Below the pieces are notes generated by a model. The model was not told where the DNA came from. It worked only from the letters and a program-made list of their open reading frames with translations, and did no database searches. The position numbers were made by a program, and so were the translations under genes. Positions 1 through 64,000 of a DNA stretch of 64,000 bases are shown one piece after another. Each line of letters opens with the position of its first letter. Positions within the stretch are counted from its first letter, which is position 1. Source of the DNA: Octopus bimaculoides (taxonomy: Eukaryota); contig NC_068984.1 in assembly GCF_001194135.2 (NCBI RefSeq), positions 16,065,389 to 16,129,388 on the forward strand. Direction: 5' to 3'.

Positions 1-175
1 GGAGCCACAATTGGGATTTCGTGCCTTTTCGAGCGGGGTCGTTGCAACGCGAAGACGTGCGTGGCGATCGTCCAGATGAGGGAGAGGCAGCTGCTATTTC
101 TAGCGTTCTTCGGGTCGGGCCAGGCGCGAGGACAGGATACCACAAGACAGGTTCGTGGAGCAGAAGGAAGACGAG
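1..175 (+). other. CpG-rich segment ending in a consensus + strand donor (GAG|gtaagc); possible antisense first exon or promoter region
   Basis: About 17 CpG in 175 nt against an AT-rich background; GT at 176-177. Confidence 0.35.
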
Positions 176-460
176 GTAAGCTGATTACTTCTAATCACAA
201 CACCACAGCTCAGTAAAGGTTTAATGATGTTTTCAATTTACTACTGTAACCCACTCTGAATTTAATAGACTACATCCTGTGATTTGGATTAATGGAAGTA
301 AGCAGAAATGCTGTTGCTAGACAGCTATCAGTCCTAGATATTTAGATTAATATTACAGAAATGGAGAAAAATATTTCAGACTTATGCACATTTGGTAATA
401 GAGTTGATTAAAGATTGAGCAGAACCTCCATTGAGGTGTGTCAGAAAAGTCAGTTTAGTT

Positions 461-645
461 CAGTGCTCCGAAACCTTTTTAGACTTGTGGTACACTTATA
501 TTCTTTTCAAAATTTGACAGCACACTTGAACAAATGATATAACTAAAAGTATAAAGAAAAAATTATATTCAGGTTACGCTGTGGCACACCTAGCATCATC
601 TTGTGCCACACCAGTGTGTCATGGCACACTGGTTGCAGGGCACTG
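461..645. mobile_element. hAT-type MITE
   Basis: TIRs cagtgctccgaaacc / ggttgcagggcactg; 8-bp TSD gtttagtt / gtttagct (7 of 8 match). Confidence 0.7.
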
Positions 646-844
646 GTTTAGCTATTTAAGAAGACAAAAGTACATTTATAACTACTTTTGCATTATTTTC
701 CCCTCGCCTTAAAATTGCTGGTTTTGAATCCTGCAAGGAACCTGCATCTCATTCAGGAGAATGTTGTGATTTTGGTCACTTATATACCATGGAGACCAGG
801 TAACTGACCTTATGACTTTTAGTGCTCAAGAAGAAAACAAAAAC

Positions 845-1008
845 TAGGTGCAGAAGTGGATCTGTGGTAAGAAGTTTGCTTCCCGACCATATGACTCCAG
901 GTTCAGTCTCACTGTGTGACACCTTGGGCAAGTTTCTTCTACTACAGCCTTGGGCTGACCAAAGCAGTGTGAGTGGATTTGGTAGACGGAAACTGAAAGA
1001 AGCCCATC

Positions 1009-1047
<39 letters not shown>

Positions 1048-1800
1048 TATATATACATGACTGAGACCTTTGGTGATATGCTGTGCTTGAGAAGACCTAT
1101 CAAGCCAAGTGAAATCATAGTCACGGCCGATGCTGGTGTCACGTAAAGAGCACCTGGACCAGAGGCACATGAAGAGTGCATTTCAAGCGTTGGGTCACAC
1201 GGAGTCAAAGTGGCTGAGTTCCTTTTGAGTGTTGGGCCTCACAGAAGCAATGACCAAGACCTTTTGGCATTATGTCATGGCAGATACTGGTGTCATGCAA
1301 ATGGCACCTGTGTTGGTGACACATAAAAGCACCTATTACACTCTCAGAGTGGTTGGCATTAGGAAGGGCATCCAGCCATAGGAAACCATGCCAAATCAGA
1401 CTGGAGTCTGGTGAAGCCTTCCAGCTTACCAGCCCTGGTCAAACTGTCTAACCCATACCAATGTGGACAACAGACGTTAAATGATGATGATGATGATGAT
1501 GATGATATATATATATATATACACATGTATATATGTGTTTTTATATATGTGTGTGTGTATATGTGTGAGTGTGTATGTGTGTGTATGTGTCTTTGTGTCT
1601 GTTTGTCCTCCACCATCACTTGACAATTGGTGTTGGTTTGTTTACATCCCTGTAACTTAGTGGTTCGGCAGAAGAGACTGGCAGAATAAGTACAGGCTTA
1701 AGAGATAAAGTCCTGAGGTCAATTCATTCAACTGCAATTCTTCAAAGCGGTGCTCCAGCATGACCACAGCCTAATGACTGAAACAAGTAAAAAAAGGTAA
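845..1800 (+). mobile_element. tRNA-headed SINE family A, interrupted by an RTE-tail element (about 1060-1505)
   Basis: Head ggtgcagaagtggatctgtggtaag...ggttcagtc...ccttgggcaag, a (TA)/(TG) middle, and tail ending atgactgaaacaagtaaaa; same layout as the copies at 27586 and 36326. Confidence 0.75.
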
Positions 1801-1851
1801 AAAAAAAATAAAAAGGTATATAATTAATGGTTGAGAAATTTCTATTCTTAC

Positions 1852-2053
1852 CCTTTTTCTCTTTGTTTATCTTCTCTGAGACCTCTTCATTTACATCCTG
1901 TGTGCTTAAGTCTTCAGTTGGAGGAGGTTTTGTTAAAGCAACCAACTGAAGTGTAATTTCGTCTCCAAGAGTTAGGTCTCTGATTCGTAAGGAATTAATT
2001 TCAGGTGGAATCACAGAACCATACAAAAGACTATTTTTAAACATCTGGTAGCC
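1852..2053 (-). CDS. Exon 22: [67 protein letters not shown] (FN3-6)
   Basis: Acceptor tgtgttttacacag, donor G|gtaaga; 202 nt, phase 0 to 1. The gene continues beyond this point. Confidence 0.92.
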
Positions 2054-5000
2054 CTGTGTAAAACACATTATAATAATGATTAAACTGATTAACAAAGATA
2101 ATTAACGAGTCTTAGAAAGCATAATTGTTGATAACAGAAAACTAGAGAAAGTTTAGAAGTTCTGCATATTTTTCCATTCATTTCGGAATGAAATAGAATG
2201 AAGGAGCCTCTGCATATTGTTATTCATGACCAGAAGGGGTCTTTATGCAGACATCTATTTGTACTTATATTTCCATTGCAGACAAATTATAATAACAACA
2301 TTGTACTATTATTTCATTTTTGTATTTGGTTCACAAGATTCTTGATGTAAATTCATGTGTTGGAACAGATTTTGTTATAACTTGGGAGGATTATTATGCC
2401 AATAATAAACACATGCACTGGTTCTATCTCACTTCTTTATTTTTTTTATTTGCCAGTTGGTTAACTACTTCACCAATTAACTAATTGATTGTTTGATTAA
2501 TATTTTAGTTAATCAATCAATCAATCAGTTAGATTTGTCAAAACCCTTTCATCACAATTTGTAACTTTGTCAATGACATGCCCTAAAGGACCTGGAGTAA
2601 AGAGGTCATATCATTGAAGAGGTCACAAAGGGCAATGAAAAGACTTTGACAAATACAACTAATTGGTTGTTTTACTGAATGACTAATCAAACGATTAGTT
2701 AACCAATTGACAAATAAAAAGAAAATAAAGAAGTAAAGTAGAAACAGTGCATGTGTTTATTATTGGTATAATGATCCTCCCAAAATACAACAAAATCATA
2801 TCGTTACATTATTTACAACTCTATTATATTTGTTCTATTATGCACATACACACCCAGGGTGGAGTTCAATACGTTTGCTATTTGTAACTCTCTTTTGAAT
2901 ATAATTATTACCAAATATTAATTCTAATTCGAACTTTTCTTTCCCACCCTGCAATCAAGATACTTAACAGCGAATCTGTTTCAAAAACTGAGAATCTTGT
3001 TGGTTGAAAGTCCTGACAACTCCCATGTTGTGTGTGATATTATTGTCACTTTACAGGTATTAATTACTATTATCGTAATTTGAGATGCAAAATACTTTTT
3101 GTTGTATTTGTTTATTATGCTAATAAAGTGAAATGAATTGGAAAAAAGAAGTAAAATTACAAGCATGTCATCGAATTATAGCAGTTTAGTGACAATCTAC
3201 AGATTACTGTATATGTTTACAGAGGAGGGCAACGACCTGAGGATGGGTTTGTTAATGTAATGTGTGGGTTGAAATACGCAGCTCTGGTTCTGGATTTTTT
3301 AAATAAAAGTTGCTAAAGTAAATATCAAACAGTGGTAAATGATGAAAAATACAGTTCATATTTGTTGGGTATCGAATATGTTTAATCAGAGTTATTTAAG
3401 AAGCACATCAACAGCCACAACAACAATACCACCACCACCGCCACCGCCATCAACAACAACAACAATAACAAGAATAATCAGTCCAATAATAATGACAGAA
3501 ATGTCGATGAATCTTTTCTACTCTAGGCACAAGACCTGAAATTTTGGGGGAGTGGACCAGTCGATTAGATCGACACCAGTATGCAACTGGTACTTAATTT
3601 ATCAACCCCGAAAGAATGAAAGGCAAAGTCGACCTCTGCAGAATTTGAACTCAGAACGTAGACAGATGAAATACTGCTAAGCATTTCGCCCGGTGTACTA
3701 ACATTTCTGCCAGTTTGCTGCCTTAGAAATGTTGATGAATACAACAATAGTAATCATCATCATCATCAGCGTTTAATGTCCACTTTCCATGCTAGCATGG
3801 GTTGGACGATATGACTGAGGACTGGCAAATCAGATGGCTGAACCAGGCTCCAATCTGATCTGGCAGAGTTTCTACAGCTGGATGCCATTCCTAATGCCAA
3901 CCACTCTGAGAGTNNNNNNNNNNGATGCCATTCCTAATGCCAACCACTCTGAGAGTGTAGTGGGTGCTTTTACGTGCCACTGGCACGAGGGCCAGTCAGG
4001 CGGTAATGGCAATGGCCACGCTCACAATGGTGTTTTTTTTTACTTGCCACCTGCACAGGAGCCAGTCCAGCGGCACTGGCAATGACCTCGCTTGAATGTT
4101 TTTCACATGCTACCGTCACAAGTGCCAGTAAGGTGACACTGGTAACGATCACGCTCAAATGGTGCTATTTATGTGCCACTGGCATGGAAGCCAGACAGCT
4201 GCTCTGGCAATGATCATGCTCGGACTTGTCCCAACAGGTCTTCGCAAGCAGAGTTTAGTATCCAATGAAGGAGAGGTTGGCATAGGTGCCAATCGTCGAA
4301 TTTGGTTTGATGAGGATATCAGTCATTTTCTTGCTGTATAGCAAAATTTTTTTCATACACAGTCTTTTGTGTGAAGCACTCACTGATTAATATATACTTG
4401 ATATGTAAATAATATACTGATTTCAAATTTTAGCACAAGGTCAGCAATTTTGGGGAAGGGGTAAGTTGATTACATTGCATCAGTGTTCAACTGGTACTTA
4501 GTTTATCAACACTGAAAGGATGTGTAGCAGAGCTACATATTACATAGAATATATTCATCTTCTGTGCAGGTTGACTCACATATTACTATGTAATATGTAG
4601 CAGCTACAAATGGAAGGCAAAGTCAACCTCGGTGGAATTTGAACTCAGAATATAAAAATGAATGAAATGCTGATGATTCTGTCAGCTCACTGCCTTTGAT
4701 AAGTAAATAATATTTTGAATTCTGGTCTCTGCAGCTGGAAGTCCTTCCTAAAACCAACAACTTCACAGAGTGTATTGGGTGTTTTTTTCATGTCACAGCA
4801 TTAGTGAAGTCACCAAGTAATCTGTATGACGAAGACAAACCCCCTCAACTATGTGGGGATATGGACGATAGAAAGGTGGCTTTATACCTGATGCTGAGAG
4901 GTTAAAATACAATAGAGGGACAAGCACAGGTATCTTGCTAAAGAGGAAATACATGGCTATCCCACATTATATGAAGGTAGGTGGGAGTAGCTGAGAAGAG

Positions 5001-7948
5001 AGATAAAGATGGAGGTGGTGTGGTGTTAGAGTATTCTCTCAGGACAGAAGAAGGTGAGTACAATTGAGAACATGGACAAAGGAAGGAGCCAGTTTATATA
5101 TTCTTAAAGAATAGAAATTTACCGTAATGACGACACTCTTTTGTTCTGGTATTTCCCAGGCTACATCAATTCCATCTGGAGTCATGCTTTCAAGATACAG
5201 TTTTGGTGATCCAGAAGTTTTCGATGAACAAACAGTAAGAGTATTGGAGGGAAGGCTGTCACTCAATACAAAAATATGTTTGCTCCCTGGTTCAATGTGG
5301 CTTTGACCACAAACTGACTACAACGGACAAACAAATAAACACATGTTCATAAATTACAAGGACTTACAAAATCAAGATTGCTTAAGTAATTAGTTACTTT
5401 CATTAAAAAAGAAAATTAATCTTAGAGATAAATGCTAAAAGGGTTTTTTTAAACCAAATATTTGTCTGTTATTATTCATAGCTTCATCTATTTTGAGTCC
5501 AAAGGTTAAAAATAAATTATTTCATGCTTCTTGAAAGTTTTAAATTCTTATGATATAAACAACATACAATAGAGAAATTCAAAAGAAATGCTTTGGTCCT
5601 ATGGCAAAAAGTCTGTCATATTTATAGAAGATGTATGTTTGGGTTCCACAGACAGCCTCCTACATTTTCTATCCAGTATTTACATGCTATTATTTAAAGA
5701 GGTTGCTCTCAATTGAGGTCCATATAAAACTTCGTTACTTAAATTAATCTGCAATAAATTGGTTATATGTCTACCATACACAAGATATTTTAACAACCTT
5801 TTAATACAATAGCAACATTATTATTTCTAAATCTCTCTTTGAGAGATATTCAGTAACAATTCTCTAAAGTAAAGACTATTTGACAACATAATGGGGCTGT
5901 CCTGGAAGGGATGATTGTTACTGTTGTTTAGCCCAAGGAAACATCGTTTCCAGCTGGCTATATGACACAATATCTGTGTCCTTATATTTTCAAACTGGGA
6001 GTCCAGCCACCCCCATCCAGTACAAAACAACATCTGTGGACTGGTTTCTGGGCTATTGCTCTTTATCAACACAGAGTCACTGTTTTGCTGAATTCTGTTA
6101 AAAAATATAAAGTTTTCAAAGTGACACACAGTCACTGATCTAATAAATAGAAACATTATTGTTTCTAAATCTCTCACAGAGAAATATTCAGTAACAGTTC
6201 TCTAAAGCAAAGACTATTTGCCAACATAATATGGCTGTACTGGAATGGATGATTGTTATTGTTGTTTAGCCCCAGGAAACAATAACAATCGTCCCTTCCA
6301 GGACAGCCACATTATGCTGGCAAATAGGCTTTACCTTTTAATACAATTCTTAATAATATTCAATTATAAAGATATATGACTTTTTTTAAAACAACAAATG
6401 ACATTGATGGGGGCCTATTAAAGTAAAATAGGAACCAAGGGGGTCCATAGATAAAAAATGGTTGAGAAGCACTGATTTAAAGCTTTAGTATTTAGATTTC
6501 TTTATCAAATGTAATGCTTGTTTATATTGTCTTGAATTTATTATATGTTATTTTGTAACTTTGAGAATTCAATGATGAGCTTGTTATTTTTAGAATGGCA
6601 CTGTAGGATAAATGTAAGAGGCTTGATCTGGTCAGTTTGAACATAAAACAGGTAGAATATTTTGGCCAGATATGGCTGGTTTGAATACTAAAGGGTTAAA
6701 GCTTTATCTATTATGAATTCAACAGTTGAAAATGAATTATTTTTTAGTGAGGAGTCGAACATGAATCCAATTTTCTTGCTTGTATTGTGTTAAGCTGCAT
6801 GTACGTTGGTGTGACAAATAACATTCAATCAAAGTTTAGATAACGAGTTTTTATATCACTGTACTTTTACAAAAAGTGCATGTGAAATAGTAAAAGGTGT
6901 ACGAACATAGTTGTTTCATAGCTAGTGAAAATTAGTTGGTTGGTAGTTGGTTGGAGAATAAGTCAGTTGGCATTAATGATAAAAGGTTCATCTTCTGTGA
7001 TTTGTGCTGGAACAGAAGAGAGTAAGGAATGCGCCAGCTACATAATGAGGAAGTTGTAATGGCTAAGAGCAAGGTGAGCCAACTGCTCTGAGAGCCAGGA
7101 GTCAAGAGCTCAGTTTAGTGAGAGTCATGCTGAATAAGGAAAAAGGAAGACTAAATGTCCATCTAGAGTTTATACATTTTTCTGTGTGTCACTCTGAAAA
7201 CTGTATATTTTTGAACAGAATTCAGCAATGCCACCTAGCAAAGCAGCGACTCTGTGTTGATAAAGAGCAATAGCTCAGAAACCGGTCCACAGATGTTGTT
7301 TCGTACTGGATGGGGGGGGGGGCTGGATCGAAAATGCTATGTCACAAAGACTGCTGAGAGTACAGTACCATCAAAGCGCCAACTTCTGACAACAGAACGA
7401 GGAGACATAACTCTGCTCTGTTCCTTTCATTATTATTTAGCCATAGCAATGCTTGCTACACTTTCATGTTTCTCAAAGTTTCTAAATTCTTATGACATAA
7501 GCAACATGTAATTCTCACTGGTGAGAAAAAAGCTTCTAAAATAGAGGAAAAAATTCAAAAAAGATTGTTTTAGTCCAGTGGTAGAACATCTGTTATGTTT
7601 ATAGAAGGTCTGGGTTCACAGGCAGCTTATGATCCCTTCTATCCAAAGGGTTATTAAACCTAGTATTCACATGAGATTATTTACAGTTTTATCTACTTTG
7701 CATTCAACCAGTAAAGAAGATATTAGTTCACTTTACCTTGACATAAACTTTGTAGTTTCTATTGGCAGCAAGTTCTGTTAATGTAAATTGATATCCATTT
7801 TTATCACTATAGCTGTTAGCTTGTATTTCTCCATTTAACTTGTCATTTAAATAGATTCTGTAACGGACAAAATTACAATTTATTTGTTACTAATGTTAGT
7901 ATAAGTATAAAATGAAGAGTAGAGTAAATTCAACTATAAATCATCATT

Positions 7949-7981
<33 letters not shown>

Positions 7982-8429
7982 GTCGTCGTTGTCATCGTTG
8001 TCGTTTAATGTCCGCTTTGCATGCTGGCATGGGTTGGACGATTTCACTGAGGACTGGCAAACCAGAAGGCTGCAACAGGCTCCAATCTGATCGGGCAGAG
8101 TTTCTACAGCTGGATGTCCTTCCTAACGCCAACTACTCTGAGAGTGTAGTGGGTGCTTTTTACGTGCCACTGGCAATCATCATCATCATCATCAATATTG
8201 TTTTAACAACCTCTGTTCCAAGCTTGCATGGGTCAGTCGGAATTTGTTGAGGTAGATTTGTTTACAGCCAGGTGAGCTTCCTGCCACCAGCCCTCACCTG
8301 TTTCCAAGTAAGGTAATATTTCCTTATGGCCAGATATGTTTTCACAGAAAGCTGGAAATGAATGACACTGTTTGTATGATGGTGACACTCATTTACAGCC
8401 ATCATGTGATGTCAAGACAAGGAGACATT

Positions 8430-8506
<77 letters not shown>

Positions 8507-9543
8507 TCTATAACTATACAATAAAGGCAACAAATATATTATGCATCAGATGGTTTATTAATATCAATAAAGGTAAAAAAATACTATGGGTGGGATTTCA
8601 GATAAAAAAAAATCAACCCTGGTGGAATTTGAACACAGAATGAAAAGACTGATAAAATACTGCAAAGCATTTTACCTGGTGTACTAATGATTGCGCTAAT
8701 GATTCTGCCTCTTTGATGTCTTCATCACACAATTAATATTAAAAATATCGTTGCCAGTGCCACTGAACTGGCTCCTGTGCAGATGGCACATAAAAAACAC
8801 CATTTGAGCATGGCCGTTGCCAGTACTACCTGACTGGCCCTCGTGCCAGTGGCATGTAAAAGCGTCCACTACACTCTCGGAGTGGTTGGCATTAGGAAAG
8901 GCATCCAGCTGTAGAAACTCTGCCAGATAAGACTGGAGCCTGGTGCAGCCATCTGGTTCACCAGTCCTCAGTCAAATCGTCCAACCCATGCCAGCATGAA
9001 AAGCAGACGTTAAATGATGATAATGATGATGATCCACTGATTATTAAAAAAGAAATTAATGAGAACTAAATTCAAAAGTTTATTTTTTCAAATGTACAAT
9101 AATGTTAAAGATTATTTACCTGTACATAGAAATATCTTGATCAGAAGATGTAGGGGGTTTACTCCAGCCAATTATGATGCAACCTGATTTGAAAGATGTC
9201 TGTTCTTCTATAGCTGGTGCCAATGGAGAAGCAGGACAGGAAACATGAACTGGTGAACACTGCTTGCTATTTTCAATATTTTGGTCTGGTACAGCTACAG
9301 CAGTTATTGTTACTGTTGAGCCTTAAACCAAGCAAAATAAAAGACACGGCTATATACAACAATACAGTTCTATATTTAAGAGATGAGGAATTATGTACAT
9401 TATTTACATTATTTACATTTGACGGATATTTGTCCTCATTTTGTTTGTTGTTAACATGTTTCAGCTGATATAGCCTCCAGCCTTTATCAGGTGTCTTGGG
9501 GGAAATTTCGAACCTGGGTTCTCATTCTTAAGGTATTTTTTGA

Positions 9544-9599
<56 letters not shown>

Positions 9600-9724
9600 A
9601 ATTGAACTCAGAATCTTGGGATTAGTAGCCTGCACTCTTAACCCCCATGGGCATATGGCGCAGTGGTTAAGAGCGTGGGCTACTAACCCCAAGATTCCGG
9701 GTTCGATTCCAGGCAGTGACCTGA

Positions 9725-9761
<37 letters not shown>

Positions 9762-10009
9762 TAATAACAATAATAATAATAACAACAACATCGATTTCCG
9801 CTGAAGTCGACTTTGCCTTTCATCCTTTCGGGATCGATTAAATAAGTACCGGTTACGCACTGGGGTCGATATAATCGACTTAATCCACTTGTCTGTCCTT
9901 GTTTGTCCCCTCTGTGTGTAGCCCCTTGTGGGTAGTAAAGAAATAACACCTTCTGGGCTATCTGACCCTTGACCTAGTAAAAATTAGGGATGTAACTACT
10001 GGAGGAAGA

Positions 10010-10053
<44 letters not shown>

Positions 10054-12144
10054 GTATTTGTGTGTTAGCATGAGAAAGCCTTCTTTCCCTTTGATATTTA
10101 TTTCCAACTGAGTCGTGAGCATAGAATACGAAAATGGTATGTAAAGAAGAGAGGAGAAAAATGTGAAGCATATGTAAAATGTAAACTCCTGGGAATGGAG
10201 TGGAGTGAGGACACATGAAGAAAAAATGCAATTTTGTGTATTTCTTTTGACTAATGAGTAATGTTGCACCTGGTTTGATTTCCTTTTCAATTCTAGTGGC
10301 AGGTGTGTTAATTAGTTGCTCATCACATTGAGAATTATAAAATACTTTGAAACCTGTCAGTTTAAGATCAGGATGGAGCTCTTTTGGTTCTTCAATGCAG
10401 AATGAAACCTAGAAATAAAAAAATTAGAGCAATATAATGACATGTCATCTACATTAGTAAATAATGGTGGAATTATAATATCTTTTCTATATTTCTTCTT
10501 TTCCCTCGTGTCTGACATATGATGAGAGATGAAGATTAAAAGATTAACGAAGAAAGAGAGCCCGGGAGAAGAGTGAGATACAAAGAGTAAGAGCAAATGG
10601 AAACATGGTCAGCATATAAAAATAGACCTATTAAGGTGAAATCATATTCTTTTACTTTTATTCTTTTACTTGTTTCAGTCATTTTGACTGCGGCCATGCT
10701 GGAGCACCACCTTTAGTCGAGCAAATCGAACCCAGGACTTATTCTGTGTAAGCCTAGAACTTATTCTATCATTTTCATTTGCCGAACCGCTAAGTTACGA
10801 GGACGTAAACACACCAGCATTGGTTGTCAAGCGATGTTGGGGGACACACACACAAACATACACACACACATACATATATATAGATATATACGACGTGCTT
10901 CTTTCAGTTTCCGTCTACCAAATCGACTCACAAGGCTTTGGTTGGCCCGAGGCTATAGTAGAAGACACTTGCCCAAGGTGCCACTCAGTGGGACTGAACC
11001 CAGAACCATGTGGTTGGTAAGCAAGCTACTTACCACGCAGCCACTCCTGCACCTATATGTAATTATAATTAAGGGCATAGAAAAATTCTAGCTTATATAC
11101 TGAAAATAGTTAAATTGTCCAACCACTTTAAAAATCCTCATGTGTGTAACTTTGTGATGATTTTTAAAGTGGTTGGATGATGTAGCATCTATTTTCAGCA
11201 TATAGGCTAGAATGTTTCTATGCCCTTAATTATATCATCATCATCATCGTTGTTGTTGTCGTTTTATGTCCTCCTTCCATGCTGGCATGGGTTTAACAGT
11301 TTGACTGAGGGCTGGTGAGCCAGAAGGCTGCACCAAGTTCCAATCCGATCTGACATTGTTTCTACAGCTGGATGCCATTCCTAACACCAACTACTCTGAG
11401 AGTGTAGTGGGTGCTTTTTACGTGCCACCGGCATAAAGGCCAGTCAGGTGACACTGGCAACGATCACATTCAAATGGTACTTTTTACATGCTACAGGTAC
11501 AGGACCAGTGAGCCAGGCTATAATTATATATGTATATATATATATATATGGACATGGACAGCTGTTTAAAGAAGTGGTGATCTCTAACTGTGGAGGGAAC
11601 CTGTGGAAGAGGTAGTCTCGAGAAGACATGGGACAAGGTGGTGAAGCATGATCTTCAAATGCTGGGTCTCACAGAATCAATGACAAGTGACCAAAACCTT
11701 TGGTAATATGCCATGCTTGAGAAGACCTATCAAGCCAAGTGAAATGTAAGTTGTGGCTGATGCTGGTGTCACATAGCTGGCATCCATGCTGGTGGCATGT
11801 AAAAGCACCCTTTGAACGTTGGGCCACATTGAAGTGATGACAGGTGACTGAGACCTTTGGTAATATACTGTGCTTGAGGTGACTCACCAAGCCAAGTGAA
11901 ATTGTAGTTGTGGCCAATGCTGGTGTCACATAACTGGCACCCGTGCCTGTGGCACATAAAAAGCACCCATTACACTCTCAGAGTGGTTGGCATTAGGAAT
12001 GGCTTCCAGCTGTAGAAACCATATCAAATCAGATTGAAACTTAATGCAGCTTTCCAGTTAACCAGTTTCAGTCAAATTGTCTAACCCATGCCAGCATGGA
12101 AAGTGGACGTTAAATAATGATGATGATTATAATTATCACACACA

Positions 12145-12210
<66 letters not shown>

Positions 12211-13969
12211 TATAAACCTGTTACCAGTTCAAATATGTTTGTGATGTATTCACTGTATTTTGTCATGGAGAAAAATTCTCACTGTTGACAAATAGGTGTA
12301 ATAGGTGTACTGCAAGAATTTTTTTCCATGACAAAATATAGTAAATGTTTTTCTGATGAGTTCAAATAAGTCTCAAGCATATTTGAACTGCCATCCTCAA
12401 ACCTGAAATGGCTGAAATTAAACTGCTTGCTCATTAAATGAATATTGTCTTTCAAAATTGAGATTTATAAAATTATTCTCATTCCTCCAGAAAGTATTCA
12501 GCAGAACTATTTGTGATTTGCTGTCAACAATTTCAAAGGACAGTATAATCAATATTTGCATTCTTTCACAGATCCAGAGGCAGAGTAAGCTCTACTTCTT
12601 TGTTCCATTTCATCTGGAAGCTTAGAGACTAAAGTAATGGCTGCCTTACAACAACATAAACAGTTGTTGAATGAGTGCTTCCATGCTCCAGGGGTTTATG
12701 TAACTTTGTGCTCTACATGTCTGAGAAATGACAAACTTGAAGCAACTCATAGTATTCATCAGAAGAAAATATGAGGTGATCTTCAATTGCCATTACAGAC
12801 AAAACTCTTTACCTTGAGTCAGTCACAATCTAGTGATTCAAAAAATACTGCCAGGGAGAATCAAGGGCTCGCCTCCCTAACAAATGCAAGTTGTCATCCA
12901 TTTGCTTTTCCGGCACCTTAGTAGTGCCTTCACAATAATTTATAATAACTTATGTGGCATTCTTTAATGATTTTCATTGTGTGACTCAAACTAGCCAATG
13001 GAAATTAGCTTACTAGAGGCCAATTAGAAACCATCTTTCAAGCTGAATGCAACAAAAGCCTCACTTAATTCAATAAAATAATGACCGTATGAGTTATTAA
13101 CAGCTTATCTATCTGCACATATACCATATAACATATTTGGGGCTTTTCTCTTATATGCAAAACATTAAAAAAGAATTACCGTATATAAATCAACTTTGAA
13201 AGAAGTTAGTGATGGAGGTCCAGGTGGCCCTTTCAGTGAGTAGACTTTCTCAGAAGACTTGATATTTAGATTTTCATCTCCACTTGAATATGTTCCATTG
13301 ACAGAGAAACTAAGGGTGAAATAAAGAGACAGATATTGAGCTATAATATAGGTACAAAGAGGCAGACTCATAATCAATTTTATCAGTGACTCTCAGTCTT
13401 TGATTGATACTTTATTTCATTGACTCTCAAAAGATGAAAAGAAAACTAGACTCTGGTGGAATTTGAACTCAGATTATAAAGAAATATAACAAAAAAATTC
13501 CACAGACTATTTTGCCTGTACAACACCATAGATATATATTATAACACTAACATGTATTATATTTGACTTTTTACTTACCAAATATTTAAATGACTCCCTT
13601 GCAGGTTGTAGACTTAATTTGTCAGTTTAATACTACAACCTGGCTCTAGGACACCTTAGGTAAAGCCCACTTTACTGGAAGCATTCAGGCTAGATCAATG
13701 TTCTGAGGTTAACCTATGAGTCTAGGTTACTATTCCTTCCTTCCAACTCACTGGTACTGGAAACCTTTGGAAAATGCTCAAAGCATTGCTTTCCTTCTGG
13801 CTAAGCAATATGCTTAAGAAGTTCGCTTCCTAACCACATAATCTTAGGTTCAGTCCCACTGCACAGCACCTTGGGAGAATGTCTTTAACTATTCTACTAT
13901 AGCCCTGAACTAATCAAAGCCTTATGAACGAATTTGGTGAATAGACTGAAAGAAACCTTTCAAATAATA

Positions 13970-14002
<33 letters not shown>

Positions 14003-16716
14003 ATATCATTGATATATATATAAATATATATGTGTGTATATATATGTATGTGTGTGTGAATGTATGTATATATATGTGTGTGTGCATGTGTTGTGAATGT
14101 GTGTGTGTGTGAATGTGTGTGTGTGAGTGTGTGTGTGTGTGTGTGTGTATGTGTGTGTGTGTGTGCTTCATTCCTGATGTCAACAAGTCACCTGCTAGCT
14201 TTGTGCCTCTGTAGACATGTAGAATAAAAGATACTTTGAGGGAAAACGCCAGGAAAGGCATTCAGTTGTAAAACAATGCCTTAATAATATATTCATCTAA
14301 CTCATGACAGCATAGAAAAATGGATGTAAAAATGAACAAATAAACACACTGACACACACACACACACATACACACACATACACACACACACACACATACA
14401 CACACACACACACACACACTTCCTTGAATGGTTGCTTGATACATTTGTATAATCTATCAAAAGATGAACAGATAAAATAATTCTCTCTTAATAAAAACCA
14501 ATCATTCATTTTTATGAGATATCAAGCGGATGTGATCAATAAAGACAACTACTTGACATTTGTTGCTGCTGTTGTTGTTGCCATTGCTGTCTAGTACCAG
14601 GTCAACCATTATTGCATGCAACTGGGATCAAAGGTCTTCCAGCTATGACCATCCCTATCTTTTTGTATATTCCAGTGAGTCATGCTTCTTTTGTTAAGAC
14701 ACTAGAGTATTACATGAGGGAATTTGCCCATTATATTTAGCAAGTCAAGCAACCAAATGCAGGCTTCCATGTTGACATTTTCTGCTGTTGGAAACCATTA
14801 TGTGATCAATAGATCAATAAGAACAGTTGCCAAATATCTTTCAAATCATGCTGTATCATCTTAGAAAAGGAAGGAGGTTGGATGATATAATTTTATGCAA
14901 ACTACACCTGAATAAAAAGAGAGGATGGTCAAAGATGGAATGACTCTGATCATAGAAATGCTACATCAAAATTGGCTTGATAGATATACAACAATGAAAC
15001 AACAAGAAAGGATTAAGCATATTAAAGAAGTCACTATCATTCCCACCCAACAAAATTACCATTTAGAAAACATCAAGTGCAAGAAATATGAAATATTGTA
15101 CCACATACTTATAGGCTAATCCAGGGCAGAGACCGATGATTCTGCAGGTTTTCTCTTTGGTTACATCCCAGCAATGAAGTGTACCTCTTATAGTTGTATC
15201 ATCTCTGTTTATATTACATTCATAACTGGAAAAGGAAAGAAAAAATAAATTTTAACAATTGAGCAAATAGGATCGAAACACCAAAGACTTATTCCATTTT
15301 CCTTGAGCAACAAATACACTGTCTCTGTTTTTTTTTTACAAACTTTTGAACCTATATGGGTGTGTATATGTATGTGTAATTGTGTGTGTGTGAAGATGTA
15401 TGTACAGGTGTACTACACTGGCTTTTAGGAGCTCCTTGGTTTCATGGCTTCTCCATAAAGGCACTCCCATCTCATTGATCTCTCCTCTTCTCACCCACAT
15501 TGTGTCTACATTCATCAGTTATTGCATTAATCATTACATTGAATTATGCTTAAGGGAAATAATACAGAGAAAATTACGAGAGGCAAATAGTATTGCAAAA
15601 ATTATTAGGAGGCTTTGACAGATTAAAAATTTCTGTCTTTATTGTGTCAGGATATTAACTTACAATAAGTTTATATTGTTCATCAAACACACTTCAGCTC
15701 CAAGCCCATAGATGCGTTTACTCGCCAACACATACTCCAACCTCTACCTCACAACATATTTACTTAACAAATATATTTCAACCTCAGGCCTATGGATGGC
15801 TTTGTTCATCATCAAACTATCCAACCTCTGGTCATAGATACACTCACTCATCAATACATTCCAGCCTTAGGCCCAGAGATGTGTTTATTCACCATCACTC
15901 TCCAATTTCAGGCCTATAGATATAATAGCTCACCAACACATACTACAACCTTTGGCCCACCAAATGTACTATTTCCCCAATCTTATTTTTCTCCTGCGAC
16001 TACACTGGCTTTTAGGAGCTCGTTGGTGTCATGGCTTCTCCATTAAGACACTCCCATCTCACTCATCTCTCCTCCTCTTCTCACCCACATTGTGTCTTGC
16101 ACTAATTATTACATTCAGTCCTTTATCTCAGACTGGCATACTTCTGTCCTTGCACATGTTTTCCCCACAGTCATTGACTGTCAACAGCTCGAGAAGAATA
16201 TTAACCACATCAGTCCAACCAATATTTAAGAGTTTGCAACTGCTATGGGTAAAACCTTAGCCCTTAGCCAAAACTAATAAAAATTCCAAACAAAACAAAT
16301 AAACAAGTAATAAGTTACTTATTAAAAGAGGATAAGATTTACTTACAAAAGATATTTTATAAATAATTAAATTATCCAAGATATTTTTGTATCAATTAGC
16401 TATTTCACCCAAAATGAATTATTATTATTAAACTAATTTTTAAGGTGGCAGGCTGGCAGAATTGTTAAGATGGGGGGTAAAATGCTTAGCAACATTTTGC
16501 ACGTCTTTATGTTCTGAATTCAAATTCTGCCAAGGTAGACTTTGTCGTTTATCCTTTTGTGGTTGATAAAATAGGTAGCATTTGAGTACTGGGGTTCGAT
16601 GTAATCAACTTACCCCCTCCCCAAAATTGCTGGCCTTGTGCCAAAACGTGAAACCATTATTAAACTAATTTTTACCCTGTTTTATCTGTCCCAAATTACT
16701 TCATTTGTAATCAAGT

Positions 16717-16783
<67 letters not shown>

Positions 16784-19700
16784 ATATAATTTCTACTCAC
16801 AGGGTACCTGTGGAAGAGGTAGACCCAGGAAGACCTGGGATGAGGTGGTGAAGCACGACCTTCGAACATTAGGCTTCACCGAGGCAATGACTAGTGACCG
16901 AGACCTTTGGAAATATGTTGCGCGTGAGAAGACCCGGCAAGACAAATGAGACCATAATCCGTGGCCTTTACCAGGGGTGTAGCCAGCCCACTTATGCGTA
17001 TCTTTCCTTCTTTGGAGACAAAACCCTGCTTGCGAAGACCTGTTGAAGCAAGTGAAATCGAAATCGAAATTGAACCAAATTCGATGGCTGGCACCTATGC
17101 CAACCTTCCTTCATTGGACATTAAACTCAGCTTGCGAAGACCTGTTGGGGCAAGTGAGATCGTAACTGAACCAAATTCGATGACTGGCACCTGTGCCAGT
17201 GGAGCGCTAACAGCACCATCTGAGCAGGATCACTGCCAGAGAAGCGGTCTCGTTTCTGTGCTGGTGGCATGTAAAAAGCACCATTTGAGCGTGATCGTTT
17301 CTAGCTTCACCTTACTGGCACTTGTGCCGGTGACATGTGAACAAAACATTGGACTGACTCCTGTGCAGGTAGCACGTAAAAAACACTATTTGAGCGTGGC
17401 TGTTGCCAGTACCACCAAACTGGCCCTCGTGCCAGTGGCACGTAAAAAGCACCCACTATACTCTCAGAGTGGTTGGCATTAGGAAGGGCATTCAGCCTTA
17501 GAAACTCTGCCAGATCAGATTGGAGTCTGGTGTAGCCATCTGGTTCGCCAGTCCCCAGTCAAATTGTCCAACCCATGCTAGCATGGAAAGCGGACATTAA
17601 ATGATGATGATGATGATGATGATGTTCCAACAATTACTAAATTGTCTTTCACCCTTTCATATCTAATTGTTAGACTGTCTTTGCATAGCAATTAAATTTC
17701 AAATCATTTGAGATTTTGAAGGGATTTGTGAAATATCTGCAATGTAATGTTGTTGGCATTGATCAAATGAAATCTTCCAATATCATGCATGACGTAACAA
17801 GATTTTGATTGGGAGTCAGGTTTACATTATGAATACTTTAATAAGGACAGTCTCAAGCAGGTTGGGCATTAAAAGGATTGACGTTAGGATTGTCTACAGA
17901 ATGTTAAATCAGAAATTTTCAAAACACAGAAATGTTATAGTAACAAATACTAATGAAACACTGAAATATGCCACCATCTGACATTCCCTTTGCCATTTAT
18001 TTCTTCACTCTTTTACTGGAGTCATTTATTAGTTTGAGGCCATGCTGGAGCATTCTCTTTTAGGGTATAGCTGATTGGTGGTAATGTGGTATTTGAAGAA
18101 CTTAATAGAATGTAAGAGACTACAAAGCGGTGAGCTGGCAGAATCGTTAGCAACCTGGGCGAAATGCTTAACAGTATTTCGTCTGTCTTTACGTTCTGAG
18201 TTCAAATTCTGCCGAGGTCGACTTTGCCTTTCATCTTTTGGGGTCGATAAATTAAGTACCAGTTACGCACTGGGGTCGATGTAATCTACTTAGTCCCTTT
18301 GTCTGTCCTTGTTTGTCCCCTCTATGTTTAGCCCCTTGTGGGCAATAAAGAAGTAAGAATGTAAGAGACTACCACAAGGTATTTTATCCAGCATTCTCCC
18401 AATGTTGCCATCTATCTGATATTTATGAGTAACTGCATCAGTTTTATTATTTGGATCTCCTGAAGCAGAGCCGAATAGCTTTTCAGCAGCACTGATGACA
18501 ACAGCTTCATTCGAGCTCTGAAACATTTTCTATACAATCATAAGTTGTTTATATTTGATGTCGACTCTGATGAAGATTTAGAGTAATTTCAATACCTGCA
18601 TCATGCTGCTATGTCCACCAAGTTCCAATCTACAGCAAGGTGATATATGTTCGAAATAAATAAATATACTTAGATGCAGGAGTGGCTGTGTGGTAAGTAG
18701 CTTGCTTACCAACCACATGGTTCTGGTTTCAGTCCCACCGCATGGCACTAGCATGGGAGATGGACATCAAATGATAATGGGGATGTTGTCAAGGCCAATT
18801 TACAAGTAACAACATTATTGATTGGATCAGACTCAACAGAATTAAAACTGGGATGTTACATCTCTAACTGTGATGAGTTGGCCACATTCAAAGAAGCTGT
18901 TGAAGACATCCATATATGGAGAAAGTGGGAGCCTTGAGGAAGTGATGGGATGCCAGTCTGTCACAGGTGAGCTGCTAGATGCAGGAGGAAAGAGTGAGAG
19001 AAAGTTGTGGTGAATGAATCAACAGAAGTTCGCCATTACCTTCTGCCGGAACCATGTGGAGCTTAGGTGTTTTGGTCATAAGCCTACACATTACCTGGTC
19101 TGAGATTTGAACCTGCGATCCTTCAACCACAAGTCCGCTGCTCTAACAACTAGGCCATGTGCCTCCACCTCGTTAATGATGATTAAGAATAAATTGTAAT
19201 TACCTCAGATTGCTGTTAATGTTTGTTAGAAAACTGGTTCCTGACACTGAAACAGAAAATATTTTTGCTTCATAATTGGACAGTGGAGTTGCCGATTCTT
19301 CCCATCTTAGTACTACGGCATTGTCCTGATAGTGATCCTCGATTTGTAGCACCAAACTGATGGTGGAAACCTCTTTAACAGTTTCTGTAGCTGATGAGAC
19401 CTCAGCAGCAGATGGAACTTCTTTGACTGGGGAAAGTGAAACCGGTTTCACGGTGGTAGTCTCCACAACTGATGAAACTTCTTTGACAGATGAAACTTCT
19501 TTGACAGATGAAACTTCTTTGACAGATGAAACTTCCGTGAAAGAAGAAACTTCCTTTAAAAAGTTGAAGTAGAAGTAATATTAGTAGTAGTATCACTAGG
19601 AACAACAACAACAATAATAATTTCAAATAATAATAATAATAATAATAATAATAACGATAATAATAATAATAATAATAATAACTGCCCGGATGCAGTACCA

Positions 19701-20235
19701 GGCAGTGGCTCTTATGGCTTCTGATCTTAATTGATTGGAAGTGTTATGTACATTGTTTTGTCTTGGTATAAAAGATGGGCTACAGCAAATATTCTGCTTA
19801 ATACCACAGATTTGCTTGTCAGTTGTTTGACCTTAACCAGTTGAACATGTCCCTTGGTGGCTGACGATATGTGCATCTCTGATCATGAGCAGAAGTAGTG
19901 GGAGAGCATCATAGCCATGTGTTGAGAGGAATTCTTTGGGGTTTGAATAATTCACCTCTGGAAACATGGGTGTTTCGTTCAACATCCTTAAATAACCCTT
20001 ATTCAGGGACCTTTTGGGCAGGATGGGCTACTCGACCTGAAGAAAATTCAAACTAGGTACCACCTGCAAGGTCATGCGCTGTTTATCTTGATATGAGATC
20101 ACTATGTCACATGCATATGGTTGTGATGCATGTGCCTGGTGTACCCTTATCAGACGGGTAGTCATGATGGGTTTAATGGGCTTCATATATTTGTTCCCAA
20201 GTGTCACTTTGATGGCATACGTTGCTTTGTCACTC

Positions 20236-20273
<38 letters not shown>

Positions 20274-22412
20274 GGCAAGTGCAGACTGTCTTTACCTTCT
20301 CAGATCTCAAGGAGGATGAGGTTTGATCCAGTTTGAACATATATTTGCTGAATCAGAGTTGACTTAAGATTAAACAACCACACCAAAGAAAGAAACAATA
20401 AAAGTAACACTATCAAAAGCAAATACAACACAGAGCCTCAATGTGGTTGTTTGACCTGCTAAAAATAACAGTCAAACCTTTCAAATCAAGCAGGACCTTT
20501 GTTTTAAAAAAATGGAAAGGCACAATGAATAATGTAGTCCTAGATACTCTATATCTGAACAAATAAGGATGATTGCAGCTGCTTTTGAACAGGGCTCAGC
20601 TAGGGGTCTGACTACACTATCAATGATTCCGTTAAAGAAACATTAAAGAAATTAAAAAAAAACTCCTTAAACATTAAGAAAGTTCTTTAAACTTATAGGA
20701 CACCATACCTTTATATGTACACTGTTTTCAATATAAGATTGACTATTTTCTCTTGGTATATTCCCATTTTCAGTTTGACTGTTTCCTTTTGGGACGTTTC
20801 CATTTCCATCTTGATTATTTTCTTTCGGGTTATTTCCATTTTCAGTTTGACTATTTTCTTTAGGTATGTTTCCATTTTCAGATGAACCCTTTGTTGTTCC
20901 TGATGAGTCTTGAGTTGGACTCAAGACAGTTTTCAGCTGTTCATTGAGTGCATCCTCATTAGGAGATTGATCAGCTATTTCAGTGCTGCTTGATTCAGAT
21001 ACTGACAGAGTATCACTCTCGTTATTCGAAGACATTGTTGATGATGTAAATTCTGTTTATTTGAAAGGAAGAAGAAAAAAAAAAGCTTAAATAACAGTGC
21101 TAGAATATGAATAATATGAATTTATATTTTCCCTTTAAAGGGATTATGAGTAGATGACCACACTCAACTTTCAACTGACACTCTATTGGTCATGATGATG
21201 AGGGTTCCAGTTGATCTAATCAACATAACAGCCTGCTTGTGGAATTAGCATGCAAGTGGCTGAGCACTCCACAGACACGTATACCCTTAACGTAGTTCTC
21301 GGGGAGATTCAGTATGATACAGAACGTGACATGGCTGCTCCTTAGAATTCATCATCATCATCATCATCGTTTAACGTCTGCTTTCCATGCTAGCATGGGT
21401 TGGACGATTCGACTGAGGACTGGTGAAACCAGATGGCTACACCAGACTCCAATCTGATTTGGCAGAGTTTCTACAGCTAGATGCCAACCTGCTTGAGACT
21501 GTCCTTATTAAAGTATTCATAATGTAAACTTGACTCCCAATCAAAATCTTGTTACGTCATGCATGATATTAGAAGATTTCATTTGATCAATGCCAACAAC
21601 ATTACATTGCAGATATTTCACAAATCCCTTCAAAATCTCAAATGATTTGAAATTTAATTGCTATGCAAAGACAGTCTAACAATTAGATATGAAAGGGTGA
21701 AAGACAATTCAGTAATTGTTGGAACATCATCATCATCATCATCATTTAATGTCCGCTTTCCATGCTAGCATGGGTTGGACAATTTGACTGGGGACTGGCG
21801 AACCAGATGGCTACACCAGACTCCAATCTGATTTGGCAGAGTTTCTACAGCTGGATGCCCTTCCTAACATCAACCACTCCGAGAGTGTAGTGGGTGTACT
21901 GGCAATGGCCATGCTCAAAATGGTGTATTTTATGTGCCACCCGCACAAGAGCCAGTCCAGGGGCACTGGCAACGATCTCGCTCAAAAGTCCTTACACATG
22001 CTGCGGGCACAAGTGCCAGAAAGGCGACGCTGGGCACAGGTGCCATCATGATTTCGCTTGCCCCAACAGGTCTTCACAAGCTGAGTTTCGTGTCCATTGA
22101 AGGAGACGACGTTGGCATGGGTGCCAGTCGTCGAATTACAAATACAAATCATTTTTGCCAGCTGTGAGGACTGGAGCAACATGAGATACAGTGTCTCACT
22201 CAAGGACACAATGCACTGCTGGGGCTCAAACTCATGACTTTATGATTGTGAGCCAAATACATTAACAACTAGGCCATGCACTTTTACAATTTAGTATTCA
22301 GATTACCAAATTGAATACTAAATATCTTCTGTATGCCATGAGCTTTTGACTTCTCCTCCCCAAAGGGTTTTTTTTTACCCAAAATTTACATGCTATTATT
22401 TATAATTATTCA

Positions 22413-22485
<73 letters not shown>

Positions 22486-23898
22486 GCCCAGATGCAGCAC
22501 CAGGCAATGGCTCTCATGGCTTCTGATCTTAATTGATTGAAAGTGTTATCATGTACATTGTTTTGTCTTGGTATAGAAGATGGCCTACAGCAGTATTGAA
22601 AAAGGTGGTGAGCTGGCAGAATCATTAGCATGCCAAGCAAAATGCTTAGCGGTATTTTATCTGTCACTACATTCTAAGTTCAAATTCCGCTGAGGTTGAC
22701 TCTGCCTTTCATCCTTATATATATATATCCTTTTGAGCATTGAGCCTCACAGAGGCAAGGTAGTTGATGCTGGTGGCATGTGAAAGGCACCTTTCGAGTG
22801 CCGGGCCTCATGAAGGTAATGATAGATGATCGAGTCCTTTGGCATTATGCCATGCTTGAGTAGAAGATCCATCAAGCAAAGTAAAATTGCAGTCATGGTA
22901 ACTACTGGTGCCACATAAATGGCAGAAAAAGCACCTGTGTCAGTGGCACATAAAAACTCCCATCACAATCTGTAAAGTGGTTGGCATTAGGAAACCATGC
23001 CAGATCAGACTGGAGTCTAGTACAGCCTTCCAGCTTTCCAGCCTTGGTCAAACCATCCAACCTATGCCAGCATGGGCAACAGACGTTAAATGATGATGAT
23101 GATGATGATATAGGAAGAAGGTTTGACCAAATTCTCCATGGGTTGCTAGGAGTGATTCCAGCCATGGCTGACATGAATACTACATGAACACCAACAACAA
23201 AGCTATGCACCAACATCAAAAACATGAAGACACCTCCACCAGGAACTATTTACAACTAACCTACCACATTACCATCATCATCAACAACATCTCTCTCTGA
23301 ACACAAATGTAATTGTAAGCCTCGAAAGACATGTCCATGAAATGGAAACTGTGTCCAAGCAAATATATTGTACCAGCACCTAATAACAACAGGATCTACC
23401 GCAAGATCACACATTGGGGCCTCCACTGACCCTGTGAAACCCCAAATATCAACCTGTATATAAAGTGGTACCCCATCAGTTACAATGATGAGTGATCTGG
23501 TTGATCTGATTAACGGAACAGCCTGATCGTGAAATTAATGTGCATGTGGCTGAGTACTCCACAAACATGCATATCTTTAACATAGTTCTCAGGAATATTT
23601 CAACATGACACTGAATATGAAAAGGCTGGCCCTTTGGATTATACATGTGGAACTCATTTTTGCAATGATGATGACAATGACAGTGACAGTGATGATGAGG
23701 ATGGTGATGATGAGGATGGTGATGATGAGGATGGTGATGATGAGGATGGTGATGATGATGATCTTGCTCAATGAGAAATAAAATGTCTTGCAATTTACAT
23801 GCCACCAGGAATTGAACTTACATCCTTATGTTCCTTAGCTAAATACCCTAACCTCTAAGCCATGCTTCGTGGTTAAGGTATATGGCCCACAATCGTTC

Positions 23899-23933
<35 letters not shown>

Positions 23934-25222
23934 ACACACTCACATACATATGCAGACATGCACACACGTGCACATACACACACATGTGCATGCACTCACA
24001 TACACGCACACACACACACATGCACACATATACACACACACACATGCACACATATACACACACACACACGCACACACATGCACACATATACACACATACA
24101 CGCACACACACACACATGCACACATATACACACACATGCACACATATACACACACACACACACATGCACACATACACACACACACCCGCACACACACATG
24201 CACATGCACTCACACTCGCACACACACATGCACACACATACGCACACACACATATGCACACACATTCACACAAATACATGTGTACATGCACACACACAAC
24301 CACACACGCATGCACACACACACACACGCACACACACACAACCACACACACATGCACACACACACACACNNNNNNNNNNACAACCACACACACATGCACA
24401 CACACACACACACACACACACAGAAAACAGACTCATCTAATTCATGTCAACATAGGGAGCATAAAAAAAACGAACAGGTGCAAACACATGATGATGCAGT
24501 TAATGAAGAAGATGATGATTGTTAGTGATGCTGGAGATATTCTTCCAAATTAGAATTTATGCTAAGACGCAGTTTGTCTAACAGAAATAAAATGGCCGAA
24601 TTACATTGCAATAAATAACAACGAGAGCACTCAGAGAGCGCAAACCTCTGCCAAGGCAACATCAAACGTCCTCTCAATGATTAGCCAGAGATAATTTTTA
24701 AAATGAGAATATCTGAAATAAACTCTACTGCTCACACAAATGAGAATACTAAAAATGAACCCAACTGCTCTCAAAGATTAAGTAAAAACACTGGAAAAAT
24801 AATCCAGAATCCTTGTCCGGCACCTGGTCGATCCCAAAATCTAATCAGTTCATACCAGTTTCCTTTCACAAGGTCAAACATCCCTGAAAGTTTCATCCAA
24901 ATCCATCCAGTGATTCTAGAGATATCTTTTGCTAAGGTGGAGGTAATAATGTCAAAAACTCACCTGAAGATTGTGAAGAATTGGTCATGACAGAATTTTC
25001 TTTTACAGTAATATATTCCAGGAACGGTTCTGAGGTATTTATTCTTTCAATGGGTGAAAGCCTTTCTAAATATTTAATTACATCGGTCATCTTTATATCA
25101 AGGACATTTGATGTTATTGGTTTCACAGAATCATCTAGAGCAGAACAAAAATATATTTAAATAAAATATGATGGTAATATTGATGGTGAACATCATGATG
25201 ATAAACAGGAAGATGATGATGG

Positions 25223-25275
<53 letters not shown>

Positions 25276-25686
25276 GTGGTGGTGAGGATGATGGTGATGA
25301 TGGTAAGGAGGAGGAGGTTGAGGAGGAGTAGTAGGATATAGATGATGATGTCAGTGATGATGATGATGACAATGATGGTGATGTTGCTGCTGCTGTAGAT
25401 GGTCGTGGCAATGATGCTAAGGAGTGAAAATGATGATGCAGATGAAGACGACAATGAAGATGATGATGATGATGATGATGACAGTGATGAGGATGTTGAT
25501 GATGATGTTGTTCATGATGATGATGATGATGACGATGACAATGACGACAGTGATGATCATGATCATGATGATCATAATGACCATGATGATAGAGTTGTTG
25601 ATGATGATGATGATGACAATGACGATGATGACAACAGTAATGTGGTTGATGATGACAACAATGGACTGTAATGATAATGATGATGA

Positions 25687-25720
<34 letters not shown>

Positions 25721-27756
25721 GGTGGTGGTGGTGGTGATAATAATGGTGATGATGATGAAGATAATGTTGATGATGATGGTGATGATGATGATGGTTGTGG
25801 TGGTGGTGGTGATAATGGTGGTGGTGGTGATGAAGATAATGTTGATGATGGTGATGATGATGATGATGATGTTAGTGGTGATGATGATGATGATGATGAT
25901 GATGGTGGTGGAGGTGGTGGTGGTGGTGGGGATGATGATGACGAGGATGATGACTATGACGACAGTGTTGCTGTGTTGTGATTCCCTTCAGTGATAGTTC
26001 CTTTCTGAAAGAGAATCTGAATGTTCTTGAAAATAAAAGTTTTTACACAGGATATTCTCAATGCTGTTGTTTCACCTCAAGTCAACATCAGTCAAACAAA
26101 CCTTCAATAGGAACAAAGACATTCCGACAGTGACCCCCCCCCTCCATCTTTTTTTAAGAGTATGATGATGATGATGATATCTAGGACTACTTGTGATTTC
26201 AAGGAGAGCTGGCTGCTATTTCTAGCAAACCTAGAGGCCATGTAGAGGCAACCTCCATGAACATCATGCATACATTGCGTTGGGAACCAAGTTCACTTTT
26301 ATAGGCATTGAAAGAAAGATTTGCTTCTATTCTTCAGTATGCATGATGATTTTGTTTATTGCAATGACGTTAAAGACCTCACGGCTGCCATCTGATCAAC
26401 GAAACAGCCTGCTCATGAAATTAACGTGCAAGTGGCTGAGCACTTCACAGACACGTGTACCCTTAGCGTAGTTCTTGGGGATATTCAGCGTGACACAGTG
26501 TGACAAGGCTGACCCTTTGAATTACAGGCACAACAGAAACAGGAAGTAAGAGTGAGAGAAAGTTGTGGTGAAAGAGTACAGCAGGGTTCACCACCATCCC
26601 CTGCCGGAGCCTCACGGAGCTTTAGGTGTTTTCGCTTAATAATCACTCACAACGCCTGGTCTGGGAATCGAAACCGCGATCCTATGACCACGAGTCCACT
26701 GCCCTAACCACTGGGCCATTGCACCTCCACTGCCATCTGATGTGAATACTATCCAAAAGACCAAGTCTGATTTCCTGGGAAACGGGAAATTGTCAAATGA
26801 TGAAGAACTTGTGCAGACCCTGTTAACCAGATTTTGAGCACAGGACTGCAGTATGAGTGTAAAAGTGCATTTCCTGCACAGTCATCTGGACAACTTCTTT
26901 AAAAATCATAAGGCAATAAGTGATGAGCAAAAGGAGAAAGATTCCTCCAAGATATCCAGACCATGAAGACTAGGTAACCAGGCTGGAGGAACACAGACAT
27001 GAAGGCTGACTGCTGCCAGTGTCTGCAAAGAATTTGACACAATGCAACTTATTCACACAAAACATTAAGGAGAAATTTCATTCCTTCATCATCATCATTA
27101 TCATCGTTTAATGTCCACTTTCCACACTGGCATGGGTTGGACGGTTTGACTGAGGACTGGCAAGTCAAGAAGCTGCACCAGGCTCCAATCTAATCTGGCA
27201 AGGTTTCTACAGCTGAATGCCCTTCCTAATGCCAACCACTCCGAGAGTGTAGTGGGTGCTTTTTACATGCCACTGGCACGGGAGCCAATCCTTGAATAGC
27301 TGAAATCCGAGCTTGACAGAAATATCTGTCCTAAGATGTGTAATTAAACATTTTGTGTAATGTATTTACTAAGCAATAAAAAGTGGTATTCGGTTTGTGT
27401 TAGTTTCTTATATCAGTAATGCATTTAATGGTAATTCCTGCTTAACGAATTCCTGTTTAACAAAAGAACTCAACAAGATAGAAAATTTGCGAGAGCATTT
27501 CTGAACTCAGCAGCATCAAATCAGGTAAGATTCATTGTAAAATGTAAGACAACAAAAAATTTTTTCATAAATGTTCCCCAGTATAGGCGTAGGAGTGGCT
27601 GTGTAGTAAGTAGCTTGCTTACAGACCACATGGTTCCGGGTTCAGTCCCACTGCGTGGCACCTTGGGCAAGTGTCTTCTATGATAGCCTTGGGCCGACCA
27701 AAGCCTTGTGAGTGGATTTGGTAGACGGAAACTGAAAGAAGCCCATCGTATATATG

Positions 27757-27793
<37 letters not shown>

Positions 27794-28489
27794 ATGTGTT
27801 TGTGTGTTTGTGTTTGTCCCCCAACATCGCTTGACAGCCGATGGTGGTGTGTTTACGTCACCGTAACTTAGCGGTTCGGCAAAAGAGACTGATAGAACAA
27901 GTACTAGGCTTACAAAGAATAAGTCCTGGGGTCGATTAGCTCGAATAAAGGCAGTGCTCCAGCATGGCCACAGTCAAATGACTGAAACAAATAAAAGAGA
28001 GTATTATCTCCTTGCAAGTAAAGACCTTTATTGATGTATTTATTGTAAACTGATGTAACTTAATATATCATTTCTTATACATACGTAAAAGACAGACAAC
28101 TGAATTTTTAACCAAAGCTCTATTGGATGTTTAAAGAGAGAATAAAGTTATTTTTTTACATCCTTTGTATTAGTTTGTCGTCTTTCCTTTCTGTCCATTA
28201 TAGTGAATATATTGCCAATGCACATGAGTATAAATCATGGGTTTGTATTTCAGTATGACTATAGTAGGCTGCTAAAAGTTAGCTGATTGGTTCAAGCAAA
28301 TCATTTTAAGGAAGAAAAATGTATTTCTATTTCAGAATCATCATCATCATCATTTAATGTTTGCTATTTCATGCTTGCATAGGTCAGACAGTATTCGCTG
28401 AGGCAGATTTCCTATGGCCAGATGCCTTCCCTGTCACCAACTCTTACCTGTTTCCAAGCAAAGTGATATTTCCTCATGGCTCAACATGT

Positions 28490-28531
<42 letters not shown>

Positions 28532-29061
28532 GTTTAATGTCCACTTTCCATGCTAGCATGGTTTGGACGATTTGACTGAGGACTGGCGAACCAGATGGCT
28601 GCACCAGGCTCCAATCTGATCTGGCAGTGTTTCTACAGCTGGATGCCCTTCCTAACGCCAACCACTCAGGGAATATAGCGGGTGCTTTTACGTGCCACCG
28701 GCATGAGGGTCAGTCTGGCGGTACTGGCAATGGCCACGCTCAAATGGTGTTTTTACGTGCCACCTGCACAGGAGTCAGTCCAGCAGCGCTGGCAACGACC
28801 TCGCTTGAATGTTTTGTTCACATGCTACTGGCACAAGTGCCAGTAAGGCGATGCTGGTAACAATCACACTCAAATGGTGCTTTTTATGTGCCACCGGCAT
28901 GGAAGCCAGACAACTGTTCTGGCAGTGATCCCGCTCGGACGGTGCTTTTAGCGCTCCACTGGTACAGGTGCCAGTCATCAATTTTGGTTCAGTTATGATA
29001 TACATATATTTATATATGATGTTTCTTTTATGGAATACTGGAAATGAACAACATTGCTTGC

Positions 29062-29094
<33 letters not shown>

Positions 29095-32000
29095 CTAGTT
29101 TTAACTATCACATGATGTGAGGACAAGGGTGGACACATCACACATCCACACACACACACACATTGAACATATGCATATACGCATACTTACATATATATGA
29201 AAGGCTTCTTTCAGTTTACATCTATCAAATTCACTGACAAGGCTTTTGCTGGCGCAAGGCTATAGTACAACCTTAGGGATTGCTTTCACAAATACATCAG
29301 ATGCATAATGCTACGTATGCCAGGCCAACCTGTTGCCACCCACTCCAACACTGCAAATCATTCTATTGCAGATTTATCAGTGTGTAGCATGGCCTTGCAC
29401 CATGGATCCCCCTTCTCTAGGAAACGAAAGGAGCAATGTCTCATCTTTGGTCTTGACACTATGTCCCTGACAGGTATGAATGAACGTTTTTCTTTTCATC
29501 CTTTCACCTCCTATTAATTCTTTTTTACCCTTTTTAATCCTCCTCCCACCCTCTCTTTGCAACATTCCCGTATTTACTTACCTCTACTACTCTCTCCATC
29601 ACCCTTTTCCTCCTCCTTTCTCCATGCCCTCTCCTATAACTACTGTTTCACATTAGCAGCCTGTGTTATTCAGAGTCCGTTATCAGTTGCAGCCAGTTTT
29701 TCAAACTGAGAGGATGCAAACTCTGTCTGTTTTCAACTTCCCTTTTTCTCTACCCTCTAACGAAGGATTACATCCAAAACGTTGGGTATTCCACTCCTCA
29801 CAGCAACTCCACTGTACCCCTTTCACTTTTTTCTATAGTACGGGTCACTTACCCAAGGTTCCACATGATGGGACTGAACCTGAAGCCATGTGGTTAGAAA
29901 AAAGACTTCTTACCCACACAACCACACCTGAGTCTTTCTTTTATTCTTTTATTCTTTTACTTGTTTCAGTCATTTGACTGCAGCCATGCTGGAGCACTAC
30001 CTTTAGTCGAACCAGTCAACCCCAGGACTTATTCTTTGGAAGCCTAGTACTTATTCTATCGGTCTCTTTTTGCCGAACTGCTAAGCTACGGGGATGTAAA
30101 CACACCAACATCTGCTGTCATGCAATGGTGGGGGGACAAACACAGACACACAAATACATACACACATACATATACAACAGGCTTCTTTCAGTTTCTGTCT
30201 ACCCAATCCACTCACAAGGCTTTGTTCGGCCCAAGCCTATAGCAGAAGACACTTGCCCAAAGTGTCACTCAGTGGGACTGAACCCAGAACCATGTGGTTG
30301 TTAAGCAAGCTTCTTACCACACAACCAAGCCTTGCATCTATTATTATAAGTCTTATTATAAACAATGTAGCAACTCTAAAACCATGCAGTCATACTTTAC
30401 TTATACCACAGTCATACATACTGGATACTTTATAGCATACCAAATTATTTAAATTTGATAATTAAATTAATTAAACCAGTATGAACATATTTACTGTAAT
30501 GAGCAAACTTTTAAAATTAATTACTTCTCTCTCTCTCTCTGAAAAAAAAAAAAGCATTAGCTTAATGCTTAAATCTAGTCAAAGCAGCTAAGGGTGATAA
30601 CTCTGAAATATCAATTAGTTATAATTAGAATTGAGCATGCAGTGAGAAGAAGAAAAGATCTATAAAGGTTAATATTAATTAGATCTAATCTTTGGCAAGC
30701 AAGGGATAATATATATCATACCAGAACATCAGATATTGCATTAGTAGACAAGATTGATCTTATCCATCTTGTTTAATTCTTTGTAGACCTTGCAGTTAGT
30801 AGAAAAATAAGTTATTAGTAGAAACCAAAAATGCTTTTAACTCATAAAAATACAGATAAAACAAAGCGAGAGAAAATATCTAAGCTATGTACTTTTTAGT
30901 GGTTTTTACTCTATGGTGACAATCACTTACCTGTTTCGTCGCACTGCTTTACTGGAAATGAAATGGCAACATTGACATGTTCAATGAGAATCAGTTGTAT
31001 AGATCGAACGAAATACAAGTCATAACATATAAATTTACTCCTTTTCTACAAGAGACACCATTGATTCATTCCGTATGACAAAAACAAAAGACATTCAGGA
31101 TGTAGCTGACAATGGCAAGCCACAAGATAAATATATTTCAGAATGTACCAACTTACTGCTTTTTTATCTTTTCATTCTTCAAGAGATATATTGTGTTGTT
31201 TTTTTGACTTGTTTCAGTCTTATGACTGTAGCCATGCTGGGGCACTGTCTTACACACACACACACAAGACACGCATGCATGCACATGCACCTACGACTGG
31301 CTTCTTTCACTTTCTGTTTCCCAAATCCACTCACAATGGTCAGCCCGAGGCTATAGTAAAAGACACTTTTCCAAGATGCCATGCAGTGGATCTGAACCCA
31401 GAACCATGTGGTTCAGAAAGCTATTACCTCTGTTGGCAGCAAAAGAACTCTCTCTCAGAGTGAAAGGTAGACTGTATGATGCTTGTGTGCGAACGGTTAT
31501 ACTCCATAGTAGTGAGACATGGGCTCTGAATGTAGAAGACATGTGTAGACTGGAGAGAAATGAAGGTAGTATGCTTTGTTGAATGTGCAACATCAGTGCG
31601 CATGTATGACAAAGTGCAAATATATTGAGAAGAAAGTTGGTTATAAGAGGAATCAAATGCAGCATGCAAGAGAGAAGACTATGTTGGTTTGGACATGTGA
31701 TGCGTATGAATGAGGACAGCTGCGTAAAGAAGTGCCGCTCACTGAAGGTGGATGGTACCCGTGGAAGAGGGAGAACCAGGAAGACATGGAATGAAATAGT
31801 AAGGACTGATCTCAGGATGTTGGGCCTCACAGAGGAAATGACAATGGACCAAGATGTCTGGCAATATGAAGTTCTTGAGAAAACCTGCCCACTTAACAAG
31901 AAAGCTTCTCACACACTCTACAACAACAAGCCCAACTATATCTCTGCATCTCTTCTCTTCCTCACATTTCTACTTCATGCATTATGCTTACCTCCCACTC

Positions 32001-33387
32001 CCCAATCCTGACTTCTTGGCTTTGTGCCACTGTATCATTACTCTTTGCTAGCCCCCAGCCTCTGTGTTCTACCCACAGGTAACTAGAAAACTTTTCACTC
32101 ACCTGACTCTATATATATATCCAGGTTTTCACCACTCATCCCTCCCTCCACACCCTTTAATCATGCTTCCTTCACAATGTCCTGCCACTTATATTATGGT
32201 GTTTCGAACCTCGAGGTATGTCTGACACTTGCCACCATCTATATCTCTCTCTTCCTTTACTCAACCATCTCATTTATATTCTGATTCCTGTCCCTTGTGA
32301 GTATGCTGACATTTTGCCACCATCTCTATCCTGCCGTCTCCCACTCTCTCTCTCTCCTTCTCCTGCTCTTCCTTCAGGTTGGGTAACCATGTATTTCTTT
32401 AATGATAGCACACCTGTTTCTGTTTTCATTCCTGATCTCTATCTCTGGCCGGGTAACCTTGTACTTCCTCTACAGCAAGACACCTGCTTGTCTCTCTGTC
32501 TCACTATAACCTTTCATCATCCGATACAAGATCACCTCCTCCAATGCCCCCTCTCTTCTTGAAAGTTTTTTTTTGTCTTGCAAGTACTTGGTGACCCTGT
32601 CAATACAGGTGCCACTTAAAAGCACCCAGTCCACACTGTAAAATGGTTGGCATTTGGAAAGGCATCCAGCTGTAAAAACCTTGGCAAAACTGACCTTACT
32701 TGTGCTTGTGCCACATAAAAAGCACTAAGTCCACTCTGCTGAGTGGTTGGTGTTAGGAAGGGCATCCAGCTGTATAAATCCTGCCAAAACAGTCATAGAA
32801 GTCTGGTGCAGGCTTCTGCCTGGCCAGCTCCGGTCAAACCATCCAACCAACACTAGCTTGGAAGGCAGACGTTAAACGATGATGATGATCAGAGGCATTA
32901 CTAAGGATGTTAATTTGATTTGGATCTTTTGGTATTTGATTGTTTGATGTAGTTAGTCAAGTTTGCTTTATCAGTGAGTGCTTACAAGATGTCTGCCTCG
33001 ACTTATTAATCCCTGTTACTAAATAACACACACACACACACACACGTAGATACATACATACTTGTTTGAATACATTTATTGTTGCACTTAATCTTATGTT
33101 TCTTATCACAAATAAATAGAAGTAGTAGTGGCAGCAGCAGCAGCTTATTACCATGTATTGACCATGATATTAGCGTAATTTAATTAATTAGTAATCAATA
33201 AAATTTCTCCTTTTTCCAATCATTTTGTTTTGCTTCATTGATGATGATCATCATCATTATTGTCATCATCGACATCATCGTCATCATCATTGTTGTCGTC
33301 ATAGTCATCATCATCATCATCATCACCAAAACAACCACTACCACCAAAACCACTACCAAAACCACTATCACTATCATCACCACTACC

Positions 33388-33448
<61 letters not shown>

Positions 33449-34374
33449 CCATCATCATCGTTATCATCATAACCAATGCCATCATGATCATGATCATAAT
33501 CATTATAATTTTCATCACCACCACCACCACCACCACCACCAAAATCACCACCAAAACTACTCTCATCATCATCATCATCATTATCTTTAAAATCATCACA
33601 TCATCATCATCACCAACACCATGACGACGACAACAACGACAATGACGACGACGACCACCACCACCAAAACCACCACTGAAAAACCACTATCATCATCATC
33701 ATCATCACCAGCTTCATCATTATCATCATCAACACCATCATGACGACGACGACGAACACCACCACCCCACCACCACCACCACTACCACCACCACCACCCT
33801 CATTATCATGAGCAGCAACAACAACATCTACTACTTAAACACACTGAGTGCATGCTCGAGCATGTTCTGGCTGAATTGCTGAAGAGTCCTGCAAGAAAAT
33901 ATGATTGGCATCATGATTTACAGGGGTCAGAAAAAAATAACGATTATTTTCCCCTCTTATTGTATTATATTATACTTACTTCTCGGAATTGCTTCAACGT
34001 AAATACTTGCGAGGACATTCGGTTCACTTTGCTTCAGAACCACACTCATTGGTTTGGTATTACTCAAATGTGGGATCTACAAATGTAAGACATTAATGAA
34101 ATACATAGCAATGAGACACTTTTTATAAAAACGAGGGTGTTTATCAGGACAATGGGAGTTTTTTTTCTTGTTATAGCTGTGTTTTCAACTGATTAAATTT
34201 TTTGGGGCTCAGCACATTAAGTATTTTATTTTGCACTTAACTATGTGTTCTTTATGCCGAAGGCACACCGGGAGAAAAATTTTCTATGTCAGGATTACAA
34301 ATTGCCAAATAAAATTATAATTTTTCACAAAAACAAAAAAATGTATCATCATAATTTTCATCTTAGACACACAA

Positions 34375-34424
<50 letters not shown>

Positions 34425-34661
34425 CATACACACAAACACACACACACATGCACACACACACACACATACACACAAACACACACACACACACACACACACA
34501 CATAAAAGTGTTGAAATTGTGATGACTTTTGGTTGACAGCTGATGAGGGGTGACTGTTTCCACATCCTTTGTGTGTTTTTTGCTGTTTTCAATATATTTG
34601 TTCATCTTTCCATGCAACATTTTACATCTCTCTCTCTTTCTTTTTCTCTGTGTGTATATAG

Positions 34662-34696
<35 letters not shown>

Positions 34697-36008
34697 GCTA
34701 CAGTATTTGTTTGAATGGATTTAGGAATGGTTAGCTTGTTCAGGACACAGATTCATAAAAATGAAGGCAAACTAAGCAAAGATATTTTGAAAGCATTAAA
34801 TACAGTTGCAGACAATTGTGCAACAGATTAAAAATGAACATCTCTTACACATCTTCCTTGTTATAGTTTAACTGAGGAAAATTTTTATGTTAGAAATGAA
34901 ACTCCCATTTTACTCATTGTGAAATTATCTGAAATGCACATATTAAATGCGTTCAAAATATCTTTACTTGGTTTGACTTGAAATACGCACACATACACAC
35001 ATACACACACGCACACACACACATACACACACACACACGAAAATCTTCTTTCAGTTTCTTATTTCTTTATTGCCCACAAGAGGCTAAACATAGAGGGGAC
35101 AAACAAGGACAGATAAAGGGATTAAGTCGACCCCAGTGCATAACTGGTACTTAATTTATCGACCCCTGAAAGATGAAAGGCAAAGTTGACCTCGGCAGAA
35201 TTTGAACTCAGAATGTAACGGCAGACGAAATACCGCTAAGCATTTCACCCGGCGTGCTACCGTTTCTGCCAGCTCACTGCCGTCTTTCAGTTTCTGCCTA
35301 GCAAATCCACTCACAAGTCTTTGGTCAGCTCAGGGCTACAGCAGAAAACACTTGCCCAAGGTGCTGAATCCATGACTACATTGTTGAGAAGCAAGCCTCT
35401 AAACTACACATCCACAGTCATTCTAAAACCTGATGGTCATAGATTAAACTATGCTTTGTTGAGGAGGTCTAATAAAGTATAACCATGTCTAGATTTGTCG
35501 CAGTAATGATCAAATTTATTACATAGCATATCTCAATTTAAAATTTTAATCAATTTAAATTTCAGAGGTCTCTGCCTTGCATCACTGAACAAGAATTATC
35601 ATTATTGCTAATGACTTGCTTTTCAGTATGTATATAATTACAATTGATCAGTTTTTGGTCACTATACCCAAGATGTTAGCCTGCATTTAACTATAAATGC
35701 TGTTCTATATAATTAGACAGCGGATCAAGTTCATTGAGTTTTAAGAAATGTCTGTAATATAGCTATTTATATATTCTAGGTCTGGCTGACCCAACGTTGC
35801 AGCCATTACTTAACAAATTATTCACTCCACCGGGCTTACAGTCAAGTATTATTATTGTTATTATTATTACTGGTATTTATTTTATTGACCCTTGAAAGGC
35901 TGAAAGGCAAAGTCGACCTCAGTGGGATTTGAATTCAGAACAAAAAGATGGATGAAATAACACTAAGTATTTTACCCAGTGTGCTAATGGTTTTGTTAGT
36001 TCACCACC

Positions 36009-36081
<73 letters not shown>

Positions 36082-39000
36082 TGATGATAATAATTTCAAA
36101 TTTTCCTTCAGGACCAGCAAGATCAGGGAAGGGGTTGAGCTGATGACACCAACCACATTGCTCAACTGGTTCTTATTTCATTGGCCCTAAAATGATAAAA
36201 GGCAAAGTCAACCTCAGTGGAATTTGAACTCAGAATGTAAAGATAGAGGAAATGCTAATGATTCCCCCATCTCACCATCGTACCTGCACCTGTATGTTAA
36301 TAATATTTATAATAATATTAATCATAGGTGCAGGAGTAGCTGTGTGGTAAGAAGTTTGCTTCCCAACCACATTGCTCTGGGTTCAGTCCCACTGTGTAGC
36401 ACCTTGGGCAAGTGTCTTCTACTATAGCCTCGGGCTGATAAAAGCCTTGTCAGTGGATTTGGTAGACGGAAATTGAAAGAAGCCTGTCGAATATATGTAT
36501 ATATATTTATATATATATATATATATATATACATATGTATGCATTTGTGTGTTTGTGTTTGTCCCCACCATCATCGCTTGACAACTGATGTTGGTGTATT
36601 TACATCCCCGTAACTTAGCAGAAAAGAAACCGATAGAATAAGTACTAAGCTTACAAAGATTAAGTCCTGGGATTGGTTTGTTTGACTAAAGGTGGTGCTC
36701 CAGCATGGCCACAGTCAAATGACTGAAACAAGTAAAAGAATAAAAAATAACAGAATATGTCAATAAATTTTACCTTTGATATACATTTCACATTATTCTG
36801 ATAAACTTGATAGTATGCAATTTCAGGGTCTTTGATTGGAGCCCATCGAATAGCTAAGCAGTTATCATTGCTACCAAGTTCCAGAGAAATTAACGGTCCA
36901 TTTTTGGATGTACAATAAGGGCAGTTATATACCTGGAAAAAAGACAAAATCAGATAAAAGTACAGTCAAATTCAACATTGGATTATATGGTCACAAGTTC
37001 AAACCACACATATGACATATTCTACTTCACTTTCTTTGGCTTATTTGGCAGACAAGACGTTGGTCTTCACTTATAGTTGAATGATTAGCAGAAGGAACGG
37101 CATGGTCATCAACATAGAGGGCAGCAAGTCTTGAATCTCTCTGTTAGGGCCTGGATGACTCTGACAAACAAGTGTGGGGCTGAAAACCGATCCTGGGTGA
37201 ACTGCTACCTGTATACTAAATTCATTACTATACTTATTGACAACTTTCATATTACTGACAGCATCCCTGTACATGACTTGTACAGCTCTCACAAACCATT
37301 CATTGCTTCCACATTGACCACCAGATAAGGGAGCGGGGGACCCTGTAAGAGGCTTTCTCCATGTTGACAAAAACCAAGTACAGAAGTTTATTTTTGGTTA
37401 AATACTCCTGCAGCTGCCTTACTATGAATGTGGCATTAGTAGTGCTTCTCTCCAGCACAAAACCAAACTGCATCTGATCTAGACTAACTCTCTTCCTAAT
37501 TAGTTGAGCTATGACTCCCTCTGCAACTTTCATCACCTGGTCCAGCAACCTGATACCTCTGTAATTATTTCTGTCTAAGGCATCACCTTTACCTTTGTAG
37601 CAGTTGACTATAATGCTGATACACCATTCATTGGATATAGCTTCCCCATGGACAACCTGATTAACTATATGGGTGGCTAGGCTACATCTCACTCTACCAG
37701 TTATTTTAAGCATCTCAGCAGTGATTCCTGATGGGTTGGGGGCTTTCCCTGTCTTCATATCCTTAATTGCTTTATCTACCAAGCTATTGTCTATTCAGAT
37801 AGCTGGTCCCTCTGTTAGGTCCACATTAGACAGACACTCCTGATCACATGCATTCTCTACCTTTAGCAGTCTTTCATAGCGGCACTTCTAAGCCGCTTTC
37901 TTTGCAGAATTACTAACTGTATGTGAACCATCATCCATGCGAATGCACTTCTCTCTTATCACACCATGATTCTCTCTGACACACTGTCTTGCAATCTGGG
38001 ACACGTCAAGCCTCTGGTCCTCATACTACAGAACATTGGTAAACTTTTTCCTTTCTACTTCTCCTCTAGCTGAATGTACCTGCTTCCTAGTTTTCCTTCC
38101 AGTTATCTAATATAACTCACTACAACCACCACTCTTCCAGTCCTTCCAGGCCTGTTTCTTTACTCTAATGGTCCTCTCTACTATACTCTTCAACCACCAT
38201 GTCGCCTAAGGTCAGGATGGGCACCAGCCACAGATTATGTTGTCTCATAGGAACTTCCAGGTGTCCTTGATGTTATATGTCACTATCTCCTCCCCCTTCG
38301 CACCAAATGCTTCAATTAGAATGTCTTTCAATCTCTGATTATTCAGGGGACACTTAAACTTCCAGATCTTTCTTTTTCAGACTGGTTTGCTTCTTGGCAT
38401 CCTTCTCTAGCCCAAAGTCTGAAGTCACTAAAGACTAATCTATGTTGAGGGGTGAACTCTTCACCTGGGAAGGACTTTGCATTTACAAGCAACCATCTTT
38501 CCTCCTTTCTGGTGAGAATGTAGTTAATCTGGTTTGTATGTCCACCAGATTGATATGTGAACAGGTGACTGCTTAGTTTCTTAAAGTTAGTATTGCAGAT
38601 CCTAAGGTCACTTGCATCACTGAATTCCAGCAGCCTAGTTCCCTCCTCATTGCAGTAACCAGCTCCATAGTCTTCATGCTCCCCCCTCCCCGGAAGCTAC
38701 CCAGATGCTGCCCAGTCTGCAAAAAGTACCAATCTTTCTGTTTGTCTGGCAGTCCTGGTTGAGGAGCATAGGCAGGAATAATAGTTGCTACTCCACTTTG
38801 CAACACTAGTCTAAGTTTAAGTATCCAATCAGACACTCTGATTACTTCGATTGCCTTTTCAACTTATTTCTCAGCAATAAGTATGACCACCCTACCAATC
38901 CCTTCACTATTGCCTACCAAGAAGATTTTATAACCTGTGAAGAATTTGCTAGAAGCACCCCTCCACCTTACTTCTGGAATGCAACACACATTCACATGCC

Positions 39001-42000
39001 ATTGCTCCAGCATCTCAACAATCACACCAGACCTATCTTTCAATGTGATCACGTTGAGTGTGCCAGCTCTAAGGGTGAGGAAGGGGTGGAAAGAGGAGAC
39101 AGGTGGTGGTTGGCGTGGGGGGCAGCGTTCTGCATCTGAAAAGGTTTGCCAGACATATATAGATTTATAATCTTGATATGCATTTCATCTTGCATTTGAT
39201 TTACGGCCATTCATTTTCTTCACATTTGCTGAGTCTACCAGATGAAGAGAGAAGAGAGGAGGGTCTGATATAAAACTATTGCTTACTTGAAACTAAAGTA
39301 GCAGTGATAATTAACCCACTAGCAAGAGCGCTTGTTATATTTTTNNNNNNNNNNNNNNNNNNNNNNNNNNNNNNNNNNNNNNNNNNNNNNATATGTGTGT
39401 GTGTGTGTGTGTGACATATATTCAATATATACATGTGACATACATACATATGTATATAAATGCAAACAGCAATAAGGATAAGGAGAATGGTAGCAATAAG
39501 AATGGTCATAGTTCTTATTTACAAAAAAATGACTAAGCTTTGTCAGAAACATTTCAACTTCTATATTTGACGTATCTTCATTGTCCTGTGGGAATATGTG
39601 GAGATTATGATAGGAAGATGTGGACAGGAGTTATGGTGATGGTGACGGAGATGGTGATATAATGGCAATGATGATGATGATGATGATGAGGAAGAGGAGG
39701 AGGAGGAGGAGGAAAAGGAAGGATATATGAAATGGCATTAAAAAAAACTAAGGAAGTTAAGAATTAAAACCTACTATAGTATTTGATTCGATTGGTTTCA
39801 GATCAACAGATCTTGCAATAACCTTCAAATGGATGGAGTATTTCTGTCCAGCAGCCAAACCCTTCACTTGTAAAGAGTTAAAGTTTGGAAAAATCAGGGT
39901 ACTATAGTTCACGTTGTTGAGAAACAACTGAAATACAAACAAAATAAGAAGAATATTACAACAAACAAGAAGTAATACTTCTAATATGGATGTAACTTAG
40001 AGTAAATAATTATGCAAGATTACAGCATTTTTCATATTATGTATGTAACTTCTTTGCTTGTGTGAATGTTGTGCACAAGCATGTGTATGTGTGTGAGTGT
40101 GCACATGCATGTGTGTGTGTGTGTGTGTCTGCATGTGTGTGTGCGTATATGCACACACACATAAATATAAACAACGGCGAAATGCTTAGCGGTGTTTCGT
40201 CTGCCACTACGTTCTGAGTTCAAATTCCGCCGAGGTCAACTTTGCTTTCATCCTTTCGGGGTCGATTAAATAAGTACCAGTTATGCACTGGGGTCGATGT
40301 AATCGACTTAATCCATTTGTCTGTCCTTGTTTGTCCCCTCTGTATGTAGCCCCTTGTGGGTAGTAAAGAAATAACACATAAATATAAACATGTACATATA
40401 CCAGATTGAGTCAAAAGTTTTTTCATATTTCAAGCTTTAAATAATAGTTCAAAACTAATTACATGTGAAAAGTGTTTATTCATCAAGATATGTCCCACTG
40501 TATTCTGTTGCTTGTTGCCATTGTTGTGCCAGAAGATCAATTCCATGCTTATACTATTTGACTGGTTCAGAGGCAAAAGACTCCCAGCTCCTGTTTTCAA
40601 CCACGTCACCTTGTTAAACTTCTTCTGTCCAGGCAGGAAATGGACCATAACACAGAAAAGTGACAATCTGACTGAGCAAGGTCTGCACTGTAAGTAGGGT
40701 GTGGCAGCACTTCCAACCCCTCAAGTTCCTCAAATTTTGGCTTGGTCACATTGGCAGTATACGCTGAGGCATTTTCATGATGTAGGAGTGTGTATTTTTG
40801 ATTGACCAACGATGGGCTGCAGGCTTTCTAAGCATCATATACTCACTGTAGTTGATGAGCATAAAGGTTAGTATTTACAGCATGACCATCTGAGACAAAC
40901 TCAAAATGCAACGAGCCCTTGAGATTCCACCAAACACATGACATGACCTTCTCATCAAACTGCTCTTGTTTGACAACATGTTTTGAAGCCTGATTGGAAT
41001 ATAGTCTCTGATTTCTTGTATGAAGATGACGAAAATAGATTCATTTTTCATCCTCATTTACAATTCAACACCAAAAATGAGCATCTTGAGTATTTGTCAG
41101 CAGTTTTAGAAATAATTCATTTCTAAATCTCTCAGAGAGATTTATGCAGTAGTGATACGATGAAGTAGTTGTATGCTGTCAACTTAATGTGACAGTCCCC
41201 CGAAGGGAATAATACTACTGTTGGTTAGACCTAGGAAGCTGCACCGCTTCCTGTTGGCCTTGACACATTTCCTGTGTCCTTATGTTTGCAAGGGGGAGAC
41301 AAGCATCTTCGACTAGCAGGTCATGCTACTCCAGACTGATGATGAGCAAAGACTCAGAAACATGTCTCTGGATGCAGGCTTAGCTGGGCGGAGGTGCTTG
41401 TCTCCCTCTTGTAAACATAAGGACACAAGAAATGTGTCAAGGCCGACAGGAAGTGGTGCAACTTCCTAGGTCTAAACAACAGTATTATTATTCCCTTCAG
41501 GGGACTCTCACATTAAGTCGACAGCATACAACTACTTTGTCAGCAGTTGTTTGCAAATGTTCAATCGTTGTTGAGCCTGGTTATTGATCAGTTCATGAGG
41601 AGCTGCTCAACAGCATCTGTTCACAAGGTTGAACTTATGAAGGTGTCAACTGACGATGCTTTGTGAAGGACCAAGTTCTGCCAACAATGTATGAGTGCTT
41701 GTGCTTGTAAAATAGAACCATGTGTGTGTGTGATGGAGTATGTAGAAGTGGGAGACCTAGGAAGACATGGGGATGAAGTATTGAAGAATGACATAAGAAT
41801 GCTGAACCTTTTGGGTAAGATGACAAAGGATGAGATACTTGGTACTTTGCCGTACTCAAGAAGACCTGTACTCCCCAGAAGAAGTGTTAAGGCTTGTCCC
41901 TCTGGTAGTGTAAAGCACTTGTGGTGGTGCCACATAAAACCACCTGTGCAATGCCATGTAAAAGTGCCCATGCAGTGCTACTTAAAAGTCCCCATGTGGT

Positions 42001-45000
42001 GCCGTGTAAAAGCACCCAACACACTCTGTAAAGTGGTTGGCATTTGGAAGGGAGTCCGGCTGTAGAAATCATGCTAAATCAGACTGAAGTCTGGTGCAGC
42101 TCCCCAGCTTGCCAGCTCTGGTCAAACCGTCCAACCCATGCCTGCATGGTCAGCAGACGTTAAATGATGACGATGATGATGATGATGAAGATACACACAC
42201 ACACACACACATATGTGTATATTTCATGCAAATATATACAGCTGTTACCAGCGTTGCCTTACAGGCACTTGTGGTGGTGGCACGTGAAAAAACATTTGAG
42301 CGAGATCATTGCCAGTGCTGCTGGACTGGCTCCTGTGCAGGTGGCATGTAAAATACACCATTTTGAGCATGGCCGTTGCCAGTACCGCCTGACTGGCCCT
42401 CGTGCTGGTGGCACGTAAAAGCACCCACTACACTCTCGGAGTGGTTGGCGTTAGGAAGGGCATCCAGCTGTAGAAACTCTGCCAGATTAGATTGGAGCCT
42501 GGTGTAGCCATCTGGTTTTCCAGTCCTCAGTCAAATCGTCCAACCCATGCTAGCATGGAAGGCGGACGTTAAATGATGATGATGATGACACTAATTTAAC
42601 ATTTCAAGGCCCTAATAGATGAATATTCATTGATTCATTGATATTATTACGCCTCCTAGTGACCTGACACCAACAGACTTGACTGGGAACTTATATTTAG
42701 CATGTAACATTCCTAATATTCTTTCATTATCCAGCCATCGTGTCCTGGCTTATTACACTGCATAACATGTTTAAACCTGTTGAATAGTTAGCTTCCATTA
42801 CACTTCATTTATTTTGTTTCCTCTTACAAACCTGTTCAATTCTCTATGTTTTATGTTGTTTTTATTGGAATGTTCCAATCCTAAATTTTTTAAACTTTTT
42901 AATGCTTTACTTTATGATTTTGAAGTCATGACTATATCAGTGCTGTAGTGTGGGTTTTGACCACCCTATGTTGTAGCCAAATTAGCCATTCTCTTCTTTG
43001 ACCCTTTAGCATTCAGTTTATTCTGTCAAATGTAATGTTTAGATATGTAATGTTTTACTTACTACTGAATTTAAATAATTGATCAACAAAAAACAAAACT
43101 GCTAAAAAATTTACTCACTTTATATCCACTGACCAGTTCAATCAGTTGGCTAGTTAGTCTATTCCAGGTCAGAAGAATCTTTCCTGATCCCATAGATTCC
43201 AAACGAATACAAGGCTCACATGACCACCATTTCCATAAAATCTCCTGTTGATATAAAACATACATCGTGAACTAAGACTTGCTACTTCACAAATATATTG
43301 CTGAAAAGGGATGATGAAAGCTGGTGACAGAGGTAAGACATACCGTATTGTCAAAGATTAGGTTAAAAAATATGGGAGTTTCTTATACATGGATAGTATT
43401 ATAATCCCTTACAAAACCATTTCACCAAATTTTAAGCCCCCCCCCCCATATTAGGGGTTTCCTTATGGATGTTAAAATATGGTATATATGAGGCAAGTAC
43501 CTGTTTTCCTATGTAGCAAGTCAGATCAGCATGGCTCTGCAACTTCAATGGTGCTGATGATCCTGAGATGAAGGACTTAAGATCAAATACCAGCTAGTTG
43601 ATGCACTAGGCGGGGACTCATTCCAGTAGAGGGCATTGGTGTGCTGTAAAGCCGTTGACAGGAAGACTTTGAAATGGTGTGCATTCTCTCTCAAGGACCC
43701 CTGAAACCTGCTTGCATCTGGTATGCAGAGCTTTCAATTTATGGCACTTGCACAAGCAAGCTGCTTGCAAGTCTCTGAGCATATTTTAACTAGATTCATC
43801 TTGATGTATTCCTTATATTTTGAGATAGTTCAGATATAGGTGCAGGAGTGGCTGTGTGGTAAGTAGCTTGCTTACCAACCACATGACTGCAGCCATGCTG
43901 GAGCACCACCTTTAGTCGAACAAATTGACCCTAGGACTTATTCTTTGTAAGCCTGGTACTTAGTCTATCGGTCTCTTTTGCTGAACCGCTAAGGTACGGG
44001 GACGTAAACACACCTGGAAGCATGTTATTGGGAAGAGCCAATAACATTACACCAATAATATAATATAATTGATTTAAGACCATATTCACTCCCTACTGTA
44101 TGCTCTAACTCAATTTTAAATACATTTGCATCTTGGAGTTAACTCCCTTGCTGTTCTTAACAAGAATTATCATTAACACTAATGCACCTTTCTCTTCAAT
44201 GTGGTTGTCATTTTAAATGATTAGTCATTGTTTTCTGTGTGTTCATGCTATTATGTATATTAACTCACATTTAACTTTGATTCACATGATTAAATATTGA
44301 CATTGACGAATAAATATGCTAAGCAGACACATGTTTCTTTTTTGTATTTGCTTTGCAAGATTCTTAATGGGAACCTGTGTGTTGGAATAGATTCTGCTGT
44401 ATCTTAGGAGGGCCATTATGCCAATAATAAACACACACACTGGTTCAATTTCATTTCTTTATTATTCATCAATTGGTTAACTCTTTACTCAACTAATTAA
44501 TCAATTATTTGATTAACCATTTATTTACTCAATCAATCAGTTGTGTTTGTATCAGTCAAACCTGAAGCTAACCTAGGGTATGTCATTGAAGAGACCATAG
44601 ATAATGACAAAAGAACTTTGACAAAGATAAGTGATTGATTGATTAACTGAATGATTAATCAAACAATCAGCTTGTTAGTTTGTTAAATAGTTAACCAATT
44701 GATGAATAATAAAGAAGTGAAATAAACCAGTGCATGTGTTTATTATTGGCATCATGAGCCTCCCTAGATATTTGTTTTCATACCCAAACTAAAAAATTGC
44801 ATAAGCTTCATATTGAACAAAAACACATGATCTATACACTTACTTTTGGTCCATCTTCTGTGACATAATCCACTGATCTTGCCCTGGAAGCAGTTGGTCT
44901 TACATCAGGGCTCACTGTTGGGGAAGAATAAAACCGTCTGCAAAACATTAAACAGAAAAAGGGATCCAATAGAAAGGGATTTTGTACAACTTGACTCAGG

Positions 45001-45649
45001 ACAAATTAGAAACCAAAGACCACAAGGCATGGGAAATAGAACAGTGTGCTCTTTGCTGAGTGGTCAGTATTAGGAAGGGCATCCAGCTGTAAAAGCTTTG
45101 CCAAAACTGACCTCACCTGTATTTGTGCCACGTAAAAAGCACTCCATCTACTCTGCTGGGTGGTCAGTATTAGGAAGGGCATCCCACCTGTGCTTGGGCT
45201 ACGTAAAAAGCACTAAGTCCATTCTGCTGAGTGGTTGGTGTTAGGAAGAGCATCCAGCTGTAAAAACCTTGTAAAAACAGTGACAGAAGTCTGGTGCAGG
45301 CTTCGGCCTGGCTGGCTCTTGTGGTACCATCCCACCCGTGATAGCATGGAACACGGATGATGATGATGATGATGATGATGATTGCTATCAATGAAGTGTT
45401 ATCAAAAATCTTTTTGATGTTACTTGTCTTCTCGTTTATCTTTTACTTCTTTCAGTCATTAGACGGTGGCCAAGCTGGGGCACTGCCATGAAGAATTTTT
45501 AGTCAAATGAATCAGTTCAAGCACTTATGTTTTTTAAAGCCTGGTACATATCCTATCAGTTTTTTTTTTGCTGAACTGCTAGGTTATGGGGATGTAAACA
45601 CACCAACACCGGTTATTAGATAGTGGTGGGGGACAAACACAGACACAAA

Positions 45650-45685
<36 letters not shown>

Positions 45686-46371
45686 CACACACACACATAC
45701 ATGAACACACACACATGCACACACACACACATACATGAACACACACACATACATGAATACGCACACACACACACATGATGGGCTTCTTTCAGTTTCCATC
45801 TACCACAAGTCTTTGTTCAGCCTGAGGCTATAGTATAAGACACTTGCTCAACGTACCTCACTGTGGGAATGAACCTAGAACCATGTGGCTGGGAAGCAAA
45901 CTTGTTACCACACAGCCACGCCTGTGTCTTGCTAGAAGTAGCAGTCAAATCTGCCTTAAATTATACCCTGCATGTTGGAATAAAGTGTTCCTCGGCATAT
46001 TGTATCTGTCTGGAAGAAATATAGGGTGTTCATAGTTTGAAGATCTTTGATTGTTCATGTGCCAGCATGAAGCTCTTCCTCCTCCTNNNNNNNNNNNNNN
46101 NNNNNNNNNNNNNNNNNNNNNNNNNNNNNNNNNNNNNNNNNNNNNNNNNNNNNNNNNNNNNNNNNNNNNNNNNNNNNNNNNNNNNNNNNNNNNNNNNNNN
46201 NNNNNNNNNNNNNNNNNNNNNNNNNNNNNNNNNNNNNNNNNNNNNNNNNNNNNNNNNNNNNNNNNNNNNNNNNNNNNNNNNNNNNNNNNNNNNNNNNNNN
46301 NNNNNNNNNNNNNNNNNNNNNNNNNNNNNNNNNNNNNNNNNNNNNNNNNNNNNNNNNNNNNNNNNNNNNNN

Positions 46372-46411
<40 letters not shown>

Positions 46412-46502
46412 CAACAACAACAACAACAACAGCATTATCACAGCAGCAACAACAGCAATAACAACAAAACGAAAACAACAATAGCAGCAAATACAACAGT
46501 AG

Positions 46503-46533
<31 letters not shown>

Positions 46534-46563
46534 GTCATCATCATCATCATCATCATCATCACC

Positions 46564-46595
<32 letters not shown>

Positions 46596-49500
46596 CATCA
46601 TCATTATCATCATCAACAACAGTTATCAAGCCTGTCTACTTATAGAAAGTTTCTAACAACAAGACACAAAGTCTGATCTCATAATGTTATGTAATGGATT
46701 GAACCAGCCACTTTTGTCATCATTTATATTCATTTTACTAACATTGAATAACTATAATTATTCTATTCTTTCACTGGTTTTAGTCATGGGACCCTGGCCA
46801 TGGTGGGGGTGCTACCATCTTGTCACAATTGTTCTTATATGACGTGAAGTTCAGGAAATTAAAATTCAATCTATATTGCAGGGTGTAGGCATGGCTGTGT
46901 GGTTAAGACGTTTGTGTTCCAGTTATGTAGTTTCAAGTTCAGTTCCACTGAAATACTATAAATCCGGGAGGCACATATTGTGACACAATACTACAGGGGA
47001 AGATAGGAGTACACCAGTTCTATCTGTATCATATTCTTGTCTACAATTTTAAAAACTAGGTGCACGCTTCCAGATGCCCTTCCCTGCTCAATGGAGCATA
47101 TATCCTATCACACATTGAACAAGGCTTCTTGCAACTCCTCTTTTGAGGACATGTAAAAACCCTCTCCTTATTCTGTTGAATATATCCACCTTCCTCCCTA
47201 CACTTTCCTAGATAAATTCGTTGGACAAGGAGGTACTACTTTTGTAACATACTTCATCCACTCCCTCTCATTGAGTTGGCTAAAGTCAAGTCAGTTCCTT
47301 CTATGCATAAGATGGATTGGTGATATTCTTGTCATTATTGCTACTTTTTGACTGGTTTCTTTTTTTCCATTTAAATAAATATTTTAAATTGTTCTCTGTG
47401 TGTATTTTATTATACAAGTGTAGCCATCTAAGTCTCTATATTTGGTTAATAATTTTAAGGTGTGTTTGTTACTGCTACCATTACTGTGACAAGTACCTCT
47501 TCCTGCCACTGATGAGGCAGCCATCTTGTAGTGCATGTGAGTATTGCAAATGGCTGTTTCTCAAAAATATGTAAGCAGTTTTGAAATGTTTAAAAATTTA
47601 TCTTTCTTCTGTGTCAGGTAATGTGATAGACATTCAAAATATTCTGATACGTGTTAACGGTAAATTGAACAAACAAACCACTTATATATATCAGGAGGCA
47701 GACCTGGAAGACAGGACCTCCCAAGCACATAACTGTGAAACATGACTATTCAACAACAACAATAATGATTATTTCTATTCTAGGCACAAGGTCTTTAAGA
47801 TTTTGAGGGAAGGGGGCTAGTCAATTACATCGACCTCTGTGCATAACACGTACTTATTTTATCGACCCCCAAAAGGATGAAAGGCAAAGTCAACCTCAGT
47901 GGAATTTGAACTCAGAACGTAACAGCAGACAAAATACTGCTTAGCATTTCACCTGGCATGCCAATGATTCTGCCAGCTTACTGCCCTTAACAACAACAAC
48001 AATAATAACCTTTCTATTATAGGCACAAAGCCTGAAATTTGGGGGAAGGGGACTAGCTGATTATGTCGACCCAAGTGTTTCACTGGTACTTAATTTATTA
48101 ACCCAGAAAGGATAAAAGGCAAATTTGACCTCAGCGGAATTTGAACCCAGAACGCAGTGATGGGCAAAATACTGCTAAGCGTTTCATCCAACACTCTAAC
48201 GACCCTGCCAGCTCACCACCCTTAACAACAACAATAATAATAACAGCAACAATATTCAATATTTGCAATCACTTACTGTGAGTTTAGCACATCACTGCTC
48301 TGAAAACCTTTACATTGGGCTATAACTCGTATGACATGAATTCCACCTTGAAGAAATACAATTCCACATTCGTCGTCATATACCTACAAAGAAAGATTTA
48401 AAATTAATGAATCATAGTGTTTAGTTTGTTCAATTTTTCGCATGATGTGAATGACCTTTGACATTTAGTAATATCATTTAACTAACATTGACTTTAAGAA
48501 AAATAGTGAAAACTAGTATTCAAGGAAACTAGGGATGAGCCCCAGGAATTAATTCACTTTGTTGTCGTCGTCATCATCATCATCATCATAATTGTCAGTA
48601 TCATCATCGTCATCATCATTGTTTCCATCGCCACTACCACTGCAACCACCATCACCACCACCACCATCACCACCACAACCACGGCTAGCTCCACCACCAC
48701 CACCATCACCACCACCACCACNNNNNNNNNNNNNNNNNNNNNNNNNNNNNNNNNNNNNNNNNNNNNNNNNNNNNNNNNNNNNNNNNNNNNNNNNNNNNNN
48801 NNNNNNNNNNNNNNNNNNNNNNNNNNNNNNNNNNNNNNNNNNNNNNNNNNNNNNNNNNNNNNNNNNNNNNNNNNNNNNNNNNNNNNNNNNNNNNNNNNNN
48901 NNNNNNNNNNNNNNNNNNNNNNNNNNNNNNNNNNNNNNNNNNNNNNNNNNNNNNNNNNNNNNNNNNNNNNNNNNNNNNNNNNNNNNNNNNNNNNNNNNNN
49001 NNNNNNNNNNNNNNNNNNNNNNNNNNNNNNNNNNNNNNNNNNNNNNNNNNNNNNNNNNNNNNNNNNNNNNNNNNNNNNNNNNNNNNNNNNNNNNNNNNNN
49101 NNNNNNNNNNNNNNNNNNNNNNNNNNNNNNNNNNNNNNNNNNNNNNNNNNNNNNNNNNNNNNNNNNNNNNNNNNNNNNNNNNNNNNNNNNNNNNNNNNNN
49201 NNNNNNNNNNNNNNNNNNNNNNNNNNNNNNNNNNNNNNNNNNNNNNNNNNNNNNNNNNNNNNNNNNNNNNNNNNNNNNNNNNNNNNNNNNNNNNNNNNNN
49301 NNNNNNNNNNNNNNNNNNNNNNNNNNNNNNNNNNNNNNNNNNNNNNNNNNNNNNNNNNNNNNNNNNNNNNNNNNNNNNNNNNNNNNNNNNNNNNNNNNNN
49401 NNNNNNNNNNNNNNNNNNNNNNNNNNNNNNNNNNNNNNNNNNNNNNNNNNNNNNNNNNNNNNNNNNNNNNNNNNNNNNNNNNNNNNNNNNNNNNNNNNNN

Positions 49501-50870
49501 NNNNNNNNNNNNNNNNNNNNNNNNNNNNNNNNNNNNNNNNNNNNNNNNNNNNNNNNNNNNNNNNNNNNNNNNNNNNNNNNNNNNNNNNNNNNNNNNNNNN
49601 NNNNNNNNNNNNNNNNNNNNNNNNNNNNNNNNNNNNNNNNNNNNNAGAGAGAGAGAGAGAGAGAGATATGCATATATACATACATACATACATACATACA
49701 TGCATACATACATACATAAATATACTACATACATGCATTCATTCATTCATACATACATGCATACATACAAACGTGCATACATACATACATACAAACATAC
49801 ATACATAAACATATATATATACACACATGTACATATATGTGTATGTATGTATGTGTGTATGTATGTATGTATGTGTGTATGTATGTGTGTATGTATATGT
49901 GTATGTACATAACTTTAAGATTTTAAAGATAAATATATAGTTTTCATGTATTCATTGTATAGCAAAATTTCTGTTTCTGAGAACATGTCACTTCCCACCC
50001 AGCAACCCACTGACCTCTGCTTACTTCATCTTTTCTTCTCAGTACTGAAAATAGTCTGGAACTCCTCCTACACACATATAGTTTCTTCTGCCGGCAGCTA
50101 GCAACAGGAGTTCAAGTTGGATGTCAACAATACTGACTTCAATAGTCTGGGGAGGTCTACATTGACTACTTAGATCAGTGGTTCTCAATTAGGGTCTGTA
50201 TGACCCATGAGAGTCCGTATAAGCGTTTGGTGGGTGGGGGGGTACCCATGCAAGCAAAATAAGTAAATTGGGTACCTACAATAGTATATTTAGGGTCCAT
50301 GAAAAAGTTTTGCTTTAAATGTATTTATTGCAGGAAATGGCACCACCACTACCACCACCACCACCACCGCTTGACAACCGATGCTGGTGTGCTTACATCC
50401 CTGTAACTTAGTGGTATGGCAAAAGAGTCCAATAGAATAAGTACTAGGCTTACAAAGAATAAGTCCTGGGGTCGATTTGCTCGACTAAAGGCGGTGCTCC
50501 AGCATGGCCACAGTCAAATGACTGAAACAAGTAAAAGAGTAAAGAGAGTAAATACTGAATTGGATTAAAATAATTACAACTAACATTGTGAGATTGTTTC
50601 CAGCTTCGCCTTACTGGCACTTGTGCCGGTGGCATGTGAACAAAACAATGGACTGATTCCTGTGGAGGTGACACGTAAAAAACACCATTTGAGTGTGGCC
50701 GTTGCCAGTACTGCCAGACTGGCCCTCGTGTCGGTGGCACGTAAAAAGCACCCACTACACTCTCAGAGTGGTTGGCGTTAGGAAGGGCATCCAGCTGTAG
50801 GAACTCTGCCAGATTAGATTGGAGTCTGGTGTAGCCATCTGGTTCACCAGTCATGGAAAGCGAACATTAA

Positions 50871-50902
<32 letters not shown>

Positions 50903-51051
50903 AGACATGAGGCCAAGCTTTTGGGGGAGAATGGGTAAGTTGATTAAACTGACCACAGTATTTGACTGGTACTTTATATTTCTGATTCTGAGGATGACAA
51001 ACAGGGTTAACTTCAGTAGGATCTGAACTCTCAACATGAAGAGCTAGAAAG

Positions 51052-51084
<33 letters not shown>

Positions 51085-54000
51085 TTAGCATCCATTGTCC
51101 ATGCTGTCATGGGTTGGATGGTTTGACTGGGCTGGAACGCTGAGAAGGCTGCACCAGACTCCAGTCTGATTTGGAATGGTTTCTACAGCTGGATGTGCTT
51201 CCTAACACCAACCATTCCAAGAGTGTAATGGGTGCTGGATGCTTTTTCATATTTTAGCACAAGGCCAGAAACTTTGGGGGAGGGAGTAAGTCTGTTACGT
51301 CAACCCCCAGTACTCAACTGGTTCTTATTTTATTGACCCTCAAAGGATGAAAGGCAAAGCTGACCCCAGCAGCATTTGAACACAGAATGCAAAGTTAGGA
51401 GAAATGCCACTAGGCATTTTTCTTGGTGCAGTAACAATTCTGCTAGTTCGCTGCCTTAGAATAAATATTGGTTTCTAATTCTGGCACAAAGTCAGTAATT
51501 TTATGGGTGGGGGTAAGTTGGTTACATCAACCCCAGAGTACAACTGGTACTTATTTTATCAACCTCAAAATGATGTAAGGCAAAGTCAACCTCGGCCGAA
51601 CATAAAGATGGACAAAATGCTACTAAGCGTTTTGTCAGTATGCTGAAGATTCTGCCAGCTCGTTTGTCTTTGAAAATATCAAAAATATCAATATTAAAGA
51701 TATAGGAATGATCCAGCAAGGTAGCTTTGACTGATGAGACATACAAGAAGGTTGAAATATTATGGTGTCTCAAACAAAACTATACTCTCCACTGAGTTGT
51801 GTGTGTTCCCCCTGCCAAAAAAAAAAAAAATTATCAAGGGTCCTTCATGAGCCAAAAGCTCATAAAGGTGGCTTCCTAGATTCTGTGGCACATAAATTCC
51901 CCAATTGGCTGGGACACTTGTCCATTGCAGGATTACTCATTTTTGCTACCTGAGTGGACTGAAGCAACATAAAATGATGTTTTGTTCAAGACCACAAAGC
52001 TTCACCCAGTCCAGGAATCGAAACCACAATCTTATGATCATGAGTGCAACACTGTAACTAGCAAGCCACGTCATGTGTGTATGAACACACATTGTCCAAA
52101 GTCAAGGTGTTCCCCTCTGACACAAAATATCAATGATCAGAATGTATTAAGACAAGGCGGTGAGCTGGCAGAAACATTAGCACGCCGGGCGAAATGCTGA
52201 GCGTTATTTCGTCTGCCGTTACGTTCTGAGTTCAAATTCCGCCGAGGTCGACTTTGCCTTTCATCCTTTCGGGGTCAATAAATTAAGTGCCAGTTACGCA
52301 CTGGGGTCGATGTAATTGACTTAATCCCTTTGTCTGTCCTTGTTTTTCCCCTCTGTGTTTAGCCCCTTGTCAGCAATAAAGAAATAAAGAATGTATTAAG
52401 ACTGAATAGGTTATGTTATTGCCAGAAAATTAGTGTTTTCAAATTAAGTAATGAAACAAAACTATACTCACCATCGTACTTTTGTTGTATGGATGAGGAT
52501 AAGTGCCATCAAGTGTGTAGTATAGCTTCAAATTATAATCAGCATTGTTGCTCAGAGGATGAGCTAGTTTAATTTTATCTCCAGAACAAAGTTCTTTATC
52601 AGTGAAGTCATCAATAAAATATGCCATTTTTAGTTTAGGAGCTTTTGAAGAAAGAAAATCGAAATGAAGTTCTTGAAGAGTTATAAAATAAATGAAAGAT
52701 TAAACATTTACTTGGTAAGTAAGTTAATTGCATTTTCTTGAATAGACATAAAGAATATGAAACTAGGAGACAGACAGACTTGAAGTGGATAGGATACATC
52801 ATTGATGATTTTGTAAAGAGTGATGAAAGAACTCTGACAAACCTAGCTGACTGATTGACTGACTGAATGATCAAACAACTGACTAGTTAATTGGTTAAAT
52901 GATTAACTAGCTGACTAATAATAATAAAAAGAAGTGAAATAGAACCAGTGTGTGTGTGTTTCTTATTGGCATTATGATCTTCCAAAGATATAACAAAATC
53001 TGCCAATGGCATAGTTGAACTGGTGATAACATTGAATTTATATACATCACTGCTTAGTGCTCCCACCTTGTAATAACAAAATCTGTCTCAACACACAATT
53101 CCACAGTAATAATCTTGTAAAGCAAATACAAGAATAGAAATATTTGCATTAAAATCACCATCTGTGTATCATACTAAATGTATACATACTGTTAGTGGGA
53201 TTTGAACCCATACAGTAAAGCATCTTTTCTGATACCCCAATGATTCAGCCAGTTTATCACCGTCATATGATTTCTAGTTTAAGCACAAAGCTGGCAGTTT
53301 TGAGGGGAGGGGAGGGGAGTAGTCAATTAAATCAACTCCTCTACTTGATTGGAAAATTGCTTTATTTGAACCTAAAGGGATGAAAGACAAATATGAACCC
53401 AGCAGGATTTCAGTTTATAACATGGAAAACCAGAACAAATATAAATTAAGTTGTTTAATGCTTTAACAATTTTGCCACTCTACCACAGAAACAACAACAA
53501 CAACAACAACAACAATAATAATAGTAATAATAATAATAATAGTAGTAGTAGTAGTAATAATAATGAAACTGAAAATAGGATAAAGAAAAGAATGCATGGA
53601 CAATTTCATAGGGATGTTGAAGATAAGACAGACAGAGAAAAAAGATGGCTTTGGATGACTAAAAGTGATTTAAAACCGGAAATGGGAAGTACTAAGAATG
53701 AATTCCATCAAATACAAAATAGGCAACACATCAGAAAGTGATAAGTACAGAATTTGTGGACAAAATGGTGCAACCGTATGGCATAGTCCCATGAAAGGGA
53801 AGAATACTACTGCTATTTAGCCCTAGGAAGCACCCCTTGACAACATACTACCACTTTATCGTGTTACTACTGTATAAATATCTCTGAGAGATTTATTAAT
53901 GTATTATTTCTATTATATTACCAGTCAATGTATGTCACTAGTCCAGAAAGAATATAAGAAACGTCATGACAATATTACAAAGATTGTCCATTGGACAAAC

Positions 54001-54180
54001 ATAAACCCGAAGGCATCATTGAAAATGATAATGCAAAGATCCTATGTGCCTCGTGTACCCTTATCAGATGGGTAGTCATGATGGGTATATTAGGCTTCCT
54101 ATATTTGTACCTCAGTGTCACTTTGATGGCATGTGCTGCTCTCCTACTCGATGATGATTATGATGATGATGATGATGATG

Positions 54181-54216
<36 letters not shown>

Positions 54217-55162
54217 GAGTAGAGCAAGCACAAAATATGCTGTGCTGGGACAGCTAAGATTTTGAGATTGGTACTGGAGTGTTGAACGTTTTCCCTGCTT
54301 CGGCAAAAGAAACCGGTAAAATGAGTACTAAGCTTACAAAGAATAAGTTCTGGGGTCGATTTGTTCGACTGAAGGCAGTGCTCCAGCATGGCTCCAGTCA
54401 AATGATTGAAACAAGTAAAAGAACAAAGGAATAAAAGAATCAGACAAAATTGTATGAAAAATGATTTTTGGTAATAAATTAAATAAAAATATTTGAACAC
54501 TAATAGGTGAAAAAAGTATTGTTTGTATTTTCAAAGTGGCTAGGATTTATATAGCAAAAGTTGTAATAAGTTAACAATTCCAGTAATAAAAAAAGAAAAA
54601 ATTACCATTTTCAATAACTGTTACACTGCCATAATAATCCAGAGCCCTTTCTGATATGACCGTATGTTCACCGGGATCATAAAAATTGTGGCAGAATTGA
54701 CTGTTACTGATAGCTTTGCCACTGTTGAATGAACGCTTTCCACTGACAATTCCAGATGTTTCCTGAAGAATTAACCATGTAAAATAAAGTTCAGAAGAAC
54801 AAGTGACAAAAAAAAAAAAAGAGATCATTAATTGTACAGGACTACAGAAGAGCAGATTTCTTCTAATACAACCATGGAAGAAGCAATTATGAATTCTGAG
54901 AGTCATTATATCAGATGCACAAACAATTCTGCCAAATTACTACCTTTTCTTTACTACAATAGAACTGATGAGAATTTAAAGAAAATCAAAATTCTGATAG
55001 TCTGGTTAATAATAACCTGATCTCATGAATTTTAGGCCAAATTCCTCCTCTTGGCTGACAAATAGTCTTGTTTTGGCTTTACATGCATTTTTATATATCT
55101 AAAGAAATTTAATTCTAAATAAGAATAAGTATATATAATAAATAAATAATATATATATGTAT

Positions 55163-55206
<44 letters not shown>

Positions 55207-55439
55207 NNNNNNNNNNNNNNNNNNNNNNNNNNNNNNNNNNNNNNNNNNNNNNNNNNNNNNNNNNNNNNNNNNNNNNNNNNNNNNNNNNNNNNNNNNNNNN
55301 NNNNNGATGATGATGATGATATATATATATATATATATATATAGATAGATAGATAGACAGATAGATATACTAAAGTGACAGAGGGTATTAAGTAGTACCA
55401 GTATTATATTACTAGAAATAAGAGTCAAAATAACAGAAA

Positions 55440-55490
<51 letters not shown>

Positions 55491-58400
55491 ATATATATAT
55501 ATATATATGTATGTATTTTTTCAATGTGTACAAATAACATAGAAAAAATAAATAAATAGTTACCAGGGTAGCAAAAATTCACTTAAGTACCAAAGATATT
55601 ACAGCCTTACTTAAAGGTAGAAATCTCAGGGTTTAGTGAAATATTTTGGCATTACATAGATAAATTAAGAAATGGTGTTAAACACAGGTGTTATTCAAAT
55701 CTTTATACTTCTGATATATGTTTCATGCACACACACACGCATGCATGAATACATGCACACACATGAATGAATGCGCACACACACATGTGCATGCATGTGC
55801 ACACACTCTCTCTCACACACACACATGCATGAATGCATGCCTGTCTTTGTTTGTCCCCTCTGTGTGTAGCCCCTTGTGGGTAGTAAAGAAATAACACACA
55901 CATGTGCATGCATGAACGTATGTGCACACACATGTGCATGCACATACTCTCTCTCACATGCACACACACTTGCATGAATGCATGCACGCATGCACATGTG
56001 CATGCACGTGTACACACACACTCTCTCACACCCACATACATATGCATGTATGCATGCACACACACATGTGCATGCATGTACACACTCTCTCTCTCACACA
56101 CACACACATATACATATGCATGTACGCATGCACACACACACACACACATGTGCATACATGTACACACACACTCTCTTTCTCTCTCACACACATGCATGAA
56201 TGCATGCACATACACACACACATGTGCATGCATGTGTACACACTCTCTTTCTCACACACACACTCATGCACACATACTCATATAAATATGCACTTCTTTC
56301 TCTCTCCACCCCCCATCTCACTCTCATATCACAACACTTATATGTTATGCTCTAAATATGTAAAATCTCTCTTACTTGTTGCTAAAACAAAGAAATAAAT
56401 GGAAAAAGGTTAAAAGCAATTTCAGTAAACTTTAATCTAGGATATCAAATATTTGTCAACTTACAGCTTCTGAAGAATATGTAACATGTACAATGTTGTG
56501 AGGTTCTGTCCATTTCCATACAACCTGTTGGCCCTGAAATAACGAAAACCAAATATGAAAATATGGATATAGGTGCAGTTATGGCTGTGTGGTAAGAAGC
56601 TTGTTTCTGAAGCATATGGTTTTGGGTTCAGTCCCTCTGTGTAGTACCTTGGGCAAATGTCTTCTACTATATAGCATTGGGCTGACCAAAGCCTTGTGAG
56701 TGGATTTAGATCAGGAAACTGAAAGAAGCCTGTTGTACATATATATCTATACAAGTGTGACTTTGTGTCTGTGTTTGTCTCTGACCACTGCTGACAACTG
56801 GTGTTGGTGTGTTTATGTCTCCCATAAAAAAAAAAAACAAGTAAAAAATAAGTATTGCGGTTGATTCAATTCATTCAAATGAAATTCTTCAAGGTGGTGC
56901 CCTTGTATGGCTGTAATCTAATGAGTGAAACATGTGAAAGATAAAAAGATATAACTTAACCCTTTAGTATTCAAATTGACCATATAAGGCCCAAATATTC
57001 TATCTGTTTTATGTTCAAACTGACCAGACCAGGCTGCTCACAACCATCCTAAAATGTCATTCTAAAAATAAACAATCACATTATTGAAATCTCAAAGCTA
57101 TGAGATAATTTATGATTAACTCAAAACAATATGAGTAAGAGCAATCAGAGAGCACAAACCTCTGCCAAGGCAACACCAACGTTCTCTCAACGATTAGCTG
57201 AAGTTGGTTTTTATAATGAGAATATTGAAATAAACTCAACTGCTCTCACAAACGAGAATACTAAAAATGGAGCTGACCGCTCTCAAAAATTAAGTGAAAA
57301 AAACCCCAGAAAAATAACCCAAAATCCTTGTCTGATACCGGATCAATCCCCAAATCTAATCAGTTTGTGCCAGTCGTGAGGCAAACATCCCTGGAAGTTT
57401 CATCCGAATCTATTCAGTGGTTCTTGAGATATCTTATCCACAGACAAACAAACAAGCAAACACGACTGTAAACAATACTTCTGTCTTCGCTAAGGCGGAT
57501 GTAATAAATAAGCATTACATTCGATGGAGTAATTTGAATGCTAAACAGCTAATACTTATATTTTAGATAAATAACTTTATACTTACTTTTTCCAAAACAA
57601 CACTTTGTGGATGGAATCCCATATTATCCACATACACCACAGTGCTGTCATTGACAGGGTCCACTATGACTGTACTTAATACAGTTTCATTCTCATTGTT
57701 CCCCTGGAGAAAAATAAGGTTGATAATGAATAATCTCTATCAAATAACGGGCGTTTAGGCAAGGTTATGATCTGTACACCGAGGGATGGCAGCCGATCCC
57801 GTAGGCAGATGGATTCACCCCCGCTGGACGCGTGGTTTTGGCCACGAATGTCGAGACCCTACTTGCTCCTTCGCTCAGTTGCTCAAAGTCTTGTAGAAAA
57901 TCGGCAGTGGTGCTGCCCACTATAATAGCCAGAGCATCCTGATGAGCGTGTAGATTCGGGTTGAGTGGCCCCGACCACTATAACACACCGGCGTCTTGGT
58001 ATAGATGACCCTTCTGCTGCGACTACGTTCTCCGGTCATACTGGCGGGGTGCAAAGGATTTATTAAGGATAATTTTAGATTTTAAACATCTTTGCACTTA
58101 AGAGAATCATTGGGTTGGTATTCAACTTTATTTCTTTTTCGACAGCATTAAGCCAGTGAGAGAAATATCTTTTATGGATATGATTATCATACATACAAAC
58201 ATAAAAAAAAAGAATCAAAGGTCCTTCTGAGCTACCAGCTCATAAGGTTGGTTTCCTGGATTCCGTGGTATATGTATCCCCCCTGCCCCACCCAAGACAG
58301 GATGCATGTCCATTGCAGAATTTCTCATTTTGCCAGTTGAGTGAACTAAGGCAACATGAAATGAAGCGTTTTCCCCAAGAACGCAATGCACTGCATAGTC

Positions 58401-58641
58401 CAGGAATCGAAACCACAATCTTGTAATCATGAGTATAACAACCTAACCTCTAACTCATGTTCCCATATGTACATACATACATATATACATACATACATAC
58501 ATGCATACATACATATATACACACATACATACATGCATACACACACACATACATGCATGCATACATACATGCATAAATACATACATTCATAAATACATAC
58601 ATGCATAAATACATACATACATGCATACATACATACGTACG

Positions 58642-58675
<34 letters not shown>

Positions 58676-58908
58676 CATACATACATACATACATACTTGG
58701 CTGGCTGTGTGACTAATGGCCTTGGTACAAATCTTGGGAAACTGCAGTACACAAAATAAGAACTCAATTACTGCTATATATAGTCAGTGGTACAGTCAAA
58801 ATATGTAAAACATTCATGAAGTTCGACATGAAATATGATCCACACATGTAGTACAATCTTTGCTTGCACCTATGTGTACAACTGTGCATTCATACATACA
58901 TACATACA

Positions 58909-58940
<32 letters not shown>

Positions 58941-59070
58941 NNNNNNNNNNNNNNNNNNNNNNNNNNNNNNNNNNNNNNNNNNNNNNNNNNNNNNNNNNNN
59001 NNNNNNNNNNNNNNNNNNNNNNNNNNNNNNNNNNNNNNNNNNNNNNNNNNNNNNNNNNNNNNNNNNNNNN

Positions 59071-59101
<31 letters not shown>

Positions 59102-59894
59102 CACACATGTATATATGCAGAAATGTATACACACATCTATGCAGAAATGTATACATCCATATATGCATAAACATATACATACATGCATACATAAATAAAT
59201 ACATGCATGCATGCATACACACATACTTACATACAAGACTACCCTGTTTGATGTCGTCGAAATTCCAATGAAAGAAACTTGTTTCCAAACTAGAAACTGA
59301 CTCTTTCTCCATTGGTGAGAAATTTGAAAGATAAAAACCAGCCAACCATACATTCAGCCTATAATTCTCACCCACATTATACTCTCTCTCTCTCTCTCTT
59401 TAAAAGTAAATTCCTTTAAAAACAGATAATTCAAAAGAAACACAAGAAGAATGACCAAATATAGATTTTCTTTTTTTCCCCATATACAGAAGTTAATTTC
59501 AAAATCTATTCCACATCAATGTACTTTTAAATTTAAAAGGATTTTTTTTCTGTTTATATATANNNNNNNNNNNNNNNNNNNNNNNNNNNNNNNNNNNNNN
59601 NNNNNNNNNNNNNNNNNNNNNNNNNNNNNNNNNNNNNNNNNNNNNNNNNNNNNNNNNNNNNNNNNNNNNNNNNNNNNNNNNNNNNNNNNNNNNNNNNNNN
59701 NNNNNNNNNNNNNNNNNNNNNNNNNNNNNNNNNNNNNNNNNNNNNNNNNNNNNNNNNNNNNNNNNNNNNNNNNNNNNNNNNNNNNNNNNNNNNNNNNNNN
59801 NNNNNNNNNNNNNNNNNNNNNNNNNNNNNNNNNNNNNNNNNNNNNNNNNNNNNNNNNNNNNNNNNNNNNNNNNNNNNNNNNNNNNNNNNNNNNN

Positions 59895-59927
<33 letters not shown>

Positions 59928-62047
59928 GCATGTATATATTTTCATTTTACAGTGAATAAACTCATGAGTTATTGGAAGAAGTAGAAAGTTTAGAAGCGAA
60001 GGGAAAAAAATATATTATCTTTAGAATTATGAGTCTGATAAGAGCTTTAGAATAAAAGTTTATAAATGAGATTCATTGTAAAAAATTTCAAGTAATGAAT
60101 AGCACCAAGAGAAAGAGAATGGTTTAGGTGAGAGATTCAAACATTCTTGAATTTTGATTTATTGTATAACATTTTTCTCAAATGATGTGGTTCTAGATAA
60201 GAAATAACCATATGGATAGGGTATCAGGCTTGTAGAACAGTCACTAATCCCTTGTGCTAATGACTCGAATACATTTATGAATACATTTTTGTCATAATGG
60301 AGATGAAACACTACAGTAATTACCATATTCACATTCAAATCTGCCAGAATATATTAAGAAAAAATATGCAAGTCATTGCTATTAAGGAGAATTCTGAGGA
60401 ATTTCAATGTAAAATATATTCTCCACTTCTAGTTGTCAGTAAAAGCCCACACGATTATCCATCTTTTTACATGATACCAGCATATAGATTACAATGTTTG
60501 TATATGTGATAGCAGTACCATTCCATATATGTGAGCAGTAAGGCGGTGAGCTGGTGGAATCGTTAGCATGCCAGGCGAAATGCTTAGTGGTATTTCGTCT
60601 GCCGTTACATTCTGAGTTCAAATTCTGCCAAAGTCGACTTTGCCTTTCATCCTTTCAGGGTTGATTAAATAAGTATCAGTTACACACTGGGGTAGATGTA
60701 ATCGACTTAATCCCTCTGTTTGTCCCCACTGTGTTTAGCCCCCTGTGGACAATAAAGAAATATATGTGAGCAGTGCTCTAACTTAGCTTGCACCAGAACT
60801 TTGTAACAGTCAGGATATAACCAGAGCTGAACAATTTTCCAGACTAGTTTTTGAGATGTAGTGTTGGCAATATTATGTATGTGACATTGACACGAGAGAT
60901 CCCTAGAGATTGTGAGGTCAAGCATTTGTAGTGACTTTAAAGGGCCATAGTTAATAGAGTTAGTGCATGACAATTTCCTTAATATGGGTAGCTGTTGTGT
61001 ATCTGCTAAGAGAGACTAGGTATCCTATCCCTATCTGTGGATGTATTTGACAACTTTCTTCATTGAAGCAATGCACGACTAGTACAATGTACCTAGGCTG
61101 TATGTGTGAAGAATGTCTGTAAAGATATCAATGCATAACTTGGGGCTAAATTCTGTGTAGGTTTATAAGCCTTCTATAATGGTTTCTGAATTTGGAACAA
61201 TACCAACAATTTTGAAAGAAAGGGAGTTAGTCAAGACCATTGATCCCAGTACCTGCCTGGTACCATTTTTAATGGCATATAAGATGCCACTCTCGGAGTG
61301 GTTGACTACACTCTCGGAGTGGTTGGCGTTAGGAATGGCATCCAGCCGTAGAAACTCTGCCAAATCAGATTGGAGCCTGGTGTAGCCTTCTGGTTCACCA
61401 GTCCTCAGTCAAATCATCCAACCCATGTTAGCATGGAAAGCGGACGTTAAACGATGATGATGATGATGATGATGATAAGATGCACTTTTTGGCTTTTTTA
61501 AATGCCTAAAAAATTATACCCAGTTTTGTGTGTGAAGTTGGGCCTCCCACGAAATTTAATACATTAAAAGCTTTTTTTCTTGAATATGCTACAGCTGAAA
61601 TCAGGGTGTGTCTAATATGCCCCGGGCATCTTTCATGCCATCAAACATGGTACCCTATTGACCCTGGAAGGATGAACGGCAAAGCTGACCTGGGTAGAAT
61701 TTGAACTCAGAATGGAAAGAGCCAGGAAAAAATACAGAACAGCATTTTGTTTGACACAAAAATTCTGCCAGGTAGCCACCTTTTTCAAATCTACTGTAAT
61801 AAATAAAAGTAATCACAGCTACCCACTCAGGTCTATCTTGCACCAAACGTTCTTCATTGGTAAAATAGTCAAAAAATAACTTCATGTTGCCATAACATCA
61901 TATAAGTTCAATGTAGTTCAGAGGATATAGTTTACCATGGTCAGACATGTTTCTCTGGAAGATTGGAAATGCACAACATCACTTGTGTAACAGTGACACT
62001 TGCTTACAACTATTGTCCAGGCAAGGAGACACAAACACCCTCCAAAT

Positions 62048-62084
<37 letters not shown>

Positions 62085-63040
62085 GTAGTTCAGAGGATAT
62101 AATTAAATAAACTCAAGAAGAATCATTGTCTTTGAAATTTTTACCTTTTGTTTTAAGAAAGATTTGGAGGTGAAATGAAACAGGCCAGACTTTTCAAGAA
62201 CTTTTGCTATGCAACGCCTAAAAAAAAAGACAGTGTAGATAAGTTTAACAGTTCACAAAAATAAAAAGTCTATATGGTATAATAAATCAATGTACAGTGA
62301 GTTTTAAAATGTTTATCTTTTTAAAATGTGAGAGTCATGTGAAAAATTGGTTATAAATTGCCCTGGTTTTAACATTTACACTTCTATGCTTGCATGGGAT
62401 ATATGGAATTTGTTGAGGTAGATTTTCTATGGCCAGATGCGCTTCCTGTCACCAACCCTCGTTTGTTTCCAAGCAAAGTATTTTTTTCCCATGGTCAGAC
62501 ATGTTTCTCTGGAAGACTGGAAATGCACAACATCACTTGTGTAACAGTGGCACTTGTTTACAGTTATTGTCAAGGCAAGGAGACACAAACACCCTCCAAA
62601 TGCACACACACACACACACACACACATTAGAGGCTTCTCGTACAGGTTCTGCCTACCAAACATTATTCACAAGGTATTGGTCAACTTGAAACTACAACAG
62701 AAGACGCTGAGTCAAAAAGCCGTTCAATGGGATCCAATCCTAAGCCATAATATTTCTGTCCATAAAGGAATGTAACATACTCAAGGGATACAACTCAGTA
62801 TGGTGAACTTAGACATTCAGTAAATAGAGAGACCAATGATAAAAAAATATGAAAAATGATGCTGTACCGTTTGACAAGTTCCTCATCTTTTGTTTCGGAT
62901 GATATGACTCTTTTTAAAAAATCAACTTCCTGTAGATCATATAATTTGGGGACTTTAAACACCCAACATACAATGTCATTCAAATTAATGACTATTGGGT
63001 CTGGTCTGATGTCCCCGATGTTTACTGATACTTCTTGGAC
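1852..63040 (-). CDS. Spliced gene (22 exons in window, about 1155 aa, incomplete at both ends): 2 cupredoxin-like repeats + CHB_HEX_C/Fn3_assoc-like domain + 6 FN3-like domains
   Basis: All 22 exons have AG/GT boundaries and chain with matching phases (0-2-0-0-0-1-0-2-0-0-0-0-1-1-0-2-2-0-1-2-0-0-1). Summed length is 3466 nt with no stop. Domain motifs are completed across junctions, e.g. GLCPGLAY|NFSV and SVVIT|GYQMF. Confidence 0.9.
2300..2800. mobile_element. Fold-back MITE family 1 (further copies at about 44340-44770 and 52790-53140)
   Basis: Arm gggaggattattatgccaataataaacacatgcactgg... is the reverse complement of ...cagtgcatgtgtttattattggtataatgatcctccc. Confidence 0.75.
5123..5317 (-). 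CDS. Exon 21: [65 protein letters not shown]
   Basis: Acceptor ttgtccgttgtag, donor ACG|gtaaat; 195 nt, phase 0-0. Confidence 0.92.
6487..6698 (-). mobile_element. piggyBac-like non-autonomous element (second copy at about 56957-57125, + strand)
   Basis: Terminus TTAA|CCCTTTAGTATTCAAA is shared by both copies, with internal similarity. Confidence 0.5.
7737..7857 (-). CDS. Exon 20: (R)[40 protein letters not shown] (FN3-5)
   Basis: Acceptor attttgtccgttacag, donor AAG|gtaaag; 121 nt, phase 2 to 0. Confidence 0.92.
9120..9321 (-). CDS. Exon 19: (G)[66 protein letters not shown]
   Basis: Acceptor ttattttgcttggtttaag, donor AG|gtaaat; 202 nt, phase 1 to 2. I-x-I-x-W-x-x-P FN3 motif. Confidence 0.92.
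9395..9793. mobile_element. Head-to-head pair of tRNA-headed, (AAT)n-containing SINEs; the minus copy carries a decayed hammerhead motif
   Basis: + head 9649-9722 has A box TGGCGCAGTGG and B box GTTCGATTCC. The inverted head at 9597-9646 is about 80% identical. Motif GACAC-CTGATAA-AGGCTG..CAGCT-GAAAC lies at 9453-9495 (-). Confidence 0.65.
10270..10408 (-). CDS. Exon 18: [46 protein letters not shown] (FN3-4)
   Basis: Acceptor atttttttatttctag, donor G|gtgcaa; 139 nt, phase 0 to 1. Confidence 0.88.
10655..11050 (-). mobile_element. SINE family A, near full length
   Basis: Reverse complement of the head and tail seen at 27586-28000. Confidence 0.85.
11064..11234. repeat. Palindrome/MITE with about 75-bp arms
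   Basis: tataattaagggcatagaaaaattctagc...tccaaccactttaaaaatc is mirrored by gatttttaaagtggttgga...gctagaatgtttctatgcccttaattata. Confidence 0.8.
11540..12125 (+). mobile_element. RTE LINE 3' end with (GAT)n tail
   Basis: Encodes a degenerate [28 protein letters not shown] segment, followed by the shared tail ending acgttaaa(t)gatgat. Confidence 0.75.
12225..12390. mobile_element. Small MITE
   Basis: TIR cagttcaaatatg / catatttgaactg plus internal inverted arms (tattttgtcatgga). Confidence 0.7.
13180..13309 (-). CDS. Exon 17: (N)[43 protein letters not shown]
   Basis: Acceptor ctttatttcacccttag, donor ACG|gtaatt; 130 nt, phase 2 to 0. PGPP is a typical FN3 start. Confidence 0.9.
15109..15225 (-). 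CDS. Exon 16: (S)[38 protein letters not shown]
   Basis: Acceptor ttttttctttccttttccag, donor AA|gtatgt; 117 nt, phase 2-2. With exon 17 it gives GL-x-PG-x-x-Y-x-F-x-V. Confidence 0.92.
15411..16097. repeat. Two ~97-bp direct repeats (15411-15507, 15999-16097) flanking a degenerate ~42-bp minisatellite (about 7 units, 15697-15970)
   Basis: ctacactggcttttaggagctc...tctcacccacattgtgtct occurs twice; minisatellite units start ccaacctc/ccagcctt/ccaatttc. Confidence 0.7.
16800..17625 (+). mobile_element. RTE LINE 3' fragment with long 3' UTR and (GAT)n tail
   Basis: [39 protein letters not shown] is the typical RTE RT C-terminus. Confidence 0.85.
17499..17869 (+). repeat. Arm 1 of a near-identical inverted duplication (arm 2 is 21481-21847)
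   Basis: About 370 bp including about 245 bp of non-SINE AT-rich flank; by eye about 4 substitutions plus small indels. Confidence 0.92.
19204..19553 (-). CDS. Exon 15: EVSSxx x5 linker then FN3-3 start ([21 protein letters not shown]...)
   Basis: Acceptor cttcaactttttaaag, donor AG|gtaatt; 350 nt, phase 0 to 2. Confidence 0.88.
19683..20275 (+). mobile_element. 3' UTR fragment of an R4/Dong-like LINE embedded in (AAT)n (short second copy at 22484-22590)
   Basis: 20133-20235 matches the tail of the coding fossil at 54035-54140; (AAT)n lies on both sides. Confidence 0.55.
20709..21052 (-). CDS. Exon 14: Ser/Asn/Glu-rich linker with 4 copies of [12 protein letters not shown]-like repeat
   Basis: Strong polypyrimidine acceptor, donor AAG|gtatgg; 344 nt, phase 1 to 0, open frame. 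Confidence 0.88.
21481..21847 (-). repeat. Arm 2 of the inverted duplication
   Basis: Reverse complement of 17499-17869. Confidence 0.92.
23900..24422. repeat. Compound (CA)n/(TA)n microsatellite with a 10-N gap
   Basis: Direct inspection. Confidence 0.95.
24617..24947 (+). mobile_element. Non-autonomous element with subterminal inverted repeats, Helentron/HINE (DINE-1)-like; second copy at 57135-57505
   Basis: The two copies align over about 300 bp. subTIRs cctctgccaagg and gctaaggtggagg / cgctaaggcgga; T/A-rich flanks. Confidence 0.55.
24964..25134 (-). CDS. Exon 13: (N)[56 protein letters not shown]
   Basis: Acceptor tttttgttctgctctag, donor G|gtgagt; 171 nt, phase 1-1. [13 protein letters not shown] parallels [13 protein letters not shown] of FN3-1. 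Confidence 0.88.
25190..25965. repeat. (GAT)n/(GGT)n compound trinucleotide array
   Basis: Direct inspection. Confidence 0.95.
26370..26730 (-). mobile_element. tRNA-headed SINE family C (partial copies at about 18975-19170, 21190-21345, 23470-23650)
   Basis: The minus strand begins gtggaggtgcaatggcccagtggttaggg...ggtttcgattccc, containing Pol III A and B boxes. Confidence 0.8.
26740..27583 (+). mobile_element. DDE transposase 3' fossil, Chapaev3/CMC-like, interrupted by an RTE-tail copy (27085-27290)
   Basis: [33 protein letters not shown]....ISDEQ../RFLQDI with a stop and a frameshift; ends in gttccccagt. Confidence 0.65.
27586..28000 (+). mobile_element. SINE family A, full length
   Basis: ggcgtaggagtggctgtgtagtaag...ccgggttcagtccc head, (TA)(TG) centre and conserved tail. 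Confidence 0.88.
28490..28980 (-). mobile_element. RTE-tail element with (GAT)n
   Basis: Reverse complement of 17170-17625. Confidence 0.85.
29265..29830 (+). mobile_element. Penelope-like element 3' fossil: GIY-YIG endonuclease C-terminus plus pseudo-LTR with a decayed hammerhead motif
   Basis: [13 protein letters not shown]...[18 protein letters not shown]...[26 protein letters not shown]; hammerhead-like motif at 29751-29788. Confidence 0.75.
29935..30330 (-). mobile_element. SINE family A
   Basis: Reverse complement of 27586-28000. Confidence 0.85.
31420..31885 (+). mobile_element. RTE LINE RT C-terminal fossil
   Basis: [28 protein letters not shown], then [21 protein letters not shown]...GRGRTRKTW; in-frame stops. 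Confidence 0.9.
33235..33830. repeat. (CAT)n/(CAC)n compound array
   Basis: Direct inspection. Confidence 0.95.
33980..34076 (-). CDS. Exon 12: [32 protein letters not shown]
   Basis: Acceptor tcttacatttgtag, donor A|gtaagt; 97 nt, phase 0 to 1. Confidence 0.87.
36326..36750 (+). mobile_element. SINE family A
   Basis: Head, microsatellite centre and tail; ends about 25 nt from the exon 11 donor. Confidence 0.85.
36774..36932 (-). CDS. Exon 11: [53 protein letters not shown] (FN3-2)
   Basis: Acceptor tttgtcttttttccag, donor AAG|gtaaaa; 159 nt, phase 0-0. Confidence 0.92.
37050..39078 (-). mobile_element. Degenerate RTE LINE (APE endonuclease + RT N-half), internally deleted
   Basis: [22 protein letters not shown]...[10 protein letters not shown] (APE); [20 protein letters not shown]...NYRGIRLL...QFGF...STTNATF (RT). 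Confidence 0.9.
39775..39927 (-). CDS. Exon 10: [51 protein letters not shown]
   Basis: Acceptor ttgtttgtatttcag, donor ATA|gtaggt; 153 nt. GL-x-x-G-x-x-Y FN3 tyrosine corner. Confidence 0.92.
40395..41085 (-). mobile_element. mariner (Tc1/mariner) transposase fossil, 3' half
   Basis: DEK-x-IYF...[13 protein letters not shown]; LLHHENASA; [16 protein letters not shown] (YSPDL motif); [11 protein letters not shown]...GTYLDE; stops and frameshifts. Confidence 0.88.
41163..41537. mobile_element. Long fold-back element (about 150-bp arms, about 90% complementary)
   Basis: aagtagttgtatgctgtc...gggagacaagcatc is mirrored by gtgcttgtctccc...gacagcatacaactactt. Related pieces occur at 53770-53900 and, more weakly, 5820-6330. 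Confidence 0.9.
41730..42590 (+). mobile_element. Two tandem RTE-tail elements with (GAT)n
   Basis: Shared tail ...ccaacccatg...gacgttaaatgatga occurs twice. Confidence 0.75.
43119..43244 (-). CDS. Exon 9: [42 protein letters not shown] (FN3-1 start)
   Basis: Acceptor ttttatatcaacag (an in-frame ag before 43271 is an alternative), donor AAA|gtgagt; phase 0-0. FN3 L-x-W and GY motifs. Confidence 0.85.
44844..44937 (-). CDS. Exon 8: (Q)[31 protein letters not shown]
   Basis: Acceptor tttaatgttttgcag, donor AAA|gtaagt; 94 nt, phase 2 to 0. Bridges exons 7 and 9. Confidence 0.85.
45440..45925 (-). mobile_element. SINE family A (diverged)
   Basis: Head and tail are recognisable around a (CA)n centre. 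Confidence 0.7.
47775..48222 (-). mobile_element. Two tandem SINE family B copies with (AAC)n spacers
   Basis: Core ggatgaaaggcaaagtcaacctcagtggaatttgaactcagaacg is repeated. Confidence 0.75.
48277..48383 (-). CDS. Exon 7: [35 protein letters not shown]
   Basis: Acceptor tctttctttgtag, donor CA|gtaagt; 107 nt, phase 0 to 2. I-R-x-I-A-x-x-x-G-x-x-x-S-x-V completes the CHB_HEX_C-like domain. Confidence 0.9.
52155..52390 (+). mobile_element. tRNA-headed SINE family B, near intact (other copies at about 3510, 16443, 18126, 35065, 40172, 51255, 60540)
   Basis: ggcggtgagctggcagaaac..gagttcaaattcc head; central gcctttcatcctttcggggtc..taagt.ccag resembles the conserved Nin/Meta-type SINE core (recalled, unverified). 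Confidence 0.85.
52472..52641 (-). CDS. Exon 6: (A)[56 protein letters not shown]
   Basis: Acceptor ttttctttcttcaaaag, donor ATG|gtgagt; 170 nt, phase 1 to 0. YYTLDG-x-x-P is the hallmark of CHB_HEX_C_1/Fn3_assoc. Confidence 0.9.
53560..54215 (+). mobile_element. R4/Dong-like RLE non-LTR retrotransposon 3' fossil within AAT/AAC repeats, interrupted by a fold-back fragment
   Basis: [23 protein letters not shown]; [12 protein letters not shown]; [15 protein letters not shown]. Confidence 0.75.
54606..54762 (-). CDS. Exon 5: [52 protein letters not shown]
   Basis: Acceptor ttaattcttcag, donor G|gtaatt; 157 nt, phase 0 to 1. F-x-SG...F-x-H-x-F-x-x-PG...G-x-V-x-V is the cupredoxin C-half. Confidence 0.92.
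55720..56285. repeat. Complex CA/TG (catgtgcatg) microsatellite containing a SINE B tail fragment
   Basis: Direct inspection. Confidence 0.9.
56465..56533 (-). CDS. Exon 4: [23 protein letters not shown]
   Basis: Acceptor ttttcgttatttcag, donor GCT|gtaagt; 69 nt. G-x-x-V-x-W and PHNI match the plastocyanin-type motif. Confidence 0.92.
56567..56950 (+). mobile_element. SINE family A (diverged)
   Basis: Head begins about 33 nt upstream of the exon 4 acceptor. Confidence 0.7.
57587..57703 (-). CDS. Exon 3: [39 protein letters not shown]
   Basis: Acceptor ttatttttctccag, donor AAA|gtaagt; 117 nt, phase 0-0. Contains the cupredoxin GF-x-P motif. Confidence 0.92.
58470..59230. repeat. (TACA)n/(TA)n arrays around an N gap
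   Basis: Direct inspection. Confidence 0.9.
60772..60975 (-). mobile_element. Old CR1/L2/jockey-type LINE RT C-terminal fragment
   Basis: [26 protein letters not shown]...LY...[11 protein letters not shown] resembles LG.TI..DLSW..HI...AS.KL...LEY.S.IW. Confidence 0.6.
62145..62217 (-). CDS. Exon 2: (R)[24 protein letters not shown]
   Basis: Acceptor gtctttttttttag, donor AAG|gtaaaa; 73 nt, phase 2 to 0. Supplies the G-x-F-x-F strand of a cupredoxin fold. Confidence 0.85.
62868..63040 (-). CDS. Exon 1 (in window): [39 protein letters not shown]...EELVK, N-half of cupredoxin-like repeat 1
   Basis: Acceptor tttttcttcag, donor CG|gtacag; 173 nt, phase 0 to 2. Confidence 0.85.
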
Positions 63041-63174
63041 CTGAAGAAAAATGAGTTGTGTTTAAATGAAATGCTACAGTTTAACTCTTTAATCTATTTA
63101 ATATCAAGCCATGTGAAACCATCCACACTAAAGCATTCATATTTAAATTTAAATTTTGACTCATAATATGAATA

Positions 63175-63822
63175 ATTTTTTCTACTCTAGGCACAAGGCA
63201 CGATTTTTTGGGGGAAGGGCCAGTCAATTAGATCGATCTCAGTATGCAACTGGTACTTAATTTATCGACCTTGAAAGGATGAAAGGCAAAGTCGACCTTG
63301 GTGGAATTTGAACTCAGAATGTAGACAGACAAAATACCACTAAGCATTTCACCCAGCGTGCTAACGTTTCTGCCAGCTTGCTGCCCTCATAGAAATATTC
63401 TTTTCTACTTTAGGCACAAGGCCTTAAATTTTGGGGGAGGCGGCCAGTTGATTAGATCGACCCAGTAGTCAACTGGTACTTAATTTATCAACTCCGAAAG
63501 GATGAAAGGCAGAGTCGATCTCGAAGGAATTTGAATTCAGAACGTAAAGACAGACAAAATACTGCTAAGCATTTCACCTGGCGTGCTAACCTTTCTTTAT
63601 TGCCCGCAAGGGGCTAAACATAAAGGGGACAAACAAGGTCAGACAAAGGGATTAAGTCGATTACATCGACCCAAGTGCGTAACTGGTACTTAATTTATCG
63701 ACCCTGAAAGGATGAAAGGCTAAGTCAACCTCGGCGGAATTTGAACTCAGAACGTAGCGGCAGACAAAATACTGCTAAGCATTTCGCCCGGCGTGCTAAC
63801 ATTTCTGCCAGCTCACCGCCTT
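63175..63822 (-). mobile_element. Three head-to-tail SINE family B copies
   Basis: The core ctggtacttaatttatcga..ggatgaaaggc..gaactcagaacgta appears three times. Confidence 0.85.
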
Positions 63823-63880
63823 TCATAATATGGATAATAGTGTGAGATTTCAGTTGGTGAACACAAGAACAGTACATGAG

Positions 63881-63923
<43 letters not shown>

Positions 63924-64000
63924 GAGAATATACAAATAATAACAACAGACGAGGACAGGTGGTGTAAATAACAAAAGTATATATTAGTATATATCAATAA

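Follow-up and report, generated by a model that had tools for sequence, protein, structure and literature searches.

A predicted 22-exon gene of Octopus bimaculoides encodes the central part of a conserved, unstudied protein with copper-less cupredoxin-like, CHB_HEX_C-like and FN3 domains

Results

A 22-exon chain on the minus strand

The window (the whole stretch of 64,000 nucleotides of Octopus bimaculoides DNA analysed here) contains a gene on the minus strand, whose exons run from 63040 down to 1852 (Table 1). The chain was rebuilt from stop-free segments with simple splice-site scoring, independently and without sight of the exon list in a preliminary description of this DNA, and it arrived at the same two limits that the description had given for a 22-exon, in-phase, stop-free chain. 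All 22 exons of the rebuilt model have AG/GT borders and are in phase; they add up to 3466 nt, which gives 1155 aa without a stop, with a single base left over at the last donor, which is in phase 1. The PHNI and YYTLDG motifs named earlier were also recovered, at 56503 in exon 4 and 52522 in exon 6. The size given in that description, a protein of more than 1150 aa, agrees with the 1155 codons, but both gene ends are outside the window, so that this is only the middle part of the protein.

The spliced model matched one Bulinus protein in blastp with E-values of 4.7e-55 and 4.5e-81, and the best single-exon tblastn E-values against orthologues reached 3e-19, a homology signal that for a predicted gene model is far above chance. 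Interspersed repeats occupy about 30% of the window and overlap none of the 22 exons, which appear as unique sequence amid repeat-rich introns. Judged from the sequence, the 22 exons are a real gene, the central portion of one protein-coding gene, joined at predicted splice junctions.

The phase-1 donor at the end of exon 22 indicates that the gene continues past the window. No further upstream exon was found in 63041-64000 and no credible downstream exon in 1-1851, where the frames are repeat-derived only. The window is expected to hold the middle third of a gene whose full protein would be roughly 3000 aa or more. Upstream, past position 64000, about 480 aa more of cupredoxin-like repeats are predicted; downstream, beyond position 1, the FN3 domains probably go on for about 1000 aa or more. 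An Rfam scan of the window detected no RNA gene. The plus-strand open reading frames in the window are low-complexity sequence or transposon remnants, not genes.

Several exon borders were chosen over competing candidates. The exon 6 acceptor was placed at 52641 and not at 52671 because Argonauta reads IIIENAPKLEM. Exon 12 was selected because model residues 1-546 then align continuously with Ptychodera and Anneissia; the candidate at 31045-30931 had better splice scores and was rejected, since 34076-33980 fits the orthologue alignment. A longer exon 16 with an alternative donor, suggested by the Bulinus alignment (KYVV), was rejected because it hits a stop in the next exon. The least certain exon is exon 14, placed by a 129-codon open frame and phase compatibility only, with no homology support.

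The assembly has eight runs of N in the window, and all eight fall within introns of the model, leaving the reading frame unbroken. In six of the seven gap-bearing introns (2, 4, 6, 7, 10 and 21) the orthologues from Argonauta, Elysia or Bulinus carry the junction residues side by side, so that no coding exon should be hidden in these gaps. Intron 13, the remaining one, sits in the non-conserved linker.

Table 1 Exons of the gene model and N runs of the assembly in the window. Homologue identifiers: P0001, Argonauta; P0005, Ptychodera; P0006, Bulinus; P0007, Anneissia; P0010, Intoshia; P0158, Diadema. Values given for single exons without a program name are tblastn E-values.
Feature	Position	Strand	Length (nt)	Content	Support
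Exon 1	62868..63040	-	173	first half of cupredoxin-like repeat A (sixth of about seven in family)	acceptor ttcttcag|GTC, donor acg|gtacag; P0001 residues 480-538 6e-15; Elysia and Mytilus also match
Exon 2	62145..62217	-	73	second half of repeat A	in phase with exon 1; P0001 1.6e-4, P0003 4e-4
Exon 3	57587..57703	-	117	start of cupredoxin-like repeat B (GFHPQ strand)	P0001 residues 559-599 1.2e-11; donor AAA|GTAAGT
Exon 4	56465..56533	-	69	repeat B motif with PHNI (56503), holding the retained first copper-ligand His	P0001 2.5e-6; His aligns with HNIV of plastocyanin
Exon 5	54606..54762	-	157	end of repeat B (FNSGK...PGEHTVISE...GSVTVIEN); Cys, His and Met copper ligands missing	P0001 residues 623-675 2.9e-19
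Exon 6	52472..52641	-	170	first half of CHB_HEX_C/Fn3_assoc-like sandwich	2e-16
Exon 7	48277..48383	-	107	second half of CHB_HEX_C-like sandwich	P0001 residues 727-767 5e-11; Pfam Fn3_assoc across exons 6-7 E=1.7e-4
Exon 8	44844..44937	-	94	short linker	best in-phase exon between exons 7 and 9; P0001 residues 767-799 8.6e-4
Exon 9	43119..43244	-	126	FN3-1 first half (WKWWSCEP...GYK)	counterparts WDWWGCRP in Elysia, WTWWDCVP in Mytilus
Exon 10	39775..39927	-	153	FN3-1 second half	P0003 1.5e-6, P0006 6e-5
Exon 11	36774..36932	-	159	FN3-2 first half	P0002 6.7e-4, P0006 3.4e-4
Exon 12	33980..34076	-	97	FN3-2 second half	among two best in-phase candidates
Exon 13	24964..25134	-	171	FN3-2 end, conserved acidic/aromatic motif, linker start	donor CAG|GTGAGT scores 9.0; within residue 1-546 alignment block
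Exon 14	20709..21052	-	344	Ser/Asn/Glu-rich disordered, low-complexity linker	
Exon 15	19204..19553	-	350	KEVSSV tandem repeats, then start of FN3-3	3' part aligns with Bulinus residues from 1571; junction NINSNL|SYECN corresponds to Bulinus NINSDISYECN
Exon 16	15109..15225	-	117	middle of FN3-3	P0006 residues 1591-1637 1.6e-8
Exon 17	13180..13309	-	130	FN3-3 end and FN3-4 start (GPPGPP)	in phase; inside residue 767-1132 block collinear with P0006
Exon 18	10270..10408	-	139	middle of FN3-4	in phase; FN3-4 as a unit matches P0005 4.8e-8, P0006 3.5e-6
Exon 19	9120..9321	-	202	FN3-4 end and FN3-5 start	P0006 residues 1721-1779 1.2e-8
Exon 20	7737..7857	-	121	middle of FN3-5	P0006 residues 1794-1835 9e-7
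Exon 21	5123..5317	-	195	FN3-5 end and FN3-6 start	P0006 from residue 1836 1.9e-12
Exon 22	1852..2053	-	202	rest of FN3-6	phase-1 donor AGG|GTAAGA; P0006 residues 1898-1945 1.1e-13, 60% identity
N run	58941-59070			intron 2	
N run	59563-59894			intron 2	
N run	55207-55305			intron 4	
N run	48722-49645			intron 6	
N run	46087-46371			intron 7	
N run	39345-39390			intron 10	
N run	24370-24379			intron 13	
N run	3914-3923			intron 21	

Domains encoded in the window

The window encodes two copper-less cupredoxin-like repeats, A and B; the family has about seven, and these are the last two. A profile built for repeat B, with the window's sequence in its top row, matched plastocyanin 1m9w (E=3.5e-5) and amicyanin 1id2 (2.4e-3). 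The window sequence alone reached 19.0 bits against Pfam Copper-bind (cut-off 21.2), and the Argonauta orthologue passed with 33.7 bits for Cupredoxin_1 and 29.2 bits for Copper-bind. Profile-profile comparison with hhalign linked repeat A to repeat B at 90% (E=1.6e-6), and control comparisons with the FN3 and CHB profiles stayed below 1%. A direct sequence search of the PDB with the Elysia protein gave no match.

In the HMMER alignment to plastocyanin, a single copper ligand survives in repeat B, the first one, which is the His of HNIV; an invariant Ser stands in the Cys column, the second His falls in a gap and the Met position varies. As read from this alignment, the complete type-1 (blue) copper ligand set, His...Cys-x(n)-His-x(n)-Met, is absent, with three of four ligands lost. 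The most conserved part of the repeat is the former copper-site region itself (HN, FNSG and the invariant Ser), and this conservation could mean that the repeat still binds a ligand and is not purely structural.

To test the fold, the Argonauta sequence orthologous to exons 1-8 (335 aa, with 18 homologous segments) was modelled with AlphaFold (AF2), which gave a pLDDT of 78.5 and a pTM of 0.75; the 804-aa Argonauta protein modelled with three sequences had a pLDDT of 41. When the exon 1-8 model was compared with the PDB by Foldseek, the top 50 matches were all multi-cupredoxin proteins (probability 0.99-1.00, E down to 4e-9), including NirK 6hbe (4e-9), two-domain laccases and factor VIII. TM-scores were low, about 0.2, since the domains are oriented differently relative to each other. 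The copper-less cupredoxin repeats of the preliminary description are thus supported both by the plastocyanin profile match with its lost Cys, second His and Met, and by the AlphaFold and Foldseek check that it had proposed, which returned a cupredoxin fold for the Argonauta orthologue.

The CHB_HEX_C-like domain, likewise proposed earlier, lies just under the Pfam cut-offs in the window (Fn3_assoc 22.0 bits, cut-off 23; CHB_HEX_C_1 17.5 bits, cut-off 22), and the orthologous domain is above both in Ptychodera (37.6 and 33.6 bits, respectively), Elysia (31.7 and 30.5) and Anneissia (23.3 and 24.7). The window domain would therefore belong to CHB_HEX_C_1/Fn3_assoc by transitive homology. A glycoside hydrolase catalytic domain, the usual context of this sandwich, was found neither in the window model nor in any full-length homologue scanned.

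Six FN3-like units follow, with FN3-1 and FN3-2 separated from FN3-3 to FN3-6 by a disordered linker of roughly 200 aa. The whole model scored 69.4 bits against Pfam fn3 (threshold 25). Taken singly, FN3-5 passed (33.5 bits), FN3-1 (18.3 bits, E=0.0028), FN3-3 (20.0) and FN3-6 (16.5) stayed below the threshold, and FN3-2 and FN3-4 were undetected by Pfam fn3. Profile-profile comparison related all six units to one another and connected FN3-2 and FN3-4 to FN3-5 and FN3-6 with 96.7-97.5% probability (FN3-2 to FN3-5, 97.5%); some of the profile alignments contain paralogous rows, which inflates the scores of FN3-1, FN3-5 and FN3-6. The whole-model score and these links uphold the count of six FN3 domains given previously.

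A conserved family of uncharacterised proteins

The homologues include Argonauta hians LOC115211041-like, Bulinus truncatus KAH9503746.1, Ptychodera flava XP_070557721.1, Anneissia japonica XP_033114658.1, Diadema setosum XP_072180602.1 and Intoshia linei OAF69324.1. Most of these sequences are automatic gene predictions. A word-indexed search gave no homologue for a rough 275-aa concatenation of the N-terminal part and three for the full 1155-aa model; the exhaustive HMMER search used the Argonauta orthologue as query, and a nine-sequence profile added Solemya only. Orthologues are 3000-4000 aa long and the choanoflagellate relative is shorter. The window protein is 66% identical to that of Argonauta over exons 1-8 and 30-39% identical to that of Bulinus.

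Single proteins from Bulinus, Ptychodera, Anneissia, Diadema and Intoshia align collinearly with two blocks of the model, residues 1-546 and about 750-1132 (1e-62 and 6e-45, respectively, in Ptychodera), and exon-by-exon tblastn matches to Argonauta, Elysia, Mytilus and Bulinus gave the same junction residues. The proteins of Bulinus, Ptychodera, Anneissia and Diadema share a Pfam set of Cupredoxin_1 and/or Copper-bind, Fn3_assoc and many fn3, and three of these four also have CHB_HEX_C_1. Family members occur in a choanoflagellate, a sponge, Hydra, flatworms, rotifers, orthonectids, molluscs, echinoderms and one hemichordate; the domain combination is conserved in Lophotrochozoa and Ambulacraria, and the relatives in Hydra, sponge and choanoflagellate are partial. 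Among the homologue matches there was no vertebrate, arthropod or nematode member.

Every homologue, the full-length ones included, is labelled "uncharacterized" or "hypothetical", and neither a named or characterised gene among the matches nor any report on the family in literature searches was found. The earlier statement that the protein matches no named animal gene therefore stands, and the BLASTP comparison suggested with it yielded collinear uncharacterised homologues in molluscs and deuterostomes, the Bulinus protein among them. As for novelty, the family is unstudied, but the combination is already in databases and is conserved in Lophotrochozoa and Ambulacraria. A match to an orthologue names the gene without explaining its function.

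Full-length relatives open with polar MGxGAS sequences. The N-termini recorded in the family are MGTGASKD in Ptychodera, MGTGASRE in Anneissia, MGSGASRE in Diadema, MGAGASAE in Bulinus, MGAGASVE in Patella, MGSGSSRQ in a choanoflagellate and MGSAPSQE in Macrostomum. The N-myristoylation consensus is M-G-x-x-x-S/T. All these starts fit this consensus, and we infer, by extrapolation from the other species, that the window gene may begin in the same way. No signal peptide or transmembrane-type hydrophobic segment was present in the model or in eight homologues, so what the preliminary description had noted for the window applies to full-length relatives as well. Several relatives end in a weak thioredoxin-like domain (Pfam 20.7 bits, cut-off 27), and near their C-termini homologues show FWTKWCLAS, a CxxS-type motif, together with GVPT, as is typical of thioredoxin folds; such a C-terminal domain in the window gene would likewise be an extrapolation from other species.

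Discussion

Our results suggest an architecture for the full protein. It would start with MGxGAS and contain about seven cupredoxin-like domains without a type-1 copper site and one CHB_HEX_C/Fn3_assoc sandwich, followed by two FN3 domains, a variable disordered linker, a long FN3 array and, in several species, a weak thioredoxin-like C-terminus. Such a protein could form a long, rod-like cytoplasmic scaffold held at the membrane via its N-terminal myristate, in which the beta-sandwich modules would serve as protein-binding or spacer units, and would be neither a copper redox protein nor a secreted adhesion molecule. We consider it reasonably probable that the locus carries the central part of the gene of an old, conserved, unstudied family whose product is a membrane-tethered cytoplasmic scaffold. 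The scaffold role is the most likely one given the domain content and the absence of catalytic or transport signatures. The preliminary description had suggested an uncharacterised beta-sandwich scaffold, and of this proposal the domains and the uncharacterised status are supported, and the scaffold role is a probable one.

The cupredoxin-like domains may instead still bind a ligand or metal and, together with the thioredoxin-like C-terminus, give the protein a redox or sensing role and not that of a passive scaffold. Repeat B keeps the first ligand His and the Asn next to it without variation, and by eye an HN-type motif comes back in several of the family's other repeats. Neither the FNSG loop nor the Ser in place of Cys varies. 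These features fit such a role, as do the FWTKWCLAS and GVPT motifs at homologue C-termini. However, the Cys thiolate needed for a type-1 copper site is absent, the second His is deleted and the thioredoxin score remains under its Pfam cut-off. In plastocyanins the Asn beside the His is structural, and the HN motif may therefore be kept for folding alone. On balance a redox or sensing role seems unlikely. Similarly improbable, in our view, is the more far-reaching idea that these proteins would represent a hitherto undescribed, ancient (pre-metazoan) class of N-myristoylated giant cytoplasmic proteins in which the HN/FNSG/Ser patch has become a new site for a ligand or partner and which act together with a C-terminal monothiol thioredoxin-like domain. 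Within this idea, such a protein might tether the membrane to the cytoskeleton, or serve as a ruler, in ciliated or collar cells.

FN3 arrays are typical of extracellular proteins, homologues have side-matches to DSCAM-type and Dep-1-type FN3 Pfam models, and CHB_HEX_C and Fn3_assoc occur mostly on bacterial secreted glycosidases, all of which would agree with a secreted or cell-surface adhesion or matrix protein. Against this, neither the model nor the eight homologues have a signal peptide or transmembrane-like segment, the full-length relatives open with the polar MGxGAS sequences, and the best alternative Pfam model for several FN3 units in homologues is Ig_RIMBP2, which comes from a cytoplasmic protein. 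FN3 proteins of the cytoplasm, such as titin and RIM-BP, are well known. We regard an extracellular protein as slightly less probable than a redox or sensing one.

The model could instead fuse two neighbouring genes, exons 1-13 (cupredoxin, CHB_HEX_C and two FN3) upstream and exons 15-22 (FN3) downstream, with exon 14 as a spurious bridge. Exon 14 lacks homology support, the predictions of Elysia (1347 aa), Solemya (1276 aa) and Patella (1089 aa) end after FN3-2, and the Argonauta model ends earlier still. But five independent predictions (Bulinus, Ptychodera, Anneissia, Diadema and Intoshia) contain both blocks, in the same order, in a single protein, and exons 13, 14 and 15 are compatible in phase. 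In addition, short predictions finish in read-through junk ("...GPTVRKSII" in Argonauta, "...HHHHVFFFFL" in Elysia), which indicates that they are truncated models and not true ends. A fusion is accordingly quite improbable, and we retain a single gene. Least probable of all is that the locus is a pseudogene in decay or that open frames have lined up by chance, since, even though a search of the protein collection did not recover the window's own protein, 1155 codons in 22 exons with canonical splice sites show no stop or frameshift, the conserved residues of the family are kept and the repeats that fill the introns are absent from the exons.

The annotation is correct but fairly ordinary. It adds a member to an unstudied family already recorded in databases. 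It provides exon coordinates, strand and phases for a long, gap-ridden locus in usable form. What is unusual for an animal protein is the combination of cytoplasmic copper-less tandem cupredoxin-like domains, a bacterial-type CHB_HEX_C sandwich and a long FN3 array. Even the orthonectid Intoshia, whose genome is very reduced, has kept the family, which suggests that its function is worth looking for.

The closest known system is the LOC115211041-like orthologues, which have the same domain order as the window protein; the window holds the middle part only, and its linker is about 200 aa compared with roughly 300-960 aa in the orthologues. With cupredoxins of the plastocyanin/amicyanin type (1m9w, 1j5c and 1id2; PF00127 and PF13473) the window repeats share the Greek-key sandwich and the GF-x-P, W-x-W, HNI(V) and F-x-x-PG-x-Y motifs, but they are without the Cys, second His and Met copper ligands. 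Plastocyanin and amicyanin are small periplasmic or lumenal electron carriers, whereas here about seven tandem copies would be part of a giant animal protein of cytoplasmic type. The GH29D-like beta-sandwich of CHB_HEX_C_1/Fn3_assoc (PF13290 and PF13287) agrees with the window domain in its IYYT-x-DGS-x-P motif and its length, but the window protein has no attached glycoside hydrolase. Finally, RIM-binding proteins and proteins of the titin/obscurin type have intracellular arrays of FN3-type sandwiches, as proposed for the window protein. SH3 domains, which flank the FN3 repeats in the RIM-binding family, had no match in the model or the homologues, and the window family differs from all of these proteins in being without SH3, kinase or Ig domains, so that the likeness is one of single FN3 folds only and not of orthology.

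A 22-exon chain on the minus strand

A motif search of the window, which is AT-rich (38% GC), depleted in CpG (observed/expected 0.34) and contains eight runs of N, located the PHNI motif and the YYTLDG motif, both on the minus strand, showing that the gene runs from high to low coordinates. Every stop-free minus-strand segment was listed, and wherever one resembled beta-sandwich sequence we scored the AG acceptors and GT donors near it. Phase continuity called for two more exons, 8 and 12, and these were found by going through all in-phase exons with AG...GT borders that could lie between the adjacent ones. The rebuilt chain runs from 63040 to 1852 with AG/GT borders on all 22 exons, and the spliced model of 3466 nt encodes 1155 aa with no stop and one base over at the final donor. 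The preliminary description had reported the same number of exons, end coordinates and length, and its 22-exon gene is thus confirmed by an independent reconstruction.

Features located in the window
Feature	Position	Strand	Context
PHNI motif	56503	minus
YYTLDG motif	52522	minus
Exon 8	44937-44844	minus	in-phase enumeration
Exon 12	34076-33980	minus	in-phase enumeration
Candidate exon	30931-31045	minus	intron 12
KEVSSV-coding repeat	19380-19553	minus	5' part of exon 15
Transposase fragment	40846-41040	minus	intron 9
Non-LTR remnant	~37074-39184	minus	intron 10
ORF of this remnant	37794-37303		intron 10
Interspersed repeat (examples)	3515-4146, 8751-9033, 28501-28869, 42248-42588, 63174-63822

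All eight N runs are intronic in the model (introns 2, 4, 6, 7, 10, 13 and 21, with two in intron 2). In an exon-level comparison, orthologue sequence was continuous over the junctions of introns 2, 4, 6, 7, 10 and 21 (e.g., with a slash at the junction, SSEA/ETSGIV for SLEAETFGIV of Argonauta, KSTM/VYDDE for ESTMMYDDE, and SVVIT/GYQMF for AYISGYQML of Bulinus), so that no coding sequence is missing from those gaps. A hidden exon is possible in the gap of intron 13, because the surrounding linker is not conserved. A further candidate exon in intron 12 has near-perfect splice signals (tag/AAA ... CAG/GTAAGT) and a 38-codon open frame; we rejected it as an exon of this gene because it fits neither the phase nor the orthologue alignment, and it could be an alternative exon, a poison exon or a chance occurrence.

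Homologues and the extent of the gene

Queried with the full model, a word-indexed search matched three proteins. The top match, from an octopod, was 66% identical to the model vs 32-38% for the other two molluscs, which makes a cephalopod the probable source of the window. In an exhaustive HMMER search the Argonauta protein, as the query, gave 167 matches (E<=1e-3), whose long collinear members were named via cluster look-ups. Hydra vulgaris and a sponge, Sycon ciliatum, contributed shorter homologous fragments, and Solemya velum was added by a further search that used a 9-sequence profile. Among the matches that could be named there was no vertebrate, arthropod or nematode, a statement that applies to this list and does not prove absence.

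Homologues and their residues aligned with the model (block 1, model residues 1-546; block 2, ~750-1132)
Homologue	Length (aa)	Search	Block 1	Block 2
Argonauta hians ("uncharacterized protein LOC115211041 isoform X1")	804	word-indexed
Elysia marginata (hypothetical protein)	1347	word-indexed
Mytilus coruscus	1807	word-indexed
Patella		HMMER
Bulinus truncatus	2961, partial	HMMER	453-975	1571-1945 (4.5e-81)
Ptychodera flava	3697	HMMER	554-1111	1665-2048 (6e-45)
Anneissia japonica	3241	HMMER	537-1087	1378-1766
Diadema setosum	4042	HMMER	559-1094	2057-2432
Macrostomum lignano	1269	HMMER
Intoshia linei	3004	HMMER
Adineta	1092	HMMER
Didymoeca costata (choanoflagellate)	1646	HMMER

In every long homologue, two blocks were collinear with the model, and exons 16 and 19-22 gave individual tblastn matches in the correct order; in five species both halves are therefore parts of one protein, and the single gene proposed in the preliminary description is the best reading of the sequence. 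Between the blocks lies a linker (residues 547-749, exons 13-15) rich in Ser, Glu, Val and Asn and longer in the relatives, in which an open frame and a compatible phase are the only support for exon 14. The disordered linker also carries about five copies of KEVSSV, encoded by a tandem repeat with an 18-nt unit whose copy number may be polymorphic.

The gene is incomplete within the window. In the Argonauta protein ~480 residues of cupredoxin-like repeats precede the residue aligned with exon 1; the window above 63040 is an interspersed repeat with no match to them. At the other end, exon 22 terminates at a phase-1 donor, no credible exon follows in positions 1-1851, and Bulinus has ~1000 more residues of FN3 domains past the matched region.

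Domain composition

When the second cupredoxin-like repeat (repeat B, exons 3-5) was aligned across 13 members of the family, the window sequence being the first row, F22, P24, W39, H43, N44, F66, S68 and S91 were invariant. The profile of this alignment matched plastocyanin (1m9w, 3.5e-5; 1j5c), amicyanin (1id2, 2.4e-3) and further PDB cupredoxins. The His of HNIV aligned with the first ligand His of plastocyanin; of the other ligands, Cys has given way to an invariant Ser, a gap stands at the second His and Met is not conserved. Judging from these residues, a type-1 copper site cannot form in repeat B, and the repeats described earlier as copper-less cupredoxins deserve that name. The preceding repeat A (exons 1-2) had no Pfam match of its own, but matched repeat B in profile-profile comparison (90%, 1.6e-6) vs <1% for FN3 and CHB profiles. 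For the part of the Argonauta protein that is orthologous to exons 1-8, an AlphaFold model computed with 18 homologous segments (pLDDT 78.5, pTM 0.75) had as its best PDB matches only multi-cupredoxin proteins, namely copper nitrite reductases, two-domain laccases and factors V and VIII.

The CHB_HEX_C/Fn3_assoc domain (exons 6-7) is marginal in the window itself (Fn3_assoc 22.0 bits, CHB_HEX_C_1 17.5 bits) but in Ptychodera, Elysia and Anneissia its score exceeds the threshold. The six FN3 domains hold: the whole model scored 69.4 bits, and profiles built from orthologues related all six units to one another, although by Pfam FN3-5 alone passed as a single unit, FN3-1, FN3-3 and FN3-6 fell below threshold and FN3-2 and FN3-4 were undetected. 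The combination is less novel than had been claimed, being widespread among invertebrate gene predictions, but it indeed matches no named gene, since the homologues are all called "uncharacterized", "hypothetical" or by domain labels. The component folds are well known. The family is represented in databases but functionally unstudied, and this gene, apparently unannotated so far, is a new member of it.

Repeats and transposon remnants

About 30% of the window is similar to another part of it, and no exon (0/22) overlaps an interspersed repeat copy. A SINE-like family (44 intervals) occurs in both orientations, with up to 16 copies, and spurious long ORFs arise from numerous long (CA)n, (TA)n and trinucleotide runs. 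The mariner/Tc1-type DDE transposase fragment (Transposase_1, 55.7 bits, E=4.8e-15) is a dead copy, because its adjacent frames are interrupted. The non-LTR retrotransposon remnant, oriented as the gene, contains an ORF with a weak RVT_1 match (16.9 bits, E=0.0056) and, upstream, frames that by eye look endonuclease-like.

Termini of the relatives and possible function

The functional clues all come from sequences outside the window. Full-length relatives start with MGTGASKD, MGTGASRE, MGSGASRE, MGAGASAE, MGAGASVE, MGSGSSRQ or MGSAPSQE, and this MGxGAS-type start, which fits the N-myristoylation consensus, is kept from the choanoflagellate to echinoderms (P0005, Ptychodera; P0006, Bulinus; P0007, Anneissia; P0158, Diadema; and P0008, P0035 and P0152). 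In Elysia and Mytilus the motif is internal, suggesting that their annotated N-terminal extensions are spurious. Neither the model nor eight homologues showed a transmembrane-like segment in a hydropathy scan, and Pfam found no domain of a catalytic, kinase, SH3 or motor type. The simplest reading of these sequences is a long modular cytoplasmic scaffold that myristate would anchor to the membrane. It is also possible that the former copper site keeps a binding function, or that the protein has a redox-related role.

A C-terminal region conserved in Ptychodera, Anneissia, Diadema and Intoshia (P0010) reads "...ILFWTKWCLAS..." and "...ELFG-x-x-GVPT..."; it resembles a thioredoxin fold with a CxxS-type motif (FWTKWCLAS), not annotated judging by the record names, and its thioredoxin-family matches are weak, under the Pfam cut-off (Thioredoxin_8, 5.5e-4).

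Compared with known systems, the cupredoxin-like domains lack the defining copper site, and the CHB_HEX_C-like domain stands outside the glycosidase context in which it usually occurs. Between the FN3 units and those of cytoplasmic scaffolds such as RIM-BP the likeness is at the single-domain level only.
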